IMG/VR virus record: IMGVR_UViG_3300033183_000491
Location: 175,551-239,550 of that record
Length of the DNA stretch: 64,000 nucleotides
Direction: 5' to 3' (one strand)
Part shown: one piece after another, positions 1 through 64,000 of the stretch
Position numbering within the stretch: the stretch's first letter is position 1
How the letters are laid out: the number at the start of each line of letters is the position of its first letter
The notes under the pieces: generated by a model
What the model saw: the letters and a program-made list of their open reading frames with translations, nothing else
What the model was told of the DNA's origin: nothing
Database searches by the model: none
Program-made: the position numbers and the translations under genes

Positions 1-1
1 T

Positions 2-2611
2 CGGAGTGATTAAACCAGCATTTGTAACAGGAATATATTCTAAATCATTAGGGATGTTTAAGCCTGACTTAAATTCAGAAATTGTAACTTTTTTATGTGT
101 AGTAGATTCACTATCTTTTAAAACAATTAAGTCGTTATCTGTTACACTATCATTTATTGAAAGCGGATTAAAATTCTCAATATCAAAACTATTTGCTGAT
201 TTTATATCAGAAAATGCAACTTTTTTAAGTAATGTAGATGAATCATCATATACCAAGAAAGTATCGTCATCAGATAAAGGGCCATCACTGTTTGGATCGT
301 TTGGATCTGAGTTGTAAAGAGTTTGTTCACTTATTGATTTTGAAGTTAACGAAGAAGATAATTTTTGTACGCCATTGTCATCAACTACGCTAAATCCAAC
401 TTGACCTATCGAATCAGTAATATCTGCTCTTATATAATTTTTTAATACAGATGCAGTGGATTTTGTTGTTAAACCATTTGGTGAATTAGCGCTAACATCT
501 CTTACAATAAATAAATCATCATCAGCAATTGAATTTAAAACTGTATCGATATCATCCGGGTTAATTGCATTTTCGTTCACTGAAGAAGCTATAATATCTC
601 CTGATATTTTACTAACAGGAATATCGGGAAGTCTAGCTACGTCAATTGTACCAGTAAGAAGAGTAGAATCTACATTTTTTATTTTTAGATAATTATTATC
701 AGGATCAACTTCGATTGATGTACCATCTGTTTTAACATCAAATACATTACCTGTTTTTGATAAAGCAGCCCCAGCTTCGGTTTGGCCTGCCGCAGAGAAT
801 TTTGCAAATAAGATATCGTCATTTCCAACTGTATCAGCTGTTTCAGGCGAAGTACATATAAACCCAGATTGAGCATAAGTGTCACCTTCTTCGACAAATA
901 CAAACTTGGCTGAGACTTCATCGTTTAATTCAAAATCACTAGACCTTACAGCAGCACCTGATGCTTGAACTATATAAATACCATTATCGCGAGGGTCATT
1001 TTGATCTCTAACTAAAATTCTATCACCTGTTGAAACATTAACACCATCAATCAAATCATTATTTTCAAGTTGGTCTGCAAGATTTATATTTGTTGTAGTT
1101 GCAAGCCTTACAGGTTGTAATACCTCTCTAAGACCTTGTACAACAAGATCAACATATTGTTTGTTTGCAGCGTCAGCATCATTTTGCGGTTGCTCTACAA
1201 GCGTTAAAGAGTTTAAAGATGCATCACCATTTGATTGAATATAATTTGTTAAATCAGGTAAATCAGCTGCTGTGATAAAGTCTGTAATTTCATCGTCTGT
1301 AACATAGTTGTCTAAACTAGATGAAGTTAAGAATCCCTGGTCTGAAACCCAGCCTTGAGTTGCAAAATATGCTGTTCTAGTGTCAATCTCTGATTGTGTT
1401 GGATCGTTAAACTTATATGTAAAAGTGAGTGGAATATTGTTGTTTGTAAAGAAAGTATCGTCAACATTTTCTATTCTTAAACTTTTTCCTCCTTGTGTTT
1501 CAAGACTTAGTTTTGTGTCTCCATTTGTGTTAGATGTAACTACTAAAACATTACCACTGTCAGTACTTTGCAATTTTAATTTTGCATTGTCTGCTGCAGA
1601 GTCAGATTTTGCAATCATTCTTAATTCATCTGCTGATGTTTTAATAGAGTGAGTACCAACTGAAAGATCTCCTCCTAGAACTGGTGCAGGATCATCTTCG
1701 ACTGCTTCTAATCCACCACTTCCTAGTTTAACCCATTTCATATTTGAAGTAGCAGTTCTAGAACTTCCATCTGTATGTGGAACTGTAAAGAATATCTTTT
1801 GAGTATTACTATCACCTTTTAATACAGCAACTCTTACTCCAGAAAAGTCACTCGTAGCAATTAAGTCATTTGCTCTAACTGCAGGACCTTCTGCTGCAGA
1901 AACGATGTAAATACCATTTTCAGAAGGTGTGGCCTGATCTTTGACTAGGACTCTGTCACCTGTTGTTAGAATCTGTCCATCAATCTCAATCCCGTTTACA
2001 AGTGCCGTTGTTAAATCAATCGGTTCTGTTGTTGCAAACTTAACATCTTCTAATGACGTAGTTACATTTTCATAGACCAAGCTCTCATTGACTAAAGTAC
2101 CAATTTGTAAATTTTTAGATGCATTATCAATTCTTAAGTTTGAACTACCAAGATTTAAACCATCGTTAAGGAGATAAAGATCACGAATTGGTAAACTAGA
2201 AAGACCAAGATCAAAATCGCTTACTCTAGGAACAAAGTGACCTTGATCATTTATGTACCACTTTTCATCACCTGATATTGAAAAAGATATTTTGTTCTCT
2301 AATGGGTCTGATGTCTTAATCGCTTCAACACTTGTCTGAGCACCTTCTTCACCTTCGAAAATTTTATCGACCTGAGATGATCCTGCTGAAGAAGAACTTA
2401 TTTTATAATGAATTCCTGATCCATCTTCAAAATTTTCTATGGTAATATTATCTCCAGAAACTAATAAAGGTGCACCAGATGTGTTATTCAGGGTATCAGT
2501 TTTCATTTCTTGGATTAATCCAAGAGTTGCATTAATTCCTGCCCATCTTCTTGTTGGAAGGCCTAATTTTCCTTCACTATCTTGTCTAGGTACTAAATTC
2601 TTAGTTGCCAT
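2..2611 (-). CDS. Large tail-fibre/virion structural protein, 3'-truncated by window edge (>=870 aa)
   Basis: Not in ORF track. Hand translation from ATG 2611 (AGGAG SD upstream) is open to the edge: MATKNLVPRQ...; two copies of a domain (ATT...IDG...TGDR(V/I)LV(K/R)DQ...NGIYIV) and a DAANKQYVD motif typical of phage fibre proteins. Confidence 0.8.
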   Translation of the reverse strand, partial: MATKNLVPRQDSEGKLGLPTRRWAGINATLGLIQEMKTDTLNNTSGAPLLVSGDNITIENFEDGSGIHYKISSSSAGSSQVDKIFEGEEGAQTSVEAIKTSDPLENKISFSISGDEKWYINDQGHFVPRVSDFDLGLSSLPIRDLYLLNDGLNLGSSNLRIDNASKNLQIGTLVNESLVYENVTTSLEDVKFATTEPIDLTTALVNGIEIDGQILTTGDRVLVKDQATPSENGIYIVSAAEGPAVRANDLIATSDFSGVRVAVLKGDSNTQKIFFTVPHTDGSSRTATSNMKWVKLGSGGLEAVEDDPAPVLGGDLSVGTHSIKTSADELRMIAKSDSAADNAKLKLQSTDSGNVLVVTSNTNGDTKLSLETQGGKSLRIENVDDTFFTNNNIPLTFTYKFNDPTQSEIDTRTAYFATQGWVSDQGFLTSSSLDNYVTDDEITDFITAADLPDLTNYIQSNGDASLNSLTLVEQPQNDADAANKQYVDLVVQGLREVLQPVRLATTTNINLADQLENNDLIDGVNVSTGDRILVRDQNDPRDNGIYIVQASGAAVRSSDFELNDEVSAKFVFVEEGDTYAQSGFICTSPETADTVGNDDILFAKFSAAGQTEAGAALSKTGNVFDVKTDGTSIEVDPDNNYLKIKNVDSTLLTGTIDVARLPDIPVSKISGDIIASSVNENAINPDDIDTVLNSIADDDLFIVRDVSANSPNGLTTKSTASVLKNYIRADITDSIGQVGFSVVDDNGVQKLSSSLTSKSISEQTLYNSDPNDPNSDGPLSDDDTFLVYDDSSTLLKKVAFSDIKSANSFDIENFNPLSINDSVTDNDLIVLKDSESTTHKKVTISEFKSGLNIPNDLEYIPVTNAGLITP

Positions 2612-2693
2612 ATTCTACAATCTCCTAGATATTTCTTTTAATACTAATTATGTATTAATGTTTGTTTAACTTAGATAATATCAAATAAATTTT

Positions 2694-3275
2694 TTAACTG
2701 TTTAAATTGTATCCATTAGGTGCGAATGGATTATAAAAATAAAATCCTGTGCCGTCTCTTCCTGTAGTGCCTAAAGCTGCACTTTGAGACGATCCTGTAG
2801 GTCCGCTAAAGTCGATTCTAAATGCATCTCCTCCACCTCGGTCACCTACCATTGCTTTAATAGGATAATAAACACCAGCACTTAAGCTAATCGATCCATC
2901 ACCATTGATTTCACCGTGTGCTCCTCCTGCATCACAAAGAGCATTATTTTTATTTAGGTCCCACTCTAGGCTTTTTGCATCATCACCAATCCATAAGTAT
3001 CCAGCATCGTCACATCTAATTCTAAATTCCCAAGTCCCTGTAACATCTGGTTTAAAAAGGCCGCAAACTACGTGTGTATCTAAGTCTGCTATAACAGACG
3101 ATCTGTTGATCTGAGTTAAAGCTCCTTCACCTGACCAAGAAGAGTCCAGGTTTCCTTCTAACCTGCTTGGATCATCATTTGTCCCGGGATGATCACCTGA
3201 AGTGTCTGCATTTATGTATGCATCAAACTTTCTAATATAAAGTCCACTTTTAAGTTGTTTTCTAAATATAAACAT
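2694..3275 (-). CDS. PA14/GLEYA-type carbohydrate-binding domain protein
   Basis: FKPDVTGTWEFRIRCDDAGYLWIG...HG...SLSAGVYYPIK matches the PA14 pattern; overlaps stop of upstream fibre gene. Confidence 0.75.
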   Translation of the reverse strand: MFIFRKQLKSGLYIRKFDAYINADTSGDHPGTNDDPSRLEGNLDSSWSGEGALTQINRSSVIADLDTHVVCGLFKPDVTGTWEFRIRCDDAGYLWIGDDAKSLEWDLNKNNALCDAGGAHGEINGDGSISLSAGVYYPIKAMVGDRGGGDAFRIDFSGPTGSSQSAALGTTGRDGTGFYFYNPFAPNGYNLNS

Positions 3276-6142
3276 TAGTTCCTCGTAAAGAATAAGTTAG
3301 CTCTTAACCCTTGCGCATTTGCAGGTGTAGCTGTTATAGCTAAAGTTAATGCATCACCTGCGTCACAAGAAGAATTAGAAACAGTTGTTGTTGAGCCAGA
3401 CGTTGTTGTTGTTCCTAAAGTTAAAGTAATCATAGACAAACTATCAGTTGTGTTTGTTAAAGTTACTGTTACATCACCAGAAGTTGTATGTTGGTCTAGA
3501 TATAATTCTAATTTAGAAACTGTAAGACCAAACGGACAATTAAATCTGAATGCATTCGTATCTGTTTGTAGATCAACCCCTGGAATACTCAATTCTGCAA
3601 CAATAACTTCTTCGGGTTTGTCCCAAGTTAAAGAAGAACCATTATACATTAAAAAGTCATTTGTTGAAGGAGCTTCGACAGAAGTATCTAATTTGTTTAG
3701 TTCATCTGCAGTAGATGTTACTAATGTACTTCCAAGAGTTAAGCCTTCGTCCACGCCGTTATGACGAGGTATAATCGTTATACAACCGTCAGCAGTTCCA
3801 TCAATTCTAAACCCTTCGTATCCACCACCATTTCCTCCACCTTGAACGTATATATTGAGTCGGCCTTCTTCAGCACCAACTGTAGTGTCAATCATTTGAG
3901 TTCTAATCTTTGAAAACTCATGAATTCCGCCACCGGCATTTTCTCCATAAAACTCTATAGTCCCTGCATATCCTGCGCCAGTTGAATAATTTTGAATTCT
4001 TAAAGTAGGACCTAAAGAGTTTGTATCACCATTTTCAGTCGATATAGTAAATCTAGGCTCAAAAGTCCCTGAGGCAGAAGATGGCATCGACATAGTTAAT
4101 CCTTCATCAGGACTATGTCTAAGATAAACGTCGCTGTCATTTCCAAATTTAATATAAGAACCGTCTCCTAAGTATAAATATTTCCACTCAGCATTGACAG
4201 CACCTAAATTATACGTATTAACTGCTGAAGGTAGTAGATGTCCTGTGATTCCAAACCCATTAGGATCTAAGTTGCCACCTAATTGAGGTGTTGTATCATC
4301 AACTAAGTCTGAGCTACCTGAAGAAGCTGTTGCAAAAGTTAGCTGGCCACTTCCATTTGTTTGTAAAACTTGTCCAGAAGTTCCATCGGACGTTGGAAAT
4401 GAATATGCATTATTAAATGTAATAATACCAGTTTCATCAATTTTGAGTCTGTTAGAAGTTGTACCGCCTGTTCCTGTATTAAATTCTAACGTACCACCAT
4501 AAGTTGAACCGCTTACTGTTGCACTTGATTTAATTACTGCACTTTCTAGAAAAGACGTTCCATTGTGGCCATACATTACAAATTTACCAAGCTCGTCTGC
4601 AGCAGAAACTGCAGTTGGTGTCGAAACTGTTCCCCTTGCTTTTTGTAATAAAACATCAGGACCATCTGCAGATGTATGATACTGGTCTATTCTCATTGAA
4701 CCTTCATATTGTACGTCTCCCACTAAGTGTAATGTTCTTGCGGGAGAACTAGTTCCAATACCTATACGATCATTTGTTGTATCTATCGTTAATAAATCTG
4801 TAGACAATACACTAGAACCATCACTATTAGCAACCAATATAGCATTATTAGTTAAAGTAGAAGGCATTGAGTAACCATCACCAACCAAAAAAGTTCCTGA
4901 TAAGTCTGGTAAAGTTAAAGTTCTGTTTGATGAAAGAGAGCTTTGGCCTTGAATTTGTATGTAGTTTGTTCCGTGTTTTTCGCCTGTTCCATCTTCATAT
5001 ATTCTTAAGGGATTATCATAATGAAAACCAACAGAGTTAACGTCAATCCACATACGTGCATTTTCTGGGTGTGCTCCAGTTCCACCAGATGCATCTGATG
5101 CACCTTTGTCTGGGAGTTCGAGATAAAAACCAACTCTTCTATTTGCAGCACCTGCTTGATCATCAATTGCCCCAAACCATTGTTCATACCATAATTGGCC
5201 TTGTCCGTATTGTCTTGTGTTAGAAGAGTACCAATTTGCAAACTTTACCTTTACAGTATCTTCATTGTAAGCAAAAAATTGCGACCCTGATCCTCCGAGA
5301 GATAGCCTATTAGATACTGTGATATTCTGTGATGTCAATAAACCATTACTATCAGCACCTCCAGTATTGTTCCAAGTTAGATTTGAACTTAAAGACACGC
5401 TAGAACTGTCACTATTAGATGTCAAGACAGCGTTATTAGTAAGTGTTGAAGGCAATTGATAGCTACTCTGTGTAGACTGATTCGATGCATTACCAATAAA
5501 GAATTTACCTTCATTTAAGTTAGGTGTAGCATTTGTTCTTCCCGCACCTCCAACCAAAACCTCACCATTATTCACATGAGCTTTTACAATTTTACCAATG
5601 TTTTGAATTAAGTTAGATCCTGTTGGTGCTGATGTTTGGAATCCTCCTGCAGTTGTAGAGCTTACATAAAGTGTGTCACCCTCACTATTCGCACCGTCTG
5701 TATCGATACCTTTAAATAAACCGCTGTAAACAACATATCCTTCAGCTTCAGCTGCAATATCGTTTTGAACAAAACCAAAAGCAGGCATTGTTGCAGAAGA
5801 ATTTGACTGCGCTAAAGAAACTTCTGGTTTATTACCACTATGTCCTGATATGTAAACTAATTGTCCTTTAGTTAAAGCAGTTGTAGTAGAAGGGTTTTTT
5901 ACCGGGAATGATAACGCTTTTGGCAAAGAGTCACCTTGTAAAAGAGCAATATCTCCATCTTCGTCAGGAAAGTTAATTGTTCTATCATCAGTAGGATCAG
6001 TAACTGTTAATTGTAATTCAAAATCGTTACTAGTTTCTCCTTCAAATGCTAGCCCACCTGAACCAATAACTATTCTATCAGTTGGTTTTAAGACCTTTTT
6101 TGATCCATTTTCATAATATACAAACTTATCAATATCTGCCAT
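3275..6142 (-). CDS. Tail fibre / adhesin-like protein (955 aa)
   Basis: G/S/T/N-rich; internal repeat PSTLTNNA(V/I)L x2; DDTTPQLGGNLD and GHLLP...YNLG...YLYL fibre modules. Confidence 0.75.
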   Translation of the reverse strand: MADIDKFVYYENGSKKVLKPTDRIVIGSGGLAFEGETSNDFELQLTVTDPTDDRTINFPDEDGDIALLQGDSLPKALSFPVKNPSTTTALTKGQLVYISGHSGNKPEVSLAQSNSSATMPAFGFVQNDIAAEAEGYVVYSGLFKGIDTDGANSEGDTLYVSSTTAGGFQTSAPTGSNLIQNIGKIVKAHVNNGEVLVGGAGRTNATPNLNEGKFFIGNASNQSTQSSYQLPSTLTNNAVLTSNSDSSSVSLSSNLTWNNTGGADSNGLLTSQNITVSNRLSLGGSGSQFFAYNEDTVKVKFANWYSSNTRQYGQGQLWYEQWFGAIDDQAGAANRRVGFYLELPDKGASDASGGTGAHPENARMWIDVNSVGFHYDNPLRIYEDGTGEKHGTNYIQIQGQSSLSSNRTLTLPDLSGTFLVGDGYSMPSTLTNNAILVANSDGSSVLSTDLLTIDTTNDRIGIGTSSPARTLHLVGDVQYEGSMRIDQYHTSADGPDVLLQKARGTVSTPTAVSAADELGKFVMYGHNGTSFLESAVIKSSATVSGSTYGGTLEFNTGTGGTTSNRLKIDETGIITFNNAYSFPTSDGTSGQVLQTNGSGQLTFATASSGSSDLVDDTTPQLGGNLDPNGFGITGHLLPSAVNTYNLGAVNAEWKYLYLGDGSYIKFGNDSDVYLRHSPDEGLTMSMPSSASGTFEPRFTISTENGDTNSLGPTLRIQNYSTGAGYAGTIEFYGENAGGGIHEFSKIRTQMIDTTVGAEEGRLNIYVQGGGNGGGYEGFRIDGTADGCITIIPRHNGVDEGLTLGSTLVTSTADELNKLDTSVEAPSTNDFLMYNGSSLTWDKPEEVIVAELSIPGVDLQTDTNAFRFNCPFGLTVSKLELYLDQHTTSGDVTVTLTNTTDSLSMITLTLGTTTTSGSTTTVSNSSCDAGDALTLAITATPANAQGLRANLFFTRN

Positions 6143-6164
6143 TTTAATTTATTCTTTCTATTTT

Positions 6165-6689
6165 CTATTCTGTTTGACAAGCGTTGACATACATGTCTTC
6201 ATCGATAGGCATAACGTTGCCTTCACTGTCAAATTCAAAATATCTGTCTGATGCTGTTTCTCTTATCGTCATAGTATATTGTATGTGTTCTAAAGTTCCT
6301 TCGTCATTAAAAGTATTAAGGTCTAAAGCAAACAATCCTGTTGTTCCATCTAGTATGTTTGTTGGAATAAGATTATTTTCATCTAAAGGATCAATTTGCC
6401 ACAAAGAATCTTCAGACCTATCGTTATAAAGATGTCCTCTTATGATAACATCTCCTCCAAATTCTACGACAGAATCTGGTAAGTTATTTTTCTTTCCACA
6501 GATTTTTCCGCTTACATAAAGATAAGTTGATTCGTCAACATTTTGAAGCATGCTTTCTGGAATAGATCCACGATCATCTAATGCTAATTCTGGAGTATTA
6601 GGATAGACAATTAATTTTGGCCCTGTTTCACCAGAACCAATTATCTTTGAGGTTTTAATTTGATTAGCTAAAAAGTCTCTTGCTGCCAT
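6165..6689 (-). CDS. Hypothetical protein (probably structural)
   Basis: 174 aa ORF co-oriented in tight operon. Confidence 0.6.
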   Translation of the reverse strand: MAARDFLANQIKTSKIIGSGETGPKLIVYPNTPELALDDRGSIPESMLQNVDESTYLYVSGKICGKKNNLPDSVVEFGGDVIIRGHLYNDRSEDSLWQIDPLDENNLIPTNILDGTTGLFALDLNTFNDEGTLEHIQYTMTIRETASDRYFEFDSEGNVMPIDEDMYVNACQTE

Positions 6690-6694
6690 AATAT

Positions 6695-6913
6695 TTACCT
6701 TGATATAACTATATAATGAACATTTATTTCACTATTACTGGATTTGTTTATTTTAAAATTATTTGTAGAAGTTTCTGATATGAAAATGTTTTCGCATGAA
6801 TCAGAAGTTATTTTTATTACTGGGATTTGATTATAATTACTAGTAAGATTTACTATTTTTTCACTTTCATTAGAAAGAATTGTAACTTTTCCAGTCTCAA
6901 ATTCAACTGCCAT
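6695..6913 (-). CDS. Small beta-rich hypothetical protein, paralog of 6916..7242
   Basis: ETGKVTI...YNQIPVIKIT...NIFIS...HYIVI resembles neighbour (YNSLPVIALT...NVFIT...HIHVY). Confidence 0.6.
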   Translation of the reverse strand: MAVEFETGKVTILSNESEKIVNLTSNYNQIPVIKITSDSCENIFISETSTNNFKINKSSNSEINVHYIVISR

Positions 6914-6915
6914 AA

Positions 6916-7242
6916 TTATTCTCCTTCATAAACATGGATATGAACTTTTCCCGTAAAGTTATTTGAACTTTCAACAGTAATACTAGAAGTAGTTAGAGAA
7001 GTAATAAACACGTTGACATTTTCATCTTCAGGTGTTAAAGCAATAACAGGAAGAGAATTATAATTTTCTGTAAAGAAATAATCCTCACTATAAGAGTTTA
7101 CAAAGTCTATCGTAGCAACTTCAACTTTGATACCTCCTGCATCTATAACTTCTTGAGTTGTTAGATATTGTTTATAAATTGGCTTGACACGAATAAGCGG
7201 ATAATTTTTTCTTAATCTATTTGCATCGAATAATTTAGACAT
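6916..7242 (-). CDS. Small beta-rich hypothetical protein
   Basis: 108 aa ORF; C-terminal part similar to 6695..6913. Confidence 0.6.
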   Translation of the reverse strand: MSKLFDANRLRKNYPLIRVKPIYKQYLTTQEVIDAGGIKVEVATIDFVNSYSEDYFFTENYNSLPVIALTPEDENVNVFITSLTTSSITVESSNNFTGKVHIHVYEGE

Positions 7243-7251
7243 TTTTATTCC

Positions 7252-8580
7252 TTAAAGTTTTGCTGCAACTATATTTGCAAGATCTGATCTATATCCCTTA
7301 GTGAAATTAATATGACCTGTTAAAGATTCTTCTTTTAATTTTTCAACTGTAAGAGTTAATCCATTCGATAATTTATTAATATAAGGTAAATCAACTTGTT
7401 CTATATCACCTAACAAAATTATTTTTGAATTTTTGCCTGTTCTAGTAATTACAGTTTTTAATTCATGGACAGTTGCATTTTGAGCTTCGTCAACAATCAT
7501 TACAGAGTCATTAAAACTTCTTCCTCTGATATGTGATAAAGGTGCTACGTCAATCTGACCTTTTTCCATCATCATTTCGAAATAAGAAAGATCTCCAAAT
7601 TGATTTCTAAAGTTATCTACAATTGGTGATAACCAAGGAGACATCTTTTCATTTAAGTCTCCGGGCAAGAAGCCAATATCTTTCCCTACTGTCTGAATAG
7701 GTCTTGTAAATATGATTCTTTTCTTTGAACCTTTTTCTATAAACTTTAATGCAGTCATTAAAGCTAAGTATGTCTTACCACTACCAGGAACGCCTGTTAG
7801 AGAAACTAAAGGTATATTTTCATCTAATAAAAGACTTAAAGCAAATATTTGTTCTTTATTTTTAGGTTCAATACCAGAATTTTTATATAACTCTTTTTTT
7901 CCGTCCAAAACAATCAAACGATCATCTTTTCTTATTAGAAGACATGATTGATTACTTCCGTTGTTAGATTTAAGAATTAAAAATTCATTTTCAGAAATGT
8001 CTATATTATAGTTTTCTTCAACAAGGTCTTCTTTTATCTTCAAATGATTACCAGAATAGGCTCTGTTTATAACATCTGGGTCAACTAATAGTTCAACATA
8101 CCCTTGGAATAAATTGTCTTTCTGCACAAATTCGTAATCTGCATAATAATCATCTGCTTCTATTCCTACAGAATCACATTTTACTCTTAGATTAATGTCT
8201 TTAGTAATTAAAACAACTTTATTACTTAAATTTTTAAAATAGTTTGCATTAGAAATTATTTTATTATCATTTTGGTTTTGATCTAATCCTTGTAAACCTG
8301 ACCAATCACATTCAGCATTTACTGTTATTGATATATCTTTATCTTCAACATATATTCCTGAATGTAGGCTTCCTAATTTTCTTAAATCGTCTAGATATCT
8401 ATTAAAAAATCTAGCATGTTCTCCTAAAATACCCTCTCTTGTTTTAAATTTATCTAGTTCTTCTAAAACAACTAAAGGTATTACTATATCATTTCCTTTC
8501 ATATTAAACAAAGAAAATTTGTCATAAAGTAAAACGCTAGTGTCAACAATAAAAGTTTTTCTAATATGTTTTTTACTCAT
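7252..8580 (-). CDS. phoH: PIN-domain PhoH-family ATPase
   Basis: N-terminal PIN (FIVDTSVLL), Walker A GVPGSGKT, RGRSF, DEAQN, GDIEQVD. Confidence 0.92.
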   Translation of the reverse strand: MSKKHIRKTFIVDTSVLLYDKFSLFNMKGNDIVIPLVVLEELDKFKTREGILGEHARFFNRYLDDLRKLGSLHSGIYVEDKDISITVNAECDWSGLQGLDQNQNDNKIISNANYFKNLSNKVVLITKDINLRVKCDSVGIEADDYYADYEFVQKDNLFQGYVELLVDPDVINRAYSGNHLKIKEDLVEENYNIDISENEFLILKSNNGSNQSCLLIRKDDRLIVLDGKKELYKNSGIEPKNKEQIFALSLLLDENIPLVSLTGVPGSGKTYLALMTALKFIEKGSKKRIIFTRPIQTVGKDIGFLPGDLNEKMSPWLSPIVDNFRNQFGDLSYFEMMMEKGQIDVAPLSHIRGRSFNDSVMIVDEAQNATVHELKTVITRTGKNSKIILLGDIEQVDLPYINKLSNGLTLTVEKLKEESLTGHINFTKGYRSDLANIVAAKL

Positions 8581-8652
8581 TATCTAGTAAAATCTTTCTT
8601 TTAAATCTATAATAAAATAAATATCAAATTTATTAGAAAGGTTTATTAAATA

Positions 8653-8916
8653 ATGAGTAATAATACAGATAGTTTAAATAATGTAACATGCTATAATGCA
8701 CATAAACTAAAAAACAAAAGCTGTAAAAATAAAAAATGCAGATACTGGCATGATCTAAACGATGATGACAATAACTGCATTTTAAACAAGGTAAATTCTG
8801 ATAAGGATTTTACTTTGCAAGAAATAGGCGATTTATTTGGTATTACTAGAATGAGAGTATGTCAAATCGAGAAAGGAATTCTCGATAAAATTAAAAAGAA
8901 CTTAACTCTTGCCTAG
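8653..8916 (+). CDS. Stand-alone sigma-70 region-4 HTH protein with Cys/His-rich N-terminus
   Basis: FTLQEIGDLFGITRMRVCQIEKGILDKIKK. Confidence 0.8.
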   Translation: MSNNTDSLNNVTCYNAHKLKNKSCKNKKCRYWHDLNDDDNNCILNKVNSDKDFTLQEIGDLFGITRMRVCQIEKGILDKIKKNLTLA

Positions 8917-9126
8917 AGTAAATTTAACAAAATCTCCAGTGAATCCTTTTAGGTGTCGGAGGCTTTTTCTAAGTCTAACTCCTGCAGCTTTGTTTCCTTT
9001 ATTAGCTTTCAAAGAATCTGATTCAATACTTTCTACTAAAAGTTTTAGATGATCAAAGTGATCACTAATAGACTCAAGAGTAATTTCTTCTGTTGTAACT
9101 TCATTTTCTGTAGTCTCTGTTGACAT
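8902..9126 (-). CDS. Histone H1-like (Hc1-family) small DNA-binding protein
   Basis: KANKGNKAAGVRLRKSL matches the GNKAAG.R.RK signature; AGGAG SD. Confidence 0.65.
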   Translation of the reverse strand: MSTETTENEVTTEEITLESISDHFDHLKLLVESIESDSLKANKGNKAAGVRLRKSLRHLKGFTGDFVKFTLGKS

Positions 9127-9135
9127 GTTTTCTCC

Positions 9136-9357
9136 TTAAATAATTAGATTTTCTTTTTTAATTTCAACGTTTTCTTCAGTAGGTCTTACTATCTTGTGGA
9201 TAGATCTCATCATTTCTGTGTTTTCTAACTCATATGATAGTATCTCAATAATTTTAATAATTTCTTTATCATTAACACCAAAATTAACAATTTCAGATGT
9301 AATATTTCTACATTTTTCGATTGATTTAATATCTTCAATTTTACTTGCATCTAACAT
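9136..9357 (-). CDS. Hypothetical protein
   Basis: 73 aa ORF, translationally coupled to upstream gene. Confidence 0.6.
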   Translation of the reverse strand: MLDASKIEDIKSIEKCRNITSEIVNFGVNDKEIIKIIEILSYELENTEMMRSIHKIVRPTEENVEIKKENLII

Positions 9358-9824
9358 TACAAATACCTTTGTGTAACTTCTTTTTTAAGTTTAAATTTTC
9401 CATCATTAAATTCTATGAGATTAATTACTATATTATTATCAATTTCATTTTTGTTTAATACTAAAATGCCACTTTCACCACTTTCGATCAAATATTCTGT
9501 TAATTCCCAGTCTGAAATGTGGCATTGATTTTTTTCTAAAAGACTAACTAAAGTATCTAAGTTATTAGACAATAAATTAAATTTTATATCTTCTTTTGTG
9601 TTTATAAGAGATACTAAACTCTCGTTTCCCCATTTAATTTCACTTTTACAAACTTCGGTAACAAAGTGAATAATGTTACAATTTTCACACATAACATATT
9701 TTTCTTCAACATTGTTATCATTCATTTTAGAAAAAACTGGGAATTTGTGATAAACTGGTTTTGTTTTATTTTTAAATAAAGAAAGTGTACATTGACACTC
9801 TATAAGATGTTTTATGTAATTCAT
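9357..9824 (-). CDS. Hypothetical protein, putative Zn-binding
   Basis: ECQC and CENC...H...C motifs; coupled ORF. Confidence 0.6.
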   Translation of the reverse strand: MNYIKHLIECQCTLSLFKNKTKPVYHKFPVFSKMNDNNVEEKYVMCENCNIIHFVTEVCKSEIKWGNESLVSLINTKEDIKFNLLSNNLDTLVSLLEKNQCHISDWELTEYLIESGESGILVLNKNEIDNNIVINLIEFNDGKFKLKKEVTQRYL

Positions 9825-11026
9825 AAATTTTCTCTTTTATTTTGTATGACAATATAACCAATAGAATCTAAAGTATTTTTTAATTTATTTCCTAATATTT
9901 TAGTAGACTCTATACATTTTTTAGAATATAAATTTTCTTTGTACTCTTTAAGACCATAGATAGCTAAATTGTTATAGCAGACGATTAAATATTTGATCTC
10001 TGTTAACATTTCTATGTTAGACCTAGGAATTAATATTTCAACTATGTTTGTGTTAATCCTAGACTTTCTCTTGAACAAATATTCTTTTAAGTCAGAATCA
10101 TTACAATTATTGATTTTTTTATTTATTTCTTCGTTTAATTCTTTGTTTGGATTAAATATTTCAATAGAATCTTGCTTAATCTTTAATAAACCTGAAGATG
10201 ATTTTTTAACTGAGTCTTTATAAATTCCGTCACCTGACTCTGCATTAATCATACTACAACCTAAAACTTTTGACAAGTCTTCTAGTTTAAAAGGATCTTC
10301 GTTTTCAAATTTTACAATATATGGTAAAACATATATGTTATTTCTTAAAATAATACTTTTAATTGCATTTGAAGCGTTATCTGACAAACCCCTGCAAAAA
10401 ACTATCAAAGATAAATTGTTATCTTTTGCTTTATCCATTAAAGGAATCAATTCAGATTCTCTTTCAATATATGCATCCATTACAGATATTAAAAAAGTTT
10501 GAGTTTTAGTTTTATTTTTACTAAAATATATTGAACTAAAATCCTTATGTATAGAAATGTCAAACACTGGATTTTTATTTTTTTTAACTGTAATATTGTT
10601 ATTATCTGAAGGATTGCAGATCAATGTTGCATTTGGTCCAGAAAATTCTAAAACATTTTTAAGTAACTCAAAACTTCTTTTTGATGTAGTTTGAGAAAAA
10701 TATTTGTAAACATTTTCTAAATTTTTTTCTACATCTTTAAAACCTTGAAATATATTTTCTTTCTTTAAGAACAAACCAACAATATAATTTGAAAGATAAT
10801 ACGATCCTCCAGGATATAATCTTTCTGATTTGATAAAATAGTTTAGTAAAATATCACAATATGGAAGATTTTTAAAATCTTTATTTGAAGAAATATATCT
10901 AAAGTAGCTGAATTTTGATTTATGAATTCTATTACTAGAAAGAATCCTCAACTTGTCATTAGAAAATTTATTATTTAAATTGTTAAGAAAAACAATAGTT
11001 TTTATCAAATTTTTATTTTCAATCAT
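9821..11026 (-). CDS. Divergent GroEL/chaperonin-like protein
   Basis: Apical-domain-like stretch (ELIPLMDKAK...LIVFCRG...LEDLSKVLG...KRKSRI); GDGTTT position appears as PGGSYY. Confidence 0.55.
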   Translation of the reverse strand: MIENKNLIKTIVFLNNLNNKFSNDKLRILSSNRIHKSKFSYFRYISSNKDFKNLPYCDILLNYFIKSERLYPGGSYYLSNYIVGLFLKKENIFQGFKDVEKNLENVYKYFSQTTSKRSFELLKNVLEFSGPNATLICNPSDNNNITVKKNKNPVFDISIHKDFSSIYFSKNKTKTQTFLISVMDAYIERESELIPLMDKAKDNNLSLIVFCRGLSDNASNAIKSIILRNNIYVLPYIVKFENEDPFKLEDLSKVLGCSMINAESGDGIYKDSVKKSSSGLLKIKQDSIEIFNPNKELNEEINKKINNCNDSDLKEYLFKRKSRINTNIVEILIPRSNIEMLTEIKYLIVCYNNLAIYGLKEYKENLYSKKCIESTKILGNKLKNTLDSIGYIVIQNKRENL

Positions 11027-11046
11027 AGAAATATTATAATATTATA

Positions 11047-11520
11047 TTATTTGATGTTTAATAAAGCCCAATCTAAAACTTCACTTAAATAATCAGGTAA
11101 CTTATTTTTTATAGTCAAAGAATTAGATTCCCAAATAAATCCTTTATGTTCTTTAAATAAAGTTTTTTCATTCGGCAATATTTTAATATTTTTATTTAAA
11201 TCAGGAATTCCTTGAATATCTTCAACATCTAGGATGTATTCTCCTATATACATAACTAATCCATCACTGAATGTTTTATTTATATTATCTAGACAAACGT
11301 AATTTTTATTTATCTTTAATGAAGATTCTTCTTCAGTCTCTCTTATCGCACATGAGTATGAGTCTTCATAAGGATCAATTGCTCCTTTTGGAAAATCATA
11401 CATATCATTATTGTCGATTAACAATAAAAACAATATATCGTTAGGTTTATCTAAAATAATATTTTTTCTATTATCAAAATAAATTACAAAACCTGCTCCA
11501 GTAATCTCTTTGTTTAACAT
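11047..11520 (-). CDS. Nudix hydrolase
   Basis: Nudix box PKGAIDPYEDSYSCAIRETEEES. Confidence 0.88.
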   Translation of the reverse strand: MLNKEITGAGFVIYFDNRKNIILDKPNDILFLLLIDNNDMYDFPKGAIDPYEDSYSCAIRETEEESSLKINKNYVCLDNINKTFSDGLVMYIGEYILDVEDIQGIPDLNKNIKILPNEKTLFKEHKGFIWESNSLTIKNKLPDYLSEVLDWALLNIK

Positions 11521-11527
11521 AATTTTC

Positions 11528-13162
11528 TCACGCTATTATATAACTTTCAATAAAATTCTTTGGGAGATAGTGTTTATTTTTAGAATAAACTCTTTCCCAG
11601 TCTTTATCAAGTATATATGTTATTGCTTCGTCATCTTCAGATCTTATACTTCTACCGACACTTTGAATAACAGTCCTTATAGTCTGAAGGTCATACCACC
11701 ATTTCCATTTTTTGATTTTTTTGCCAACAACTTTATCGCCTAAATATGGAAATGGTATCTTGCATAATATTTGAAATTTTGATAAATCGCCTTTTAAATT
11801 AACGCCTTCAGCCATAGAAGGTGATAATAATATAGTAGGTTCTTTTGAGTTAATATGCCTTTCTAATATTTTATCTCTATTTTCACCAAAAGCAATTAAA
11901 ATCCTTCTAGACTTTATTTTTTTCTTAAGAAACTCTGCGATTTTTATATTGTGAGTATGAATTATACCTTTATCTTTAGGGTGATTTTTTATTATTTCTT
12001 TTATCATAGAAACCATTACAGGTAAAGTTTTATCAATGTTTTTCATAGACATACTTCCTGATGGTGAATATATTATTGGACTTTTGTTCGGTTCAAAAGG
12101 AGATTCTTCTCTAACGAAAACTGTCTTTTCAGTAGGAAGCCCTAACGTTAGTGAGAAACCTTCGTGAGACAAAATAGTAGCTGACATGAAGATTACATAG
12201 TCTGCATATTTCATCAAATAGTCATGAGCATATTCAGCAACTTCAATAGGTTTAAAAATAAATTTTCTATAACTTCCGTTACTATTGTCTATATCAAAAA
12301 CCCAATTATCTTTATCATATAAATTAATAAAGTTTAATATTTTTTTCTCGTGTGAAACGAGCATATCATATCTTTTTGTTATTTTTGTAAACTCTTCTAA
12401 TTTTTGAGTAGACAATCCAAATTTTTCCATTTGAGAAGATATAAACTTAATCTTTTTACTAACTTCAGGATAATAAACATTTTTAATCCAAAGAAAAGTT
12501 TGAAACTGTGTCTTTAAACTTTTGTCTATTTTCATTTTCAAGATCTTTTCTGCAAAATATTCCGAGATTGATATTTCAACAAATCTTGAAAGTTCATTTT
12601 CTAAATTATGAGCCTCGTCAACAATTAAGACTCTTTTGTTAGGGATTTTTTGACTATAAGATTTTTCTGTTAAAAAATAACTAAAGTTTGTTATTCCTAG
12701 ATTCTTTTCCATAAAATCTTTTTTTTGCTTTTTATAACAACAGTCATATCCACAACTATTAAACTTTTTAGGTATACTTTTAGATCTTAATCCTGTCTGG
12801 ATTTCTTTACAAGAAGTATTTCTATCGACATTACATTTATAATTTGTCGAAGAATATAAAGAAACTAAACCTGTAGATTTTGAAAAATCGTCTTCATATT
12901 GTTTTTGGAGTATTTTCTGAGTAGTTAAAAAATAAGCACCGTTTTCATATTCTTTTTCATATTCAGAATTATTTATTAATGATTGCGCAATTGTTAATCC
13001 AATTGCAGATTTACCTACGCCTGTCCCACAATCAACTATTGCATATTTTTTTCCATTTTTAAAATCTTCTAAGACTTTATTGATTACATTAGTTTGCTGT
13101 TGTCTAGGCTCTTTATAAGGAAAATATTTTTTCCAATCATTTATATTAATAGAATTATTCAA
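11528..13162 (-). CDS. DinG/Rad3-family SF2 helicase
   Basis: Q motif EPRQQQ, GTGVGKS, four Cys (Fe-S-like), DEAH, EGVNLKGD, QSVGRSIRSEDD. Confidence 0.88.
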   Translation of the reverse strand: MNNSININDWKKYFPYKEPRQQQTNVINKVLEDFKNGKKYAIVDCGTGVGKSAIGLTIAQSLINNSEYEKEYENGAYFLTTQKILQKQYEDDFSKSTGLVSLYSSTNYKCNVDRNTSCKEIQTGLRSKSIPKKFNSCGYDCCYKKQKKDFMEKNLGITNFSYFLTEKSYSQKIPNKRVLIVDEAHNLENELSRFVEISISEYFAEKILKMKIDKSLKTQFQTFLWIKNVYYPEVSKKIKFISSQMEKFGLSTQKLEEFTKITKRYDMLVSHEKKILNFINLYDKDNWVFDIDNSNGSYRKFIFKPIEVAEYAHDYLMKYADYVIFMSATILSHEGFSLTLGLPTEKTVFVREESPFEPNKSPIIYSPSGSMSMKNIDKTLPVMVSMIKEIIKNHPKDKGIIHTHNIKIAEFLKKKIKSRRILIAFGENRDKILERHINSKEPTILLSPSMAEGVNLKGDLSKFQILCKIPFPYLGDKVVGKKIKKWKWWYDLQTIRTVIQSVGRSIRSEDDEAITYILDKDWERVYSKNKHYLPKNFIESYIIA

Positions 13163-13234
13163 TTATATTCCTATACTTTATACTTATATATTAAAACATT
13201 TTACATAACAAATTATAGGAAATTAATATTAAAT

Positions 13235-13690
13235 TTACATATTTTTAGTCAAAATTTGATTTATTATTATTCGACCATGTTCGGGAGAATCACAATATAT
13301 TGTTTCTGTAGTATTATTATCAAAATATAAAGTAACAATGTCAGATCCAGAAGATGTACACGTTCCTATTTCAGTATTAACAATATCATTAAAAGATAAT
13401 ACTTCAGATGGAGTTATGACTCCTGAGTTATCTCCTGATAGTTTGCTTGTTTTAGCAGTCTGTAAGTTTCTTCCTAAATTAGACTCTGATAATAGTAGAT
13501 CTTGATATAAATTAATAGATATTTCTTTAATATGTTTTTCTCTAAAGTATCTCTTATTTGAATTATAATATAAGTTCTCGACTATATTTTTTACATCTTT
13601 ATATGAAGAATTTTTGTCCAAATTATTTTTTAAATAATTTGATTCTGATATTGACAAATGTATCTTGCAGTTGTTATACTCTAAAAACAT
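13235..13690 (-). CDS. Hypothetical protein
   Basis: 151 aa ORF coupled to 13690..13953. Confidence 0.55.
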   Translation of the reverse strand: MFLEYNNCKIHLSISESNYLKNNLDKNSSYKDVKNIVENLYYNSNKRYFREKHIKEISINLYQDLLLSESNLGRNLQTAKTSKLSGDNSGVITPSEVLSFNDIVNTEIGTCTSSGSDIVTLYFDNNTTETIYCDSPEHGRIIINQILTKNM

Positions 13691-13953
13691 TATAATTTCT
13701 CTTCTTTATTATCATCTTTATCGAAAATATCTACAGCAGCATTAATATATTTATCTAACGCAGCTTGACCAAGAATATATCCTATTTGAATAATACCACT
13801 AGTTATAACAACTGTTAATAAAAATGTAAGTTCTTCGGGATCTAGTTTACTTTGGAGATGCATTAGCATATATAAAATAATTGCTTTCCAACCTAAATCA
13901 GCTATAATATATGCAATAAACTTTTTACTTTTTAAAGGAGTTTTATCTAACAT
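13690..13953 (-). CDS. Small two-TM membrane protein (holin-like size)
   Basis: Two hydrophobic segments, charged tail. Confidence 0.6.
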   Translation of the reverse strand: MLDKTPLKSKKFIAYIIADLGWKAIILYMLMHLQSKLDPEELTFLLTVVITSGIIQIGYILGQAALDKYINAAVDIFDKDDNKEEKL

Positions 13954-14021
13954 AGGAATATTTCTTTCTTTATCTTGTATTTATAAATATTTATTACATA
14001 TAGGATAATTAGCGTGATAAA

Positions 14022-14276
14022 ATGAAAACTAAAATACCAAAACTTTTCTTTGATAGTGATGAAACAATCGAATTTTCTCCTGAAGACATTGATTGGAATG
14101 ATGAGACAGTCTGTATTCTCTGTATGAGAAAAGTTTGTATTTGTACGATTCAAAAATGTCCGTGTGGAATATCTTCTGATCAATGTAATTGGCCAAGTGA
14201 TTTTTGCCCTTGTCAAAAATGTGACAATTTGCTTATAAATTGTCAATGTAAAATTTATATTAAGAAAGAAGATTAA
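14022..14276 (+). CDS. Cys-rich small protein (12 Cys) with acidic N-terminal half
   Basis: CILC..CIC..CPC..C..CPC..C..CQC; 2 nt upstream of cyclase gene. Confidence 0.65.
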   Translation: MKTKIPKLFFDSDETIEFSPEDIDWNDETVCILCMRKVCICTIQKCPCGISSDQCNWPSDFCPCQKCDNLLINCQCKIYIKKED

Positions 14277-14278
14277 TA

Positions 14279-15181
14279 ATGTCTATAAATAATGATAAAA
14301 ATAATATAGAAGACAATTTTTCAATTTCTAATAGACTTGATAAAAATACTGTTGAAGCATATATTGCAATTGTATTAACTGATATTATTGGTAGTACAAA
14401 GTTTGTTCAAAAGAATGGTGCAAGGGTCGCAGCAAAGTGGTTTGGAGCACATGATAAAGCTGTTATGAATTATATCGCAAGACATAACGGGCAACTAATA
14501 GATGCTTCTGATGGTCATTTAATGATGTTCGCTACAGTGGCTGATGCAATTGGTTTTGCTTTTGAATATAAAAAGTTTTTAAGACAAAAAAAATTTCCTT
14601 TTAGAAGTCGAGTAGGTATTCATTGGGATAAAATGCTTATTGTTAAATCTGAAGCTCATATGGTTAGAGCAGGAGGAAAAAGAATTAATCTGGAAGGTAT
14701 TGGAAAAAATATTGCTGCAAGGACAATGTCTATTTGTGGAGAAGAACAAATCCTTATGTCAAAAGAAGCTTATTTTCAATATAAGAAATTTGGACACAGA
14801 AGTAGATTCATTCCTGAAAGGGCACTATCAGCACTTGTTGGACTTTATTCATTTAAAGGTGTATTAGAGCCAGAAGCAATTTACGCAATTGGTCTCGTTC
14901 AAGCACAATTACAACCACCTCCAGATGGAGAAAAAGCTAAAAGAATAGGCGGGGCAAAAAAAATAAAGACTAGACTAAGAGATAAACAATTAAAAGAACT
15001 TTTCCTTTGGTTTTACAATAAACTTTTTATCGTAACTTTTATTTATCTTTTAATAAGTCTTATTCATATCTCGAGAAACTATCATGAAAACACTATTTTT
15101 TATAATTTGTTTGGCCTAGATTTAAGTAAAATTTTATATTATATTAATCAAATTATAAATATTGTTTTAGAATGTATTTAA
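14279..15181 (+). CDS. Class III nucleotide (adenylate/guanylate-type) cyclase with C-terminal hydrophobic segment
   Basis: LTDIIGST, ASDG, RVGIHWD, KNIAAR, QILMS; catalytic D, D, N, R present. Confidence 0.82.
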   Translation: MSINNDKNNIEDNFSISNRLDKNTVEAYIAIVLTDIIGSTKFVQKNGARVAAKWFGAHDKAVMNYIARHNGQLIDASDGHLMMFATVADAIGFAFEYKKFLRQKKFPFRSRVGIHWDKMLIVKSEAHMVRAGGKRINLEGIGKNIAARTMSICGEEQILMSKEAYFQYKKFGHRSRFIPERALSALVGLYSFKGVLEPEAIYAIGLVQAQLQPPPDGEKAKRIGGAKKIKTRLRDKQLKELFLWFYNKLFIVTFIYLLISLIHISRNYHENTIFYNLFGLDLSKILYYINQIINIVLECI

Positions 15182-15703
15182 AGGATATTGAGTTATTGTA
15201 CACTCAAAATAATCATGATTAGTAATGTTAGAATCAGTAAAAGGTGAACCTCCAGGGACGGCATAATAAGGACTACAGTCTCCTCCTGAGATTCTTATTT
15301 TTGATTCTAAGACTACATTGCAGAATTCTGTTCCAATACTTCCACCACCGTTGTCAAAATCTAAAAAAACTTTTCCGATTAAAGTAACTGAACCTGAACC
15401 TGAATTTTTATTTATCGAACAAGTTTTCCTATTCTTTGAATAAGCGAAAGAACTAGCGTTAGTATTGTTAGCAAAAGTAAATCTATATTTTGCAATGATA
15501 TGATAATCACCCTCAGAAAGACGACGATCATAATTTCCATTTGAAGAAAAAAGAGACTCGGGATCATTTAAAACTAAATTATCAGTAGTAGGATGTCTAG
15601 GAAACATCGTTTGAAAATATGTCAAAGCAAATCCAGTATTACTTGCTGATGTGTCCGTGTATATTCTTGCTACTTTTGGGCTCGAAGATTTTATATATGT
15701 CAT
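15167..15703 (-). CDS. Small beta-rich virion/fibre-tip-like protein (MTY class)
   Basis: Starts MTYIK, ends YPLNTF like 15717..16244. Confidence 0.6.
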   Translation of the reverse strand: MTYIKSSSPKVARIYTDTSASNTGFALTYFQTMFPRHPTTDNLVLNDPESLFSSNGNYDRRLSEGDYHIIAKYRFTFANNTNASSFAYSKNRKTCSINKNSGSGSVTLIGKVFLDFDNGGGSIGTEFCNVVLESKIRISGGDCSPYYAVPGGSPFTDSNITNHDYFECTITQYPLNTF

Positions 15704-15716
15704 TTTGATTTCTTTC

Positions 15717-16244
15717 TTAGAATGTATTTAAAGGATATCTTTTAGCATTAACTATATATTCATTAGTTGAAGACATATTACTGCCTCCAGTGCTGCTAGT
15801 GAATGGATGACTTGTAAACTTTATAGAGGCATTTGAGTTTGAAACTCTACACAGAAAATCTGCTGATATGTCTAAAACATTAACATTACCTGATCTATTT
15901 GCTCTAAATCTACCTGAACTTAGACTTGTCACAGTTCCTGTACCTGTATATCTTGCTGGATTTATATTAGTATTACTTATATAATTAGCTTGGCTAATAG
16001 GTTCTTGACTATAAGTTATTTTCCATCTTAAATTTATATCATAGTCTCCAACAGGTAAAGTCCAAGCATCTACTGCTATCGTACATAATCCTGTCGGATC
16101 ATCTAATGTAATATTAGGTGTGCTATAATCAAAATGTAGAATCCCACTTTGAAAAACCCAGTCTGCAGAATAAACAGGTTGAGCGTTTGTATAAAACTTA
16201 ATTAAGTCTGGAGAAGAGCTTGTCGTTTGAATAATATAAGTCAT
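15717..16244 (-). CDS. Small beta-rich virion/fibre-tip-like protein (MTY class)
   Basis: Starts MTYII, ends YPLNTF. Confidence 0.6.
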   Translation of the reverse strand: MTYIIQTTSSSPDLIKFYTNAQPVYSADWVFQSGILHFDYSTPNITLDDPTGLCTIAVDAWTLPVGDYDINLRWKITYSQEPISQANYISNTNINPARYTGTGTVTSLSSGRFRANRSGNVNVLDISADFLCRVSNSNASIKFTSHPFTSSTGGSNMSSTNEYIVNAKRYPLNTF

Positions 16245-16260
16245 TTTTCTTCTATTTCTC

Positions 16261-16617
16261 CTATTTTATATTTACAAGTATTAAATTTGAAGACAATCTA
16301 TCTTCTCCATTGTAACTATTAGGAGAAACTAATCCACAACTAGATGATTCGCTTACGTAAACACCTCCAGGTTCTACTGATAGGTGTCCTCCTGAATCTG
16401 GAATGTCTCTTGATGCTTTGGCTAAGCAAACTCCTGAAAATTGGATTTTTGACAAATATTTTTCTTGATTGTCTTCATCTTGAACTGGGTTTGTTACTAT
16501 TACTCCCCAAGGATGAGATTCACTAGAAGTTAAATGTCTCCAATTTCCATTTACAGGATCATATTCAACAATATCACCTAATTCAACAGTGTTTTCAACA
16601 TAACATTTTATAAACAT
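16261..16617 (-). CDS. Hypothetical structural protein, paralog of 20276..20626
   Basis: G.IVEY...W...FSG.C.A.A.R.IP..GG...V...G.(V/I)SP shared. Confidence 0.65.
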   Translation of the reverse strand: MFIKCYVENTVELGDIVEYDPVNGNWRHLTSSESHPWGVIVTNPVQDEDNQEKYLSKIQFSGVCLAKASRDIPDSGGHLSVEPGGVYVSESSSCGLVSPNSYNGEDRLSSNLILVNIK

Positions 16618-16632
16618 AAATATTCCTTTTAA

Positions 16633-17187
16633 TTATAGTTTTATAACTTTACAATAAGCAGTACCAGCATTAGAAGTAGGTTGTCCAACAGAGCCTGATA
16701 CATCTTGGACTCTAAAATAATATTCAGCTCCAACAGATTGGTTATCTATCACAGCATGTAATGTACTTGGATAATTTTCTCCAATTGTATCGATTCCATA
16801 ATAAGCCTTAGGGCCCATTGGATTATCTGAAGCGTCGACTATTTGTACAACAATATATTCAGAAGTATTGTTAATATCAAAATGAAAAACAACTTCTACG
16901 GAATAGTATCCTATCGAATTTAACTTTATTCCCATCGCGTAATTAGAATTACTTTTAATTGCACGCCCATCAGCATTTACCCATTCAAAAATACTCGAAT
17001 CAATATAGTCTATTGAATATATTCCTTTATGTATTTGAGCATTTTGGCCTACTGAAGCATTGTTTGACGTTGCACTGTGGATCATCCTTGTAGTCACGCC
17101 ACCTATACCATAAGTTGAAGAATAATTAATATTCCCAGAGTAATCTGGGTGATTATTAGTATTTATTTTTGTAACATTATGAGACAT
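16633..17187 (-). CDS. Fibre-tip-like protein (MSHN class)
   Basis: MSHNVTKIN..PD.SGNI N-terminus; similar to 20637..21278. Confidence 0.6.
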   Translation of the reverse strand: MSHNVTKINTNNHPDYSGNINYSSTYGIGGVTTRMIHSATSNNASVGQNAQIHKGIYSIDYIDSSIFEWVNADGRAIKSNSNYAMGIKLNSIGYYSVEVVFHFDINNTSEYIVVQIVDASDNPMGPKAYYGIDTIGENYPSTLHAVIDNQSVGAEYYFRVQDVSGSVGQPTSNAGTAYCKVIKL

Positions 17188-17190
17188 ACA

Positions 17191-17718
17191 CTATTCTACT
17201 TTCCAAATATAAATTGCAGAATATTCAGAAGGTTTTACACCTTGATTAGCTATAGAGTCAACTTGAGAAACTCCACCAATTCTAAAATCATAAGATGTTG
17301 TCGATGTCACATTGAGATATGCTGTACCCCACCCGTTAGACTGTTCAGAAGAAGCTGAAGATCCTACAGCACATCTTCCATATATTGTTGAAGAATTCAT
17401 TAAATCACATCTAACGTACCAAGACGAAGAAACTGACTCTAGATTTAATGACCATTGGACTATAAATTTACCCGCGGGAAATGTAATCGATGTACACCAA
17501 TTATTAACTGTTGTAAAACTTAATCCCGCTATAGTATTAACAGGGCTAGTATCATAAAAATAATAACTATCATTTAATGCTAATCCTGTAGCAGGACTAT
17601 TAGAATAGTTATTTGACTCTCCTCGTCCAAATACTGCAAAACTAGTCGAAGAAGGTATTTCAATATCACTTAAAATATCTGGAGATGAATTATTTACTTC
17701 TATTAAATTATGACTCAT
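17191..17718 (-). CDS. Fibre-tip-like protein (MSHN class), paralog of 21280..21948
   Basis: Start revised to MSHN ATG overlapping upstream TAA; C-terminus ANQGVKPSEYSAIYIWKV vs ANQGNKPSEFGLIYIEKV. Confidence 0.65.
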   Translation of the reverse strand: MSHNLIEVNNSSPDILSDIEIPSSTSFAVFGRGESNNYSNSPATGLALNDSYYFYDTSPVNTIAGLSFTTVNNWCTSITFPAGKFIVQWSLNLESVSSSWYVRCDLMNSSTIYGRCAVGSSASSEQSNGWGTAYLNVTSTTSYDFRIGGVSQVDSIANQGVKPSEYSAIYIWKVE

Positions 17719-18323
17719 TAGATAATCTCCCAATTAGTTCCAGTTGAAACAAGTGTGATAGCTGAATATTGAACATCGAGTACATAATCTGTAGTTGAAC
17801 CATCGATAGTTTGAGTTTGAGGGTCTATTGTGATCGTACCGTCACCCATATTCTTAATTCGAATCTCTTCCCCAGAACTTACCCCACTCGTTGGTAATGT
17901 AATAGTAAAAGTTCCTATACAAGAATAATGATAACCTGTTTGTGCGTTAGCAGGATCAGCTGTTATAGCACTATAAGTATATCCACCACCACCACCACCT
18001 GCATTTGCTGTTACATATGCCTGTGTCGCCAACTTATCAGCAGATTCACCTGATTTTGCAAAAGTGATATCACCATCACCATCAATGCCAACGTCTCCTC
18101 CGTCAAACTTGATACTGTTGTTGCTTAGATACAAGTGTCTAACTTTATTCTCTGCTTCACCGATATCGTAAGTTGAATTAGCAGCAGGAATTATATGGCC
18201 TTCGGAAGTAATATCCCATCGAGAAGAATTGTCAGTAGTAAAATTAATATTACCATCTGAGCCTGAGTCTAATATTATAACTTCTGAATCTTGGTTACTA
18301 ATTTTATTTTTTAAATATGTCAT
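17718..18323 (-). CDS. Short tail-fibre-like protein
   Basis: GHIIPAANSTYDIG...RHLYL module, ATQAYV, poly-G linker, T.TLP...G..I.IK...ID C-terminal module. Confidence 0.65.
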   Translation of the reverse strand: MTYLKNKISNQDSEVIILDSGSDGNINFTTDNSSRWDITSEGHIIPAANSTYDIGEAENKVRHLYLSNNSIKFDGGDVGIDGDGDITFAKSGESADKLATQAYVTANAGGGGGGYTYSAITADPANAQTGYHYSCIGTFTITLPTSGVSSGEEIRIKNMGDGTITIDPQTQTIDGSTTDYVLDVQYSAITLVSTGTNWEII

Positions 18324-18379
18324 TAAACAGTCCTATTTATTTAAAAGAGTTTAATATAATTATATTGAGGATGTAAATT

Positions 18380-18853
18380 ATGTCAAATAAAGAAGAAAAA
18401 ACACAAAAGCAGTTTACTCAAACTGAAAAGGCCAAAAGAGGGTGGTGGTTTAGCGTCGTTTTTATGGTACTTGTTATATGTTTAATAATGTTCCTTGCCT
18501 TCATTCCTTTACAACAGGACAATCGTGATATCATCGTGGGTATGATTGGTATGATTACTGGCGCGATATCATCAATGCTTTCAATAGCAGCAGGTCGTGA
18601 CCCTTCTGAAGTAGAAGAACTTAAAGACAAACTATCTTCAGCGAATGCTGATAGAGCGGCTTTGATTGGTAGATTAAGAGATTCTCAAATACAAATGCAA
18701 TTACTCAGAGAACAAATATTTGAATTGCAGTCTGCTGTAATCGATAAACTTTCAGTTTTTAAAGGACAGCACCCAATTAAAACAAAAGATGTAAGCCAAG
18801 TTGTTTTGCACGATGAAGTAGCTGAATGGCTTCCAAGAATAGAGGACAAATAA
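18380..18853 (+). CDS. Two-TM membrane protein with coiled-coil C-terminus
   Basis: Two hydrophobic helices then heptad-rich region; GAGGA SD. Confidence 0.65.
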   Translation: MSNKEEKTQKQFTQTEKAKRGWWFSVVFMVLVICLIMFLAFIPLQQDNRDIIVGMIGMITGAISSMLSIAAGRDPSEVEELKDKLSSANADRAALIGRLRDSQIQMQLLREQIFELQSAVIDKLSVFKGQHPIKTKDVSQVVLHDEVAEWLPRIEDK

Positions 18854-18854
18854 T

Positions 18855-19268
18855 ATGACTTATATAAAAAAAGAGGCTAGGGAGGTTTCTCCTTTCGATG
18901 TCGGAAAAATAACAGGAACTACAAATGCAACGTTTAACACTTTTAACGTTGACTGGTTGAGCTTAAATGGAAACAATATAATCTCTAACGATAGTGATTC
19001 GTTTTATAGTGAAGCAAATTTTTCTCCAGATAACAACCAATATGGGATTGCTAGGATTGTTTATGATGGAAATACTACAAATCTCCATTTAATGGGTCAA
19101 AATCTGCCTGAAAGTTCTAACACTGGCGCAGGAACGCGGGTAAGAAGTGACGATGTTGCAATTCATTATAGTAATACACACTGGCCTAAGTATGACAATA
19201 ATACAGCTATTTCTTTATCACAAGATATTTCTAGAGCTAATTTAAAAATAATAAGGACTGATATCTAA
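18855..19268 (+). CDS. MTY-class small structural-like protein
   Basis: Starts MTYIKK; coupled ORF. Confidence 0.6.
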   Translation: MTYIKKEAREVSPFDVGKITGTTNATFNTFNVDWLSLNGNNIISNDSDSFYSEANFSPDNNQYGIARIVYDGNTTNLHLMGQNLPESSNTGAGTRVRSDDVAIHYSNTHWPKYDNNTAISLSQDISRANLKIIRTDI

Positions 19269-19768
19269 TGACATTTATTAAAGAAAAATAATACAAAATA
19301 GCAAAAGGCGACTTAAACGTTTATTATAACGCGTCAGCAACAATTGGTCAAGATCAACCTGTTTCTTGGGCGAATTTAGATTCCAATTTTAGTAATAACT
19401 TTTCTATGACAAAAAATGGAGGTCAATTTAATATACCTAACGACAATAAAACATATGTTCTAGAAGCAACATTGACAAACAATACACATTTAGCAGACCC
19501 AAGTAATTTTTCTTCTTATATGACCTATCAATGGTATGATGTAACTAATTCTCAATACGTTGGTATAAAAGGCTATATCGCAGGATCATATAATATTAAT
19601 GAGGGTAGAATTTCAGGTACGGTTGCTGATGAGAAAGCGCTGTTTGTAACAAACCAAAATAATACTTATGAATTAAGAATATTATCTGCAGTAGGAGTAA
19701 GTGATGTCGATGAAACAGACACAGGTGGATACTCTGGAAGAGCAAGATGCTGTATATGGAGGTTTTAA
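19268..19768 (+). pseudogene. MTY-class gene interrupted by in-frame TAA at codon 8 (19289-19291)
   Basis: ATG 19268 overlaps upstream stop and reads MTFIKEK*YKIAKG... in the same frame as track ORF 19406..19768. Confidence 0.5.
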
Positions 19769-19769
19769 C

Positions 19770-20201
19770 ATGACACATATAATTAAAGAATATAAACCAA
19801 TGCAAATTGTATTTATAAAAACAAACAATTCGGGAAATTTAACTTTAAATAGTAATATTAACTTTGATACATCTGCTATTTACAACAACACTTCAGGAAC
19901 AACTATTAATTCTGATAATATTGTATTGTCATCCGGTCACTATCTTATTGAATGTTGTCTAGGTATAAGCAACTCAAATAATATATCTAATTACGCCAAT
20001 TGGAATATTACAGTTGATAATGTTGAACAAGATACAAAAGGTTCTTCAACACAAAATAATAAATCAGGAATTGACGGGTCAATTGCTGCTATTTCATTTA
20101 CAGGAACAAAAACGATAAGAGTAAAAATAACAGATTTAGGTGGAACATGTTCTATCAACAATGACTTTTCTTATATTTTAATTAAAAAAGTAAAGTTTTA
20201 A
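19770..20201 (+). CDS. MTY-class protein, C1q/TNF-like beta-sandwich appearance
   Basis: Start revised to MTHIIKE (GGAGG SD); LSSGHYLIE pattern. Confidence 0.6.
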   Translation: MTHIIKEYKPMQIVFIKTNNSGNLTLNSNINFDTSAIYNNTSGTTINSDNIVLSSGHYLIECCLGISNSNNISNYANWNITVDNVEQDTKGSSTQNNKSGIDGSIAAISFTGTKTIRVKITDLGGTCSINNDFSYILIKKVKF

Positions 20202-20275
20202 ATATTTAGTTGATTTTTAATATCTTTTGTAGTAGAATTAAACAGTAATCTCTTGTTAAATTAATAAATAAATTA

Positions 20276-20626
20276 TTATCTAATATTTAAAAGAACTAGA
20301 TCATTTGCAATTCTATTATTTTGACCTCTCCCGATAGGAGAAATAAATCCAACACTATTAACACTATTGTCAACAAAGACTTTACCATTTAAAACAGCCA
20401 TGTTTCCTCCACCACTAGGTATTTCCCTGTCAGCAATTGCAAAACAACTACCAGAAAATCTAACTTTACCCCACCACTCAAGAGTAACAACATCCTGTTC
20501 AGAACTTTCAACAACACCTATTCTTTCAACAGAAGACGATGACTTTTCCCAATAACTATTTAAATCATTATATTCTACAATTGTTCCTATATCATATTCT
20601 TCTTTTAATTTAACTACAACAAACAT
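20276..20626 (-). CDS. Hypothetical structural protein, paralog of 16261..16617
   Basis: Alignable by eye over full length. Confidence 0.65.
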   Translation of the reverse strand: MFVVVKLKEEYDIGTIVEYNDLNSYWEKSSSSVERIGVVESSEQDVVTLEWWGKVRFSGSCFAIADREIPSGGGNMAVLNGKVFVDNSVNSVGFISPIGRGQNNRIANDLVLLNIR

Positions 20627-20636
20627 TGTATCTCCT

Positions 20637-21278
20637 TTAATATACTTTTATTACTAATGACTCTTGAAAATGGTGGCCACTTCCGGCTAGAAATGCTTGA
20701 GTCGACCCATTTAAATATCTAAGTTTAATGCTTATGTCAATATCATTTCCATCACCAACATATCTTCCAAACAATGTATCAGAATATCCTTGTCCAATAA
20801 CCATCGCAGGTGGCCCTATTGGGTTTGATCCTGCAATTATTTGTGCTTCTATAATTGCAGAAGTATATGCATATGGTGAAATTGATGCTTCAATTATAAC
20901 AGTTTTGTCTAAAAAATATTGACCGCTTAATGTAATAGACTTAAACCAATTAGAATTTGAAACAGGTACATTTGACCCTGAAGCGTCTACATATGTCAAG
21001 TTATTTGATTTATAATATTCTTTGGGTTTATATATAATATAATTGTCATCCTGTTCATACCAATAAAGGCTTACATTATAATTATATAATGGATATATAG
21101 AATAAACGCCTTCAGGATCCAAAGAACTACCACTCACAGTACTCCAATTACTTTGCTGTTTTACTAAAAACTGATTATCTACAGGATTAGATATAGTAAT
21201 TAAGTCTTCAAGACTAATATCTATATTGTTACTTTGATCTTGGTTTATTCCATTGATTTTAGTTGTTTTATACGTCAT
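20637..21278 (-). CDS. Fibre-tip-like protein
   Basis: TKING...SNNIDISL N-terminus; GP.A...G...TL.G C-terminal similarity to 16633..17187. Confidence 0.6.
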   Translation of the reverse strand: MTYKTTKINGINQDQSNNIDISLEDLITISNPVDNQFLVKQQSNWSTVSGSSLDPEGVYSIYPLYNYNVSLYWYEQDDNYIIYKPKEYYKSNNLTYVDASGSNVPVSNSNWFKSITLSGQYFLDKTVIIEASISPYAYTSAIIEAQIIAGSNPIGPPAMVIGQGYSDTLFGRYVGDGNDIDISIKLRYLNGSTQAFLAGSGHHFQESLVIKVY

Positions 21279-21279
21279 C

Positions 21280-21948
21280 TTAGCTAACTTTTTCTATATA
21301 AATCAAACCAAACTCACTTGGTTTATTTCCTTGGTTTGCAACACTATTTAATCCAGAAGAGCCTCCCATGTAAAATCTGAATTGTGTGTTATTACTTGTA
21401 ACATTGTACATACCAATTCCTGTACTGTTAGACGGTCCAAATGTTGAAGTTCTTAAGTCACCAACAACACCATAACTTGTTACGTTTGTAGTATTGACAT
21501 AAGTAGCTATTCGATATGTAGCATATCCACTAGAACTAAAATCGAATTGAGTCTGACATCTGAATATGTATTTGCCTATTGGCAGTTCAATATTTTGAAC
21601 CCAATCATTTTCATTTGAATTAGCATTCCCAGATGTAACATTGATAACAGCACCTGTTATTGTATTTATCGGGTTGTCATCCCAGATATATACAATGCTA
21701 TTGCTACTTAAAGACGTTGATGGACTATTTGAGTAATCATTTTGCTTTCCTCCAATCCATATATGTTGAATCGTCCCAGAAGTCTGGTTAGCTGCCTCCC
21801 AAGAATTTGTTGACTGGTTGTATTTTACAATCTGTCCATCTGATGCATTTTCTAAATCTACATTTGACAAATCACTTGCAGACATTGATATGTTGCCAGA
21901 AGCATCAGGTTTTGAACTCGAGTTAATTTTAATATTATTATGACTCAT
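21280..21948 (-). CDS. Fibre-tip-like protein (MSHN class)
   Basis: MSHNNIKIN..KPDASGNI; DGQIVKYN...WEA fibre repeat. Confidence 0.65.
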   Translation of the reverse strand: MSHNNIKINSSSKPDASGNISMSASDLSNVDLENASDGQIVKYNQSTNSWEAANQTSGTIQHIWIGGKQNDYSNSPSTSLSSNSIVYIWDDNPINTITGAVINVTSGNANSNENDWVQNIELPIGKYIFRCQTQFDFSSSGYATYRIATYVNTTNVTSYGVVGDLRTSTFGPSNSTGIGMYNVTSNNTQFRFYMGGSSGLNSVANQGNKPSEFGLIYIEKVS

Positions 21949-22119
21949 TTATTTTTCCTATTAACAATAAATAATACTATGAAATGTTAATCTAAAATAG
22001 AAGAACAACTCAATGTAAATTCTCCTATTTATAACCTATTATTATAAATATCTTCATTATAGATATAAGTCATATATATGAGTTTTTTAAATCAAACTTT
22101 AGCTCTAAAAAGATAATAT

Positions 22120-23577
22120 TTATCCAAAAGTTTTAATAACCGGGTCATAAGCTGTTGGTGCACCCGGTTGGTCCATAACTGCTTTTCTACCTGAACTTGG
22201 AGATTCTTTTTCTTTTGCTTTCTTTTTCGAAAGAGCATATTTTAAAGTTTTTACCATAAAATGAACATGTTGCCAAATATTTTTATAAAACCTATTCAAA
22301 TCTACGTCTTCTAAATTAACAGGATTGCCTTCAGAATCTATGTCAATATCTTTTATCACAACAGACCTAAACGAAGGTTTAACTTCAGATCTACTTAATT
22401 CTTCTTTTACAAACTCATTATATCCGTTTGAAAAAATCTTTCTTAATTCGATTTTAGCTTTCTCTTTATCAGACGATTCATCAGACTCAATATACGAATT
22501 TAGTTTTTTACTAACTTCTGTCGGTGTGTTTGACCATCTATACCAATTACTCATTAACATTCCAGTAAACATATTTGGTTCAAATTTTAAATGATAAATT
22601 AAACTATCTAACATTTCTTCGAACTGTTTTTTATTATAATCAAAGTAATACAAAGGATCACCTGATGCTTGAACATAATCTAAATCTCTTTTGACACCAG
22701 CAGTAGATTCATCGTCATATAAACTAAAATCTCCTGAAGATCCTTGGTCTCTTATTATCTTTTTAGCCTCCTCTTCAGAAAATGTTACACTATAACCCAT
22801 TCTTTCCAAACAGCCTGTCCAATTTAAATCATTAAATTTTCTTCTAAATAAATTATGTATAGAATCTCTATCGTGAATATTTTTAATATCAAGTCCTACT
22901 TCGACTAATCCAAATCTAAAAAATGAATTTCTTAGCTTTAAAATAATTTCTTTAGAAGTAAACATATACTCACCTTCAGTATTGTATTTTACTTTAAAGT
23001 CATTTTTCCCAATATCAGATGATCTTGTAGGATATTGGTCTCCTCTTTGAAGGCTTCGACTATATTCGCTTTGGCTATACATACTGAAATTTGCCTGAAC
23101 GTGAGAAGCTAACAAATAAAAGACAGGGACAATAAATGGTTTGTTGTCATCATCTGAGATATTAACACTTATAATTCCTTGTTTAGATTTATTCATTTTT
23201 TCATTAACATAATCAATGTTTTCTTGACCGTCTGGAGTATCGCCAGGTCTAAATTTTCTAAACAGATAATCTTCTAAACTTTCATTATATTTAACGATGA
23301 AAGGATCTTCACTGTTACTTTTCTTGATGGTTGCTGAATAGTATTTACATTCATAAATGTTTTTATTAGGGTCGTCTCTTAAGTCATTCAACACACCCAA
23401 AATTACAGGAGAATGATTATTTTCATCTAAATTAATATTTTGAGGAATTTCTTTAAAATCGCTGCTTGTCTGTTTTTTTACATTAGTTTTTCTAGAAGAA
23501 GACGATCTTCCTCCAAATCTGCCTCTAGATCTACCTATTTCAAGTAGAAATTCTTTTACATATAATTCTAAACTCAT
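22120..23577 (-). CDS. Hypothetical protein (485 aa) with N-terminal LE.Y.KE.LLE motif
   Basis: Long ORF, AAGGA SD. Confidence 0.7.
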   Translation of the reverse strand: MSLELYVKEFLLEIGRSRGRFGGRSSSSRKTNVKKQTSSDFKEIPQNINLDENNHSPVILGVLNDLRDDPNKNIYECKYYSATIKKSNSEDPFIVKYNESLEDYLFRKFRPGDTPDGQENIDYVNEKMNKSKQGIISVNISDDDNKPFIVPVFYLLASHVQANFSMYSQSEYSRSLQRGDQYPTRSSDIGKNDFKVKYNTEGEYMFTSKEIILKLRNSFFRFGLVEVGLDIKNIHDRDSIHNLFRRKFNDLNWTGCLERMGYSVTFSEEEAKKIIRDQGSSGDFSLYDDESTAGVKRDLDYVQASGDPLYYFDYNKKQFEEMLDSLIYHLKFEPNMFTGMLMSNWYRWSNTPTEVSKKLNSYIESDESSDKEKAKIELRKIFSNGYNEFVKEELSRSEVKPSFRSVVIKDIDIDSEGNPVNLEDVDLNRFYKNIWQHVHFMVKTLKYALSKKKAKEKESPSSGRKAVMDQPGAPTAYDPVIKTFG

Positions 23578-23603
23578 TTTGAATCCTTGTTAAATATTTT
23601 ATA

Positions 23604-23897
23604 TTAATTATTCCACCAGTCATCAAAAGATCCCCAAGAAATTTTTTCATAATAACTTTCTGGAATACTTCCTACACAATCATAACTAAACCATTCACCT
23701 TCAAGGCGATACTTTTTAAGTCTTTCATGTAAATAATTTTCTTTCCACCCTTCACCTTTAAATTCAGCTATTAATTTTAGCTTATTAGGGTTTCCCGTTT
23801 GAAGCTGTTTTAATCTTTTTTGGGGATCTTTAGATCTACCTATTTTTATCATTCCTGTTACATCTGATTGTATTATGTATAAACTATCATTTTTCAT
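23604..23897 (-). CDS. T5orf172/MUG113-type GIY-YIG-like protein
   Basis: LYIIQ..MIKIGRSKDPQKRLKQLQTGNP...E..LH.......EGEWF. Confidence 0.8.
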   Translation of the reverse strand: MKNDSLYIIQSDVTGMIKIGRSKDPQKRLKQLQTGNPNKLKLIAEFKGEGWKENYLHERLKKYRLEGEWFSYDCVGSIPESYYEKISWGSFDDWWNN

Positions 23898-23957
23898 ATA
23901 TTAACTAATCCTATATATTTATCTTAAAATATATTATATAAAATTAAAGGAATCTAC

Positions 23958-25358
23958 ATGATTATAATAGCAGAAAATAAAAAGAACCACTATTTAATAA
24001 AAGAGTTTTTGTCTGAAGTTGTCTTTCTAAACGAAAATGATAATAAAGTATTAGGTTGGAAACCTGTCACAGACTCTGATATTTTTGACGCTATTACTAG
24101 TTCAAATAAAACTAATAATTTAGATAAAAAAACTTTTGCTGAAGATGATATTGCATCTGACACAATGATTACTAATTTTATTGAAAAAGCGCCAGAATAT
24201 TCTGGTATCTCTAAATACATTAAAAAAGGAATTATTACTTTAGGTGCTCTCGGACTCCTCTGGTCAGCTCATAAAATATCTTCAAATAATACAACACCTG
24301 ACCCTAAACCTAGTCAATCTCGTGAATTAGAATCTAACAAATTAGAAAATGAAGCATTAATTCATATTTCTAATAATTCTAATGCTAACAATGTTGACAT
24401 AGAAAATATTAAAAAGGTAATAAAGTCTAAACCTCAATCTGAAAGTGGAGAAATAGAACCAGAGAAAAAAGACGAAAAAGAGATATCTTTAAGTAAATTT
24501 AAACAATCATGTAAAGAAAGAATTAAAAAGTTCGAAGGATTTAAACCATTTCCATATCAGGATATGAAGGGAGTCTCAATTGGGTATGGAACACAGTTCA
24601 TTTTGTCAGGTGATGCAGGAAATCTAGAAGAAAGTTGGAAAGATTTAATCTACAAAAAGCTAGGCTATTCTGATAGCGAGATAGAATCTTTAAAATCAGA
24701 TAAAAAATATAAAAAGTCTATTGACAAAGATTTAAATTCTTATAAAGAAAGTCAGCAAAACTTAATTAAAAAATTAAAATCTAAGAGAGACAAAATTATT
24801 AATCCTTACAAAGGAAACAAAAAACCTAAAGGATGGAAGCCAAAATATAGGTTCCCTAAGTCTGAAAGGAAAAGGCTTTCAAGAATAATATCAAACATCC
24901 AATCTAGAATCGATGCTTCTAACAACAGAGGAATTATCACAACTTCTGAAGCAGAATCACTTCTTGTTAAAGATATCGAATTATCAATTAAAAAAGCTCA
25001 AAAAGATTTTGGAAATACATTTTTTAATATGGAAGAAGAAGTACAACTAGTTTTAATTGATTTATATTATAATATGGGACTTTATTTCTTAAATACAACA
25101 TATAAAAATCTTAAAAAAGCTTTAAATGAATATAAAAGTGAACTAGAAGGTGATAATAATAAAGAAAAAATAATTGAATTAATAGAAAAAATTAAAAATC
25201 AAATAAGTCCTAGTAATGCACCATTATATCACGAACAAAATTCTAAAAGAGCTAAAGCTAATAATAGCCTATTAGAAGATTCAATAGAAAATCTGAAGGA
25301 TTCTTTAAAAATAGAATCTTATTCGCTTAAAAGCTCTTTTAAACACTTGTTTTCATGA
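23958..25358 (+). CDS. T4-type (GH24-like) lysozyme with long N-terminal extension and internal insertion
   Basis: IKKFEGFKPFPYQDMKGVSIGYGT ... EAESLLVKDI ... LIDLYYNMG. Confidence 0.78.
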   Translation: MIIIAENKKNHYLIKEFLSEVVFLNENDNKVLGWKPVTDSDIFDAITSSNKTNNLDKKTFAEDDIASDTMITNFIEKAPEYSGISKYIKKGIITLGALGLLWSAHKISSNNTTPDPKPSQSRELESNKLENEALIHISNNSNANNVDIENIKKVIKSKPQSESGEIEPEKKDEKEISLSKFKQSCKERIKKFEGFKPFPYQDMKGVSIGYGTQFILSGDAGNLEESWKDLIYKKLGYSDSEIESLKSDKKYKKSIDKDLNSYKESQQNLIKKLKSKRDKIINPYKGNKKPKGWKPKYRFPKSERKRLSRIISNIQSRIDASNNRGIITTSEAESLLVKDIELSIKKAQKDFGNTFFNMEEEVQLVLIDLYYNMGLYFLNTTYKNLKKALNEYKSELEGDNNKEKIIELIEKIKNQISPSNAPLYHEQNSKRAKANNSLLEDSIENLKDSLKIESYSLKSSFKHLFS

Positions 25359-25371
25359 AAGGAAGTCAAAC

Positions 25372-26127
25372 ATGAAAAATTTATTACTAGTATTTATTAT
25401 TTTATTTTCAAATGTATCTTATGGACAAGTCAATATCGAATCTGTAAGAGATACTGCTAAAAAAGACAAACCTTTTTGGGGAGAAGTCAAAGGAGGTCTT
25501 GAAATCCAAAAAGGAAACGTAAATGTTTTTTCTTACGATTTGGATATACTAACTCACTTCCAAAAAGAAAACCATCATATATTTCTTCAGGGGAAAACTT
25601 CAAGAGGTAAACAAAACGATAAAGCCTTTAAAAACTCTTCTTTTTCTCATTTAAGATGGACTTGGATGACTTGGAAATTTTTAGGACCTGAATTATTCAC
25701 GCAACTTCAACATGATGAATTTAAATCTTTAAAAATAAGGCAACTTAATGGGTTTGGATTAAGATCAGAATTTTTTCATTACGAAAATTTTGTTTTAAGT
25801 CTAGGTTCAGGTCTAATGTCAGATTACGAAAAAATTACGTTTGGAAAGACTTCTTTAAATTTACGAAGTACTTCATATCTTTCTTTACTTAAAACATTTG
25901 AAAAGAATAAAAAGAATTTAATTCTGTTAACACTTTATTATCAACCTTTAATAACTAATGCAAATGACTACAGAGTTAATCTAGAAGCAAACGTGAGATC
26001 AATTTTAATATCTTCATGGAACATATCAATAGACAATTCAATTAATTATTTATATGATACAAGACCACCTGAAGGTGTTGAGACAAATGACTTAGTTGTT
26101 AAAACTAACTTGGTTTATGAATGGTAA
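25372..26127 (+). CDS. DUF481/YdiY-like outer-membrane beta-barrel protein
   Basis: Signal peptide, amphipathic strands, LELFTQLQHDEF...RQLNGFG, C-terminal aromatic (LVYEW). Confidence 0.7.
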   Translation: MKNLLLVFIILFSNVSYGQVNIESVRDTAKKDKPFWGEVKGGLEIQKGNVNVFSYDLDILTHFQKENHHIFLQGKTSRGKQNDKAFKNSSFSHLRWTWMTWKFLGPELFTQLQHDEFKSLKIRQLNGFGLRSEFFHYENFVLSLGSGLMSDYEKITFGKTSLNLRSTSYLSLLKTFEKNKKNLILLTLYYQPLITNANDYRVNLEANVRSILISSWNISIDNSINYLYDTRPPEGVETNDLVVKTNLVYEW

Positions 26128-26133
26128 TATTTT

Positions 26134-26376
26134 TTATTGATTTTCTATGTAACCAAGTATATCTTTACAACTATTTAGTTTTTTAATTTCATCTAATGAA
26201 GCATCACCACAATTTTTAATATAATCAAATGCTCCTCTATGAAGTCCCATACAATCTGTTAAAATATCTTTTATTTGACTACATTCAGTAGTTACAATAA
26301 CTTCTTTCTTTTTTTCTACACAAGACATAGAAAATGCAAAAAAGAAAGAAAAACAAATTAAAATTTTTTTTAACAT
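26134..26376 (-). CDS. Putative lipoprotein
   Basis: Hydrophobic leader ending FSMSC; further Cys residues. Confidence 0.55.
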   Translation of the reverse strand: MLKKILICFSFFFAFSMSCVEKKKEVIVTTECSQIKDILTDCMGLHRGAFDYIKNCGDASLDEIKKLNSCKDILGYIENQ

Positions 26377-26378
26377 TT

Positions 26379-27335
26379 TTATTTCCTAACGTTTTTTGAA
26401 GAAAAATCTTTCCAAGATTCTAGATATTCTTTTTCCTTGTCTTCGTAGAACTCATACCAAGTCTGATTTTCTGGTTTAACATATTTAGGATCTTTTACTT
26501 TTTCAATATCCTTCAGATCCCTTTCTGCTTTTTTTCTTGATTTTACAGCATCAGAATCTTCTTCTCTTATTGTATAATCGAGAATCTTAATATCTTTTGG
26601 ACTAGGATTACTTGAGTTAACTATTCCAATATTTCCTGCATGAATATCATCTAACTTTGTATAAGCAAATATTTTTGCTATAGCATTATAATCTTCATAA
26701 AATTCAACTTCTTCAAAAGGCTTAACGTGAAAATAACCTTCTACTTGATCATAAAATTTCTTTTTTGTTACAGCTGGACCATCTGATTCTCTATAACTAA
26801 ATTCAAACAAAAGCTCAAGTATTTTCCTCGACAACTGATAATCACTCACTTCGTCGTCTAACATATTCGTAATTGTAGGAAAAATCTTTGATAATTCAAC
26901 TTTACCAACTGAATCTTCTAATGTTATAACTTTTTGACATATTAACCAAAGAGGCTTTTCGCTAATTTTATCATAATCATAAACTTCTACAAATATATCA
27001 CGTGGACCTTTACCATGCGCACCTTTAGAAACTTCTATTTCAAATTGATTAGTGTCAACAGCATTCTCGTTATTACTAACTTTTAAGACCCAATCTTCAT
27101 TAGGAATACTATACGCTGTTCTTTCTACACCTGATCCTAGTTTTTTTAAATTATAACTTTTAAGCTTGTAATAAAATAAATCAGGTAACCAAGTAAAACT
27201 ATATCCACTATTTATTCTTTCTTCAATATGTTTATTTAAATCTTTAACTAAATTTTCCAATGTTGTTGGATTAAAAGATTCAGTTAAATAAGATTTCCAA
27301 TTTTCAACTAAAAGTTTAAAATCTTTATTTTTCAT
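26379..27335 (-). CDS. Protein-kinase-like fold protein
   Basis: KLGSGVER, VLKVS..E, DIHAGN, ILDY. Confidence 0.7.
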   Translation of the reverse strand: MKNKDFKLLVENWKSYLTESFNPTTLENLVKDLNKHIEERINSGYSFTWLPDLFYYKLKSYNLKKLGSGVERTAYSIPNEDWVLKVSNNENAVDTNQFEIEVSKGAHGKGPRDIFVEVYDYDKISEKPLWLICQKVITLEDSVGKVELSKIFPTITNMLDDEVSDYQLSRKILELLFEFSYRESDGPAVTKKKFYDQVEGYFHVKPFEEVEFYEDYNAIAKIFAYTKLDDIHAGNIGIVNSSNPSPKDIKILDYTIREEDSDAVKSRKKAERDLKDIEKVKDPKYVKPENQTWYEFYEDKEKEYLESWKDFSSKNVRK

Positions 27336-27528
27336 TTTTTATTTCCTATAATTAGACTTGTAATTTATAATATTCTAATTATAATCATTAATATGAATTA
27401 TATAATAACATATGAAGAATTAACTTGTATTAATATCCTAATCAGAACTGTTCAAGAAGCTATTAATAGAAATTCATTTGACGAGGATGAAATTGAGTAT
27501 ATCTACAAACTCGTAGATAAATTAACTT

Positions 27529-28167
27529 CTAGTCATTGTGAGAATTGTTAACCACATCTTTTTGGACTTTGTCTACACCTTCAGTATTAATATTTATATT
27601 TTGATTAGATATTGATTTCAATTTATTTAAGAACACATCCGTTTCTTTTTCTTTTAAATAAATTGAACCCATTAAAGTTCCTGCTCTGTCTATAAACTCT
27701 TTAGGTAAAACTGATATTGTTGCTATACTTCTCTTTTTATTCTTTTCAGATAATTCCTCAACCTTGTCTAAATCTTTTCTTAGACTTTTAACATTATTAA
27801 TATTCACAGTCAGTTTTGTATTAATTGAATGAATTGAGCTTGATAAATTCTTGTCACTTTTAATTAACTCAATTTTTAAATCTTCAATGCTTTTTTTAAT
27901 TTGTTCAAGTCTATCTACATTAGACTTTAATTTTGAATTAAAATCTTCTAATGATTTATCTAAATTGTCATTTAAAACTTGAACTTTATCTTCTAAAACT
28001 TTTTCTTTAGGAGACTCTTCTTTAGGTTTAGATTCACTTTTAGAATTAATCAATGCAGTCCCAAGGGAAGTTATTGAAGTTATAACAGCTAAGATAACTG
28101 CTAACCATATATTTTTATCACTTCTTCCAGATACGTCTGATGTAATATTGTCTTCGTTTCCTGACAT
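27529..28167 (-). CDS. Single-TM coiled-coil protein
   Basis: N-terminal TM then heptad repeats; GAGGA SD. Confidence 0.65.
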   Translation of the reverse strand: MSGNEDNITSDVSGRSDKNIWLAVILAVITSITSLGTALINSKSESKPKEESPKEKVLEDKVQVLNDNLDKSLEDFNSKLKSNVDRLEQIKKSIEDLKIELIKSDKNLSSSIHSINTKLTVNINNVKSLRKDLDKVEELSEKNKKRSIATISVLPKEFIDRAGTLMGSIYLKEKETDVFLNKLKSISNQNININTEGVDKVQKDVVNNSHND

Positions 28168-28183
28168 AATTCCTCTTTAAGAT

Positions 28184-29062
28184 TTAAATCCATGCTAAAA
28201 TATATATAAATCCATCCTGAAGTTTGTGATTTTCTATTTCTGACTCAAATCTACTTAAAGTAGAGTTTTTGTGAACATTTTCATAACATTCTTTAAAAAA
28301 ATCTCTTAAATCATCATCTGACAAGTAACTATAACTTCCTATATTATCAAAATCAATACTATCTGCATCTTCCTTAGAAGACATTTCTGTCAAACAATAA
28401 GAATATATACTTGACCACACATCATCTTCACCAAGTTCAGGCGTAAATCCTATTCGTTTAAAAAATCTATAAACAGAAGTTATATAGTTATTAAGTAAAA
28501 CTCTTGACTTTCCAGCTATCTTCTCAACATTATGGCGTCTAACACCATCCTTATCAGCTTCTGAATGATGTATGTCATGAATCATCCAATTCATTTGATT
28601 CTTCAAAGAAAGAACTTGATTTTTTACTTGTTCTTCTTTATCAAATCCAAAAGGGTTTCCAAATAACTTCTCAGGAAGATCTCCTGCTTGTGGAGGAACA
28701 CACAAAATTGGTTTATTATCTTTTAAATTACAATTACTAAAATTAAAATTATGTAAGTGTTTTAAAAGTTGAATAACTTTATTATTCTTTTTTAGCACTA
28801 ATAATGGCCATCTTTTACTTGTCATAATATTAGAATATGCTACATCTTCAAGATCTTTCCCGCGATACTCTTTATCTGATATGACAACTTTTTCTATTTC
28901 AGAACGAAGTTCATCAATATTAAATAAACCTTTAAAAATTTGCTTTAAACTTGTCTTGTCAAAATCAGCAATTACTAAATCATAATCAAAAGGCTTTTTA
29001 AAAAAATCAGGAAAATTTCTTTCAAATAATAAAACTTCTTTTATATAGTTTTCTAATATCAT
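28184..29062 (-). CDS. Hypothetical protein with MILENYIKEVLLFE N-terminus
   Basis: 292 aa ORF. Confidence 0.65.
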   Translation of the reverse strand: MILENYIKEVLLFERNFPDFFKKPFDYDLVIADFDKTSLKQIFKGLFNIDELRSEIEKVVISDKEYRGKDLEDVAYSNIMTSKRWPLLVLKKNNKVIQLLKHLHNFNFSNCNLKDNKPILCVPPQAGDLPEKLFGNPFGFDKEEQVKNQVLSLKNQMNWMIHDIHHSEADKDGVRRHNVEKIAGKSRVLLNNYITSVYRFFKRIGFTPELGEDDVWSSIYSYCLTEMSSKEDADSIDFDNIGSYSYLSDDDLRDFFKECYENVHKNSTLSRFESEIENHKLQDGFIYILAWI

Positions 29063-29811
29063 GATTAATCCAGATTAAAAGATAAATTAAAATTTTTGTT
29101 TTTGTTTAAGAGTTTAATAATACTCAAATCATCTTTAAAGAAAGCATAGGAAAGAGAAATTTCGACATCCTTCCAATTTATTTCTTTATCACTCTTACTC
29201 AAATAATCTAAAGAAGACATTTGTTTTAAATCGTCTTCTTCGAAATCAGGAGTCATTTGACTCATTTCAATACCCGGATCTTCTTTTGCGCTTTTAATAG
29301 ATTTTTGATCAATATCCATTTTAACAGAATGTAAATTAGATTCAATTTTCGATCTTTCTAAAAATTTATCCCAAACTCTTTTAGCATCTTGAGAAACTGT
29401 TCTTCTATCTGAAAGAAGTGCTCCTGGTTGCATTAACAAACTAGAAATTACTTCTAAACCTATTTCATAAACTAAAGGACCAAACCCTTTTTCTGCTCTT
29501 GAATTTCCTACTTGATATGCCCTTCTTTTTTTAGAAAGCTTCACACCTTTTTCATCAACACCTACAACCCACTTTCGTGTCTCTTTTCCTTTTCTTTCTA
29601 ATCTATCAGCTAACATAAAATTAATATAAGCTACATTGTTTCCTTTAATATTAATTCTAACTGAAAATCCAGACGATCCACTTATACTCTCAACCAGTAT
29701 GTCAACAACCTCTCCCGATTTGCTCAATCTATTAATTATATTTGCTATTTTATTGTTAACAACAACATTTTCAAATAATAAAACTTCTTTTATATAGTTT
29801 TCTAATATCAT
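29020..29811 (-). repeat. 43-bp identical direct repeat at 29020-29062 and 29769-29811
   Basis: TTTCAAATAATAAAACTTCTTTTATATAGTTTTCTAATATCAT at both 5' gene ends. Confidence 0.9.
29065..29811 (-). CDS. GNAT-like hypothetical protein with MILENYIKEVLLFE N-terminus
   Basis: SRAEKGFGPLVYE...LLSD...SQDAKRVW resembles acetyltransferase motifs A/B. Confidence 0.55.
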   Translation of the reverse strand: MILENYIKEVLLFENVVVNNKIANIINRLSKSGEVVDILVESISGSSGFSVRINIKGNNVAYINFMLADRLERKGKETRKWVVGVDEKGVKLSKKRRAYQVGNSRAEKGFGPLVYEIGLEVISSLLMQPGALLSDRRTVSQDAKRVWDKFLERSKIESNLHSVKMDIDQKSIKSAKEDPGIEMSQMTPDFEEDDLKQMSSLDYLSKSDKEINWKDVEISLSYAFFKDDLSIIKLLNKNKNFNLSFNLD

Positions 29812-31100
29812 ATTTTTACTCTGCTTTAATTTTTATCTACTAAACTATATATTCTAATCAATATAGCAAATTTATTAAAACAGAGCAAAATTAAAAACTT
29901 GAATTCAAACAATCTCTTTCTTTATTTTATTATATAAAATTAATTCGCTCACACACGTAAACCCTTTCAAACCATCAAATCGTTATCCAAATTAATCTCA
30001 GATTACTCTTTAATACCCAACACCATAAAACATATATAAATCTCTCAAACACTCTTCTCACACAATTCTCAAATCAATCACACCCAATGCGACGCCCTCT
30101 CAAGCGCCGCTCGCTCTATCGCCACTCGCTCTACCTTAACTCCATCAACACTCTTCATAAGGATTTGTTCAACACTAAATCATTACACAGTTTAATCTAC
30201 AATCACTCTTTTTAATCTTTTTAATTAAACACACATAAATCACAAAAACACTCTTCTCACGCAAATCTCGATTCAAATTCAACACAAATCACACAAAAGT
30301 CTCGACCTCACCCTCACCCTTCAGCAAACTCAAAAACTTTTCCAAATTTTTCTCCGGAAATTTTTTCACTTTTTCAACTTTTTACTTTTCAACTCTCAAA
30401 TACTTTTTTACCCCAAACGTCTCACGTTTCTCACACTTTTCAACACTTCTTCTCACAATCAACACTTAACACTCTCTCTCTCACACACATACACACATAT
30501 ACCACATGTATTCACTTATACTACATCTTTGGTATGAAAAGTTATCTCCGGAAAAATGTGGGAAGCGGACTTGGCCGGGCCCCAAATATACACCCAGAGA
30601 GTTATCGCTGGGGGCCTTCTGAGGGGGGCCCAGAAGGGGCGTCTTAGAGCGCCGGGGCGTAGGGATATACACGTGGCGATTGGCGATGGGGATATGGACT
30701 GTACGTGTATATTTGAAATGGATGGATTATAATAAACCATAAGGAAGGGGATTGGAACAACGGATTCCAAAGGATGGTAAGGCCAAGGCCTCCAGGACCT
30801 ACCCCGGATAAAACTGAAAGTTTGAATGACCAAAGGATCCTATTAAAAGGTGTATATTATTAATCGGTGGATTATAATAAACCATAAGGATTAAACATTG
30901 GTTTAAAACTTCAGGTCTTTGAAAACACAGGAAAACGGTTGGTTTGGGGATTGGAATGACTCTGGTCCTCGGTGTGAGAAAACCAACTGATAAAAGGCAA
31001 GTCATATTAGGTGTATATATAAATACCTTAGGTTATAATATGACCATAAGGCAAATTGGTTTTTGGCCTTAACCCCTTGGATAATGAAAGGAGGAGCTCG
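29812..31100. other. Long non-coding divergence region, strongly C/A-skewed then a GC-rich block; candidate origin/terminus region
   Basis: Gene orientation flips here; no credible ORF; repeats ACACT(T)CTTCTCAC and TCTCCGGAAAA. Confidence 0.55.
30705..31051 (+). promoter_or_regulatory. Three tandem copies of the promoter motif at the head of the right arm
   Basis: 30705-30744, 30850-30889, 31011-31051. Confidence 0.85.
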
Positions 31101-31175
31101 GTGATAGAATTGATCCCTATCATGTTAGGACTATTATTCCTCTCGATACCAATCTCGTTGATAATATATTGGTAA
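31101..31175 (+). CDS. 24-aa hydrophobic peptide
   Basis: GTG start with AGGAGG SD: MIELIPIMLGLLFLSIPISLIIYW. Confidence 0.5.
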   Translation: MIELIPIMLGLLFLSIPISLIIYW

Positions 31176-31247
31176 GTGTAATCTCTAAACAATCCTGTTA
31201 TAATAACTCGTACCTTCCATACATTTCTAAATACAAAAGGAGTTCTT

Positions 31248-31829
31248 ATGAACATTGACAATCCAACACTCATCCAACAGCTCTTCCAAGAATTCGTCTC
31301 CAATGGGGGAAAGCCTCAGATCACATCTTTCCGGACACACCTCGAAGGTCTTATGAAGAATGAGATTAAACCACTTTGTGGCTCATCACGACGCCTCGCT
31401 CCCGGAGCTCATGACTGGAGGGACGAACTTAATGCAAGGTTTGGAGGACGAGGGGCTAAGTGGCAATTTGTCTCTCTCGAGGAAATTGCTCCCACTCTTG
31501 ACGGGTTCGACGAGGAAGGCATCGATACGACTGAATACCGGATGTGGACCCAGTCGCAAGGAAAAGCTTGGATTCGTTACCTTAAGCCTCGCATCGTCAA
31601 TGGTCAGAATGTGGCGGCATTTACGGTCCATACACTGGGGTCAACGATCTTCCAGCCTCACCAACTCCACTTTATCCCGGTCGATCGTTTGGATGAGACC
31701 ATCACTCCTCTCGGGGGAACACCATTCTCCCACAAACTCGAGGAATCCATCACAATCTCTGATGAGGACCCTGTCGTCGAGGATACACTGGAGGATACCG
31801 AGGTTGACGATGATGACCTCATCGGGTAA
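31248..31829 (+). CDS. Early paralog family member 1 (GRGAKW / GKAWIR family)
   Basis: AAGGAG SD; near full-length similarity to 34587..35219. Confidence 0.8.
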   Translation: MNIDNPTLIQQLFQEFVSNGGKPQITSFRTHLEGLMKNEIKPLCGSSRRLAPGAHDWRDELNARFGGRGAKWQFVSLEEIAPTLDGFDEEGIDTTEYRMWTQSQGKAWIRYLKPRIVNGQNVAAFTVHTLGSTIFQPHQLHFIPVDRLDETITPLGGTPFSHKLEESITISDEDPVVEDTLEDTEVDDDDLIG

Positions 31830-31992
31830 GGGGTAGGAGGGGATTGGGAGGATTATCTCTCGATCGTACAAATCACTCAGACGGCGATATAATCGTTCGA
31901 TGAGTGTAACATTAAATGATCTAGTCTATAATATAGATGTAGGTCAATCGTTGAAACATTCACTCTCTCATTCAGTCTGAAAGGACAAACTC

Positions 31993-32493
31993 ATGGAAAC
32001 GATCTTCGACAAATACACAGAGATTCGCAATTACGCTGACTTCGCTCATTCGATCTACAAGATGAAAGGATTCTGCCCTGAATACCGTGAGGCTCGAAAG
32101 CCCGTCAAAGAGATCGTTGACTCTCTCGATCCTGCCCTCATTGAGAGGTTCAGGAAGGCTCAACGATGGGTCGATCAAAACCACCCACTCGTTGGCTGCA
32201 ACTCGACCTGGTCAAATTGCAAGTCGAAGGAGGACATCATGCTTGATTACCTCGGACTCAGCGAATTCCGTGTCGATCGTCTGAGAAAAGACGAAGAGTT
32301 CAAGAAGTCCGATGTTTCGTCGAAACAGATGATCGTTGATGGCTTTAGGTATTACGAGGCTCTCCTCGACAAAGAGAGGGACATCCTTTCAGCTGGTGAC
32401 GTTGACATCTCGCACACTGACCGGATGGAGGAGGCGATCAGGACAATGCTTCTTTCGTTGAGTGACTACGACGACAACCTTGACGCTCTTTGA
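31993..32493 (+). CDS. Hypothetical protein
   Basis: Promoter 31904, AAGGA SD. Confidence 0.7.
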   Translation: METIFDKYTEIRNYADFAHSIYKMKGFCPEYREARKPVKEIVDSLDPALIERFRKAQRWVDQNHPLVGCNSTWSNCKSKEDIMLDYLGLSEFRVDRLRKDEEFKKSDVSSKQMIVDGFRYYEALLDKERDILSAGDVDISHTDRMEEAIRTMLLSLSDYDDNLDAL

Positions 32494-32728
32494 GAAAAGG
32501 ATTCTGAATGTTTCTTCTAGTCGTTACAATCTTCACATTCGTTTGCTACACTTATCTTCGCATGCTTTGGCTTATGACTAAGCTTCTCCCGATCACTCTC
32601 AAGACGATGTACTTCATCTGAGCTTGACTCGATCATCACACCTCTCGATTCGTCAACTTTTCAAAAGTGTAAATTGACTTAGTCATTGATATAATCAACA
32701 AAAACATTTAAACAAACGAGGAAAACAC

Positions 32729-33028
32729 TTGAATCACACAGTTTTAACACTCATCACATCTTTCTGTCTTTCATCTCTTGCATACCACGCATCACAGGAT
32801 CAAGTTGAGATCTTGGAGTTTGACCCAATCGTTATTACTGCTCAGCACTCGACGATTGTCTTTGAAGAGACAGAGATTCGATCTGATGGTGACGCTGAAG
32901 GGATTGATTGGGATCACAATGAAGAGTTCTGGTGCGCAACGCATCCTGATGAATGTCTCATCGATACAAATCTTCAGGGAGGCGACGATGATGACGACGA
33001 TGACTCTGACGAAGAGTTTGGTTGCTAA
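32729..33028 (+). CDS. Secreted/membrane-anchored acidic protein
   Basis: TTG start, hydrophobic leader, poly-Asp tail. Confidence 0.6.
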   Translation: MNHTVLTLITSFCLSSLAYHASQDQVEILEFDPIVITAQHSTIVFEETEIRSDGDAEGIDWDHNEEFWCATHPDECLIDTNLQGGDDDDDDDSDEEFGC

Positions 33029-33113
33029 GACTTAAATTGGTTTGTGTACTTTATTTCGGACACTGATATAATAAAACGTACGGTTAATCTTCACACACTC
33101 AAAGGACATTCAA

Positions 33114-33488
33114 ATGAGAAACAACAAAAAGATCTGGACAAGAGAAGAGATCAATCAGATGATTATGCTTAATGATCACGCCGTTGAGAGAGCAATCGTT
33201 CGACTATATAAGGCACAGACTCAAGATGAAACTCTTCAGTCCAGATCAAAGCATCGCAATGGTCGAGGTTTCAACGCAGCTCACGCAAAATCTGGGACTC
33301 TCATCGCTCAGTGGATCTTGGGTCTTGATGGCAAGAATCGTCAAAGATACGAGCCTAAGAGTCTTCTACACCCAAGATGTTCAAAGCTTCTTGGTCCACG
33401 CATCAACTGTTTCAATGTGATCGCTAAAGCTAGGAAGATCGCGCTCATCCATTCATCACAACTCGTTGAGATTGCTAACAATCGTTAA
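33114..33488 (+). CDS. Hypothetical phage protein
   Basis: ND.AVERAIVRLY..QT.DE...NGRGFN; promoter 33044. Confidence 0.7.
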   Translation: MRNNKKIWTREEINQMIMLNDHAVERAIVRLYKAQTQDETLQSRSKHRNGRGFNAAHAKSGTLIAQWILGLDGKNRQRYEPKSLLHPRCSKLLGPRINCFNVIAKARKIALIHSSQLVEIANNR

Positions 33489-33501
33489 GAAAGAGGTTAT
33501 C

Positions 33502-33597
33502 ATGCTAACACTCACAGATTATGCGGCTTATGGGGGAATCATTTTAGCTTGCATCCTTGCTCTTGCCTTTATCTACGTTTTCATCGTTGAGATGTAG
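33502..33597 (+). CDS. 31-aa TM peptide
   Basis: GAGG SD; MLTLTDYAAYGGIILACILALAFIYVFIVEM. Confidence 0.55.
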   Translation: MLTLTDYAAYGGIILACILALAFIYVFIVEM

Positions 33598-33697
33598 TAA
33601 TCATAGAATTCATCGGTTTGATAGTGTATATTGAATCGTTGAATAGTATAATAACTCATCAATCATATTAATCTAATCAAACAAAGGAATCATTCAG

Positions 33698-33913
33698 ATG
33701 GATGTTAACACAAAGCCTAGAAAGCAAAGACGACGTCTAACAGATAAACCAGCTCACACAGTTTGGTCTGAAAAGCTTGACAAAGGAGGATACATTATCT
33801 TTGCAGGGATTCGAGGAACAGACGCTAAGACTATCGCTGGAGGAGCAACAAGTGAGGAAACTCTTGAGTACAACATGAGGAAAGCAAAGCTCAAGTTTGG
33901 TCTCAAACTCTAG
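33698..33913 (+). CDS. Basic hypothetical protein
   Basis: Promoter 33624, AAGGA SD. Confidence 0.65.
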   Translation: MDVNTKPRKQRRRLTDKPAHTVWSEKLDKGGYIIFAGIRGTDAKTIAGGATSEETLEYNMRKAKLKFGLKL

Positions 33914-34032
33914 GATGCTCGAGGTTTATACCTCATGCTTCGTCAATTTTCCAAAGTGTATATTTAGATATCCTATATTATAATAAACCACAAGGTCCAT
34001 TAAACTTAACTTCTTCATCTAAAGGACACAAT

Positions 34033-34254
34033 ATGAATAATATTACTAAAGACCAATACCTCAGTCTTCTTCAAGGAGACTTTCCTTCATCACTCGACGA
34101 GGACCTCAAGATGGACATTCCTCAAGATGGTGCAATTCTTCTCGTCGAGGAAGATGGTCAATACTACTTTGATGGAATTGAACTTAATGAACTAAGCGAT
34201 GAGGAGATTGAGGAATCTAAAGGATACGGCAAGATTGTCTACATTAAGATCTAA
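34033..34254 (+). CDS. Acidic hypothetical protein
   Basis: Promoter 33956, AAGGA SD. Confidence 0.65.
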   Translation: MNNITKDQYLSLLQGDFPSSLDEDLKMDIPQDGAILLVEEDGQYYFDGIELNELSDEEIEESKGYGKIVYIKI

Positions 34255-34338
34255 TAAATAAAGTGTATATGTGGTTTAGGAGGTTTATAATAAACCATAA
34301 GGTCCATTTAATAAACTTCTTCATCTAAGGGATATTAT

Positions 34339-34404
34339 TTTGAACAAAGTAAAAGCTCGCAAATCTATCCATTTGAACAAAGTAAAAGCTCGCAAATCTA
34401 TCCA
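34339..34404 (+). repeat. Perfect 33-bp tandem duplication
   Basis: TTTGAACAAAGTAAAAGCTCGCAAATCTATCCA x2. Confidence 0.95.
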
Positions 34405-34516
34405 AAAGCTACTTGACAAAGCTAAGAAAGCTCAGGCTTCTGGTAATCATAAAGAATCACTTCAACTTTTAGAAGATGCACATCAACTAAGCTTATGGAT
34501 TAAAGATAGAGGATAA
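34340..34516 (+). CDS. 58-aa basic protein with duplicated N-terminus
   Basis: TTG start after promoter 34263; MNKVKARKSIHLNKVKARKSIQ... Confidence 0.55.
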   Translation: MNKVKARKSIHLNKVKARKSIQKLLDKAKKAQASGNHKESLQLLEDAHQLSLWIKDRG

Positions 34517-34586
34517 TCAATAAAGTGTAACTTTCAAACTTTATTGGTATAATAACTCATCACCCCTTAAATAAAAGGACAACGCA

Positions 34587-35219
34587 ATGACTAACTCAAA
34601 CATTCAATCAGACAATCAAAACGAGGAGATCAACATGTCAACAATTCAAACACTTTTTCAAGAATATCTATCTGATGGCGGCAAACCACAGGTCACATCC
34701 TTTAGGGTTCACATCGAGGCTCTCATCAAGAAAGAGATTAAACCACTTTGTGGAAGATCCGGAAAGTCTGTTGGTGATAATGATTGGAGGACTCAACTCA
34801 TTGAACGCTTCAAGGGACGAGGAGCAAAATGGCAATTTGTCTCTCTCGAAGAGATTGCTCCCACTCTTGATCGGTTTGACACAGAAGGGGTTGATACAGA
34901 AGATTACAGACAATGGACTCAATCTCAAGGAAAAGCTTGGATTAGGTTTATGGCTCCCCGATTAAATAATGGAGTTAAGTCTGCTGCTTTTACAGTTCAC
35001 ACTCTTGGTTCAACAATCTATCAGCCACACCAGGTCCATTACATTGAGCTTGATAGATTGGATGAAGTTATTACACCACTTGATTCAACACCACATGCAT
35101 TAAAACTCGAGGAATCTATTCAACCAGATGAAGATCAGATGACAGACATTCAGACTGAGCTTGGACAAGAGGTTTATCCGGCTGAAATGGATTGTCTAGA
35201 TGATGATCTAGGTCTATAA
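34587..35219 (+). CDS. Early paralog family member 2
   Basis: FKGRGAKWQFVSLEEIAPTLD...QGKAWIRF; promoter 34525. Confidence 0.8.
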   Translation: MTNSNIQSDNQNEEINMSTIQTLFQEYLSDGGKPQVTSFRVHIEALIKKEIKPLCGRSGKSVGDNDWRTQLIERFKGRGAKWQFVSLEEIAPTLDRFDTEGVDTEDYRQWTQSQGKAWIRFMAPRLNNGVKSAAFTVHTLGSTIYQPHQVHYIELDRLDEVITPLDSTPHALKLEESIQPDEDQMTDIQTELGQEVYPAEMDCLDDDLGL

Positions 35220-35402
35220 AGGACTTGGGGATAATCTTCTAATCTCTTTAACTCTTCACCCTCAAAGATGACTTGATGTTGCCACCCTTGGCAGCGTCAA
35301 CTCGATAAGTGTATATTTTCTCAACATTGAGTATAATATATTATAAGGCATTTACCTTTAACATTCAATCAAAACATTCAGTCAATCGATAAGGAGAATA
35401 AT

Positions 35403-35693
35403 ATGTCAAGTAAAAACATGATCGAGGTACAATGGGAGTTTGACATCGTCACAGACGAAGAGCTTCAGCGACGACTTGGATTAACAGAAGGAGAGGTTTA
35501 CGAGATCATCGATGAAGATGATGGTGCGGAGAGGTTGAACATGATGTGTGCCCAAGAGATGGAAGTTCCGGTTTACATTAACCTTGATCTTTTCTTTGAT
35601 GATCCAAGATCAGTTGACGAAGACGAGATTACAGAAACTCTTTCAGATGAATATGGTTGGTTGGTCGATAGCTGGGAGTGGTCAAACGATTAA
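35403..35693 (+). CDS. Highly acidic hypothetical protein
   Basis: AAGGAG SD; promoter 35309; LSDEYGWLV tail. Confidence 0.7.
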   Translation: MSSKNMIEVQWEFDIVTDEELQRRLGLTEGEVYEIIDEDDGAERLNMMCAQEMEVPVYINLDLFFDDPRSVDEDEITETLSDEYGWLVDSWEWSND

Positions 35694-35800
35694 TCATTCT
35701 TATATTATCAAATGTGTATATAAGATTATGTCTGTTTATAATAAACCATAAGGTCCATTTAATCTATCCAATAACCTTTAAAAGAGAAAACAGAGATCAA

Positions 35801-36031
35801 ATGAGTGATTCTAAATATCTTAATATCTATAATGAGTGGAAGACCAGAGCAATTAAGGAAGGATTCACATTCAATCAGTTTTGGGAACATTATAATCTTT
35901 ACATTGACCCGATGAATGCACAGCCTGAAGAATGTGCAATTGCTGCCAAACTTTCTTATAGATCACTTATTGAGACAAGAAATGCAGAAACACAATTAAA
36001 CAGACAGTTGGAGACAGCACAATGGATCTAA
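35801..36031 (+). CDS. Hypothetical protein
   Basis: Start revised to ATG downstream of promoter 35714. Confidence 0.6.
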   Translation: MSDSKYLNIYNEWKTRAIKEGFTFNQFWEHYNLYIDPMNAQPEECAIAAKLSYRSLIETRNAETQLNRQLETAQWI

Positions 36032-36252
36032 TCAAATATCTTAAAGAGTTTTTATATGGAGTTGCTGCAGTTTCTGTTGTCTTTGCTTCAGCAGTCATTG
36101 CTTTAACAATCTTTATGTTCCCATTCATATTCTGTGCACTTGTTGAATACGAGACAGGAATGACTTGGCTTGGAATAACTTTTATCTTGCCGTCATATGC
36201 ATGCATGTATGTTATCGCACGACACTTTAATCTAATCGAATTCGAAGACTAA
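36022..36252 (+). CDS. Two-TM membrane protein
   Basis: Two hydrophobic segments. Confidence 0.6.
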   Translation: MDLIKYLKEFLYGVAAVSVVFASAVIALTIFMFPFIFCALVEYETGMTWLGITFILPSYACMYVIARHFNLIEFED

Positions 36253-36275
36253 TCAAATCACAAACGAGGTTCTAA

Positions 36276-36572
36276 ATGAATGATCAAGACATCACCTTTA
36301 AAACAAACTCTGATGGATCAATCCTTGCTTGGCCAGCTCCAACAGGTCCGGCAACAGAAGTTAATCGGCCTCTTGAAGAAAGATTACAATATTATTCAGC
36401 AACTCACACACTCAAAGTCGATCACAGTTTATTTGTCCCGAAGAAAGAAACTGTCGAACTAATCTTAGAAGCTTGGGATGAAGCTCAATGTAATCTCGTT
36501 GTCGATGAAGATTCTTATTATGAATATCCTATCGATCCTTCTTGGACTTACTCCGACATTTATTCATATTAA
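36276..36572 (+). CDS. Hypothetical protein
   Basis: GAGG SD. Confidence 0.6.
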   Translation: MNDQDITFKTNSDGSILAWPAPTGPATEVNRPLEERLQYYSATHTLKVDHSLFVPKKETVELILEAWDEAQCNLVVDEDSYYEYPIDPSWTYSDIYSY

Positions 36573-36594
36573 TAAATAACACGAGGTATATAAC

Positions 36595-36771
36595 ATGTTA
36601 TCACCGCTTGAATTTGAATTTTGGCAAGCAGCTATTCCTCCTATTTGTATGTTGACAATCCCGATCATGATTACGTCTGGAGCTTCTGTTTGGAGAGCTT
36701 TTCTTACTTCATCAGTTGTTTATCTTATTATTGTTCTAGTTGTTGCTTGCGACATCCAATCTTTTAACTAA
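36595..36771 (+). CDS. 58-aa membrane protein
   Basis: GAGG SD; hydrophobic; below track cutoff. Confidence 0.55.
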   Translation: MLSPLEFEFWQAAIPPICMLTIPIMITSGASVWRAFLTSSVVYLIIVLVVACDIQSFN

Positions 36772-37005
36772 CTTTTAGTTGTTTTGCCCCTCACACGTCT
36801 CGTCTCATCATCAGGGCTTCTGGAAACGATTTGAACTACTTTCCGCGAGATCTTTTTCTAGTTTTTTTCTTCTACTTTTTTTGTGATTCATTTCTTATTA
36901 AGATTGAGAATCACAGATAATCTATAATGTGTATATTTCCTCAATGTTGAGTATAATATATCATAAGGCATTTGAATTTACAACTTAATCTTTAAAAGGA
37001 TAATA

Positions 37006-37170
37006 ATGAAAGCTTCAACTATTTACAATATTTCTTCAACAATTTGTTTTATTCTTTCTCTTTACTTCTTTTATCAGGTCTCGCCTTTATATGCTCTCAT
37101 CATGTCAATCATTCTCCTCGCCTCAGAAGTTATGGTTTGTTATAAAACTCAAAATGTGTATTTAGATTAA
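37006..37170 (+). CDS. 54-aa two-TM protein
   Basis: Promoter 36929, AAGGA SD. Confidence 0.55.
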   Translation: MKASTIYNISSTICFILSLYFFYQVSPLYALIMSIILLASEVMVCYKTQNVYLD

Positions 37171-37248
37171 CTCTGTTTTATAATATTATATCAATCCATT
37201 AAAACCTATTAACCAACACCAAAACATTAAACAGAAAGAAAACTGCTT

Positions 37249-37617
37249 ATGTCTATCAATATCAATAATAATCCTCAAAGATATTTCTCCATTGATTACA
37301 GATCTTGTCCTTCAGGTGTTGGAACAATCATTGATCCAGATGGTCAAACTCTTGTTACTTCTCCAGATTCAGGCCCAGAAACAATTGAGGAAGCTTACAA
37401 TATCTTTGGTGATTATTACAACTTTGTCATCCACATCAACAAAAGCTTCGGTGAAGATCCCCAATCAGCTCATAAAGATCTCCAAAAGGTTTTAACTAAG
37501 TCTAATATTTCTCATGTTCACGATTTAGAACTCGCTTATGAATATCCTGATAAACACACTAACGGATTCTTTGAAACTAATACTTGGTCTTCTATCATCA
37601 ACAATATGATTAACTGA
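37249..37617 (+). CDS. Hypothetical protein
   Basis: Promoter 37156. Confidence 0.65.
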   Translation: MSININNNPQRYFSIDYRSCPSGVGTIIDPDGQTLVTSPDSGPETIEEAYNIFGDYYNFVIHINKSFGEDPQSAHKDLQKVLTKSNISHVHDLELAYEYPDKHTNGFFETNTWSSIINNMIN

Positions 37618-37632
37618 AAGGGGTATTACACC

Positions 37633-37725
37633 ATGCACATTTCAGAACTATCTAATAGTGAACTCATTACAGCTTGCGCTATTTCTATGTTTTTTCTCTG
37701 GTATCTCATCAGAGCTCTTGAATAA
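37633..37725 (+). CDS. 30-aa TM peptide ending WYLIRALE
   Basis: Paralog of 41688..41774. Confidence 0.65.
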   Translation: MHISELSNSELITACAISMFFLWYLIRALE

Positions 37726-37919
37726 ATCTTACTTGACCTACACACCCCATCGCATCATCATGAGTTCTAGATCTGACGATTTTAACTACTTTTCCGTAGA
37801 TCTCGAGTCAAAAAAAGTTTTATATATTTTTTAGTGTAAATATGAAATATTAGAGTTATAATAAACCATAATCCAATATATCAATCAAACAATCTCTCAA
37901 TCTAAATAAAGGATTCAAA

Positions 37920-38249
37920 ATGGATAACAATAAACAAACAGCTGCAGAAATCTTGTTCGATACAATCAAATCTTTTTCTCATCTCAATCAAATCACTCAA
38001 TTCGCCCTTGGTCAAGGATGGGATCCAGATTTTGTTGAAGACGAAGATTCAGAAACATACTCTACAAATATGGAACTAGAAGTTCTTATGTCTGAAATTG
38101 ATGGGGCTCGTCACATCGCAAATCTATCTCGAAGACCTTCTCGACAACTCAAAATCTTACTGATCGATAAATATAATGTGGTTGCTGATACCATTCACAA
38201 CACAATCTATTCAGACGATTCTTGTCCTTCTCACACCATCAAATACTAA
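37920..38249 (+). CDS. Hypothetical protein
   Basis: Promoter 37834, AAGGA SD. Confidence 0.65.
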   Translation: MDNNKQTAAEILFDTIKSFSHLNQITQFALGQGWDPDFVEDEDSETYSTNMELEVLMSEIDGARHIANLSRRPSRQLKILLIDKYNVVADTIHNTIYSDDSCPSHTIKY

Positions 38250-38358
38250 TCACAATGACTCGATTAACATACCTATCGGGTCATCAACTCGGATGTGTAA
38301 ATAAGATATCTCTTGATTATAATATAACATAATCACCTTCAATCACAAAGGATTCACA

Positions 38359-38724
38359 TTGAACAATCAAATCACTCTAAGTCAATGGAATACATTAATC
38401 AACACAATCAAAGAATCTCCCTCAACAAAAGCTGAACATCCAGAAGTTCTCTACATCCAAGAAGAATCTTTCGGCCAAAACACTCGTCATTCAGTCTACG
38501 ATAACTTTGATCGCCACTATATTCCAGGTCTTGATCTCGTTATATCTCCAAACTCAAACATAGGAACACTCACTGTTTATAACGGCTCAGAACAAGCTAG
38601 AGCTCCTATCTCTTTCGATGATGCTCTCCAGATTGCTCAAAACTTCTTCAACGAATATGGAGGACATATGGCTGAACAGATTGTTTGCGACTGGGTCATG
38701 GATGGTAACGACTCGGTCTTTTAA
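38359..38724 (+). CDS. Hypothetical protein
   Basis: Promoter 38295, AAGGA SD, TTG start. Confidence 0.65.
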   Translation: MNNQITLSQWNTLINTIKESPSTKAEHPEVLYIQEESFGQNTRHSVYDNFDRHYIPGLDLVISPNSNIGTLTVYNGSEQARAPISFDDALQIAQNFFNEYGGHMAEQIVCDWVMDGNDSVF

Positions 38725-38817
38725 CAAAGTTTCTCTACGAATCATTATAAAACTTTTTATCTACTCTTCCGTAGATCTTATTCTAAAAAATATTCTCCCA
38801 AAAAGGACTCTCGCAAA

Positions 38818-39147
38818 ATGAGCATTCTAAATAACGAAGTTACAACTCTACGACAAATCAAAAACGGTACTAGAGCTTTCCACTGCCTTCGCACTAACTC
38901 AATCTACACGTCTCATTCAAACGGATATGTTCGAAGAGAAGTTAATGCTTATACAAAGCAAAGAAAACAATATCAGCTCAATCCTAAGAAAAGCATCAAA
39001 AGATTCTACACAGTAAACGAAACCACTCAAAGTTATAACACTACAACACGAATCATGGTTATGAATGAATCAGATCGATTGGCTATTATCGAAAGACTCG
39101 CTGAAAAATATGAAGGCTATCGTGGCAATTCAAGTTATAGAGGTTAA
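38818..39147 (+). CDS. Hypothetical protein, paralog of 51367..51762
   Basis: QIKNGT..F....IYTSHSNGYVRR. Confidence 0.65.
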   Translation: MSILNNEVTTLRQIKNGTRAFHCLRTNSIYTSHSNGYVRREVNAYTKQRKQYQLNPKKSIKRFYTVNETTQSYNTTTRIMVMNESDRLAIIERLAEKYEGYRGNSSYRG

Positions 39148-39434
39148 ACTCTTACTTGGTATGCATACCCTTTGGATCATATAGATTTTCATTACAAAGC
39201 TTTTTGACTGCTCGCCCGTAGATCTCGAGTCAATAAAAAAATATCTTAAATCTAAGACGAGACAGAGGCAAAATCGCGTCGCCTCTAGAGTAGTGTAAGA
39301 AAAGAATGACGAGAATGGCGTCAGTAATGTTTTTATTTGTAGTATGATAGTTTCCTTAGAAAACGTGAAAAGTTAAAAACTGGTGTATTTTAAGCCACTT
39401 GAGAAGTATATTTGAGAGAGGGAGAGAATAGAAG

Positions 39435-40061
39435 ATGTATATGAGGTGTGAAAACATGAATTTTACGCAGAAGATGTTTGACGAGTTAGATATATGTGAT
39501 TTGAATTATGCGAAGTTTATAGGTTGTGATTTTAAGGGATTGAAGATTGAGTTAGGAGATGTTTATTTATCTGCGATGACGTTTGAGAATTGTGATATGA
39601 GGGAGTGTGTATTGCAGATGAATGTGGCGAATTTATCGTTTAGTGGTTGTGATTTGAGTGGGAGTAGGTTTGAAGATTCTGGTGTGATGGTTATGTATTT
39701 TGAAGAAGCAAATTGTGAGGGAGTGGATTTTAGGGGGATAGATTATGATTTAGAAGAAGCTTTGGGAGAGTGTTTGAATGGATATAATCATGATCCGCGT
39801 GTGTTGTTTAATGGAGCGAATTTGAGGGGAGCGTTGTTTGATGGATTGAGATTGAATCATGGACAGTTTGAGGGAGCTGATTTGGAAGGGGCTAGTTTTA
39901 GGGGGTGTGATTTGAGTTCTGTTGAGCCTTTGGAGTATGAGCAAGAAAATACATATTTTGATTATTCTGCTGGCACAAGTTTTTTCTTTGCGAGTGTGAA
40001 GGGGGTGGATTTTGAGGGAGCAAATTTGGAGGGAGTGTTGGGATTGGAAGAAGAAATTTGA
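39435..40061 (+). CDS. Pentapeptide-repeat protein
   Basis: ANLRG/ALFDG/ADLEG/ASFRG/CDLSS repeats. Confidence 0.88.
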   Translation: MYMRCENMNFTQKMFDELDICDLNYAKFIGCDFKGLKIELGDVYLSAMTFENCDMRECVLQMNVANLSFSGCDLSGSRFEDSGVMVMYFEEANCEGVDFRGIDYDLEEALGECLNGYNHDPRVLFNGANLRGALFDGLRLNHGQFEGADLEGASFRGCDLSSVEPLEYEQENTYFDYSAGTSFFFASVKGVDFEGANLEGVLGLEEEI

Positions 40062-40148
40062 GTGTAAATAGGATTGGTTTGAGGGAATAATATATTATAA
40101 GGTTTATTTGATTATTTATTGATTTGTTTTGGATTGGGAGAGATCAGC

Positions 40149-40430
40149 ATGAAATATATTAAGAATCTAAGAAATATTGAAGTGGCTAAAACGTGGGGAA
40201 ACTTAAGTCCATCGCATATGTATGAAGAGTGTATCTCTTATGAGAATCATGAAGGAACATTTAAGGTATATTCAGATGGGACTGTTTATTCATATAGATT
40301 ATTGATTGGAGAAGTTAAAAACTCTGAATGGATAGTATATGATTATACAGCACCCGGAAAAAGGTTTTATTCTAATACAACTTCAAGACATGTCGGGTTA
40401 TTAAAAAAATGGGCATCAAGAATTGTTTAA
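40149..40430 (+). CDS. Hypothetical phage protein
   Basis: YSYRLLIG...YSNTTSRHV; start revised. Confidence 0.6.
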   Translation: MKYIKNLRNIEVAKTWGNLSPSHMYEECISYENHEGTFKVYSDGTVYSYRLLIGEVKNSEWIVYDYTAPGKRFYSNTTSRHVGLLKKWASRIV

Positions 40431-40501
40431 GTGTATATAATCTATAAATAAAGCATAATACTTCACAAGGTATATTTAAATAACTCGTCAAAAAGGAAAC
40501 A

Positions 40502-40714
40502 ATGAAAATGACCAAATATTTCTTGAGAGGATTAGATGATGACGTTGGAGCTCTTTCATTGGTGATGGGGACTCAAATGGCATGTGCTGGTTTGGTAATC
40601 CCGAGTGAGTTAGGGATGAATCCTAATTCTGTTTGGGTAGGGATATCATCATTAAGTTTGTTTGTATTGACTATTTATGTTATTGGCTTTATGGTAGAGA
40701 AGAAAAAGCTATGA
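40502..40714 (+). CDS. Membrane protein
   Basis: Hydrophobic segments; AAGGA SD. Confidence 0.55.
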   Translation: MKMTKYFLRGLDDDVGALSLVMGTQMACAGLVIPSELGMNPNSVWVGISSLSLFVLTIYVIGFMVEKKKL

Positions 40715-40959
40715 ATAAGGAAACGGTTATAATGAGAACAATGTTAGACAAGATTTTTAATATTGAAGTTGAAGGTGATATCTTAAAGAAGCTTCCAGCA
40801 TGTTTTAAGTATGATAATAAAAGATGGGATTATACTATTAAGTCTGAAGATAGAGATCATGCAAAATCTTTTGCTTTGAAACTTCAATCAACAAAAACTT
40901 TTGAAGTCATTTATCTTGAGAAGAGTGATTGTTGGCTAGTAAGATTTATTAGACATTAA
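40711..40959 (+). CDS. Hypothetical protein
   Basis: Coupled ATGA start. Confidence 0.55.
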   Translation: MNKETVIMRTMLDKIFNIEVEGDILKKLPACFKYDNKRWDYTIKSEDRDHAKSFALKLQSTKTFEVIYLEKSDCWLVRFIRH

Positions 40960-41029
40960 GATATAAATGTGTATTTAGAAAACTTTGGTATTATAATAAA
41001 CCATACCCCATATTAAAAAGGACTTTCCA

Positions 41030-41338
41030 ATGAAAAAATATTTTATCTCCCTCCTATTGTTAAGCCTCGCTTTCTCTGGATGTAATAATCATATTAATCT
41101 GGAAGAAAAAGAATCTGATTCACAAGATATTGATTATTATGCAATCTTTTGTAAGCATCCTCTTGGACACGTTATGAAACACATTGTGACTAAAAAGGAA
41201 TGGAAGATGTCATTTGGATGGAGATCAGGTGTTTACAATTTCAGAGATGTTCAAGGTGTTTATCATGAAAACAGAGGTCATTGTTACTCTAATGATAGAG
41301 ATATCTTTGATATAAATGGTAATCTTAAGTCTAAGTAA
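41030..41338 (+). CDS. Putative lipoprotein
   Basis: MKKYFISLLLLSLAFSGC lipobox; promoter 40969. Confidence 0.7.
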   Translation: MKKYFISLLLLSLAFSGCNNHINLEEKESDSQDIDYYAIFCKHPLGHVMKHIVTKKEWKMSFGWRSGVYNFRDVQGVYHENRGHCYSNDRDIFDINGNLKSK

Positions 41339-41362
41339 TAATAACATTTAAAGGAAATAATA

Positions 41363-41677
41363 ATGAACTCACTGTATAATATGGATAGTGATAATCTTTC
41401 AAATCTTATTAAGTCATCAACAAGTGGAAATAATCTTCTTGAGAATCTAAAGTCAACTCCACAATCTTTGGAGAGCAATTCAAATGTTTATAATCTAATT
41501 TGTAATATTGAAAAATATTTTGAAGAAACAAATTCTACAGTTTTGCAGATTCTAAGAAGTCATACAGGTGTAGATGAATTTGAAACATTTAGAGATATTA
41601 AAACTATTGAAGAAGTAAATGATCTTTTAGATCAAGGGTGCGAAGTTTATATGTTACCAAAGAACGATATTCTATGA
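41363..41677 (+). CDS. Hypothetical protein
   Basis: AAGGA SD. Confidence 0.6.
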   Translation: MNSLYNMDSDNLSNLIKSSTSGNNLLENLKSTPQSLESNSNVYNLICNIEKYFEETNSTVLQILRSHTGVDEFETFRDIKTIEEVNDLLDQGCEVYMLPKNDIL

Positions 41678-41687
41678 GGAGTTTATA

Positions 41688-41774
41688 ATGTCAAATGTCC
41701 CAACAAGCGATCTTATTTTCGGAAGTCTTCTTTGTATGTTTATGTTATGGTATCTTATTAGAGCTCTAGAGTAG
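41688..41774 (+). CDS. 28-aa TM peptide ending WYLIRALE
   Basis: GAGGAG SD; paralog of 37633..37725. Confidence 0.65.
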   Translation: MSNVPTSDLIFGSLLCMFMLWYLIRALE

Positions 41775-42055
41775 ATTTATGTCAAACATGTTTTTCTGTA
41801 TCTTAACTCTATGCCAGATAAGTTTTATATATGTTTTAATATCTTTTCCTGACATAGCGTTTAAAGCTTTTCTAATCTTATTGTGTACTTTCGCAATAAT
41901 AGTTGGAAGAGATTTATATCTATTTATTAATAATATTTTTAAATAGTAAAGATTGAAATGTTGTGGAATGAATATGTGTAAATAAAACATTCTTTGGATA
42001 TAATATTTCATAAGGTCCAATATTCATTTCGACTTTCCTTTTAAAGGATCAAACT

Positions 42056-42370
42056 ATGTACAAAACAACTTTAAAGCTAACATATGATTTCGGGATTCAT
42101 CTTAAGGATTTTTATGTCCCTGTTAAAGATGTTATGTTAGATGAGATTATTGATCTAGAAAATAAACTTAATGTTGATACATCTAATATTTCTGATGAGG
42201 CATTAAGTGAAATGCTTGTAGATTTTCTAAATCTTCCTAGGACATTTGATATCAGCATTGAAGATGAACATCTTCTTGAAGACTATCATTATATTTATGA
42301 CTTGTATTTAGGTAATGTTTGTAATGGGTTTGCTCCAAAATATGAAGATATGAACAAGGACATGTTATAA
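42056..42370 (+). CDS. Acidic hypothetical protein
   Basis: Promoter 41976, AAGGA SD. Confidence 0.65.
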   Translation: MYKTTLKLTYDFGIHLKDFYVPVKDVMLDEIIDLENKLNVDTSNISDEALSEMLVDFLNLPRTFDISIEDEHLLEDYHYIYDLYLGNVCNGFAPKYEDMNKDML

Positions 42371-42371
42371 A

Positions 42372-42758
42372 ATGAATAAAGAAACGAATATTATTATTAA
42401 GTTTGACACTAGTCCAAGTCCATGGAGTACTAATTACCAAGAGATAGAATTTTCTCGTGACAAAATAGAAACCATTGCTGATGAACTAATAAATGAATGT
42501 TCAGGTAAAGACTATACAGCATCTTATGCATATGGAAAACATGTATCTAAAGTTATTGAAATTCATTGGGATAATACATGTGGATCTGTTATACCTCTTT
42601 ATAAAGCACTAATTCAGGTTTTGAAAGAAAAGAGAGAACCTAAAGAGAATTGGTATGGAGGAGCAACATCAGCTATTAGATGTTTACAGACAAGAATAGC
42701 TTATGCTACACCCGGATTCGTGGAAGCAAAAAGATACAGAGAATTATATGGTGATTAA
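42372..42758 (+). CDS. Hypothetical protein
   Basis: Tightly packed ORF. Confidence 0.6.
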   Translation: MNKETNIIIKFDTSPSPWSTNYQEIEFSRDKIETIADELINECSGKDYTASYAYGKHVSKVIEIHWDNTCGSVIPLYKALIQVLKEKREPKENWYGGATSAIRCLQTRIAYATPGFVEAKRYRELYGD

Positions 42759-42759
42759 A

Positions 42760-43014
42760 ATGTATACGTTAAGTAAAGAACATTTAAACTTTATTGTAAG
42801 AGTTTCTATACTGTTATCTAATTCAAATAAGTTTAATAAGAACTGGAACTTTTCTGTTAGAAGATACTTAGATGGTTTCCAGTTTAATTGGACTTGTGGT
42901 AGACACAGTTTAATGTGGAGATCATCTGGATGGGATGAGGATCATTTAGAATATTATTCTGGAAGTGATACAACAGATATTATCTTGATAAGCGAGCTTG
43001 ATCATGTCAAATAA
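42760..43014 (+). CDS. Hypothetical protein
   Basis: Start revised to ATG after upstream stop. Confidence 0.55.
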   Translation: MYTLSKEHLNFIVRVSILLSNSNKFNKNWNFSVRRYLDGFQFNWTCGRHSLMWRSSGWDEDHLEYYSGSDTTDIILISELDHVK

Positions 43015-43201
43015 TTTAGTAATCTTATTTGTTAGTTTTTGGGGGTCATTGTTTTTTCTTTCTCTTGGTGTTATGAATAGCTTGATTGATGTTTCGAGAA
43101 CAGATATAATTGATGATTTTCTGATAGTTTTATTATGTATCTTTACTAGCTATGAATTAGCTAAAAGACTAGCTTTAAGATTAACGAAAGATGAATCATA
43201 A
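43004..43201 (+). CDS. Two-TM membrane protein
   Basis: Hydrophobic; coupled. Confidence 0.55.
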   Translation: MSNNLVILFVSFWGSLFFLSLGVMNSLIDVSRTDIIDDFLIVLLCIFTSYELAKRLALRLTKDES

Positions 43202-43297
43202 GTGTAATATTATTATTCTAATATTATAATAAATCATAAGGAATGATTAATAAAACATCCTTTAAAACAAGCAAAAATCTTTATCGGAGAACATATA

Positions 43298-43462
43298 ATG
43301 GAAACTATCATTATACCCCCAGAGTTTGTAATCTTATTTTTTATCCCAATTGCTGGTTTTTTCTATATTGCTAGTAAAACTTTAAAGTTCTGGCCTCCAT
43401 TTACTTTCTACATTGTAACACAAATCTTGTTAGCTACTTTTGCAAGGTATATGTTTGGCTAA
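43298..43462 (+). CDS. 54-aa membrane protein
   Basis: GGAGA SD; promoter 43202; coupled to next ORF (TAATG). Confidence 0.55.
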   Translation: METIIIPPEFVILFFIPIAGFFYIASKTLKFWPPFTFYIVTQILLATFARYMFG

Positions 43463-43644
43463 TGATTAAAGTTGGAGATCTTGTATTAAAAGACAATAAA
43501 GATATTTGGCTTATAATCTATGCATTTAACAAAGGAAATGAGTATATGTTTAAATATCTTAAGGATAACAAGGTAAATATTATTCATATAAGATCATCAA
43601 AAAACTTAAGTGAATATAAAGATATGAGAATTATTAATGTTTGA
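43462..43644 (+). CDS. Small SH3/KOW-like protein
   Basis: MIKVGDLV start. Confidence 0.5.
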   Translation: MIKVGDLVLKDNKDIWLIIYAFNKGNEYMFKYLKDNKVNIIHIRSSKNLSEYKDMRIINV

Positions 43645-44041
43645 CGATTTTGAAATAAGAGAACTAGGGTTCTCAGATGATGGAGAAGATATTATGACAA
43701 GAGAAAAATCTACTAAATTAATTTCACTTGTTCAAGAAGGTGTTCTTGACGCTGAGTCTGTATTACAGAATATGATTGATTGGTTATCTGAAAGAGATGT
43801 TGCTAATTTTTTCGAAGATGAATATAGCGAGTTTGACGAAGAAGATGAAGAAAGTGATTACTTTAGTTATACAGACTCGTCTATAGATGGTGTTTATATC
43901 GAACCTCCTCGTAATTATTGTCTTGAATGTGGAGATGATTACGAAGTATTTTCTCATACATGCGAAAATAACGAGAATGATTTACAAACTTTAGGTTGTA
44001 AAATCCATGATGATAAATGTGAATTCTGCGACAAAGATTGA
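43637..44041 (+). CDS. Very acidic protein with C-terminal Cys motifs
   Basis: EDEYSEFDEEDEESD; CLEC, HTC, CEFC. Confidence 0.65.
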   Translation: MFDDFEIRELGFSDDGEDIMTREKSTKLISLVQEGVLDAESVLQNMIDWLSERDVANFFEDEYSEFDEEDEESDYFSYTDSSIDGVYIEPPRNYCLECGDDYEVFSHTCENNENDLQTLGCKIHDDKCEFCDKD

Positions 44042-44123
44042 TAATGTGTAAATAAAACATTCTTTGGATATAATAAATCACAAGGTCCATCAAACAAACA
44101 CTCATTTCATTATAAGGACAAAA

Positions 44124-45296
44124 ATGAATATTTCAGATTATACAAAAGAGTTTTCTAATCTAACAAATCTGGTTTCAGAGATTACTTCAGTTATCAAGAC
44201 TCGCGAAGACAAAAGCAATTTATGGGCTTCTTTTAAAAGAGAAAACGAAGACAAAATTAAGAATCTCCTTGGGATTACTAATAATGATATTGATAACCCA
44301 TGTAATCTTATTAACTTTGATATTGATGACGACAAACAACTACTTCTTCTAAACTATACATCTCAAGCTCATAATGTTTTACATGCTTATGATGATGGTT
44401 GGTCTAACGAACTTAAGCTTTGTAGAGGATTGGTTTTTTCTTTTTCCGATGGCGTTTCATTAGTGAGCCGAGGATTCGAAAAGTTCTTTAATGCAAACGA
44501 GTTAAAAGAAAACACATATGAAAGTTTATTATCCAATCATGATAATAAAAAGACATATATTGCTTACGAAAAGGTTGATGGTCATATGATTGAATATTTT
44601 GAATATGATAATCAACTTTGTGCAACAACAAGAGGAAAGTTTAATACTAGTTCTTCGTTAGAGTCACTAAGTTTAATGTCATACAAAGAATGGAATTTAG
44701 CAAAAGGATATTATAAACTTTGTGGACATGACCTTATGTCTATTGTAACAGAGCTAGTAACACCTTCAACAGAAGTCCTGGTTAACTATGAAGGACAAGA
44801 GAGTATATATCTTCTATCAGCTTATGATAAATCAGGAAATAAAATAGATCAAACTTTACTTAAAAACTTAGTGTTCGTAATTAAAAATGCAAAGATACCT
44901 AAATCTAAAAGATTCACACTGTCAGGTATGTTCATAGAAGTTGCAAGAAGAGATATTGATAATAATGAAGGATGGGTTCTTAATTTAAATGGAACTCTAT
45001 TGAAATTCAAATACAATAACTATATTGGTCTTATGGTAAGTAAAAAGATATGTTATAAATACCTTATGCAACGAATATTAACTAATACAACTGAAAAGAT
45101 GTTCTCTACGCTTGATGATGACAACATGAAGATTGTTGATGTGTTAAAGAAAAATATCAACATTAAAGTTATTGAATGTAAAAAAGAAGAATCTTATAAA
45201 CCATTATATAGTCTTTGGTCAGATGAAGAAGGAAGTTTAAACTATTTCAGACTTGTATGTAGAAAATTTTACAAAGAGTTTATTTTATCTATTTGA
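44124..45296 (+). CDS. RNA ligase, T4 Rnl1-like
   Basis: CRGLVF, SRGFEKFFN, motif I EKVDG, ATTRG, EGWVL...KFK; start revised to ATG after AAGGA and promoter 44046. Confidence 0.85.
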   Translation: MNISDYTKEFSNLTNLVSEITSVIKTREDKSNLWASFKRENEDKIKNLLGITNNDIDNPCNLINFDIDDDKQLLLLNYTSQAHNVLHAYDDGWSNELKLCRGLVFSFSDGVSLVSRGFEKFFNANELKENTYESLLSNHDNKKTYIAYEKVDGHMIEYFEYDNQLCATTRGKFNTSSSLESLSLMSYKEWNLAKGYYKLCGHDLMSIVTELVTPSTEVLVNYEGQESIYLLSAYDKSGNKIDQTLLKNLVFVIKNAKIPKSKRFTLSGMFIEVARRDIDNNEGWVLNLNGTLLKFKYNNYIGLMVSKKICYKYLMQRILTNTTEKMFSTLDDDNMKIVDVLKKNINIKVIECKKEESYKPLYSLWSDEEGSLNYFRLVCRKFYKEFILSI

Positions 45297-45314
45297 TTAA
45301 AGGAAAACAATATA

Positions 45315-45470
45315 ATGTTAGTATCTAAAATTACTGCAGGTGATGTTTCTCGGATTACTAAATTAGACCCAGAAGACATTGGGAGATATGGAGTATGGCA
45401 TAAAGGTTTAATCATTTACGTTTCTAATAGTAAAGACAAATGTAATAAATTGATTAAAGAAATATCATAA
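45315..45470 (+). CDS. 51-aa hypothetical protein
   Basis: AAGGA SD. Confidence 0.5.
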   Translation: MLVSKITAGDVSRITKLDPEDIGRYGVWHKGLIIYVSNSKDKCNKLIKEIS

Positions 45471-45557
45471 AGATTAAAATGTGTATTTAATCAAAATTTG
45501 GTTTATAATAAATCATAAGGTCCCATAAATAAATCTTCATTCATAAGGATTCAAACA

Positions 45558-45728
45558 ATGGAAAATTTCCTAGCACCAAGTTTTTTCATCCCCACGTTTT
45601 TAAGCATTCTTATTTTAATGTTAGTTGTAACTATAATGTTTAACGGGAGAGTTACTTTATTAAAATCTTTTATTTATGCAGCATGTATTTATATGCTTTT
45701 CATCATTAATAGTATTCCACGACTTTAA
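45558..45728 (+). CDS. 56-aa two-TM protein
   Basis: Promoter 45481, AAGGA SD. Confidence 0.55.
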   Translation: MENFLAPSFFIPTFLSILILMLVVTIMFNGRVTLLKSFIYAACIYMLFIINSIPRL

Positions 45729-45746
45729 TATACAAGGGGTATTCAA

Positions 45747-46445
45747 ATGAACAAAGGATTCCAGTACGAGAATAAAATCTTAAATCTTATGAAATCTATT
45801 AATTTGGTTCCTGAAGAATTTGTTAATAGACAGCCTGCAGGTTCAGATAGTACACAACCTGACTTGATTTTAAATCTAAAAGGTAAAAATGTTAATGTTG
45901 AAATTAAAGAAAATATTCGAGCTCAAGCTGGTGGAACATCTATCAGGTATATAGATGGTAGTTTTTCTCTTGTCAAATCAAATGAAGATGTATGTGAAGA
46001 TGAAATATATAATGTCTTATACGAAAAGAAAAATCATATAGACAATCTTATTGAATTTCATAAATCATCAAGTATTCCTTTTGCAACTACAAAAGACTTA
46101 TGGATAAAGTCTGTGGAGAAAAACTTGTTGAAGAATATTAATACAAAGATTGAATCTAAATCTGAAGTTATTGAAAATCATTATGTTAATAAAGATACAT
46201 ACTATATCCACATTGGAGGAAAAGGTCTTTATTACATGAAAGATGATATTCTAAATCTAGGTGTTCCAAGGCTTAAATCTAAAGTTCGATTAGAAATAAG
46301 AGCTACAAGGAACGGGTCTAGATTGAACAAACAAGGTGTTAGGATATGTAATGCTACTCTTCGAATGCAATCAAGAATTCTAGAATTAGAAAAAAGTCCT
46401 TATTCTTTAGAAAACATTTCGTCTATTACAAGTTTAGCATCTTGA
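45747..46445 (+). CDS. PD-(D/E)XK restriction-endonuclease-like protein
   Basis: GFQYE(N)KI...QPDLIL...NVEIK. Confidence 0.72.
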   Translation: MNKGFQYENKILNLMKSINLVPEEFVNRQPAGSDSTQPDLILNLKGKNVNVEIKENIRAQAGGTSIRYIDGSFSLVKSNEDVCEDEIYNVLYEKKNHIDNLIEFHKSSSIPFATTKDLWIKSVEKNLLKNINTKIESKSEVIENHYVNKDTYYIHIGGKGLYYMKDDILNLGVPRLKSKVRLEIRATRNGSRLNKQGVRICNATLRMQSRILELEKSPYSLENISSITSLAS

Positions 46446-46544
46446 TCAAAAAGGTTAAGATTGATATTGTGTAAATAAAATATTTTTTACATATAATAAA
46501 CCACAAGGTTCAACAAATAAACATTCATTCAAAAAGGTTTTAAA

Positions 46545-47267
46545 ATGGATAATCATCAAGAAAACTTAAACTCAACTGATATTTTGGTTTCTTCTTTAAT
46601 CAATCACTTTAATGACAACAAACAAGGATTTACTTCTTATAGATTTCTTATTGACAAAATCTTGAAAGAAAACATTAAACCTTTGACAAAGGGAAAATCT
46701 AATATTAAAACAGACAGTGGATGGCGGTCTGACCTTATGGAAAGGTTTAGTGGAAGAGGAGCTAAATGGGTCTTTGTAAGCCTACAAGACATTGAACCTA
46801 CGTTAAAATCACTTGAAGATTCTGGTATTAATTGTGACTTCTATAGAAAACATATTAATATAATTGGAAAAGCTTGGATTAGATTTATTGGTCCTCGTAT
46901 TAATAATGGAGTTAACAGCGCCTCATTTGAGGTAAGAACAGAAGGTTCGACAATTATCAGTTCCAACCAAGTCCATTATATTCCAGTTGAATCATTAGAC
47001 GATACAATTGAAATGTTAAATACAACTCCTAAGTCACTTAAGCTAGAAGAAGATTCAGCTCCAATGCCTAAGACATCTAAACCAAAGAAAAAGTCTCCAA
47101 AACCAAAGAAACAAAATCTTTTAGAGACATTAGGAAATGAAATCAATGAAGAGCTTCAAGAAGTTGAATTAAATATTCCACCACAAAATGATGATCCGGA
47201 TGATTGGGAAGCCTTTCTCGCTTCTGAAGGTTTAATCGACGATGATTTTATGAATGATGATATCTAA
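46545..47267 (+). CDS. Early paralog family member 3
   Basis: FSGRGAKWVFVSL...GKAWIRF; Lys/Pro linker and acidic tail; promoter 46469. Confidence 0.8.
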   Translation: MDNHQENLNSTDILVSSLINHFNDNKQGFTSYRFLIDKILKENIKPLTKGKSNIKTDSGWRSDLMERFSGRGAKWVFVSLQDIEPTLKSLEDSGINCDFYRKHINIIGKAWIRFIGPRINNGVNSASFEVRTEGSTIISSNQVHYIPVESLDDTIEMLNTTPKSLKLEEDSAPMPKTSKPKKKSPKPKKQNLLETLGNEINEELQEVELNIPPQNDDPDDWEAFLASEGLIDDDFMNDDI

Positions 47268-47333
47268 TATACAATAACAATACTTGCATAGCATACATCT
47301 CGCATCGTCAAAATATTGTTATGCAAGTAATAT

Positions 47334-47406
47334 CCTCCTATAGCTCAGCGGTTAGAGCAGCACTCTTATAAGGTGAAGGTCCCCAGTTCAATCCTGGGTA
47401 GGAGGA
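47334..47406 (+). tRNA. tRNA-Ile(TAT)
   Basis: Acceptor CCTCCTA/TAGGAGG, D arm GCTC/GAGC, loop CTTATAA, TTCAATC T loop; no encoded CCA. Confidence 0.85.
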
Positions 47407-47440
47407 CTTTAACATTTTAAACTTATACAAGGATATTATC

Positions 47441-47635
47441 ATGACACACGCTACATACACAACCTTCAACAATCAGACTGATGTTTTCGTTTCATTCTCA
47501 GCAGTTTCTCATGTTATCAATGACAAAGAATCAGGATGTTGGATTTGGTTTCACAGTGGAAAATGCATTCATGTAACAGAGAGCATGTCTGAAGTTACTG
47601 ACGACATGGTAGATTATTTCTCAACTAGAAAGTAA
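47441..47635 (+). CDS. Hypothetical protein
   Basis: AAGGA SD. Confidence 0.6.
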   Translation: MTHATYTTFNNQTDVFVSFSAVSHVINDKESGCWIWFHSGKCIHVTESMSEVTDDMVDYFSTRK

Positions 47636-47639
47636 TTAA

Positions 47640-47945
47640 ATGAATCTAACGGTTAAAGAATCATTCTTATTAAGACAAGGATTTGGAAAAAGTAATATTT
47701 TCTTTCCTGAGAATTCTAGAATTAAGTTTATTAAAGAAACTTATAGTTTTTATCACTCTTATTATAAGTCGCACAGTTATAAAATTCTAATTCATTTTAA
47801 AACAATTCCGATTGAATTAGATCTTCAAAAGAAGACTGATAGGGAAACTTACGAAGTTATGAAATGTAATCTTATTCATAAAAACTTGAGTCAAATAACT
47901 TGGAATGATTTATTTAATGAGGAATGTCCATTAAGTGTAACTTAA
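47640..47945 (+). CDS. Hypothetical protein
   Basis: Packed ORF. Confidence 0.55.
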   Translation: MNLTVKESFLLRQGFGKSNIFFPENSRIKFIKETYSFYHSYYKSHSYKILIHFKTIPIELDLQKKTDRETYEVMKCNLIHKNLSQITWNDLFNEECPLSVT

Positions 47946-48005
47946 TAAAATTTGTATTATAATATTTAAAACATCATTCAATCATATATTCATAAGAGTT
48001 AAATC

Positions 48006-48170
48006 ATGAAAAATGAAGATATATCAAGTATACTATATCTTGTTACTTTTGTAACTTTAGTTTTTTCCTTAATTTATCTTATTACTTTGTTTCCAACATA
48101 TTTTTCAGGTTTTTTCTTTGGAATAGTATCATATTCTTTGCTTGATGCATTCAATAAAAAAGACTTGTAA
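48006..48170 (+). CDS. 54-aa membrane protein
   Basis: Promoter 47935; hydrophobic. Confidence 0.5.
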   Translation: MKNEDISSILYLVTFVTLVFSLIYLITLFPTYFSGFFFGIVSYSLLDAFNKKDL

Positions 48171-48196
48171 AAGATATTCTATTATAGGCGGTTATT

Positions 48197-48394
48197 ATGG
48201 AAAAATATTTTTCTTATGTAGGTACACATTCTCTTGAAGAAGCAAAACAGAATAATACTGTAAATATAATATTTCATTTGTCTTCAAGAGAAATTGCTAT
48301 TAAAAGATGTGATAGAACATGGAAAGACAAAGAATATTCTCTATATACCTTTGAAAACTTTCAAAACAACTCAACATTTACTAAGATTATATAA
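48197..48394 (+). CDS. Hypothetical protein
   Basis: Packed ORF. Confidence 0.55.
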   Translation: MEKYFSYVGTHSLEEAKQNNTVNIIFHLSSREIAIKRCDRTWKDKEYSLYTFENFQNNSTFTKII

Positions 48395-48403
48395 GGATTT
48401 TAT

Positions 48404-48688
48404 ATGGATTATTATGACTTTGCAGAAACAGCTGCTGTAATTGAAAAAGAACTTGGTATTAGAATGCATTTAGATATTGTGTTTAATAATCAGTTATTAA
48501 ATAAATACTTTAACTATTCTTATAATAAAAAAGAAGACATTTTAACTATTAATTTTGAATTAGATGAAGGCAGCGCGACTATGAACATATATGAATTATA
48601 TTCAGAAGAAGTCGATGATTTTGATTATGATTTTAATGATGTTCTTAAGAAACATATAGAGAATCTAGGTAGAACATGGACAGAGTAA
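48404..48688 (+). CDS. Acidic hypothetical protein
   Basis: AAGGA SD. Confidence 0.6.
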   Translation: MDYYDFAETAAVIEKELGIRMHLDIVFNNQLLNKYFNYSYNKKEDILTINFELDEGSATMNIYELYSEEVDDFDYDFNDVLKKHIENLGRTWTE

Positions 48689-48945
48689 TCTTTATGTTTA
48701 AAGAAAAGGTTTATGCAAGAATAGTTACAGATTTTCAAGATCAAAACATCGACATTGATCAAACAAATGAATATACTATGTATGAACTTCACAGGTCAAT
48801 GAAAGATCTTAAAAAATACTCGGAAGTTTTTATTAACCCTAGCAATCCAAAACAACTGATAGCGACATCAAAAGGACGTCTTCTTTCAATAGAAATCTTG
48901 TCAGAAATAACTTGGTTTGATTTAGATTATTATTATGGACAATAA
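48676..48945 (+). CDS. Hypothetical protein
   Basis: Packed ORF; start uncertain. Confidence 0.55.
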   Translation: MDRVIFMFKEKVYARIVTDFQDQNIDIDQTNEYTMYELHRSMKDLKKYSEVFINPSNPKQLIATSKGRLLSIEILSEITWFDLDYYYGQ

Positions 48946-49048
48946 ATGAACTGTTATTATGATTATTTTATTAATGCTTGTGTCTGTGAACAGCAAGTAG
49001 AAAATATTCCCCTTTCAGAATTATTTCTTTTTGTTATTGAGATTTTTA

Positions 49049-49345
49049 ATGTATAAACTTATATTGTTTCTTTCTATGACGTTTTTTTTGTTTTATGGCT
49101 GCACTGATGCTGAACTCACAAAGTTTACAACATTAGGTCAAAAAGCAGAAATTATTTGTCGAAGTGGTGGTATAATATCTTTTCATGGTATCTCAACTGG
49201 TAAAGTATTAAATGAAAAAAACAGCGATGGATATTATGCTAAATGGGAAATAATCCAAGCCCCAGATTACAAACATTCAAAAGCTGGAGATTTTAGAACA
49301 GCAACACTTTCAAGTGATTGTAATATTATTTATATCGAAGACTAA
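49049..49345 (+). CDS. Putative lipoprotein
   Basis: Leader ending FFLFYGC; CTDA..K...LG..A.I.C.SGG pattern. Confidence 0.65.
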   Translation: MYKLILFLSMTFFLFYGCTDAELTKFTTLGQKAEIICRSGGIISFHGISTGKVLNEKNSDGYYAKWEIIQAPDYKHSKAGDFRTATLSSDCNIIYIED

Positions 49346-49369
49346 AACATGAAAACGGGAGTAATTTAA

Positions 49370-49738
49370 TTGACTATTAAGAACATTCTTTTTATCCTTA
49401 CTGTAATATTAATTGGTTGTGAAGCAGAACAAAAAAGTATTAGTAACGTTGATTTCTTGTTAGATTCTGGTTATCAAAACCTAGAATGCAAATTAAAATA
49501 CAATATCGAAGATAATACATACGAATCTTTAGCAGAAGTAATCCCAAAATCTAATAAACTTGAAATGCTTTTAGCAAGATGTATAAATGATAAATGCGAT
49601 TATTTTTCATTAGAATCAAAAATAATGCCTGCAAAGATTTTATGTCAAAAGTTCTATTCGAACAATAAAACTGAATATGATTTTAATCAAATTGTTCTTA
49701 CTTATAACACTGAATATTTTAAAGATATTAAAGAATAA
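49370..49738 (+). CDS. Putative lipoprotein
   Basis: Leader ending VILIGC; GGGAG SD. Confidence 0.6.
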   Translation: MTIKNILFILTVILIGCEAEQKSISNVDFLLDSGYQNLECKLKYNIEDNTYESLAEVIPKSNKLEMLLARCINDKCDYFSLESKIMPAKILCQKFYSNNKTEYDFNQIVLTYNTEYFKDIKE

Positions 49739-49812
49739 TTTGTGTAAATATAAGTTTTATAAGTTATAATAATATATAATAAATACTTTCTTAAAATTTA
49801 AAGGAGAATATA

Positions 49813-50004
49813 ATGAATATTCCATATATTAGCTTAATGCTTCTTTATCTAATTCCAATTAGTGCAATGCTCGTAATTAATTCTTCGAAAGATATTAAAG
49901 ATATCTCTAAGAGAGTTAAAGAGGGAGATTACCTTGTAATTGTAGAAAAATGTGCTGCTCCTATTTTGTCATTAGGAATTATGTCTTCTTTTTATCTATA
50001 TTAA
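49813..50004 (+). CDS. Small membrane protein
   Basis: Promoter 49742, AAGGAG SD. Confidence 0.6.
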   Translation: MNIPYISLMLLYLIPISAMLVINSSKDIKDISKRVKEGDYLVIVEKCAAPILSLGIMSSFYLY

Positions 50005-50008
50005 AACT

Positions 50009-50296
50009 ATGATGAAAAATATTATTGATTATGATCTTGGAGATATTTCTATAAAGAAAGTTTCAAATGGATGGATCTTACTGGAAGGTTCTCCCCTTGA
50101 AGAAGGAAAAGTTATTTTTTCTGCATATGAATCTAAAGAAGCTTATGAGATTAATAAATCTGACTCCACTGAAGATGCTAAATCTCTTAAAAGGCTTCTA
50201 GAAGATGTCTTTTCAGGGTATTTAAGATCTAAACATTACGGTGGTCTAGAAATCAAATTCCATGAAAGTGGATATGAAATCGAAGATCAAGAATAA
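50009..50296 (+). CDS. Hypothetical protein
   Basis: ISIKKVSNGWIL motif. Confidence 0.6.
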   Translation: MMKNIIDYDLGDISIKKVSNGWILLEGSPLEEGKVIFSAYESKEAYEINKSDSTEDAKSLKRLLEDVFSGYLRSKHYGGLEIKFHESGYEIEDQE

Positions 50297-50397
50297 AAAT
50301 TCAAAAGATTAATAAAAATTAATTTGTGTAAATTTAAACCAATTAGGTTATAATAAACCATAAGGTAAATATTAAAAAACATTTTATAGGATAAATA

Positions 50398-50559
50398 ATG
50401 ACTACGCACATTTCATTGTTTCAATTTGGATGCGAAATTTTTGGTTACGATAATGCTATGAAAATGAACTCTAATAAATTAAGATCATATTATGATGATT
50501 GGAAAACTACAACATATTCTATTAAACAATACAAAGCTCTACTAAACACGAGAGGATAA
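50398..50559 (+). CDS. 53-aa hypothetical protein
   Basis: Promoter 50326, AGGA SD. Confidence 0.5.
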   Translation: MTTHISLFQFGCEIFGYDNAMKMNSNKLRSYYDDWKTTTYSIKQYKALLNTRG

Positions 50560-50564
50560 TTAAA

Positions 50565-50951
50565 ATGTCTAATTTTCAAACTTATATTTATGATTACCTA
50601 AATGAGAAGCTAGGAAGCGACAACGGCACTTCTGAAAAATGGTGGAGTTGGAAGCATGGTATTTTATACCCTAACACTAAAAATATTGATATTGATTTAG
50701 AAAAAAACTTGCTTAATAACAATGTAGTTGTTGGGTTTAATTTTGATACTACACTTTGCAATCAAAAAGATATATCAAGGTTTTTAAAGTCACTAAATGT
50801 AAACTATAAAGACGATACTGATAGTAGGAATAAAAATAATAACTTGAGACTAAAAGTTTGTTTTTCAAATGAAAATACTGATGTTAATCGATTTATATTT
50901 AAATCGATCATGAGGTATTCTTTTATTAATAAAAACATTAGTATTAACTGA
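50565..50951 (+). CDS. Hypothetical protein
   Basis: GAGGA SD. Confidence 0.6.
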   Translation: MSNFQTYIYDYLNEKLGSDNGTSEKWWSWKHGILYPNTKNIDIDLEKNLLNNNVVVGFNFDTTLCNQKDISRFLKSLNVNYKDDTDSRNKNNNLRLKVCFSNENTDVNRFIFKSIMRYSFINKNISIN

Positions 50952-50954
50952 TCT

Positions 50955-51263
50955 ATGAAAGAAGAGCATTTGTTATTATTTTCTAAATATAAAAGTGAAT
51001 ATTCAAATCAATTATCGAAAATACTCTTAGCTGATGAAGATGATCTTTTTTTCTTAGATAAAAAAATAGACTCAGACTTATATAAAAGGTTTATTAAAAC
51101 ATCAACAAGTTCAGGAAGTTTATCTTTTAAAATTGAGAAAAGTAATTATAAAATAAAACTAATGTCTATATTTGGGATACCTTATTTACTTGACGAAAAC
51201 AATGGTTGCAATCATATTGTAATCAAAAAATTTGATCTATCAAGAGTTCCTAATAATCTCTGA
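50955..51263 (+). CDS. Hypothetical protein
   Basis: Packed ORF. Confidence 0.55.
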   Translation: MKEEHLLLFSKYKSEYSNQLSKILLADEDDLFFLDKKIDSDLYKRFIKTSTSSGSLSFKIEKSNYKIKLMSIFGIPYLLDENNGCNHIVIKKFDLSRVPNNL

Positions 51264-51366
51264 TAGATTTAGAATCAATATTTCTATATTGACTTTTACT
51301 TAGTTCTATTATTATATAATGGTTCTAAGTTACCCAAACTATTTTATCTATTTGAAAGGACATACA

Positions 51367-51762
51367 ATGGGAAACATGATGTTTGACACTAACCGCTTTA
51401 TCGAGAACACTTCAGTCAATCAAATGAAAAACGGAACAATTCAGTTTATGGATACATATAATCCAGGAGTATATTATACAGCACATAGGAATGGAACAGT
51501 AAACCGAGTTATTAAGACAAACGAAACAGTTATCACACACGATGGAACTAATACAACTCAACAAAATGTAAGAATGAAGACTGAGTATAATCGAATTAAC
51601 TATCGCCCTTCTAGTAATAGAAACGATTTTGTTCGTCTATATCGACTTTCAGATCAACTAGGAAGAATCCAAGAAGTTGCTGCATATTATCAACCAAGAA
51701 ATAATAAAACAATGAATGTTTCAAAATCTGATTCACAAACTATTATTACAACTCCTCGTTAA
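51367..51762 (+). CDS. Hypothetical protein, paralog of 38818..39147
   Basis: QMKNGTIQF...YYTAHRNGTVNR; start revised to ATG after AAGGA. Confidence 0.65.
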   Translation: MGNMMFDTNRFIENTSVNQMKNGTIQFMDTYNPGVYYTAHRNGTVNRVIKTNETVITHDGTNTTQQNVRMKTEYNRINYRPSSNRNDFVRLYRLSDQLGRIQEVAAYYQPRNNKTMNVSKSDSQTIITTPR

Positions 51763-51844
51763 TTTTGTTTAACATCTAATACATAAATAATATAATACAT
51801 AATGAACTTCTTTTGATAAACATATATTTTAAGAAGTTCACTAT

Positions 51845-51917
51845 GGGCCTTTGTTGTAATGGTTAGCATCGCACTCTCATAAAGTGTTTGGTCTGGGTTC
51901 AAGTCCCAGGGGGCCTA
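51845..51917 (+). tRNA. tRNA with CAT anticodon (Ile2 or Met)
   Basis: Anticodon arm GCACT-CTCATAA-AGTGT, T arm CTGGG-TTCAAGT-CCCAG; acceptor has several G:U pairs; no CCA. Confidence 0.75.
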
Positions 51918-52226
51918 CTAGTTTATTTTTTTGCCGCTAAAACTTTTGTCTTTAGTCTTAGAGAAAATATATCCTCCTCTTTCATAATCACGATTATTAC
52001 TCTTGTCTGAGATTAATTCTTCAACGCTTTCAGGGAGTTCTCCGTAACTATGATCATATTCTATGATATCAATATTTAATTCTGGGAAAATTTCTCCTGA
52101 TGTATTTAAAGAATGAATATTTTGAAAGGCGTCTTTTGTAAGTTGACTTTGATACTTTTCATTGATGAAGTTATTATTCCATTCTGTTAATAACTCTTTA
52201 AACTCTCTTCTATTTAATTTGCCCAT
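51918..52226 (-). CDS. Hypothetical protein (lone minus-strand gene in the right arm)
   Basis: FKELLTEWNNNFINE N-terminal motif like left-arm proteins; AAGG SD. Confidence 0.55.
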   Translation of the reverse strand: MGKLNRREFKELLTEWNNNFINEKYQSQLTKDAFQNIHSLNTSGEIFPELNIDIIEYDHSYGELPESVEELISDKSNNRDYERGGYIFSKTKDKSFSGKKIN

Positions 52227-52303
52227 TGAATAAACCTTTTAATTTTTTATGTGTAAATTAATTATTAACTTATTATAATAATAAAAAAAAGTTAGGATAT
52301 AAA

Positions 52304-53599
52304 TTGTCAAATAAAAAAAACGATTATAGAATTAAAAACATTGATCTAGCAAATTGGGGTCTTAAAGAAGTTAAGATTGCTGAAAAAGATATGCCAGGCC
52401 TTATGTCATTAAGAGAAAAATATTCTGGAACAAAACCTTTAACTGGAGCTAGAATATCTGGATGTTTGCATATGACAATTCAGACAGCAGTTTTAATTGA
52501 TACTTTAGTTGAACTTGGTGCTGATGTGAGATGGATGACATGTAATATTTATAGCACTCAAGATCATGCAGCTGCTTATATTGCGAACAAGGGAATTCCT
52601 GTTTTTGCATGGAAAGGAATGTCTGAGTCTGAATATGATGAATGTTTAAATGATGTTATTTGGTTTGGAGACCAAGGACCAAATATGATCTTAGATGACG
52701 GTGGAGACTTAACTAAATTTATTATTGAAGAACACCCTGAATTAATAAATGAGATTAGAGGAATCTCTGAAGAAACAACAACTGGAGTTCTTAGACTTAG
52801 AGAATATGAACAACAAGGAAAACTTCCAGTTCCAGCAATTAACGTCAATGATTCTGTAACAAAATCAAAATTTGATAACAAATATGGATGTAAAGAAAGT
52901 TGCGTTGATGCTATTAGAAGAGCAACTGATACTATGATGGCTGGTAAAGTTGCAGTTGTTGCAGGATATGGTGATGTTGGTAAAGGATCAGCAGCCTCTT
53001 TAGCATCTTCAGGATGTAGAGTTATTGTGACAGAAATCGATCCTATTTGTGCTCTTCAAGCTGTTATGGATGGATTTAAAGTAACTACAATGGAAGAAGC
53101 TGTTAAAGATGCAGATATTATTGTTACAGCAACAGGAAACTTTAATGTAGTTAATGAAAAACATTTTAAACTAATGAAAGATAATTCTATTGTCTGTAAT
53201 ATTGGTCACTTTGACAATGAGATTGATGTTAAATGGTTAACGAAAAACACTGAAGAAGTTAATATAAAACCTCAGGTAGACATGTATAACTTTGATAATA
53301 AGTCAATTATTCTTCTTGCTAAAGGAAGATTAGTTAATCTAGGTTGTGCAACAGGTCATCCAAGTTTTGTAATGTCTGCATCTTTTACAAATCAGGTTCT
53401 TGCTCAAATTGAATTATGGTCTAAATCGTCTTTCTATGAGAATAAAGTTTATGTTCTTCCAAAAATTCTTGATGAAGAAGTTGCAAGACTTCACTTAGAA
53501 AAAGTTGGAGCAAAGTTAGAATCATTAGACAAAAACCAAGCTAAATATATTAATGTTAATGTTGAAGGTCCTTTTAAAACAGAAGATTATAGGTATTAA
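52304..53599 (+). CDS. ahcY: Adenosylhomocysteinase (SAH hydrolase)
   Basis: [86 protein letters not shown]-terminal YRY. Confidence 0.97.
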
Positions 53600-53989
53600 A
53601 TGAGATTTATAATAGACGAAGTTATTTCTGAAAATTATTCTCCACGAAAAATTAAAGAAATGAAAAGTAATCTTGTAGATATTTTTACAGAAATCCACAA
53701 GATAAAAGATTGGAAATGGGAAATTTCTGAAGAAACAATGCAAATATGTATTAGAACAGGAAGATCTTATCAAGATAACTCTCAAGATACTGACCCTACT
53801 ATATGGATTGCATTAATCTGGGCAAATAAAAAAGGGTCAACTAGGTCACCAGAATGTGACAGAGAAATATTTATTTCTAAAGCAACAGCAAATAAATCTT
53901 CTGATTTACAAAATGTATATACATATCATTCGTACTCAGATCTTATCCAAAAATACAATTCAGGTAATTTAAAAAATATTATAAAATAA
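53600..53989 (+). CDS. Hypothetical protein
   Basis: Starts immediately after the ahcY stop. Confidence 0.6.
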   Translation: MRFIIDEVISENYSPRKIKEMKSNLVDIFTEIHKIKDWKWEISEETMQICIRTGRSYQDNSQDTDPTIWIALIWANKKGSTRSPECDREIFISKATANKSSDLQNVYTYHSYSDLIQKYNSGNLKNIIK

Positions 53990-54083
53990 TTTTATACATT
54001 CCTCATTTCGATTATATAATAAAAACATAATTCCTAATGAGGAATATTTAAACAATCTTTTAAATTTAAGAATATAACAATAT

Positions 54084-54156
54084 GCTGGTGTAGCTCAGTT
54101 GGTAGAGCTGGCGATTTGTAATCGTCAGGTCGGGGGTTCGAGTCCCTCCTCCAGCA
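54084..54156 (+). tRNA. tRNA-Thr(TGT)
   Basis: Cloverleaf; loop TTTGTAA; TTCGAGT; no CCA. Confidence 0.9.
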
Positions 54157-54203
54157 CTCCCGTAATTTAACAATTACACACAGACACAGAAAGAAGTTTT
54201 ATT

Positions 54204-54407
54204 ATAGGTGATTCAAACAAAAATGGTTATGAGATTCGTGAAAGCTTACTTGGTATGGCAGTTGGAATTCTTCAAGAAAAAAATAACACATTAAGAGAAA
54301 ATGAATATCTAAAGCCTGAAGGTCAGAGAGACGAAATTCAACCTTATACTGTCGATGAAGTTCTTAAGACTGCAGAAACTCTTTATCAGTTTGTTTCGAA
54401 AAAGTAA
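54204..54407 (+). CDS. Small phage protein with apparent ATA start
   Basis: (I)GDSNKNGYEIRESLLGMA...EVLKTAETLYQFVSKK; no in-frame ATG/GTG/TTG before the conserved-looking NGYEIR. Confidence 0.55.
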   Translation: MGDSNKNGYEIRESLLGMAVGILQEKNNTLRENEYLKPEGQRDEIQPYTVDEVLKTAETLYQFVSKK

Positions 54408-54457
54408 TATTAATTAATACTATAATATGAGCATTCATTGTTCATATTATATAATAG

Positions 54458-54529
54458 GCACTAATAGCTCAGTGGTAGAGCAAGCGGCTGTTAACCGCTC
54501 GGTCCTAGGTTCAAATCCTAGTTGGTGCG
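54458..54529 (+). tRNA. tRNA-Asn(GTT)
   Basis: GCACTAA/TTGGTGC; loop CTGTTAA; no CCA. Confidence 0.92.
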
Positions 54530-54532
54530 TAA

Positions 54533-54614
54533 GCCATCATGGCGGAATAGGTAGACGCAGGAGACTTAAAATCTCCCGCCTTAGGGCGTGCCGGTTCGAT
54601 CCCGGCTGATGGTA
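54533..54614 (+). tRNA. tRNA-Leu(TAA)
   Basis: GCCATCA/TGATGGT; loop CTTAAAA; long variable arm; no CCA. Confidence 0.92.
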
Positions 54615-54617
54615 TTT

Positions 54618-54690
54618 GGATTGTTAGCTCAGTTGGTAGAGCACCGGACTCTTAATCCGTCGGTCCTGGGTTCGAGCCCCAGACAATCCA
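54618..54690 (+). tRNA. tRNA-Lys(CTT)
   Basis: GGATTGT/ACAATCC; loop CTCTTAA; discriminator A then TTC (no CCA). Confidence 0.92.
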
Positions 54691-54694
54691 TTCA

Positions 54695-54766
54695 GCACTC
54701 GTAGCTCAGCGGAAGAGCAGTGGCCTTCTAAGCCATTGGTCGTAAGTTCAAATCTTACCGAGTGTA
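54695..54766 (+). tRNA. tRNA-Arg(TCT)
   Basis: GCACTCG/CGAGTGT; loop CTTCTAA; no CCA. Confidence 0.92.
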
Positions 54767-54799
54767 CTTTTAAATTAATTCAAAAGACAAGACTTTAAC

Positions 54800-55012
54800 A
54801 TGAATAATTTTAAAAAAGTAAAAAAATATAATCTTGTTAAAATAGTAGGTAGAAATTTTCTTCCTTTTAAAGAAAAACCTTATTATTTAGTTTTAGAAAA
54901 AAAAGAGTACGATTCTATGTATAATTTTTTATTATTTTCATGCGAAGGTAAAAAATTGTGGATTAAATTTGAAAAGAAAAATCCTTTTGGTGGAATTGAT
55001 ATTTTATCTTAA
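54800..55012 (+). CDS. Small hypothetical protein (SH3-like)
   Basis: 70 aa ORF after tRNAs. Confidence 0.5.
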   Translation: MNNFKKVKKYNLVKIVGRNFLPFKEKPYYLVLEKKEYDSMYNFLLFSCEGKKLWIKFEKKNPFGGIDILS

Positions 55013-55149
55013 AAAAAGAAAGATTAATTATGAATCACCTTACTTCATACTTTAATAAGATAAAATCAAATTAAGATTTAAAATGTGTAAATTAAAAGTT
55101 TATTAATTATTATAACTTATAATAAATAACATTAATTTAAAGGTATAAA

Positions 55150-55518
55150 ATGAAACTTCCAAATAGTGCTTTAGAATTAGCAATGTCACAAGCAATGAAA
55201 TCTCCTATGCAACATATGCATGGTGCAGTTATTTGGAAAAAAGGAAAAATCATTGGAGCAGGATACAATTATCATTTAAGTGCACCAAGTCCTAATAATA
55301 GACAAGTTTCAATTCATTCAGAGAAAGATTGCTTAAATGGTCTAAGGGGAGATCAGATTTATGGAGCTGATATGTTAGCTGTTAGGGTAACAAAATCTGG
55401 ACACTTATCATCTGGTGCACCTTGTAAAGGATGTAGAAAACTTTTAAGAAGAAAAGGAATAAGAAAAGTTTTTTGGTTTGATGATGATGGAGAATTATCT
55501 TATACAAGACTTAATTAA
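55150..55518 (+). CDS. Zn-dependent cytidine/dCMP-deaminase-fold protein
   Basis: HGAVIWKKGKIIGAGYN, SIHSE, APCKGC. Confidence 0.82.
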   Translation: MKLPNSALELAMSQAMKSPMQHMHGAVIWKKGKIIGAGYNYHLSAPSPNNRQVSIHSEKDCLNGLRGDQIYGADMLAVRVTKSGHLSSGAPCKGCRKLLRRKGIRKVFWFDDDGELSYTRLN

Positions 55519-55572
55519 AATATACCTTGAAATAAACATTAAAATAACTCTGTTATCATTTAAGGCAGAAAC

Positions 55573-56532
55573 ATGAATAAACACATTAATAGAATAAAAC
55601 TTCCCTCTCAAATGCAAACTGTGATCAATGATATATTAACTTATACTAACACTAATATTTTCTTAGAAGATCAAGATTCATGGATAGCAGGAGGATTTGC
55701 TAGAATAATTAGTAATTGTTTAAATAAGAAGGCAGAGGAATCTTTTATAGATATTTGTCATTATTTTGATGAATTCGGTGATATAGATATTTTTTCAAAT
55801 AGTATTCAAAAAATTAATCATATTTCAAGTGAAGTAAAAGATAGAATAGAATTAGAACATAAATCTTTTGGAAACAAATTTAATTATTTGATGATGAATA
55901 ATATTTCTTCTAATTACTATAATTTACCTTATACTTTTAATTACGAAAATTCTTTAGCTGACTATGTAAGAGATAAAAAATTATCTGCAGTTGAAAGTAC
56001 TCATATAAACTCAAGTACGATTAAAACTCAAATTGTAGAGAAATTTATCTTTAAAGACATTAAAGAATGTTTTGATAACTTCGATATGTCTAATTCAAAA
56101 TTAGCAATTAAACTCGAGAATAAAGACTATTATTTATATTATACTGAAGATGCAGAATTCTATAACAGGAAAAATATCATAAATTTTGAAAGAGTTTCTT
56201 CACCTTACTTACCTTCTAGGCTTTGGAAATATAGCAAAAAATATGGATTCAATGTTGTTAATGACGAAAAGTTTAGATTGATTATTAAAGATTATCTTTA
56301 TAAATCTTTATCACATAACTGGCCAGATGTTTTTAATGATAAATATTGTCAAGAAGAAATGGTTAAAAGGCTTCATCGAATTACAAGACTAGAAGATCAA
56401 GATTTATGTCTTTTCTTAGGAATGTTTCAAACTGATATTATTGAAAGGCAAAAAGGACCATATGGTTTTTATACAACAGTTATAGGGTCTGAAGACTGGG
56501 CTTCAAGTGAAATCAAAGAAAGAAAACCTTAA
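55573..56532 (+). CDS. Nucleotidyltransferase (poly(A) polymerase/CCA-adding head-like)
   Basis: WIAGGFAR...GDIDIF. Confidence 0.65.
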   Translation: MNKHINRIKLPSQMQTVINDILTYTNTNIFLEDQDSWIAGGFARIISNCLNKKAEESFIDICHYFDEFGDIDIFSNSIQKINHISSEVKDRIELEHKSFGNKFNYLMMNNISSNYYNLPYTFNYENSLADYVRDKKLSAVESTHINSSTIKTQIVEKFIFKDIKECFDNFDMSNSKLAIKLENKDYYLYYTEDAEFYNRKNIINFERVSSPYLPSRLWKYSKKYGFNVVNDEKFRLIIKDYLYKSLSHNWPDVFNDKYCQEEMVKRLHRITRLEDQDLCLFLGMFQTDIIERQKGPYGFYTTVIGSEDWASSEIKERKP

Positions 56533-56746
56533 AGAATCAGATTTAATTTATTGGTATGATATCTGGAAATCTAAAGTAGAATTAGGTGTCATTACAAAAA
56601 AGAAATTTGATTACTTAGAAGTATTAAGCAATAATTCTTTACAAGTATTAAAAATAAAATATGACAATGTAGAAAAAGCATCTTGTTGCTTATCAGAGGA
56701 AGATTTTAAACTTCGCCATTTTTTAAGAAAGTTTTATAATGAGTAA
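56507..56746 (+). CDS. Small hypothetical protein
   Basis: Overlapping packed ORF. Confidence 0.5.
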   Translation: MKSKKENLKESDLIYWYDIWKSKVELGVITKKKFDYLEVLSNNSLQVLKIKYDNVEKASCCLSEEDFKLRHFLRKFYNE

Positions 56747-56936
56747 AAAATCTAAAGAAAAAGAAAAAGTCAAATTACTCAAGTGTCCTTATTGCAAAAA
56801 GATGAAGGTATCATTTCATTTTCATATATGCAAATTAACAATGCAAGAATATTACGGATGTTCAGAATGTGACAACTGGTGCACAAAATGTTCAACAGAT
56901 TGGAAAGATGGAAAACCAGTACCTAAAAAAGAATAA
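56739..56936 (+). CDS. Zn-ribbon protein
   Basis: CPYC...HIC...CSEC..WCTKC. Confidence 0.6.
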   Translation: MSKKSKEKEKVKLLKCPYCKKMKVSFHFHICKLTMQEYYGCSECDNWCTKCSTDWKDGKPVPKKE

Positions 56937-57114
56937 ACTTTACATATGGGATGATGAAAATGGAGAATCAAAAGTAATACTTCTCTTAGAGAATGTTGAC
57001 AAAACAAAATTTTCATGTATGTATAGTAATGTTAAAATATTAATTGATGATTATATAAAGACAGTTTGCTTATATGATCTTTATGAAACAAAAGGATTAA
57101 ATTATAATGTATAG
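56869..57114 (+). CDS. Small hypothetical protein
   Basis: Start uncertain. Confidence 0.45.
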   Translation: MTTGAQNVQQIGKMENQYLKKNKLYIWDDENGESKVILLLENVDKTKFSCMYSNVKILIDDYIKTVCLYDLYETKGLNYNV

Positions 57115-57520
57115 TGTAGTTGCTGGGATTGTTCATCCTCCGTTAGGAAAAGAATTAAATTTTGAATCTTATGAATTTTTTGATATTTCCGAGTCTGAGT
57201 CTGGAACTCATATTTTTAGTAATCTAATGAAAGAAGTATTAGACAACAATAAGCCAAATAATATTGTTCAAATTTTTGAAGATTTCTTTAAATCTAGAGC
57301 AATCGAATTAAATGATATAAATAAACATTATCAAAATATATTAAATGCATTCATCGAATATCATAAATGGTATTCAGGAAATAAATCATCAGCAGTAAAT
57401 TTTTATTTAGTTAAAAGAGACTTAAATGAAAATAAAGTAGTAGATGTAATTAAAACTTGGAAAGTCTATCGTGAAACAAAAACATATTATAAATCTAGAA
57501 ATAAAAAGAAAAAAGTGTAA
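57107..57520 (+). CDS. Hypothetical protein
   Basis: Packed ORF. Confidence 0.55.
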   Translation: MYSVVAGIVHPPLGKELNFESYEFFDISESESGTHIFSNLMKEVLDNNKPNNIVQIFEDFFKSRAIELNDINKHYQNILNAFIEYHKWYSGNKSSAVNFYLVKRDLNENKVVDVIKTWKVYRETKTYYKSRNKKKKV

Positions 57521-57561
57521 TTTTTTATTATTGAATTTATAATATCTAAAAAGGAGATTTA

Positions 57562-57843
57562 ATGATCAATCTACAAAAAATTTATTTTGATGGTCAAGGA
57601 TACGCAAACGCTTCTAAAAATCTAGATCCTTATTTTTCTAACGAAGAATATGTTGAAGCATCTAGATATAATTTTACACCTGTCGAAAGTATTGAGTTTA
57701 TTAATAACTCTTTTTGTAATATTACTTTGTATGATGGAAAAAAGTTTGAAGGAATCAGTATAAGTCATTTGTATACAGATATTTCTTCTAATAATTCTTT
57801 AAAAGAAGAATCAGACTTTTTAAGCCCATGTAGACTTAATTAA
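57562..57843 (+). CDS. Hypothetical protein
   Basis: Promoter 57515, AAGGAG SD. Confidence 0.6.
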   Translation: MINLQKIYFDGQGYANASKNLDPYFSNEEYVEASRYNFTPVESIEFINNSFCNITLYDGKKFEGISISHLYTDISSNNSLKEESDFLSPCRLN

Positions 57844-58037
57844 TGAATGAAACATGGATACCAGTTATTGTAGACTATATCTACACAAAAAAAGGTAAAA
57901 AAGAAAATTTATTTGCACATGCAAAACGTATAGAAAACCCTAATAACTTTAATAGAACTTATTATCAAGTTATAATACCAGAACTTGATTATATGATTTC
58001 ATCAATAGTAATTGAAAAGATTAAAAAATTTTTATGA
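57843..58037 (+). CDS. Hypothetical protein
   Basis: TAATG coupling. Confidence 0.5.
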   Translation: MNETWIPVIVDYIYTKKGKKENLFAHAKRIENPNNFNRTYYQVIIPELDYMISSIVIEKIKKFL

Positions 58038-58151
58038 GCGAAAACAATCTAAAACTAATGTCGTTATTATTTTTCTGTTTAACATTTATTCCTGTAGCAT
58101 TTGTTTTCACAGGAACATTTATTACTCTAGTGTTAAGTTTATTTAATTAAT

Positions 58152-58391
58152 ATGAAAAACGAAGATATAAAAATATTCTTTAAAAGAATTAAGTATTTAA
58201 GGCTTACATCTGAAGAGAGAACAAGAATGTTAAATAAGATTCAAGTTAGAGGATGTAATAAGAAAAACAAGATAATGACTTATAAAGAATTCACCAGTCT
58301 TTTAAAGAACAATAAAGGAAGGATTAATTCTCTTGTTTTAGGTCCTAAATGGAACAGGTTAGTTTTTGTAGATATTAATATAAAGGTTTAA
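58152..58391 (+). CDS. Basic hypothetical protein
   Basis: 79 aa ORF. Confidence 0.5.
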   Translation: MKNEDIKIFFKRIKYLRLTSEERTRMLNKIQVRGCNKKNKIMTYKEFTSLLKNNKGRINSLVLGPKWNRLVFVDINIKV

Positions 58392-58392
58392 T

Positions 58393-58671
58393 ATGGACAA
58401 CAAAGAAGAATACGATGATTCTATTGAAGAAATAATCAAAGAATCTATGGATAACAATCCTATAATGATTATTTCAGTTGACAAAGATGGATCTGTTGCT
58501 TTAATGACAACAGGTAATATAACAAAAATACAAAATGATGTTTGTACTAAAATGCTTATAACAGTCGGAAGTCATTCAATAGTATTATCAGTTGTTTTAT
58601 GGTTAGAAATCGTTTTTGAAAAATTTCTATACAATTGCTCAGAATTCATTAAAAATTTTAAGTCTCATTAG
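58393..58671 (+). CDS. Hypothetical protein
   Basis: AAGG SD. Confidence 0.55.
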   Translation: MDNKEEYDDSIEEIIKESMDNNPIMIISVDKDGSVALMTTGNITKIQNDVCTKMLITVGSHSIVLSVVLWLEIVFEKFLYNCSEFIKNFKSH

Positions 58672-58717
58672 TGTAATTAATAATTTATTAGTTTATAATA
58701 AGGTATAAGGAGAGATT

Positions 58718-59275
58718 ATGTCGAAAAATTCATTTAAAAAAGAAATCCGTGAAAGATATAATGGACGTGGCAATGCTTGGGTTAGAGTAGAAAAAGATAC
58801 TCCATCATATTCTAAAATAATCGATAATCTTGTTAGTATTGGGCAAGAAAAATCAGAATATGTAAATCACATTGAAAGAGAAGGTTATGCTTGGATAAGA
58901 TTTCTAAAACCAGAAGGGACTTCAGAAAATCCTGAATGTAAATTTGAAATTAGATATAGAGGTTCAAAAGAAATTCATCTAGATTCATTTATAAACTTTA
59001 GCGATGAAATCTCAAGGCAATTTAAGTTTCTTGGTAATACTCCTTTTAAGCTTCAACTTGAAACTGAGCCTGACAAGCGGAAATCTAAAGTTATAAATAA
59101 AAACTCTTTAGGAAAGACAAAGACTCAAGACAAAAAAGAAGAGACATTATCTATTAACGAAGAAAAAGAAATAAAGATTATTAAAGAAGCTGCCTTAACA
59201 CAAGCTTCTAGTGAAGAACTTGAAGAGTGGTATGAATTCTTAAAAATAAATAACCTTTACGAAGAAAATGTTTAA
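58718..59275 (+). CDS. Early paralog family member 4 (most divergent)
   Basis: YNGRGNAWVRV...GYAWIRF...FEIRYRGS...LGNTPFKLQLE; promoter 58671. Confidence 0.72.
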   Translation: MSKNSFKKEIRERYNGRGNAWVRVEKDTPSYSKIIDNLVSIGQEKSEYVNHIEREGYAWIRFLKPEGTSENPECKFEIRYRGSKEIHLDSFINFSDEISRQFKFLGNTPFKLQLETEPDKRKSKVINKNSLGKTKTQDKKEETLSINEEKEIKIIKEAALTQASSEELEEWYEFLKINNLYEENV

Positions 59276-59536
59276 TGATTTTATTTTTCTTATGGTTAAC
59301 ATTAGTAATTCTATTTACAGAACATGATCAATCGTATTTTAAAACTCTAGCAATAATAACAACAAACTTTATCTTTTTTATATGTTCGATTTAATTATCA
59401 TTACAATTTTCGTTTTAATTTTTAGCTATCTTCATAGCTTTCATAACAATAGAAAAAGAAGTGATATATACTTTATTTTTCTAATCACAGAAATAACTTT
59501 AATTTACAGCTATCTTAGCATTAAGTAAGGAAAACA

Positions 59537-59872
59537 ATGAGTACAAAATGGGGTGAAGTTAGAAATGGAGATTCTGTATATTTCAAAGGAAAAACAGGAA
59601 CAGGATCAGTTGTTAAAACAAAAAGTCATGGAAGATATTTCATGCCAGCGAAAGTTGGAATGAGAATTAAAGGTGAAATTAAACCAATTATTAAAGATGA
59701 AAGATTTGTTTATTCAGGGTCAAAAGTCCAATCATACGAAGGAACTGATAGGATTGTTAAATGCTTAATCACAAGAGTATCAGACAATACAATCGTAGCT
59801 ATTAGTGAAAAACAATTTATGAGATACTTTTATAAAACTAATCAAAGTAATCTTGGAGGACCAAATATTTAA
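59537..59872 (+). CDS. Hypothetical protein
   Basis: AAGGA SD. Confidence 0.6.
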   Translation: MSTKWGEVRNGDSVYFKGKTGTGSVVKTKSHGRYFMPAKVGMRIKGEIKPIIKDERFVYSGSKVQSYEGTDRIVKCLITRVSDNTIVAISEKQFMRYFYKTNQSNLGGPNI

Positions 59873-60145
59873 ATGAATAATGATCTTGTGAAATATTTCT
59901 ATTTAACTTGCTTAGTTATTTTTTTTAACATGTCATGTGTTCCAAAAAACCAGTATGACATTCTCTTGAAAGAAAAAAGAGATCTTGAAGAGAGAATTGA
60001 TTATCACAGAACAGTTCAAAGAGAATATGACAATCTAGATTTTAAATATAGAAATCTTATGTTTGATTTAGATATCTGTAATAACAAGATAAGATCTTTA
60101 GATACAAAACTTATTGAATGTTTAAATACGAAAGAATGTAAATAA
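59873..60145 (+). CDS. Putative lipoprotein with coiled coil
   Basis: FNMSCVPK..Y pattern. Confidence 0.55.
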   Translation: MNNDLVKYFYLTCLVIFFNMSCVPKNQYDILLKEKRDLEERIDYHRTVQREYDNLDFKYRNLMFDLDICNNKIRSLDTKLIECLNTKECK

Positions 60146-60415
60146 TTGGATAATTCTGATATTAAACCAGGTGATATGTTATGGGTAACTTTAAAAGGAC
60201 CTGATCAAAATTATGGTTATGGGGAAGTTATTGAAGTCTGGAAAGATGATGAATCAGGAGAAATTTATTATGATTTTCATTGCTTAGTAAATGGTGGTCA
60301 AAGAGTAGGTTGCGTTTCTAATATTATTGAGAAACCTAATATGAGAATGGAGAGTAAATTACTTCAATCAAGAAAAGAATACAAAGAAGTAATGAAAGAA
60401 AAATATAAGTTTTAG
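60146..60415 (+). CDS. SH3-like hypothetical protein
   Basis: IKPGDMLWV...YGEVIEV. Confidence 0.55.
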   Translation: MDNSDIKPGDMLWVTLKGPDQNYGYGEVIEVWKDDESGEIYYDFHCLVNGGQRVGCVSNIIEKPNMRMESKLLQSRKEYKEVMKEKYKF

Positions 60416-60474
60416 AATTCTTTTTCAGATTTATTAATATACTATTATAACTTACAATCTTCGAGGAATAGAAA

Positions 60475-60759
60475 ATGACAAAATGTAAAAGATGCACATC
60501 ATGTACAGCAGGTATTATGTGTCAATGTGGAAAATCAAAAGATATGAAAAATTCAAACGTAGATCACCCTACACACTATTTAAAAGATTCTGGTCATGAA
60601 GTTATTGACGTCATTAAGGCATGGAAATTAAATTTTCATTTAGGAAATGCAATTAAATATATTGCTCGTGCAGGGTTGAAAAACCCAGACAAGAAAATAG
60701 AAGATTTAGAAAAAGCAATCTGGTATATTAAAGACGAAATAAATTCAAGCAAAAACTAA
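60475..60759 (+). CDS. DUF3310-family protein (putative nucleotide kinase)
   Basis: VDHPTHY...GNAIKYIARAG.K...EDLEKAIWYI. Confidence 0.88.
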   Translation: MTKCKRCTSCTAGIMCQCGKSKDMKNSNVDHPTHYLKDSGHEVIDVIKAWKLNFHLGNAIKYIARAGLKNPDKKIEDLEKAIWYIKDEINSSKN

Positions 60760-60805
60760 TATTTAGTCTCTTACACATATATAAAAGTAAACGTAGGAGA
60801 CGAAA

Positions 60806-61021
60806 ATGATAGTTATTAAAAAAATAATATGGGACTTTTCAGGTACAGAGTTTGAGGATTGTGATTATGAAGAATCAAGGAAAATTGCAGTCTTGCCTAA
60901 AAAACTTAAAATCAAAGAAGAAGATTTAGATTCAGACGCAGAAATCGAAGATGTTATTGAATTCTTAGAAGAAACTTACAACTTTTCTGTCGAGTCAATA
61001 ATAACAGACCAAGATGACTAA
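60806..61021 (+). CDS. Acidic hypothetical protein
   Basis: AGGAG SD; resembles 35403..35693. Confidence 0.6.
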   Translation: MIVIKKIIWDFSGTEFEDCDYEESRKIAVLPKKLKIKEEDLDSDAEIEDVIEFLEETYNFSVESIITDQDD

Positions 61022-61068
61022 TGTGTATTTAAATTTATTTTTGATTATAATATCCTATAGGAGATATT

Positions 61069-61617
61069 ATGAAAGAAAAAATAAAAGAAAAATTCTCTGG
61101 TGTTAAACATAAATGGATATATTATCACATTGATTCTCAAAACTTTCACGTGATATTAAATAAAATTTCAGCTGCAGTCCACAATAAAGAAATAAATAGT
61201 AAATCTGCTATTAATCTTATTAAATGTTTTAAGCATCAAGAGAAAGTTTTCTTAAAGTTTATTAAGACTGTTGGAAGGAAAAACTTTTCATGTGAATGTC
61301 AAATTATAGACAAAGAAAACAACAAACTAACTATATCACTTGATCCTAAAACGTTATTAGACTCTTATAATTTAGATGGAACTCCTAAGTCTTTAAAACT
61401 TTATAAAACTAACGAAAAATCTAAAAACAACTGGAAAAAACCAGATGATGGATTTAATGATCCTATATCATATCCTAATGTTGAAGAAGAGTTAACAGAA
61501 CTAGGATACAAAATGTATAAAGACTGGACTGAAGAGGTTGCATCTTCAGGTCTTAGTAGTATTGATTATTATAGAAAAATTTGTGGGACAGACAAATATT
61601 ATCCAAGGAGTAAATAA
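61069..61617 (+). CDS. Hypothetical protein
   Basis: Promoter 61023, AGGAG SD. Confidence 0.65.
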   Translation: MKEKIKEKFSGVKHKWIYYHIDSQNFHVILNKISAAVHNKEINSKSAINLIKCFKHQEKVFLKFIKTVGRKNFSCECQIIDKENNKLTISLDPKTLLDSYNLDGTPKSLKLYKTNEKSKNNWKKPDDGFNDPISYPNVEEELTELGYKMYKDWTEEVASSGLSSIDYYRKICGTDKYYPRSK

Positions 61618-61808
61618 TGGCTATTTGCAATAAATGCTACAATGAATATTCAGACAAGAGAAAAAACTTAGGATATAAAATCTGTCTTGAATGTGGTGAT
61701 AAAAAAGCTCAAATTGAAATTAATAAAAAATCTAACTATATTGCACCTCTCTATAATAAAGGATCATATCAATATATTGGAACAATTGATACGTTAAAAA
61801 ACATTTAA
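61617..61808 (+). CDS. Small Zn-finger protein
   Basis: CNKC...CLECGD...YNKGSYQY. Confidence 0.65.
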   Translation: MAICNKCYNEYSDKRKNLGYKICLECGDKKAQIEINKKSNYIAPLYNKGSYQYIGTIDTLKNI

Positions 61809-61845
61809 ATTTAATATTTATCATAGAATTTAAAAGAGATATAAA

Positions 61846-62322
61846 ATGTCTAGAAACTGGAAAACAGGTAAAAGAGAAATCATAAACTTCAGTGATATTT
61901 GTAATATCCTTGAAGAAGTATCAAAATCAAAAAATCATAAAATTATAATTGGTTCTGATAGTGTTAAACTTGGATATGATTTTATTTTTACAAAGGCAAT
62001 ATGTATTCTTAATAAAGACTTCTATGATAGAAGATATTTTTATTTTAGAGACAAAATAAAAGATGATTCTTATTTAGACTTATCTAAAAGACTATTAAAA
62101 GAAACATCTGATTCTTTAGACCTAGCAATTAAATTAAAAGATAAATTTAATAATGCAAACATAGAAATCCATGCGGATGTTAATCCTGACTCAAAACATA
62201 TGTCTTCTAAATATAAAAACATGATATCAGGGTATATACAAGGTTGTGGATTCGAAGTAAAGGTTAAACCTAATTCTTTTGTTGCATCATCTATTGCAGA
62301 CCAACATACAAGAAAAAGATAG
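61846..62322 (+). CDS. RNase H-like YkuK/DUF458-family protein
   Basis: IIIGSDS, EIHADVN, KVKPNSFVASSIAD. Confidence 0.8.
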   Translation: MSRNWKTGKREIINFSDICNILEEVSKSKNHKIIIGSDSVKLGYDFIFTKAICILNKDFYDRRYFYFRDKIKDDSYLDLSKRLLKETSDSLDLAIKLKDKFNNANIEIHADVNPDSKHMSSKYKNMISGYIQGCGFEVKVKPNSFVASSIADQHTRKR

Positions 62323-62547
62323 ATGAATCATTTTATTATCGAAGTTAAAGATACAGATTATGTCTTGGGCTTCGATATATATGATCCAAAAAAATGTATA
62401 GTAAATTATAAAATTAAATCAGGGTTTTATCTAGCATTCTATCACGATCTAGATATATTTGATATTGAAGAAGATTTAATCTATTTTCTATATGACAAAA
62501 AAGTTTTAATGATTAGAAAAAGCTTAGCTAATTTACTAGCAATTTAA
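62323..62547 (+). CDS. Hypothetical protein
   Basis: Abuts upstream stop. Confidence 0.5.
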   Translation: MNHFIIEVKDTDYVLGFDIYDPKKCIVNYKIKSGFYLAFYHDLDIFDIEEDLIYFLYDKKVLMIRKSLANLLAI

Positions 62548-62590
62548 AAAGAGATCAAGCCTACTTATAATATCTATATGGAGGTTTAAT

Positions 62591-62842
62591 ATGACGAAAT
62601 TAGTTTTTACGTTTTCTAATGATAATACTTTATTTGATGTTGGAAATAATAATAAAATAATTGTAATCGAGAATATTTCCAATGATTATAAAGAAGAAAT
62701 ATATGATATATTCGAACAGAATATCTTGACTTATGAAGAAATTAAAAATCTAGTTGAAAGCTGGGGTGGTAATATAGAAATGTATCTCTTAAACCAGCTT
62801 ATAAGTTTTTATAAAAAAAGTGAAGATAAGGGGTGTTCATAA
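62591..62842 (+). CDS. Hypothetical protein
   Basis: GGAGG SD. Confidence 0.6.
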   Translation: MTKLVFTFSNDNTLFDVGNNNKIIVIENISNDYKEEIYDIFEQNILTYEEIKNLVESWGGNIEMYLLNQLISFYKKSEDKGCS

Positions 62843-62890
62843 TAAAATTTGTGTCTAAATTATACATAACATAAATTTAAAGGAGAAATT

Positions 62891-63256
62891 ATGTCAATCA
62901 CAAATTTAGACACAGTTGTTAATTCTTTCTTAAGAGACTTTGATATGTATAATAAAAATACCAGCTCTTTATATACATATAAAATTTATGCAAAAGACAA
63001 TGATATTATCTTTAAATGCTTAGCACCAGGAATGTCTAAAGAAGATTTTGACATTTCTTTTGACAGCAAAAAATTATTTATTAAATCTCAGAAAGATTCT
63101 GGAGACAAAGACTTTAAAACTTCTTTTAATGAGTCTATTAATCTCTATAAAAAAATAGATGTAGATAATAGTTATGCCGATTTATCTAAAGGGATTCTCA
63201 CTATTACTATGCCTTTAGATAAGTCAATACATAAAAAGAAAATATCTTTTAGATAA
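62891..63256 (+). CDS. Small heat-shock protein (Hsp20/alpha-crystallin)
   Basis: LAPGMSKEDFDISF...LFIKS...ADLSKGILTITMP. Confidence 0.85.
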   Translation: MSITNLDTVVNSFLRDFDMYNKNTSSLYTYKIYAKDNDIIFKCLAPGMSKEDFDISFDSKKLFIKSQKDSGDKDFKTSFNESINLYKKIDVDNSYADLSKGILTITMPLDKSIHKKKISFR

Positions 63257-63274
63257 TATAAATTATTCTTAAAT

Positions 63275-63303
63275 AAAAAAACCAGCTTAAAGCTGGTTTT
63301 TTT
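63275..63303. terminator. Bidirectional intrinsic terminator
   Basis: A7-CCAGCT-TAA-AGCTGG-T7 between convergent genes. Confidence 0.85.
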
Positions 63304-63326
63304 GTATCTAAATTTAGATATATTTA

Positions 63327-63557
63327 TTATCTTGAACTATATAAAACCTCATGACCTTCAGTTATTTCTATTGATTCTATATTGTCTTCTAAAGATCCTA
63401 CATAACCTATACCATCTATATAAAGTTCGCAATCAGATGAATATAGCTTTGCTCCATATTTATCTAATAAAACTCTTAGATCACTTAAAAAATTAGTAAT
63501 CTTGTCGCTAGATGATGATCCTAGAACTACAACTTCTTCTTTAAACCCTGATGTCAT
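63327..63557 (-). CDS. Hypothetical protein
   Basis: Start revised to MTSGF (AAAGG SD). Confidence 0.55.
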   Translation of the reverse strand: MTSGFKEEVVVLGSSSSDKITNFLSDLRVLLDKYGAKLYSSDCELYIDGIGYVGSLEDNIESIEITEGHEVLYSSR

Positions 63558-64000
63558 TGTTACCTTTCTTTCTTGTTTTATAAATATTGACAAATTCCTG
63601 GAATTGTAAAAGCAATAAAATATGCAACAGCTAAATAAATTGGTGCATTTGTTTGATTGTTGTTTATCATAATAAACTCCTTTTTTGTGATGTAATTATA
63701 TCTAAAAAAGTCATTTATTATATAAAATTTATATTATTATTAGACATTGACAAAATATTGTTATCAATAAGGATTTTAAACCACTTAAGATTATCAGACG
63801 TAATATAGTCACATTCACACAGAACAATACAGACTTTCCCTTTCCAAGATCCATTATTTATTATTCCTAATCTATTAGCTGACTTGAGTTTCATACGTCT
63901 TGTTTCGTCAATCTCAGTCTAGACACTAAACGAATATAATAGCGATTATGACAATTATAAACACCCAAAATAAATTCTCTCTTCTATTTTGATCACAACC

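Follow-up and report, generated by a model that had tools for sequence, protein, structure and literature searches.

We find that an uncultured marine jumbo phage carries a membrane-anchored, apparently active class III-type nucleotide cyclase with an unusual base pocket, preceded by a 12-cysteine protein (Cys12), and that the constant partner of this cyclase across about 80 phage lineages is a highly conserved small membrane protein (p157). The window analysed is a stretch of 64,000 nucleotides (positions 175,551 to 239,550 of IMG/VR record IMGVR_UViG_3300033183_000491), and it forms part of a complete virus genome of 239,550 bp with terminal repeats. An earlier note, made from the sequence alone, had drawn attention to Cys12 and the cyclase, and its observation is confirmed by our analyses, while its interpretation is supported only in part. 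Neither the product nor the biological role of the cyclase was identified.

Organisation of the locus

The features of the locus are summarised in Table 1. The TAA stop of Cys12 (14274-14276) is followed by 2 nt and then by the ATG of the cyclase, and no alternative genetic code was used. The earlier note described these two genes as a divergent pair, yet they are co-directional with each other, and it is as a pair that they diverge from the upstream minus-strand gene TM87. Promoter-like matches in the region between TM87 and Cys12 were not in excess over shuffled sequence (39 found against 30.6 +/- 5.4), and consequently no promoter is claimed; a scan for terminators likewise gave no excess. 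The ORFs are not chance, given that a word search recovered 464 homologues of the cyclase, of about 290 aa, and that the cysteines of Cys12 are invariant among its homologues (see below).

Table 1 Features of the cyclase locus, in coordinates of the 64,000-nt window
Feature	Coordinates	Strand	Description
TM87	13690-13953	-	87 aa; two TM helices (residues about 12-30 and 44-62) and a charged C-terminus
Intergenic region	13954-14021	.	68 bp, between TM87 and the Cys12-cyclase pair
Cys12	14022-14276	+	84 aa; acidic N-half, exactly 12 Cys in the C-half
Cyclase	14279-15181	+	300 aa; tail-anchored class III-type nucleotidyl cyclase
Cyclase homology domain plus conserved C-terminal extension	14342-14968	+	residues about 22-230
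Asp35 codon (TDIIGST)	14381-14383	+	metal Asp
Asp75 codon (LIDASDG)	14501-14503	+	at the adenine-specifying Lys position
Asp78 codon (LIDASDG)	14510-14512	+	metal Asp
Arg111 codon (SRVGIH)	14609-14611	+	phosphate-binding
Asn137 codon (RINLEG)	14687-14689	+	at the specificity Asp position
Asn144 codon (KNIAAR)	14708-14710	+	transition-state Asn
Arg148 codon (KNIAAR)	14720-14722	+	transition-state Arg
Lys193 codon (FKG)	14855-14857	+	phosphate-binding
C-terminal membrane helix	14999-15070	+	residues about 241-264
Inserted block	15167-18323	-	six genes (178, 175, 118, 184, 180 and 201 aa); not part of the module
p157	18380-18853	+	157 aa; basic N-terminus, TM hairpin (about 26-44 and 51-69) and cytoplasmic coiled coil of about 85 aa

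The predicted cyclase

An AF2 model of the cyclase (pLDDT 81.5, although residues 126-133, next to the base pocket, are modelled poorly) was matched by Foldseek to the minimal mycobacterial class III adenylyl cyclases Ma1120 (PDB 4wp8, 5d0e) and the Rv1900c catalytic domain (1ybt, 1ybu) at TM 0.90 and E 1e-13, with rmsd 2.3-3.3 A and 21-24% identity, and of 187 PDB matches at E<=0.001 the top-ranked are cyclases. All eight residues listed in Table 1 are invariant in 24 family members. In profile alignments to the solved cyclases made with HMMER, the metal Asp pair, the phosphate Arg and the transition-state Arg align with those of the mycobacterial enzymes, and Asn144 and Arg148 fall on the transition-state pair (His/Arg in Rv1900c); the roles assigned to these positions rest on established class III structural knowledge. 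Cyclisation of an NTP to a 3',5'-cNMP, which in this class depends on dimerisation, was not assayed.

The base pocket carries neither the canonical Lys/Asp pair for ATP nor a Glu/Cys-type pair for GTP. Asp75 aligns with the Lys of Ma1120 that differs (Lys to Glu) between the wild type and the 'KDA to EGY' mutant chain 5d0g, and the beta2-beta3 turn is one residue shorter in the phage protein. In the Rv1900c alignment, Asn137 falls on the position that we take as the substrate-specifying Asp (the Asp of TDVAG), seven residues before the Asn/His position. The earlier note gave this second residue as N/E, but it is Asn137, and Glu139 lies two residues later. One strong hydrophobic segment is present (residues 241-259), following a basic linker (KAKRIGGAKKIKTRLRDK) and followed by a further amphipathic or hydrophobic tail that runs to the stop, with AF2 helices at 238-266, 268-278 and 287-299; the tail varies in sequence but is present in all homologues. 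Unlike this protein, the mycobacterial enzymes have no membrane tail and no p157-like partner.

A potential alternative is that the domain is a pseudo-enzyme or nucleotide-binding sensor, which binds NTP or metal without cyclising it and serves as a scaffold for the membrane partners. The non-canonical specificity pair would be compatible with this, the Pfam cyclase model (PF00211, Guanylate_cyc) does not match the window protein at E<=0.1 (the relatives P0136, P0145 and P0148 score 19-23 bits, around the 21.9-bit cut-off), and most bacterial relatives have Pro or Ala in place of the catalytic Asn, such that the subclass as a whole may include non-catalytic domains. However, the phage clade keeps the catalytic residues, including Asn144 and Arg148, over more than 80 lineages (Asn144 in all but a few of the p157-linked cyclases), which is hard to explain without catalysis, and we consider this reading very unlikely.

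Relationship to the TIGR04510 subclass

The likeness to the Xanthomonadales 'putative peptide modification system cyclase' family suggested in the earlier note is real. The best family match is NCBIfam TIGR04510 (E 9e-33), but it spans only positions 7-204 of the 814-position model and scores 113.7 bits against a cut-off of 400, whereas true members score 546-878 bits. The phage protein lacks the C-terminal TPR-like body of about 600 aa and the gene context of that family, and so it is not a member, although homology of the N-terminal cyclase domain holds. A profile search returns a large bacterial subclass that shares this domain of roughly 200 aa, with 926 representative clusters at E<=1e-10, in which it is fused to TPR, STAND NTPase, Ser/Thr kinase, ECF sigma and PEGA domains. 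Shared signatures are an Asp at the Lys position within an I-D-x-(S/T)-D-G turn (Asp in 147 of the 150 best representatives), Lys134, Glu139, the RxGIH motif, FKG and a conserved extension after the domain. The phage protein differs in having Ala76, Asn137 and Asn144 where the bacterial proteins have Lys/Arg, Glu and Pro/Ala, and in ending in a membrane helix. The short TM-tailed forms cluster together (support 0.85). Pocket residues 72, 73, 76 and 137 switch together in the subclade of the window protein; we considered treating the covariation of positions 76 and 137 as statistical evidence but rejected this, as it marks essentially one clade and counts as one event. In one bacterial locus, a true TIGR04510 gene is start-overlapped by a cNMP_binding+GGDEF gene, which fits cNMP output from this subclass. 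No enzymatic data exist for the subclass, and we found no paper mentioning TIGR04510 and, with the terms used, none on a phage class III cyclase.

Cyclase domains are already present in viral sequence databases, showing that viruses carrying them are not unheard of. A search of BFVD found the fold in uncultured Caudovirales (A0A6J5KRX6, A0A6J5RWB7) and giant viruses (Foldseek E 5e-10 to 8e-5), yet identity is only 11-18%, the architectures differ (response regulator, CHASE2-type sensor and kinase fusions), none belongs to this family and, as far as our searches show, none has been characterised.

p157, the near-obligate partner

The earlier note missed the near-obligate partner of the cyclase, which is not Cys12. 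p157 is found in the same locus and on the same strand as 80 of 86 distinct phage cyclases and, conversely, 79 of 80 loci found through p157 contain the cyclase. Of 78 distinct modules with the order cyclase then p157, p157 starts within 150 nt of the cyclase stop in 73, and 55 overlap the stop, most often by 4 nt; five others carry insertions of 1.2-1.8 kb. In the window the two genes are separated by a 3.2-kb insertion, the 201-aa protein of which has a tail-fibre/spike-like N-terminus, and this block varies between strains in metagenome contigs. p157 keeps about 67% identity where the cyclase domain has fallen to 40-50%, and 39 columns are invariant in 22 diverse sequences. Its second TM helix is rich in Gly/Ser/Thr and strongly conserved (GxxGMITGSISSMxxIAxG). 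Searches of p157 against Pfam and PHROGs gave only sub-threshold hits of TM composition, a profile search of PDB sequences found nothing, and a search of the Atlas returned only viral 'hypothetical protein' clusters. Binding between the cyclase and p157 was not tested, and the two were not co-folded.

The upstream TM87 gene, also missed by the earlier note, is a frequent further member of the module. A homologue lies beside the cyclase in all 23 related loci of our first set, and it is present for 35 of the 86 distinct cyclases. In loci that we label L015-17, L020, L024 and L048, it is co-directional, in the order TM87, Cys12, cyclase, p157, in a different genomic context, so that these genes move together, while in loci L051-55 it lies downstream of p157. 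Its only database lead is an insignificant PHROG holin hit (E 0.09).

The Cys12 protein

The earlier note had named loss of the Cys-rich ORF beside cyclase homologues as an outcome that would count against it, and on this point its reading stood: 31 of 86 distinct cyclases have a Cys-rich ORF directly upstream, across lineages with 26-60% G+C, and where present Cys12 always lies directly upstream of, or overlaps, the cyclase start. The pattern is C-x2-C-x4-6-C-x-C-x4-5-C-x-C-x6-C-x-W-P-x1-4-C-x-C-x2-C-x5-6-C-x-C, and all 12 Cys (within about 46 residues) and the WP motif are invariant in 16 homologues down to 31% identity. A second 12-Cys type (type B) also occurs, and 10 Cys columns are invariant across 30 sequences. 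We regard Cys12 as a probable Zn-binding accessory subunit. The paired CxxC and CxC motifs resemble those of small zinc-ribbon, rubredoxin-like or Zn-cluster proteins, and the nearest named Atlas clusters are zinc ribbons and rubredoxin-like proteins, but at scores of 0.80 or less, which is a lead only. All 16 members searched against Pfam, and a profile searched against PDB sequences, found nothing, the Cys spacing with its invariant C-x-W-P matches no pattern that we could place, and the AF2 model (pLDDT 55) was unusable for fold search; these observations leave membership of a zinc-binding family undecided, and metal binding was not measured. A co-fold of the cyclase domain with Cys12, a check proposed in the earlier note, scored 0.00 and returned no verdict, which is evidence neither for nor against binding.

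The earlier note also suggested that Cys12 could be a precursor-like peptide, and the name of TIGR04510 and the acidic, leader-like N-half of Cys12 could be read as a peptide-modification system in which the cyclase-like protein acts in maturation of a RiPP-like precursor. This is not supported, and we consider it a remote possibility. No SagB/nitroreductase or other maturation enzyme was recognised in the module, two thirds of phage modules lack Cys12, and the Cys-rich half is the conserved part rather than a variable core, which fits a folded metal-binding domain better. Moreover, the small peptides next to true bacterial TIGR04510 genes (bacterial loci L163 and L165), which do have nitroreductase neighbours, are NHLP-like, carry zero or one Cys and are unrelated.

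A proposed phage membrane signalling module

We suggest, with moderate confidence, that the genes noticed first are one half of a phage-specific membrane signalling module, with the cyclase and p157 as its core pair and TM87 and Cys12 as accessories. That the cyclase domain has the class III fold with a full catalytic set, and that its base pocket is non-canonical, is shown by our analyses; the remainder of the scheme is inference. In this view, the domain faces the cytoplasm, held at the host inner membrane by its C-terminal helix, dimerises like other class III enzymes and converts an NTP into a 3',5'-cyclic nucleotide during infection. The product may not be cAMP, an inference of low confidence, as by residue logic an Asp plus Asn pair would suit guanine at least as well as adenine. 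p157 would supply in trans a membrane hairpin and a coiled coil, the parts that canonical membrane cyclases (for example mycobacterial Rv1625c) carry in cis before the catalytic domain, and would either control the cyclase or be the target of its product; this is an analogy only, with no test made here and no homology shown, and here the cyclase also has its own C-terminal anchor. Cys12 would be a Zn-binding regulatory subunit, translationally coupled to the cyclase and dispensable in two thirds of lineages. No PF00027 domain was found in the phage genome, and given the absence of a canonical cNMP-binding domain the signal would be read either by a host receptor or by p157. The host, and therefore any host receptor, was not identified.

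A simpler hypothesis is that the enzyme is an ordinary adenylate cyclase acting as an auxiliary gene, whose cAMP drives the CRP-type regulon of the host, with pocket residues that do not change specificity and neighbours that are merely syntenic. The closest solved structures are adenylyl cyclases, Rv1900c and Rv0386 lack the Lys/Asp pair yet are mainly adenylyl cyclases, JGI names homologues 'class 3 adenylate cyclase', and the lack of a phage cNMP receptor makes a host receptor plausible. However, the near-invariance of Asp at the Lys position across the subclass, the joint switch of the pocket residues and the near-obligate, translationally coupled linkage to p157 across phages of 26-60% G+C argue against it, and we consider it unlikely.

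It is also possible, though improbable, that the module is a phage-borne signal-and-effector system resembling Pycsar, in which a cNMP opens or assembles p157 into a membrane lesion, either to exclude competing phages or to time lysis, with TM87 as a holin-like helper. The pairing of a cyclase with a small TM protein mirrors Pycsar, the Gly/Ser/Thr-rich helix of p157 and the size and topology of TM87 (those of class II holins) are compatible with it, the whole set of proteins is membrane-bound, and a non-purine product is not excluded. PADLOC PycC models match only weakly (best E 7e-6 and 23.6 bits over residues 20-169, five-fold weaker in bits than TIGR04510), a score that does not settle kinship to PycC either way. 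Against this reading, no effector with a cNMP-binding domain fused to TM or TIR is adjacent, p157 and TM87 have no such domain, the coiled coil of p157 has no PDB or Pfam match, no endolysin was recognised nearby, the module sits in varied genomic contexts rather than in lysis cassettes, and it is carried by lytic-looking phages. The suggestion in the earlier note that the module interferes with Pycsar defence is not supported, as nothing in our data speaks to that role.

A more speculative and unlikely reading, which our evidence nonetheless leaves standing, is that many uncultured aquatic phages carry their own second-messenger circuit, a split membrane cyclase in which p157 (with TM87) senses the state of the host envelope and gates cNMP synthesis, or is itself gated by the cNMP to form a membrane lesion, making a non-cAMP nucleotide to time lysis or shut out competing phages, with Cys12 adding a metal or redox input. 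This would be a virus-encoded cyclic-nucleotide signalling system with a new receptor or transducer family.

Known interactions of phages with cyclic-nucleotide signalling are mostly destructive, in that they degrade or sponge the immune signals of the host, whereas here a phage-restricted family appears to make a cyclic nucleotide itself. That its partner is conserved far more tightly than the enzyme points to a constrained machine or a conserved host target. Furthermore, a small, soluble phage version with intact catalytic residues would be a convenient entry point for finding what this uncharacterised subclass makes.

Distribution

Among 50,697 GenBank phage records, we found no blastn match for the locus and no tblastn match for the cyclase, p157 or TM87, although the distant relative P0133 matched one gut phage at 28% identity. 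Scans of prokaryote genomes with p157 (185,579 genomes) and with the cyclase profile found no relative, but the DNA patterns used were narrow, such that only fairly close relatives would have been seen; no prophage copy was found, and so there is no host lead. The helicase places the phage far from cultured phages, with Bacillus phage G the best match at 33%. In sequencing reads, the only RNA run gave one 82-nt metatranscriptome contig on the cyclase at about 90% identity, which is too weak to claim expression, while DNA contigs from marine and estuary runs carry Cys12 and the cyclase contiguously. Overall, the family is found in marine, estuarine and other aquatic viral contigs of 26-60% G+C.

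Organisation of the locus

The virus record from which the window derives is a complete genome of 239,550 bp with direct terminal repeats, of which the window (30.6% G+C) spans bases 175551-239550. The features considered here are listed in the table. An earlier note, made from the sequence alone, had described a Cys-rich protein followed by a class III cyclase with atypical base-specificity residues, and this observation is confirmed: the first ORF encodes 84 aa, with an acidic N-half and exactly 12 Cys in its C-half, the second encodes 300 aa and starts two nucleotides after the stop of the first, and the motifs that the note had read in the second (TDIIGST, LIDASDG, RINLEG and KNIAAR) are all present. 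The two ORFs are, however, co-directional, and it is as a pair that they diverge from a minus-strand gene for an 87-aa protein with two TM helices (TM87). The NUDIX hydrolase, helicase and 151-aa unknown protein on the minus strand are syntenic with the module in most close relatives, yet they are absent upstream of the module in the related loci L015-17, L020 and L024, and no functional link between them and the cyclase is evident. The window also carries seven tRNA genes further along (Ile-TAT, Met, Thr-TGT, Asn, Leu-TAA, Lys-CTT and Arg-TCT), four of them in a tight cluster.

Coordinates of features in the window and in related loci (L numbers denote loci fetched for comparison)
Sequence	Position	Strand	Feature
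Window	11047-13690	-	NUDIX hydrolase (157 aa), ResIII/Helicase_C_2 helicase (544 aa) and 151-aa unknown protein
Window	13690-13953	-	TM87, 87-aa protein with two TM helices
Window	14022-14276	+	Cys12, 84-aa protein with 12 Cys
Window	14274 (and 14273)		Cys12 stop codon, variable in metagenome contigs
Window	14279-15181	+	Predicted class III cyclase, 300 aa
Window	15167-18323	-	Inserted block of six small genes (178, 175, 118, 184, 180 and 201 aa)
Window	18386-18359	-	Sigma-70 consensus match
Window	18380-18853	+	p157, 157-aa homologue of the partner protein
Window	47334-54767		Seven tRNA genes
Window	54458-54767		Cluster of four of these tRNA genes
L163	4970-8502		Bacterial true TIGR04510 gene, overlapped at its start by a cNMP_binding+GGDEF gene
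L081	3693-4819		Distant TM-tailed cyclase P0133 in a phage baseplate cluster
L024	2704-2991		Small ORF with 4-5 Cys upstream of the cyclase
L078	3762-4001		Small ORF with 4-5 Cys upstream of the cyclase
L067	3240-3440		Small ORF with 4-5 Cys upstream of the cyclase

The predicted cyclase and its subclass

Pfam searches find nothing in the 300-aa protein, even at E 0.1, whereas NCBIfam TIGR04510 matches over roughly its first 200 model positions at E 9e-33, with 113.7 bits against a cut-off of 400. This is the 'putative peptide modification system cyclase' family that the earlier note had suggested as a likeness. PADLOC models of PycC, the Pycsar cyclase, match only weakly, at 23.6 bits. An AlphaFold2 model built on 24 homologues has pLDDT 81.5 and superposes on the mycobacterial class III adenylyl cyclases Ma1120 and Rv1900c at TM 0.90.

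Profile alignments to these chains place Asp35 and Asp78 on the metal-binding Asp positions, Arg111 on the Arg of the RxGIH motif (which we take to be the phosphate-binding Arg), and Asn144 and Arg148 on the transition-state pair. Asp75 falls on the substrate-specifying Lys, the residue that differs (Lys to Glu) between wild-type Ma1120 and the 'KDA to EGY' mutant chain in the alignments, although the hairpin turn is one residue shorter in the phage protein, and Asn137 falls on the position that we take to be the specificity Asp of Rv1900c. All of these residues are invariant in the family, and the protein therefore has a complete class III catalytic set with a non-canonical base pocket. The domain is followed by a conserved basic linker and a hydrophobic helix at residues 241-264.

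The earlier note had proposed a profile search and a tree as a means of placing the enzyme. A full HMMER search of 1.84 billion representatives returned 2,423 relatives at E<=0.001 and 926 at E<=1e-10, the nearest of which are short proteins with the same C-terminal membrane tail. Further out, the same domain of roughly 200 aa sits at the N-terminus of long bacterial proteins, and those sampled carry TPR arrays (the true TIGR04510 members), STAND NTPases, Ser/Thr kinases with or without WD40, an ECF sigma factor plus kinase, or PEGA domains. In a census of key columns among the 150 best hits, position 75 (the Lys position) holds Asp in 147 of 150 sequences overall, as in the window's protein, while at position 76 the bacterial forms have Lys or Arg where the window's protein has Ala, at position 137 they have Glu where it has Asn, and at position 144 (the catalytic Asn position) they have Pro or Ala where it has Asn, so that the phage form retains the catalytic Asn.

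In a FastTree of the domain the short TM-tailed forms cluster together with support 0.85. Within that clade most members read GREIDRSDG...VELEG, whereas the window's subclade has switched several pocket residues together, to GQLIDASDG...INLEG. As this represents a single lineage-level event, we treat it as a description and not as covariation statistics. In bacterial locus L163, a true TIGR04510 gene (878 bits) is overlapped at its start by a gene for a cNMP_binding+GGDEF protein, and is followed by a 78-aa NHLP-like peptide and a nitroreductase/SagB gene. This arrangement fits production of a cyclic nucleotide by this subclass, and hints that the 'peptide modification system cyclase' feeds a cNMP to c-di-GMP relay, but it is a single case.

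The Cys-rich protein

Whether the Cys-rich gene is conserved beside cyclase homologues had been set out in advance as a point on which the earlier reading could fail. While a word search with the protein found only six homologues, reading the DNA upstream of cyclase homologues revealed many more, and among 86 distinct phage cyclases 31 have a Cys-rich ORF (eight or more Cys, mostly exactly 12) that ends within a few nucleotides of the cyclase start or overlaps it. Two types exist: type A, as in the window, has an invariant C-x-W-P, and type B has the pattern HDCDDDDCDCGVDCSCC. Across 30 sequences with 24% mean column identity ten Cys columns are invariant, and within type A all 12 Cys and the WP motif are invariant down to 31% identity. 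It is therefore a real gene, linked to the cyclase but dispensable. Some modules (L024, L078 and L067) carry a small ORF with a signal-peptide or lipoprotein-like N-terminus and 4-5 Cys directly upstream of the cyclase, either instead of Cys12 or in addition to it.

Nothing identifies the fold of Cys12. Pfam and PDB searches found no match, the AF2 model has pLDDT 55, and the nearest named Atlas clusters are zinc ribbons, at scores that count as leads only. A co-fold of the cyclase with Cys12, one of the analyses the earlier note had called for, came out neither for nor against an association and is not used as evidence. The note had also suggested that the Cys-rich protein may be a precursor-like peptide. 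However, the small peptides beside true bacterial TIGR04510 genes are NHLP-like, have zero or one Cys and are unrelated, and they sit beside nitroreductase/SagB genes, which the phage module lacks. Consequently a precursor-peptide reading is unlikely, and a folded Zn-binding subunit is the best guess.

A conserved membrane partner

In related loci the gene directly after the cyclase encodes a protein of about 157 aa (p157), which the earlier note had not identified. In this window its homologue lies 3.2 kb downstream, separated from the cyclase by a block of six minus-strand genes. The linkage of the two genes is close to absolute. Of 86 distinct cyclases, 80 have p157 in the fetched locus on the same strand, 78 of them in the order cyclase then p157 and two in the reverse order. 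Among those 78, p157 starts within 150 nt of the cyclase stop in 73, with 55 overlapping it, most often by 4 nt, and five carry insertions of 1.2-1.8 kb. The six cyclases without p157 include cases where the contig ends or an insertion runs beyond the fetched flank. Conversely, 79 of 80 loci fetched with p157 as query contain the cyclase, and the exception is a contig with an insertion like the window's.

p157 has a basic N-terminus, a TM hairpin whose second helix is rich in Gly, Ser and Thr, and a coiled coil of about 85 aa. It is conserved far more tightly than the enzyme, keeping about 67% identity where the cyclase domain has dropped to 40-50%, with 39 invariant columns in 22 diverse sequences, and this holds in contigs ranging from 26 to 60% G+C. 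TM87 accompanies 35 of the 86 cyclases, and in several lineages the order TM87, Cys12, cyclase, p157 runs on one strand in a different genomic context. More distant TM-tailed cyclases are also phage-borne, and have a different TM-plus-coiled-coil ORF upstream. One of these (P0133 in locus L081, with the motif IDKTDG and Pro at the catalytic Asn position) sits inside a phage baseplate cluster (Phage_base_V, gp25-like), where a 102-aa TM-plus-coiled-coil ORF abuts its start, and locus L082 has the same pair.

Potential mode of action

The interpretation offered in the earlier note is partly supported, the main addition being that the two genes it described belong to a larger, phage-restricted and strongly conserved membrane module with p157 as its constant partner. 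What is already familiar here is the class III cyclase itself, while the virus-specific setting and the partner family are new. Our analyses show a class III fold with all catalytic residues conserved, a C-terminal membrane helix, a near-obligate and mostly translationally coupled linkage to p157, frequent linkage to TM87 and Cys12, and a base pocket that is non-canonical and varies between lineages. Beyond this we infer, without direct demonstration, that the enzyme dimerises at the cytoplasmic face of the host inner membrane and makes a 3',5'-cNMP during infection, that p157 either regulates it or receives its signal, and that Cys12 adds a metal- or redox-dependent input in the lineages that keep it. 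As a regulator, p157 would supply in trans the TM and coiled-coil parts that canonical membrane cyclases carry in cis.

The identity of the nucleotide is not settled by these data. By residue logic Asp plus Asn could suit guanine, yet Rv1900c and Rv0386, relatives that lack the canonical pair, remain adenylyl cyclases, and we consider cAMP and another product about equally likely. No evidence obtained here decides the biological purpose of the module, for which host reprogramming, lysis timing and exclusion of competitors are all possible. The phage genome has no cNMP-binding domain.

Distribution and strain variation

No record among 50,697 GenBank phage records searched matches the cyclase, p157 or TM87. 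Scans of one genome for each of 185,579 prokaryote species likewise found no relative of p157 or of the phage cyclase, although the DNA patterns used were narrow, such that only fairly close relatives would have been seen. The helicase of the phage is at best 33% identical to that of Bacillus phage G. A structure search in BFVD shows a few other viral proteins with the cyclase fold, at 11-18% identity and with other architectures. The presence of such a domain in a virus is therefore not unique, but this family and its module are. In the literature searched no paper mentions TIGR04510, and none found with the terms used describes a phage class III cyclase.

Near-identical DNA occurs in marine, seawater and estuary metagenomes from several studies, where contigs carry Cys12 and the cyclase contiguously. 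Expression is not shown, as the single RNA run gave only an 82-nt contig at about 90% identity on the cyclase. The block inserted between the cyclase and p157 varies between strains in metagenome contigs, with a depth hole at 15229-15590, joints at 15212/15468 and 15520/15660, and replacement of 18197-18303 by 612 nt in two runs. The first two of its six genes share a C-terminal ...YPLNTF ending, and the 201-aa protein has a tail-fibre/spike-like N-terminus (PHROG E 2e-9). The block looks like a hypervariable receptor-binding or host-range cassette. A perfect sigma-70 consensus (TTGACA, 16 nt, TATAAT; 12 of 12 matches) lies just upstream of the 201-aa gene, in the gap before p157, though across the scanned region as a whole promoter-like matches are not in excess of shuffles. 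In marine metagenome contigs of two sequencing runs (X1 and X2), the Cys12 stop codon TAA reads CAA, and the next codon, TAA at 14277-14279, then ends the protein one residue later and overlaps the cyclase ATG by one base (TAATG), which keeps the tight coupling of the two genes.

What the first reader, a model, noticed from the sequence alone, without database searches (positions are those of the whole stretch)
30705..61051. A 30-kb region tiled by ~30 copies of a non-canonical promoter (GTGTAW-N17-TATAAT-AAACCATAAGG)
Seen: 29 sites have GTGTA(A/T/C), exactly 17 nt, then TATAAT. All are on the + strand and right of 30.7 kb, nearly all sit just upstream of an ORF, and many carry a conserved AAACCA(T/C)AAGG(TCC) downstream. 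Established: TATAAT with 17-nt spacing is sigma70 geometry, but the -35 here is not TTGACA; T4-type phages have repeated early-promoter cassettes in hyperplastic regions. Inference: this is a phage-specific early regulon in which each small gene travels with its own promoter, read either by a host sigma with unusual -35 preference or by a phage factor.
Basis: partly seen in the sequence, partly recalled or inferred. Interest (0 to 1): 0.75.

Follow-up and report, generated by a model that had tools for sequence, protein, structure and literature searches.

The report
Phage promoter class with GTGTA -35 box
An uncultured 240-kb marine phage drives its accessory-gene arm from about 33 copies of a promoter that has a normal -10 box but an unusual, invariant GTGTA -35 box, and the phage also encodes a sigma factor split into two proteins whose -35-reading piece is the most likely reader.

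Summary
There are 30 exact GTGTAH-N17-TATAAT sites, all on the + strand between 30705 and 61051, where 0.07 are expected by chance. The window is the last 64 kb of a complete 239,550-bp, 29% GC marine virus record.

Genome-wide the motif is always co-oriented with the genes. It is absent from the 80-205 kb block that holds the capsid and other large-protein genes. It is the only motif found at the -35 position. Upstream of genes there are 29 exact GTGTA boxes and only one with a single mismatch.

The same promoter occurs in related contigs whose local GC runs from 29% to 53%. All of the 14 large contigs examined were chosen because they encode an 87-aa protein: a zinc-finger-like domain plus sigma region 4.2, with an invariant, non-canonical recognition helix. 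In this phage that protein is window 8653-8916.

Its partner is a 249-aa sigma truncated exactly before region 4.2. The partner gene sits behind a GTGTA promoter. A complex model scores 0.68 against 0.00 for the best control.

CAYAAGG is a Shine-Dalgarno-like (SD-like) element at a fixed distance from the -10 box. There is roughly one promoter per two genes, not one per gene. No start-site data could be obtained.

The parts
30705..31204 (+). Four tandem promoters (GTGTA starts at 30705, 30850, 31011, 31176) at the left end of the rightward arm. The first three have no ORF behind them. The first two are 88% identical over 41 nt.
   Evidence: The 5' part of the first transcript, including a GGAAC..GTTCC hairpin, is conserved in four related contigs.
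31904..38323 (+). Thirteen promoters (starts 31904, 32667, 33044, 33624, 33956, 34263, 34525, 35309, 35714, 36929, 37156, 37834, 38295). This is about one per 500 bp, each in the short gap before a small ORF.
   Evidence: Exact matches. Distance from the -10 box to the start codon is 33-65 nt. None of the three ORFs tested here has a Pfam or PHROG match.
40062..50354 (+). Eleven promoters. Nine are exact (40969, 41976, 43202, 44046, 45481, 46469, 47935, 49742, 50326). Two have an imperfect -10 box (40062 with AATAAT at spacing 18; 40431 with CATAAT).
   Evidence: They head the RNA ligase gene (44124-45296, phrog_562), ORFs of unknown function and tRNA-Ile (47334-47407).
52251..61051 (+). Five promoters (52251, 57515, 58671 and 61023 exact; 55085 with TATTAT). 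In three of them (57515, 58671, 61023) the leader is only 17-18 nt and the element after the -10 box is the gene's own Shine-Dalgarno sequence.
   Evidence: The 52251 promoter heads the adenosylhomocysteinase gene and, further on, the tRNA cluster at 54084-54767. Orthologous promoters exist in related contigs.
30734..30750 (+). Example of the conserved element after the -10 box: A-W-A-Y-C-A-Y-A-A-G-G (T-C-C). AAGG starts 7 nt after TATAAT. This is probably the start site plus a 5'-terminal SD-like sequence.
   Evidence: Position matrix. Fixed offset in 45 of 91 sites against 2.7% background; it is the true SD in 15 sites and a second SD follows in 35.
8653..8916 (+). Gene for the 87-aa protein ('p87'): an N-terminal Cys/His cluster plus the sigma70 region 4.2 helix-turn-helix. 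It is the proposed reader of the GTGTAW box. It is a lone + strand gene, divergent from PhoH.
   Evidence: Pfam Sigma70_r4 model positions 18-50. phrog_351 positions 693-726 abut positions 478-692 of the 249-aa sigma. Invariant C13, H17, C24, C29, C42 and TRMRVCQIEK. Complex model 0.68 against 0.00 for the best control.
29812..30704 (.). A 900-bp non-coding, G-poor junction from which the two gene arms diverge. It holds degenerate direct repeats about 200 bp apart, then a GC-rich palindromic stretch (30540-30700) immediately before the first promoter.
   Evidence: GC-rich GCCCCGGGGC-type palindromes lie in the same place in three relatives.
30705..63500 (+). The whole rightward arm: about 63-74 co-directional genes, 7 tRNA genes and about 33 promoters of this class. 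The first 4 kb are 42% GC against 29% for the genome.
   Evidence: Strand blocks; composition; tRNAs. About 45% of its ORFs are shared, roughly in order, with two relatives.

Best explanation
These sites are genuine two-block promoters of one phage-specific class: wAw-GTGTAW-17 nt-TATAAT-A. There are about 45 per genome.

In the window they head the transcription units of the 33-kb rightward accessory arm, at about one promoter per two genes. On the other arm, outside the window, they head purine and thymidylate metabolism genes, UvdE, a PolA-like gene, gp32, AAA ATPases and the phage's own sigma gene.

The most likely reader is host core RNA polymerase carrying the phage's two-piece sigma:
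- A 249-aa protein (regions 1.2, 2, 3 and 4.1) is almost identical to primary sigmas in region 2 and would read TATAAT.
- The 87-aa zinc-finger plus region 4.2 protein (window 8653-8916) would read GTGTAW. Its recognition helix reads TRMRVCQ where primary sigmas read TRERIRQ.

Because the 249-aa sigma gene lies behind such a promoter, the circuit would be self-reinforcing. The first round is probably started by weak reading by host sigma, since the sites have a perfect -10 box, 17-nt spacing and the central T and G of the -35 hexamer.

The conserved CAYAAGG is the start of the RNA and is SD-like. In short leaders it is the gene's real SD. In long, CA-rich leaders it sits at the 5' end ahead of a second SD, probably as a ribosome docking or mRNA-stabilising element.

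Shown: the motif statistics, geometry, conservation, the split sigma and its altered helix, and their co-occurrence. Inferred: who reads the promoters, the timing, the start site and the RNA-level role.
For: 1. The promoter class is real and strand-consistent.
2. GTGTA is the only motif enriched at the -35 position in the genome: 42 genes against 4.8 expected, with no second class.
3. The -35 box is all-or-none upstream of genes: 29 exact and 1 with one mismatch. That fits a dedicated reader better than a tolerant housekeeping sigma.
4. Canonical TTGACA-type promoters are not enriched: 81 found against 84.6 expected.
5. The sigma is split exactly between regions 4.1 and 4.2. Pfam r4 model positions 2-18 fall on one protein and 18-50 on the other. 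phrog_351 positions 478-692 and 693-726 abut.
6. The truncation is conserved. In the listing, which shows only the best 120 clusters, all are 247-254 aa. In relatives at 36-39% identity, two of the three open frames are 239 and 260 aa. The third is open for 321 codons before any start is chosen. All three end just after region 4.1.
7. p87's helix TRMR(V/I)CQIE is invariant in the 17 aligned homologues and in the 14 large contigs examined. Among the hits inspected it occurs only in small stand-alone proteins, whereas nearly all full-length sigmas among them keep TRERIRQIE (two carry other variants). The changes fall at the positions equivalent to E. coli E585 and R588, which I recall as -35 base-contact positions.
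8. A complex model of the two proteins scores 0.68 against 0.00 for the best of 3 controls. In calibration that mark was reached by 51 of 78 solved complexes and 2 of 108 mismatched pairs. The interface covers sigma residues 208-248.
9. The same GTGTAA-N17-TATAAT occurs in phage contigs that carry p87 homologues, over very different base composition. One has 22 forward and 0 reverse sites, against 0 control matches, with a 53% GC arm.
10. The sigma gene has its own GTGTAA promoter in three lineages (with 92, 60).
11. No gp55 or gp45 homologue was found.
12. Split sigmas that drive their own promoter in a positive loop have a precedent in Tn916 Sig7-8 (bioRxiv 10.64898/2026.10.01.756105).
Against: - There is no transcript or start-site evidence. 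No RNA run was listed.
- A phage-encoded reader needs a starter, and that step is assumed, not shown.
- The p87 gene itself is not behind a GTGTA promoter. It has only a -10-like or TATAAATA-like box, so the two halves may be made at different times.
- The two genes are 158 kb apart, unlike known split-sigma operons.
- The helix and the box are both invariant, so there is co-occurrence but no covariation.
- Some large contigs with p87 homologues show few or no exact sites (G006, G008, G009, G011, G012). They are 17-82% complete.
- T4-type phages show that a lineage-specific -35 variant can be read by host sigma70.
- The complex model may simply be rebuilding the known sigma region 4 fold from memory.
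Confidence: 0.55

Rival explanations
1. Host primary sigma holoenzyme alone reads these promoters, as in T4 early transcription. GTGTAW would be a lineage-specific -35 variant. The phage's split sigma would serve a later class, for example -10-only or TATAAATA-like promoters in front of structural genes.
For: - The cascade logic fits: the sigma gene itself lies behind a GTGTA promoter.
- The regulon covers an accessory arm, tRNAs and DNA-metabolism genes, which are typical early or delayed-early content.
- The sites resemble T4 early promoters: a conserved G and T-A in the -35 box, G-rich bases just upstream of -12, and A-rich bases upstream.
- The -10 box and spacing are perfect, and two of the three strongest -35 bases are retained.
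- TATAAT-only and TATAAATA boxes lie upstream of the capsid gene and other large genes: 11 against 3.9 expected.
Against: - GTGTAA matches TTGACA at only 3 of 6 positions, yet it is invariant.
- It is conserved in phages from 29% to 53% local GC, which probably have different hosts.
- Under this model a conserved, specialised -35-reading helix would have no -35 motif to read, because no second bipartite class exists.
- The composite motif is essentially absent from 596 Gb of bacterial genomes, with 2 matches.
Confidence: 0.28
2. The GTGTAW box is bound by an accessory factor acting as an activator or appropriator on host sigma holoenzyme, in the manner of T4 MotA/AsiA. That factor could be p87 on its own or another phage protein, possibly delivered with the DNA. 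Alternatively, p87 is a repressor that shuts these promoters off late.
For: - p87 has a stand-alone DNA-binding helix-turn-helix plus a Cys/His domain that sigmas lack.
- Its own gene carries a late-looking box. That fits either packaging for the next infection or late shut-off.
- Stand-alone region 4.2 proteins of this type are numerous.
Against: - The box lies exactly where a -35 hexamer lies, at a strict 17-nt spacing. The MotA box is centred at -30 with 11-13 nt spacing.
- p87 continues the truncated sigma residue for residue in the sigma profile.
- p87 is modelled as docking on the sigma's region 4.1.
- No AsiA-like or MotA-like protein was looked for successfully.
Confidence: 0.12
3. The sites are not promoters. 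They are a dispersed repeat with another role, such as recombination or packaging signals, or remnants of a mobile cassette.
For: The first two copies are near-duplicates including their spacer. The arm shows gene turnover between relatives.
Against: - Only the two boxes and the start-proximal element are conserved; the 17-nt spacers are not.
- Spacing is fixed at 17.
- Orientation always matches the genes.
- The sites lie 17-67 nt before start codons, in the only non-coding gaps.
- They are conserved at orthologous positions in relatives.
Confidence: 0.03

Closest known systems
T4-type early promoters (T4, RB69, RB49, 44RR, Aeh1; Nolan et al. 2006, PMC1524935)
   Same: - Dozens of near-identical strong promoters in front of small, often novel ORFs and tRNA genes.
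- A TATAAT -10 box, G/T-rich bases just upstream of it, and A-rich bases upstream of the -35 box.
- A lineage-specific -35 box that begins with G and contains T-A.
- The phage has a T4-like capsid, portal and gp32.
   Different: - The -35 box is GTGTAW at spacing 17, not GTTTAC/GTTGAC at -36 to -31. That is 3 of 6 matches to TTGACA, against 5 of 6 for T4.
- There is an extra conserved CAYAAGG after the -10 box.
- The phage shows no gp55 or gp45 homologue, has a DnaE-type polymerase, and encodes a primary-like sigma. T4 early promoters are read by unmodified host sigma70.
Two-subunit (split) sigma factors: B. subtilis SigO-RsoA, Tn916 Sig7-8, T4 gp55/gp33, SPO1 gp33/gp34 (as reviewed in bioRxiv 10.64898/2026.10.01.756105)
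   Same: Promoter recognition is divided between two polypeptides, one carrying region 2 and one carrying the -35-reading part. As with Sig7-8, the sigma gene lies behind its own promoter class, which gives a positive loop.
   Different: - Here a primary-like (group 1/2) sigma is cut inside region 4, between 4.1 and 4.2, not between regions 2 and 4.
- The small piece has an added Cys/His domain.
- The two genes are 158 kb apart, on opposite strands, and have different promoter types.
- Nothing has been shown biochemically.
Phage sigma cascades such as SPO1 gp28 (recalled from my own knowledge, not checked here)
   Same: A phage-encoded sigma redirects host core polymerase to a large set of phage promoters with a distinctive -35 box.
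   Different: SPO1 middle promoters differ from host promoters in both boxes, and the sigma is a single chain. Here the -10 box is canonical and only the -35 box is new.
5'-proximal SD-like mRNA stabilisers (STAB-SD of cryIIIA, Agaisse and Lereclus 1996, cited in PMC3997798)
   Same: An SD-like sequence near the 5' end of a long leader, not followed by a start codon, upstream of the true ribosome-binding site.
   Different: Here it sits at a fixed distance from the -10 box, is shared by about half of one promoter class, and doubles as the real SD where leaders are short. Any effect on stability is untested.

Membership tests
sigma70-type bipartite promoter | -10 hexamer close to TATAAT | tested here: met
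   Exact TATAAT in 30 window sites. Three more sites have one mismatch.
sigma70-type bipartite promoter | Second element 17 +/- 1 bp upstream | tested here: met
   Spacing is 17 in all 30 window sites and 5 on the - strand. Spacing 18 occurs in 6, and none at 14-16 or 19.
sigma70-type bipartite promoter | -35 hexamer close to TTGACA | tested here: not met
   The box is GTGTAW, 3 of 6 matches, and invariant. TTGACA-type sites are not enriched.
sigma70-type bipartite promoter | Transcription starts 5-8 nt after the -10 box | not testable with these tools
   No RNA run was listed for this sequence.
T4-type early promoter | -35 box GTTTAC (or GTTGAC) at -36 to -31 | tested here: not met
   The box is GTGTAW, one position closer to the -10 box. 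It shares G, T, T and A with GTTTAC only if the register is shifted.
T4-type early promoter | A-rich UP-like tract upstream of -35 and G/T-rich bases upstream of -12 | tested here: inconclusive
   A is found 22 of 30 times two bases before the box. At -15 there is G in 15 and T in 11 of 30 sites; at -14, G in 10 of 30. Further upstream there is only a weak AAGATT enrichment, 14 against 4.7 expected.
T4-type early promoter | Located before early genes, novel small ORFs and tRNA genes of a T4-like phage | tested here: inconclusive
   Location is as expected. The phage has a T4-like capsid and portal, but no gp55 or gp45 was found and it has a DnaE-type polymerase. Timing was not tested.
Split (two-subunit) sigma factor | Two polypeptides that together supply the -10-reading and -35-reading regions | tested here: met
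   The 249-aa protein has regions 1.2, 2, 3 and 4.1. The 87-aa protein has region 4.2. Their profile coordinates abut.
Split (two-subunit) sigma factor | The two proteins bind each other and RNA polymerase | tested here: inconclusive
   The complex model scores 0.68 against 0.00 for the best control. In calibration the mark was reached by 51 of 78 solved complexes and 2 of 108 mismatched pairs. This is a model only, and the fold may be recalled from intact sigmas. Binding to polymerase was not tested.
Split (two-subunit) sigma factor | Both pieces are required for transcription from a cognate promoter | not testable with these tools
   This needs in vitro transcription or genetics.
5' SD-like leader element (STAB-SD type) | SD-like sequence near the 5' end, not serving a start codon, upstream of the true SD | tested here: met
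   AAGG lies at a fixed offset after the -10 box in 53 of 91 sites. In 35 of these a second SD and the start codon lie more than 12 nt further on.
5' SD-like leader element (STAB-SD type) | Raises mRNA stability or ribosome recruitment | not testable with these tools
   This needs reporter or half-life assays.

The most novel reading that the evidence does not exclude
A widespread clade of uncultured marine phages carries a natural orthogonal transcription pair. One member is a primary-like sigma cut inside region 4. Its -35-reading helix-turn-helix is a separate zinc-finger protein with a re-specified helix (TRMRVCQ). The other member is a matching promoter class (GTGTAW-17-TATAAT) that keeps the host-type -10 box. 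Under this reading the phage could redirect core polymerase simply by supplying a new -35 reader. Because the two halves have different promoter types, timing could be set by when the small piece appears, or by whether it is delivered with the virion.
Probability: 0.45. Interest if true: 0.78.

Novelty: new variant of a known kind. Interest (0 to 1): 0.62.

Why it matters
If the pairing holds, this is a compact natural example of how promoter specificity can be re-coded by exchanging only region 4.2 of a sigma factor. It comes with about 45 natural target promoters per genome and hundreds of metagenomic homologues.

That would be useful for understanding -35 recognition. It would also help annotate transcription units in abundant uncultured marine phages, and it could supply an orthogonal sigma/promoter part for synthetic biology.

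It also makes a concrete open question testable: how large phages without their own polymerase, and without T4's gp55 system, schedule their genes.

Tried and rejected
- **Nucleotide searches against cultured phages.** They found nothing. Protein searches give only distant relatives: Bacillus phage G helicase at 33% and Rhodothermus RM378 capsid at 34%. No annotated relative could be used.
- **Host identification.** It failed. The composite motif gave 2 matches in bacterial genomes. NCBI copies of the sigma come from a Tara metagenome assembly. SD-like sequences precede 62% of genes. I take that as an argument against a Bacteroidota host, but it does not name one. A possible link to the 'moraphage' lineage (PMC12619734) was not established.
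- **RNA evidence.** No RNA run was listed, and only DNA metagenome runs hold the sequence. I did not use read laying, because contigs cannot show start sites.
- **Rfam.** It found only the tRNAs.
- **Terminators.** Intrinsic terminators are not enriched between the units: 5 found against 7.1 expected.
- **A 2-aminoadenine (Z) genome as a reason for a special sigma.** Rejected. The PurA-like protein scores 310 bits on PurA models and 125 on PurZ, whose cut-off is 300.
- **The 84-aa ORF overlapping the sigma stop codon.** It looked like a helix-turn-helix by eye. It has no family match, no profile match to p87, and its model has no meaningful structural neighbour. I do not count it as a sigma piece.
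- **A second -35 motif for the split sigma.** None was found.
- **Upstream elements.** AAGATT and a CGTCAAC-like word are weak and not fixed in position.

Full report
**Context.** The window is bases 175,551-239,550 of a single 239,550-bp IMG/VR virus record. The record has direct terminal repeats, is rated 100% complete and is 29% GC. DNA runs that hold the sequence are seawater, estuary and marine metagenomes. The phage has a T4-type major capsid protein, portal and terminase. It also has a gp32-like protein, two copies of the thymidylate synthase ThyX, PhoH, GroEL, a helicase and an RNA ligase. Its replicative polymerase is a DnaE-type Pol III alpha. I found no match to T4 gp55 or gp45, either by single sequence or by PHROG profile. 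No cultured phage is close. Genes form two arms that diverge from a 900-bp non-coding junction at window 29812-30704. About 205 kb runs leftward and about 33 kb runs rightward.

**The observation.** The pattern GTGTAH-N17-TATAAT occurs 30 times in the window, always on the + strand, from 30705 to 61051. Shuffles give a mean of 0.07. In the whole genome there are 30 sites on the + strand, all in this arm, and 5 on the - strand. Spacing is 17, with a few at 18 and no other values. A weight matrix adds three window sites with one mismatch in the -10 box, plus about ten leftward sites between 6.6 and 79 kb. Every site is co-oriented with the local genes. None lies in the 80-205 kb block that holds the capsid and other large-protein genes.

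**Geometry.** The consensus is wAw-GTGTAWAT, a non-conserved spacer with G-rich bases at -15/-14, TATAAT, then A-W-A-Y-C-A-Y-A-A-G-G. The sites fill the short gaps between ORFs, often starting within 0-30 nt of the previous stop codon. The -10 box ends 17-67 nt before the next start codon. Canonical TTGACA-type promoters and intrinsic terminators are at chance level in the arm.

**How tight the motif is.**
- GTGTA is the only word enriched at the -35 position anywhere in the genome. 42 genes have it 16-18 nt upstream of a -10-like hexamer, against 4.8 expected, and no second class appears.
- Among TATAAT boxes upstream of genes, 29 have exact GTGTA at spacing 17 and only one has a single mismatch. 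That all-or-none pattern represents about 10 bits in five bases. It is unlike the loose -35 boxes that housekeeping sigmas tolerate.

**What the regulon contains.**
- In the window it contains mostly ORFs with no family match. It also holds a pentapeptide-repeat protein, an RNA ligase, adenosylhomocysteinase and seven tRNA genes.
- On the other arm the same promoters precede PurA-like, PurB-like and GMP-reductase-like genes. They also precede UvdE, both ThyX copies, a methyltransferase, a PolA-like gene, gp32, two AAA ATPases and a sigma factor gene.
- There are about 33 promoters for 63-74 called genes in the arm, so 'one promoter per gene' is too strong.
- About 45% of the arm's ORFs are shared, roughly in order, with two relatives. 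Among orthologue pairs where at least one copy has a promoter directly upstream, both have one in 7 or 8 cases and only one has it in 8 cases.

**Conservation elsewhere.** An exact scan of IMG/VR with the promoter plus its downstream element found 20 stretches in 14 contigs. In five of these contigs the bare pattern occurs 4 to 32 times, against 0-1 control matches, and with the same two-arm layout. In 596 Gb of bacterial genomes the composite pattern has 2 matches. It is therefore a phage feature, not a host one.

**The phage sigma is split.**
- A 249-aa ORF outside the window (genome 25962-26711, - strand) has sigma70 regions 1.2, 2 and 3. It ends at RLRFGINNNDD, the end of region 4.1.
- Its region 2 is nearly identical to primary sigmas (NLRLVISIAKKY, FSTYAxWWIxQA), as shown by the alignments to solved SigA and RpoD chains.
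- An 87-aa ORF in the window (8653-8916, +) has a Cys/His cluster followed by TLQEIGDLFGITRMRVCQIEK. This aligns to the region 4.2 helix-turn-helix of solved sigma region 4 structures.
- Against one sigma profile the two proteins cover positions 478-692 and 693-726. Against Pfam Sigma70_r4 they cover positions 2-18 and 18-50.
- The truncated form is not a defect of this genome. In the listing, which shows only the best 120 clusters, all are 247-254 aa. Relatives at 36-39% identity also end just after region 4.1.
- The small protein has 85 homologous clusters. The 17 aligned share invariant C13, H17, C24, C29, C42 and TRMRVCQIEK.
- In an exhaustive HMMER search, the hits inspected carry TRMR(V/I)CQIE only in small stand-alone proteins. 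Nearly all the full-length sigmas among them keep TRERIRQIE.
- The two substitutions fall at the positions equivalent to E. coli E585 and R588. From my own knowledge of the genetics and of the Taq region 4/DNA structure, these contact -35 bases.
- A complex model scores 0.68 against 0.00 for the best of three controls. In calibration that mark was reached by 51 of 78 solved complexes and 2 of 108 mismatched pairs. The interface covers sigma residues 208-248. The model supports binding but does not show it, and it may be reconstructing a known fold.

**Linking sigma and promoter.**
- A sigma with a host-like region 2 and a re-specified region 4.2 should read a promoter with a canonical -10 box, canonical spacing and a new -35 box. 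That is exactly this class, and it is the only bipartite class in the genome.
- I examined 14 large contigs chosen for carrying p87 homologues. Eleven have exact GTGTA-N18-TATAAT sites, against 0-1 control matches.
- One of them has 22 forward and 0 reverse sites in an arm of 53% GC, with GC-rich spacers but the same two boxes. Its downstream element differs (GAAGATAAGGAG).
- All 14 keep the same recognition helix. Conservation of an odd -35 box across such different compositions is easier to explain by a conserved phage reader than by different hosts' sigmas.
- The sigma gene lies behind its own GTGTAA promoter in this phage, in the 211-kb relative, and in a lineage at 64% identity (with 92, 60). 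That gives a self-reinforcing loop like the one reported for Tn916 Sig7-8.

**Weak points.**
- There are no transcript data.
- A phage-encoded reader needs a starter. I assume weak use by host sigma, which is plausible given a perfect -10 box and 3 of 6 matches in the -35 hexamer, but this is not shown.
- The p87 gene has only a -10-like or TATAAATA-like box, so the two halves may appear at different times.
- The helix and the box are both invariant, so there is no covariation.
- Several p87-bearing contigs have few exact sites, though all are incomplete.
- T4-like phages show that host sigma70 can read a lineage-specific -35 variant.
- I therefore give the split-sigma reading 0.55, host sigma alone 0.28, an accessory-factor model 0.12 and 'not promoters' 0.03.

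**The element after the -10 box.**
- AAGG begins exactly 7 nt after TATAAT in 45 of 91 sites, at 8 or 9 nt in 8 more, against a background of 2.7%. A start at the A of CA would give RNAs that begin AUAAGG.
- In 15 sites this is the gene's own Shine-Dalgarno sequence, in a leader of about 17-20 nt.
- In 35 sites a CA-rich leader and a second SD follow.
- I read it as a 5'-terminal SD-like element, comparable to STAB-SD (cited in PMC3997798). A DNA-level role in promoter escape or pausing is not excluded.

**Other things seen.**
- The first three promoters have no ORF. Their transcript starts with a hairpin conserved in four relatives.
- The junction holds degenerate repeats about 200 bp apart and GC-rich palindromes.
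- The first 4 kb of the arm are 42% GC.
- TATAAATA lies upstream of the capsid gene and ten other genes, against 3.9 expected.
- One canonical TTGACA-N16-TATAAT lies at window 18386 on the - strand.

**Verdict.** It is a promoter regulon related in kind to T4 early promoters, but with a different, invariant -35 box. It is probably tied to a previously undescribed split, primary-like sigma. I found no paper that describes either.

Noticed in passing
window 8653-8916 (+); partner gene outside the window at genome 25962-26711 (-): The phage sigma factor is split. A 249-aa protein ends after region 4.1. An 87-aa Cys/His plus region 4.2 protein is encoded 158 kb away on the other strand. Both forms are conserved in many marine metagenome clusters.
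   Followed up: yes
window 29812-30704: A 900-bp G-poor non-coding junction between the two gene arms. It has degenerate direct repeats about 200 bp apart (CACTCTTCTCAC-type) and a GC-rich palindromic stretch just before the first promoter. Similar GCCCCGGGGC palindromes occur in relatives. It may be an origin, a packaging site or a physical end.
   Followed up: partly
window 30734-31175: The first three promoters have no ORF behind them. The first transcript begins with a conserved AAGGAGGG..GGAAC-loop-GTTCC hairpin shared by four related contigs. They may be small RNAs or simply tandem promoters.
   Followed up: partly
window 30000-34000: The first 4 kb of the rightward arm are 42% GC in a 29% GC genome. 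In a distant relative the whole equivalent arm is 53% GC.
   Followed up: no
window 47334-47407, 51845-51918, 54084-54767: Seven tRNA genes (Ile-TAT, Met, Thr, Asn, Leu-TAA, Lys-CTT, Arg-TCT) lie inside the transcription units of this promoter class.
   Followed up: partly
window 52304-53599, 39435-40061, 44124-45296: The arm carries adenosylhomocysteinase (probably starting at TTG 52304), a pentapeptide-repeat protein and a T4 Rnl1-like RNA ligase.
   Followed up: partly
genome 10040-13631 (L027), outside the window: PurB-like, PurA-like and GMP-reductase-like genes lie in a row. Promoters of this class precede the GMP-reductase-like gene and its neighbours. The PurA-like protein scores as PurA, not PurZ, so a 2-aminoadenine genome is not indicated. 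The cluster looks like a route from G to A nucleotides for an AT-rich genome.
   Followed up: partly
genome 25718-25972 (L028:5718-5972, -), outside the window: An 84-aa ORF with a TTG start overlaps the sigma stop codon by 11 nt, and a small gene follows the sigma gene in relatives too. It has no family match and no structural neighbour. Its role is unknown.
   Followed up: partly
genome 116475-118283 and ten other genes, mostly outside the window: TATAAATA, the T4 late-promoter word, lies within 60 nt upstream of the capsid gene and other large genes (11 against 3.9 expected). No gp55 or gp45 homologue was found. The replicative polymerase is DnaE-type, although the capsid is T4-like.
   Followed up: partly
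window 18386-18359 (- strand): The only perfect canonical TTGACA-N16-TATAAT in the genome lies in a 56-nt divergent gap before the 201-aa gene at 17718-18323. It is a candidate true host-type promoter.
   Followed up: no
window 35270-35300, 38265-38290, 33920-33945: Strong hairpins without a U-tract, followed by a (C/T)GTCAAC-like word, lie about 10-15 nt upstream of some promoters. Similar CGTCGTC or CATCAC words occur in relatives. They may be processing sites or atypical terminators.
   Followed up: partly

What the first reader, a model, noticed from the sequence alone, without database searches (positions are those of the whole stretch)
33979..44075. Promoter-plus-leader units are copied as blocks, suggesting cassette-style gene shuffling
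Seen: 41974-42005 and 44044-44075 are identical over 32 bp; 33979-34024 and 34286-34331 share -10, leader (GTCCATT..AACTTCTTCATCTAA) and SD; 35309-35352 and 36929-36972 are near-identical; 33647 and 34548 share TATAATAACTCATC. Each pair precedes unrelated ORFs. Inference: recombination between these repeats inserts, deletes or swaps downstream genes, an integrase-free cassette array.
Basis: partly seen in the sequence, partly recalled or inferred. Interest (0 to 1): 0.6.

Follow-up and report, generated by a model that had tools for sequence, protein, structure and literature searches.

The report
Early-promoter array in marine jumbo phage
The repeats are a family of about 40 near-identical promoter-plus-leader units that switch on small early genes in an uncultured 240-kb marine phage; this layout is already known from T4-type phages, and close relatives show almost no gene shuffling at the repeats.

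Summary
All four repeat pairs exist as described. They are not isolated copies. They belong to one motif family, aaGTGTAwaT-N15-TATAAT-AaayCAyAAGG, followed by a G-poor leader and an AAAGGA-type ribosome-binding site. The 239,550-bp phage genome holds 35 exact copies against 0.9 expected, all pointing in the direction of local transcription. About 30 of them lie in window 30.7-50 kb, roughly one per 570 bp.

The motif also occurs in relatives whose RNA ligase is only 45-61% identical. Among close relatives the units vary about as little as second codon positions. Most of the similarity is therefore functional constraint. A few pairs (41999/44069/46492, 35332/36952, 33979/34286/35737) also share spacer or leader sequence and are real copies.

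The recombination idea is the published PeSL model for T4-type phages. Here, 17 contigs at 94-99% identity from several studies are collinear over 29.9-51.9 kb. None of the three gene-scale differences has both ends in repeat cores, though one abuts a unit. In relatives at about 60% identity the small genes are heavily permuted, and similar promoter-leader blocks precede unrelated genes. Shuffling is real over long times. The role of the repeats in it is unproven.

The parts
30705..61051 (+). Array of 33 promoter-like units. Their -10 hexamers start at 30728, 30873, 31034, 31199, 31927, 32690, 33067, 33647, 33979, 34286, 34548, 35332, 35737, 36952, 37179, 37857, 38318, 40086, 40454, 40992, 41999, 43225, 44069, 45504, 46492, 47958, 49765, 50349, 52274, 55108, 57538, 58694 and 61046. 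Each unit is GTGTAw, a 17-nt gap, TATAAT, usually CAyAAGG about 5 nt later, then a 17-67 nt leader, SD and start codon.
   Evidence: list and strand; information content; 35 observed vs 0.94 expected; leaders: G 2.9% vs 16.7% in the arm
41974..42019 (+). Promoter unit before ORF 42056-42370. Its -35, whole spacer and -10 are identical to the unit at 44044-44075.
44034..44106 (+). Promoter unit before the T4 RnlA-type RNA ligase gene (44124-45296). It is a copy of 41974-42019 (93%) and of 46457-46529 (73 nt, 86%).
46457..46529 (+). Promoter unit before the paralog gene 46545-47267. It resembles the RNA-ligase unit, not the units of its own paralogs.
33978..34026 (+). Promoter unit of the AAGGTCCATT leader class, before ORF 34033-34254.
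34283..34332 (+). Promoter unit of the same class before ORF 34340-34516. It is 30 nt identical to 35734-35763.
35309..35353 (+). Promoter unit of the AAGGCATTT leader class. Its spacer holds the palindrome CTCAA-CA-TTGAG. It lies before ORF 35403-35693.
36929..36973 (+). Copy of the 35309 unit, with spacer palindrome CTCAA-TG-TTGAG, before ORF 37006-37170. Its leader is 25/26 identical to a unit in the distant relative L026, which precedes a different ORF.
33624..33664 (+). Promoter unit of the TATAATAACTCrT class, also found at 34525-34565 and 31176-31212.
   Evidence: (D6, D13)
31248..31829 (+). Paralog gene 1 of 4 (function unknown). The others are 34587-35219 (67% aa), 46545-47267 (46%) and 58718-59275 (27%). 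Each has its own promoter. Paralogs 1 and 2 share the promoter class; 3 does not.
35270..35303 (+). Strong hairpin without a U-tract just upstream of promoter 35332 (z = -4.6). Similar hairpins lie at 38255-38284 (z = -3.4) and 36880-36917. Only about 5-7 of 33 units have such a stem-loop.
34339..34371 (+). 33-nt in-frame tandem duplication at the start of ORF 34340-34516. It is present in the window and absent from every relative that covers it.
40137..40148 (+). Indel site. Relatives L011/L059 and L056 carry an extra 941 nt here (ORF120, an internal promoter unit, ORF148). The site lies between the leader/SD of promoter 40086 and the ATG of ORF 40149.
29914..29964 (-). 51 nt with a minus-strand promoter-like site. 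In relatives L019/L020 it is replaced by 701 nt carrying a minus-strand 178-aa ORF.
51845..51948 (+). tRNA-Met and its 3' flank. Relative L059 diverges into unrelated DNA after 51948.

Best explanation
The repeats are standardised early-gene expression units of an uncultured marine/estuarine phage. The phage genome is 239.5 kb, has 141-bp terminal repeats, 29% GC and a gp23-type capsid protein.

Each unit has four parts:
- a promoter: GTGTAw at the -35 position, a 17-nt gap and a perfect TATAAT;
- a conserved start-site context, CAyAAGG;
- a short G-depleted leader, presumably unstructured;
- an AAAGGA-type ribosome-binding site.

About 30 units drive one to four small ORFs each in the 34-kb plus-strand arm at the right end of the genome. 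This arm is probably the host-takeover region.

The units look alike mainly because they must bind the same polymerase holoenzyme and give the same kind of mRNA 5' end. Three sub-families were also produced by local copying of promoter, spacer and leader. Over long times the arm is hyperplastic, with genes gained, lost and permuted one by one. Within present populations it is stable.

Shown: the motif family, its enrichment and strand rule, purifying selection on the units, true copies, collinearity in close relatives, and permutation in distant ones.

Inferred: promoter activity, early timing, which sigma factor reads the motif, and whether recombination uses the units.
For: - Motif family, enrichment and strand.
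- Genome layout, all genes on the minus strand to 205 kb and then on the plus strand.
- The same motif, plus-strand only, in 6 loci at 59-61% RNA-ligase identity, and at lower density in loci at 45-47% identity.
- Variable sites among close relatives: promoter cores 1.5%, leaders 1.9%, other intergenic 4.3%, codon positions 1/2/3 at 2.4/1.6/6.8%.
- G-depleted leaders.
- Extra identity in only a few pairs.
- Collinearity of the close relatives' contigs.
- Permuted gene order in distant relatives.
- gp23-type capsid protein.
- Marine and estuary samples from 10 studies.
Against: - There is no RNA or transcription-start evidence.
- The -35 element GTGTAw is not the TTGACA of ordinary sigma-70 promoters, and TTGACA-type sites are not enriched in the arm.
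- The phage encodes its own sigma-70-family protein that stops after region 4.1, so the reader of the motif is unknown.
- Blocks 75-83% identical over about 80 nt occur in different phages before unrelated genes. Exchange could explain this as well as constraint does.
- One population-level indel abuts a unit and may be flanked by a decayed second copy (p about 0.03).
Confidence: 0.7

Rival explanations
1. PeSL-type mechanism. The phage's own homologous recombination crosses over between the 30-70-nt promoter-leader repeats. This deletes or excises the ORFs between them as small circles and re-inserts them elsewhere, so the repeats act as linkers of a cassette array. It could operate alongside the functional explanation.
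For: - True copies exist with identical spacers.
- Paralog 46545 carries the RNA-ligase-type unit rather than its paralogs' type.
- The locus between homologs of 36595 and 37249 keeps its flanking promoters while the ORFs between differ, and each of those ORFs has a promoter.
- Window block 43225-44041 runs from one promoter to the next and is absent between the 43004 homolog and the RNA ligase gene in L026 and L027.
- The L011 insertion abuts a unit, contains one, and may end in a decayed copy.
- Crossovers between the -10 and the ATG were shown for RB49 and phi1 (PMC2839356).
Against: - 17 fetched contigs of close relatives, plus contigs laid from four sequencing runs, are collinear over about 22 kb holding 28 units.
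- None of the three gene-scale differences has both ends in repeat cores.
- Copies do not co-vary between relatives.
- Genes also move without promoters. For example, the 40149 homolog directly follows the RNA ligase gene in L030.
- The repeats are short.
- Breakpoints in intergenic DNA are expected from selection alone.
Confidence: 0.3
2. The units are not host-sigma early promoters. They are read by the phage-encoded sigma-70-family protein, as middle-class promoters or with a virion-delivered factor. This would explain the unusual GTGTAw -35 element.
For: - The phage sigma has regions 1.2, 2 and 3, which would fit a TATAAT -10, but it stops after region 4.1.
- TTGACA-type promoters are not enriched in the arm.
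- The motif is conserved across relatives with different GC content.
Against: - The sigma gene itself sits 40 nt behind a GTGTA-N18-TATAAT site. Something else must therefore read the motif first.
- The small ORF following the sigma gene has no Pfam region-4 match.
- Arrays of small ORFs near a genome end are typical of host-polymerase early regions (my own knowledge).
Confidence: 0.3
3. The matches are chance similarity in AT-rich, low-complexity DNA.
For: The genome is 29% GC and the leaders use almost only A, C and T.
Against: - 35 copies against 0.94 expected, none in the reversed sequence, and strict strand coordination.
- Conservation in relatives.
Confidence: 0.01

Closest known systems
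PeSL (promoter-early stem-loop) cassettes in hyperplastic regions of T4-type phages: RB49/phi1, T4/PST, KVP40/nt-1 (PMC2839356, PMC4122927)
   Same: - Repeated sigma-70-like promoter, SD and ATG units in the intergenic spaces of a region dense in small ORFans.
- The same block in front of unrelated ORFs.
- Gene content of the region varies between relatives.
- No dedicated recombinase nearby.
   Different: - The defining stem-loop terminator just upstream is present in only about 5-7 of 33 units, because most units start 0-30 nt after the previous stop codon.
- The -35 element is GTGTAw, not TTGACA, TTTACW or TTGYVH.
- There is an extra conserved CAyAAGG start context and a G-free leader.
- The phage is only distantly T4-like: the capsid protein is 34-40% identical to those of RM378 and metagenomic huge phages.
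- In close relatives the indels are not bounded by the units.
- Mini-circles are untested.
T4 early promoters and early transcription units
   Same: Many strong promoters with a near-perfect TATAAT and a non-canonical -35 element, each serving one or a few small non-essential genes (my own knowledge, plus PMC4122927 for the consensus TTTACW-N17-TAYWAT).
   Different: The -35 sequence and register differ. There is no evidence here on ADP-ribosylation or on AsiA/MotA-type control. The phage carries its own sigma-70-family gene.
Integron gene-cassette arrays
   Same: A string of short, mostly single-gene units separated by a repeated element.
   Different: No integrase and no attC-type imperfect palindromes. 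Here the repeat is a promoter in front of each gene, whereas integron cassettes are mostly promoterless (my own knowledge). No integrase family appears among the called genes.

Membership tests
PeSL cassettes of T4-type phages | Repeated sigma-70-like early promoter (-35, about 17-nt gap, -10) in intergenic DNA | tested here: met
   35 exact GTGTA-N18-TATAAT sites against 0.94 expected, all co-oriented with the genes. This is sequence-level evidence only. The -35 differs from the published PeSL consensi, and promoter activity was not tested.
PeSL cassettes of T4-type phages | Stable stem-loop (terminator) immediately upstream of the promoter | tested here: not met
   The mean z of the 60 nt upstream is -0.65. 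Only 35332, 38318 and 36952 (z below -3) and two or three weaker cases have a hairpin, and none has a U-tract. In most units the previous stop codon lies 0-30 nt before the -35.
PeSL cassettes of T4-type phages | Shine-Dalgarno sequence and start codon at the 3' end of the unit | tested here: met
   Leaders of 17-67 nt end in AAAGGA or AAGGAG 5-10 nt before an ATG or TTG.
PeSL cassettes of T4-type phages | Clustered in a hyperplastic region of small ORFans whose content differs between relatives | tested here: met
   About one unit per 570 bp in 30.7-50 kb. Nearly all ORFs lack Pfam or PHROG matches. Gene order is permuted in L009, L026, L027 and L030.
PeSL cassettes of T4-type phages | Indels between closely related genomes bounded by the elements | tested here: inconclusive
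   Only three gene-scale differences were found among relatives at 94-99% identity. None has both ends in unit cores. The one at 40143/40149 abuts a unit and may be flanked by a decayed copy, p about 0.03.
PeSL cassettes of T4-type phages | Formation of mini-circles by crossover between flanking elements | not testable with these tools
   Only assembled contigs of the sequencing runs were available. They showed no circle or deletion junction between units, but contigs drop rare forms.
T4-type (gp23 capsid) phages | gp23-family major capsid protein | tested here: met
   PF07068 at E = 3.6e-66 at genome 116505-117497 on the minus strand. The nearest records are RM378 and metagenomic huge phages at 34-40% identity, so this is a distant member.
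Integron cassette array | Tyrosine-recombinase integrase next to the array | tested here: not met
   No integrase family appears among the precomputed Pfam labels of the called genes from window 23 kb to the genome end.

The most novel reading that the evidence does not exclude
Promoter plus 5'UTR modules without stem-loops serve as portable recombination linkers across a whole clade of uncultured marine gp23-type jumbo phages. Blocks 75-83% identical over about 80 nt sit before unrelated genes in different genomes. On this reading, single early genes are exchanged between phages as ready-to-express cassettes. The conserved CAyAAGG start context and GTGTAw -35 element would be read by a phage-adapted holoenzyme using the truncated phage sigma.
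Probability: 0.2. Interest if true: 0.5.

Novelty: new member of a known kind. Interest (0 to 1): 0.3.

Why it matters
The finding extends the T4-type layout of a promoter-dense hyperplastic early region to a distant, uncultured, widespread marine phage lineage. It also gives that lineage a usable promoter consensus for annotation: GTGTAw-N17-TATAAT-N4-CAyAAGG.

It provides a population-level test of the PeSL shuffling idea. In this phage the array is stable at 94-99% identity, although gene order is scrambled at about 60% protein identity. Shuffling, if repeat-mediated, is therefore rare per generation. This is an ordinary but well-characterised case, not a new kind of element.

Tried and rejected
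- A blastn search of 33-40.9 kb against GenBank phages found no match.
- An exact search for the motif plus leader in IMG/VR found none apart from the excluded own record.
- Paralog 34587 as a query in viral contigs found nothing.
- An apparent 229-to-100-nt replacement in L011, inside ORF 41030, is a run of N in the scaffold and not an indel.
- L013 runs into unmatched DNA after window 42604, inside an ORF. It is a single short contig and possibly chimeric, so I did not count it.
- The joints and loose ends in the laid contigs at 34316-to-34929, 33975, 34005, 34286 and 37834 are cross-matches of other promoter copies or of the paralog locus. They are not rearrangements.
- Concerted evolution: substitutions in one copy are not mirrored in its twin in relatives.
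- The three tandem promoters at 30728, 30873 and 31034 are each followed by about 120 nt without an ORF. As possible small RNAs, their folds are no better than shuffles, and Rfam finds only tRNAs.
- I looked for a source of the GC-rich part of the arm (30-40 kb) in the higher-GC clade. No homologs of those genes occur in the loci held.
- The ORF after the phage sigma gene looked by eye like region 4.2, but it has no Pfam support.
- No multisubunit polymerase beta-type domain was found in the genome. The single-subunit polymerase search had no working control and is uninformative.
Full report
**Where the window lies.** The window is the last 64 kb of a 239,550-bp IMG/VR virus record with direct terminal repeats. 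The repeat is 141 bp, and GC is 29%. Genes run on the minus strand up to about 205 kb and on the plus strand from 205.5 kb to the end, which is window 30-64 kb. The phage has a gp23-type major capsid protein. Its nearest database relatives are Rhodothermus phage RM378 and metagenomic huge phages at 34-40% identity. The window also holds PhoH, a helicase and a T4 RnlA-type RNA ligase and seven tRNA genes. The stretch 33400-39399 is held by 20 seawater, marine or estuary metagenome runs from 10 studies.

**The observation.** The pairs are not private repeats. Anchoring on GTGTA-N18-TATAAT gives 35 exact sites in the genome. Local shuffles give 0.94, and the reversed sequence gives none. Allowing N18-21 gives 42 sites: all on the minus strand at 6.6-77 kb and all on the plus strand at 206-237 kb, so always co-oriented with the genes. 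Besides the two anchored boxes, information content is high at T8 of the -35 block, at A just after the -10, and at C-A-t-A-A-G-G five to eleven nt after the -10. In the plus arm I count 33 units, about one per 570 bp between 30.7 and 50 kb.

Each unit is followed after 17-67 nt by an AAAGGA or AAGGAG site and a start codon. The leader between CAyAAGG and the SD is 2.9% G, against 16.7% in the arm as a whole. The restricted alphabet explains part of the likeness between leaders.

**How much is copying.** I shuffled each alignment column among the 31 units. This null keeps the consensus and destroys pair-specific likeness. Only 44069/46492, 41999/44069, 45504/46492 and 35332/36952 exceed the 95th percentile of its maximum. 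With a gap allowed, 33979/34286 also share a 15-nt leader word, and 34286/35737 share 30 identical nt.

Identity across the whole promoter spacer is not needed for polymerase binding, so these few are real copies. In 35332/36952 the shared spacer is a 5-2-5 palindrome, CTCAA-yr-TTGAG. This could also be an operator, which would be a functional reason for the likeness (inference).

The four paralogs 31248, 34587, 46545 and 58718 each have a promoter. The first two share the TATAATAACTCrT class, so gene and promoter were duplicated together. The third carries the RNA-ligase-type unit, so promoter and gene have been re-assorted at least once.

**Functional constraint.** Among 13 of the close-relative contigs, the share of variable sites is:
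- 1.5% in promoter cores;
- 1.9% in leaders;
- 4.3% in other intergenic DNA;
- 2.4%, 1.6% and 6.8% at codon positions 1, 2 and 3.

The units are therefore as constrained as second codon positions, and the small ORFs behave as real genes. The same motif, on the plus strand only, is found in loci whose RNA ligase is 59-61% identical (L009, L026-L030). It occurs at lower density in a 45-47% clade with 39-44% GC.

**Test of the shuffling idea in close relatives.** Assembled contigs from four runs of four studies lie collinear on 33400-39399 at about 97-98% identity. The only indel is a 33-nt tandem duplication at 34339-34371, which the window has and the others lack. Nine further contigs cover 29965-38569. 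Eight more cover parts of 36.6-51.9 kb: L011/L059, L012-L014, L056 and L060-L063. For L056 and L060-L063 I compared only the called gene order with the window's and ran no nucleotide alignment.

Gene-scale differences are three.
- **(a) An extra 941 nt in L011/L059 and L056**, carrying ORF120, an internal promoter unit and ORF148. It sits between the leader/SD of promoter 40086 and the ATG of ORF 40149. The 57-nt spacer at its right end aligns weakly to the promoter-leader unit on its left (score 17, shuffle p about 0.03). A flanking, decayed second copy is therefore possible but not secure. ORF148 has homologs elsewhere in L009 and L026.
- **(b) A 701-nt segment in L019/L020**, carrying a minus-strand 178-aa ORF. 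It replaces window 29914-29964 in the divergent control region. The left break lies just after an SD-like AAAGAAAGAGA.
- **(c) A divergence in L059** into unrelated DNA 30 nt after tRNA-Met, at 51948.

None of the three is a crossover between two repeat cores. An apparent fourth difference is a scaffold gap. Twin units do not share substitutions in relatives.

**Distant relatives.** With the RNA ligase gene as anchor, the homologs of window genes appear in quite different orders in L009, L026, L027 and L030. Unrelated ORFs are interspersed among them. Two loci look like cassette events bounded by promoters.
- Between the homologs of 36595 and 37249, the flanking promoter units are conserved. 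The leader of 36952 is 25/26 identical to L026:583, although the neighbouring proteins are only 32-51% identical. The window has one ORF there. L026 has two other ORFs, each with its own promoter.
- The window block 43225-44041 runs from one promoter to the next. It is missing between the 43004 homolog and the RNA ligase gene in L026 and L027.

Genes also move without promoters, for example the 40149 homolog in L030. An approximately 80-nt block spanning the -35, spacer, -10, ATAyyATAAGGCA, a CA-rich leader and the SD is 75-83% identical between units of different phages that precede unrelated ORFs.

**Comparison with the known.** This is the arrangement described as PeSLs in T4-type phages. 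Those are repeated early-promoter cassettes in hyperplastic regions, proposed and partly shown (mini-circles; crossovers between the -10 and the ATG) to mediate modular shuffling (PMC2839356, PMC4122927). The defining upstream stem-loop is mostly absent here, and the -35 element is different. I therefore file this as a relative of that kind and not as a PeSL in the strict sense.

**Who reads the promoter is open.** TTGACA-type sites are not enriched. The phage encodes a sigma-70-family protein with regions 1.2, 2 and 3 that ends after region 4.1. Its gene lies behind the same motif, which favours initial reading by the host enzyme.

**Verdict.** This is a new member of a known kind, of modest interest.

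Noticed in passing
genome 25962-26711 (-), outside the window; locus L051:1075-1824 (-): The phage encodes a sigma-70-family protein of 249 aa with regions 1.2, 2 and 3. It aligns to SigA/RpoD only up to region 4.1 and then stops, so it lacks the -35-reading region 4.2. The next ORF (84 aa, overlapping by 11 nt) has no Pfam region-4 match. The gene is preceded by the same GTGTA-N18-TATAAT motif.
   Followed up: partly
window 29960-30700: About 550 nt of C/A-rich, almost G-free non-coding DNA with a 53-nt direct repeat (30025 and 30224, 81%). A GC-rich block follows at 30540-30700. The stretch lies at the point where transcription diverges. It could be an origin or control region.
   Followed up: no
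window 30728-31175: Three tandem promoter units (30728, 30873, 31034) are each followed by about 120-140 nt without a convincing ORF. As possible small RNAs, their predicted folds are not better than shuffles, and Rfam has no match.
   Followed up: partly
window 36836-36870, 37780-37816, 38755-38791, 39202-39238; also L026:470-510: A conserved non-coding element, CTAC-TTTyCC-GTAG-ATCT, sits inside a longer interrupted hairpin flanked by T- and A-runs. It is repeated four times in the window and is present at the orthologous place in a relative at about 60% identity. It may be a terminator or a processing site.
   Followed up: no
window 32625-32658, 33915-33948, 35269-35302, 38256-38289: A family of hairpins framed by TGACTyGAT ... 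GTCAACT, without U-tracts, lies at the 3' ends of genes just upstream of some promoters.
   Followed up: partly
window 30000-40000: This part of the arm has 37-43% GC against 25-30% in the rest of the window, and its promoters read GTGTATAT rather than GTGTAAAT. It may be a mosaic segment from a different lineage. No source was found among the loci held.
   Followed up: partly
window 34339-34371: A 33-nt in-frame tandem duplication at the very start of ORF 34340-34516 is unique to this genome among all relatives that cover the site.
   Followed up: yes
window 41030-41338: The 102-aa ORF starts with a lipoprotein-like signal (a hydrophobic stretch, then SGC). Relative L013 has a locally much more divergent patch over exactly this N-terminal part.
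   Followed up: no
window 39435-40061: A pentapeptide-repeat protein gene (Pfam PF00805 and PF13599) lies in the early arm. The gene and its neighbours are strongly G-rich on the coding strand.
   Followed up: no
window 52304-53599, 55150-55518, 55573-56532: By precomputed Pfam labels, the arm also carries an S-adenosylhomocysteine-hydrolase-like gene, a dCMP-deaminase-like gene (weak) and a Gad2-like gene (weak).
   Followed up: no
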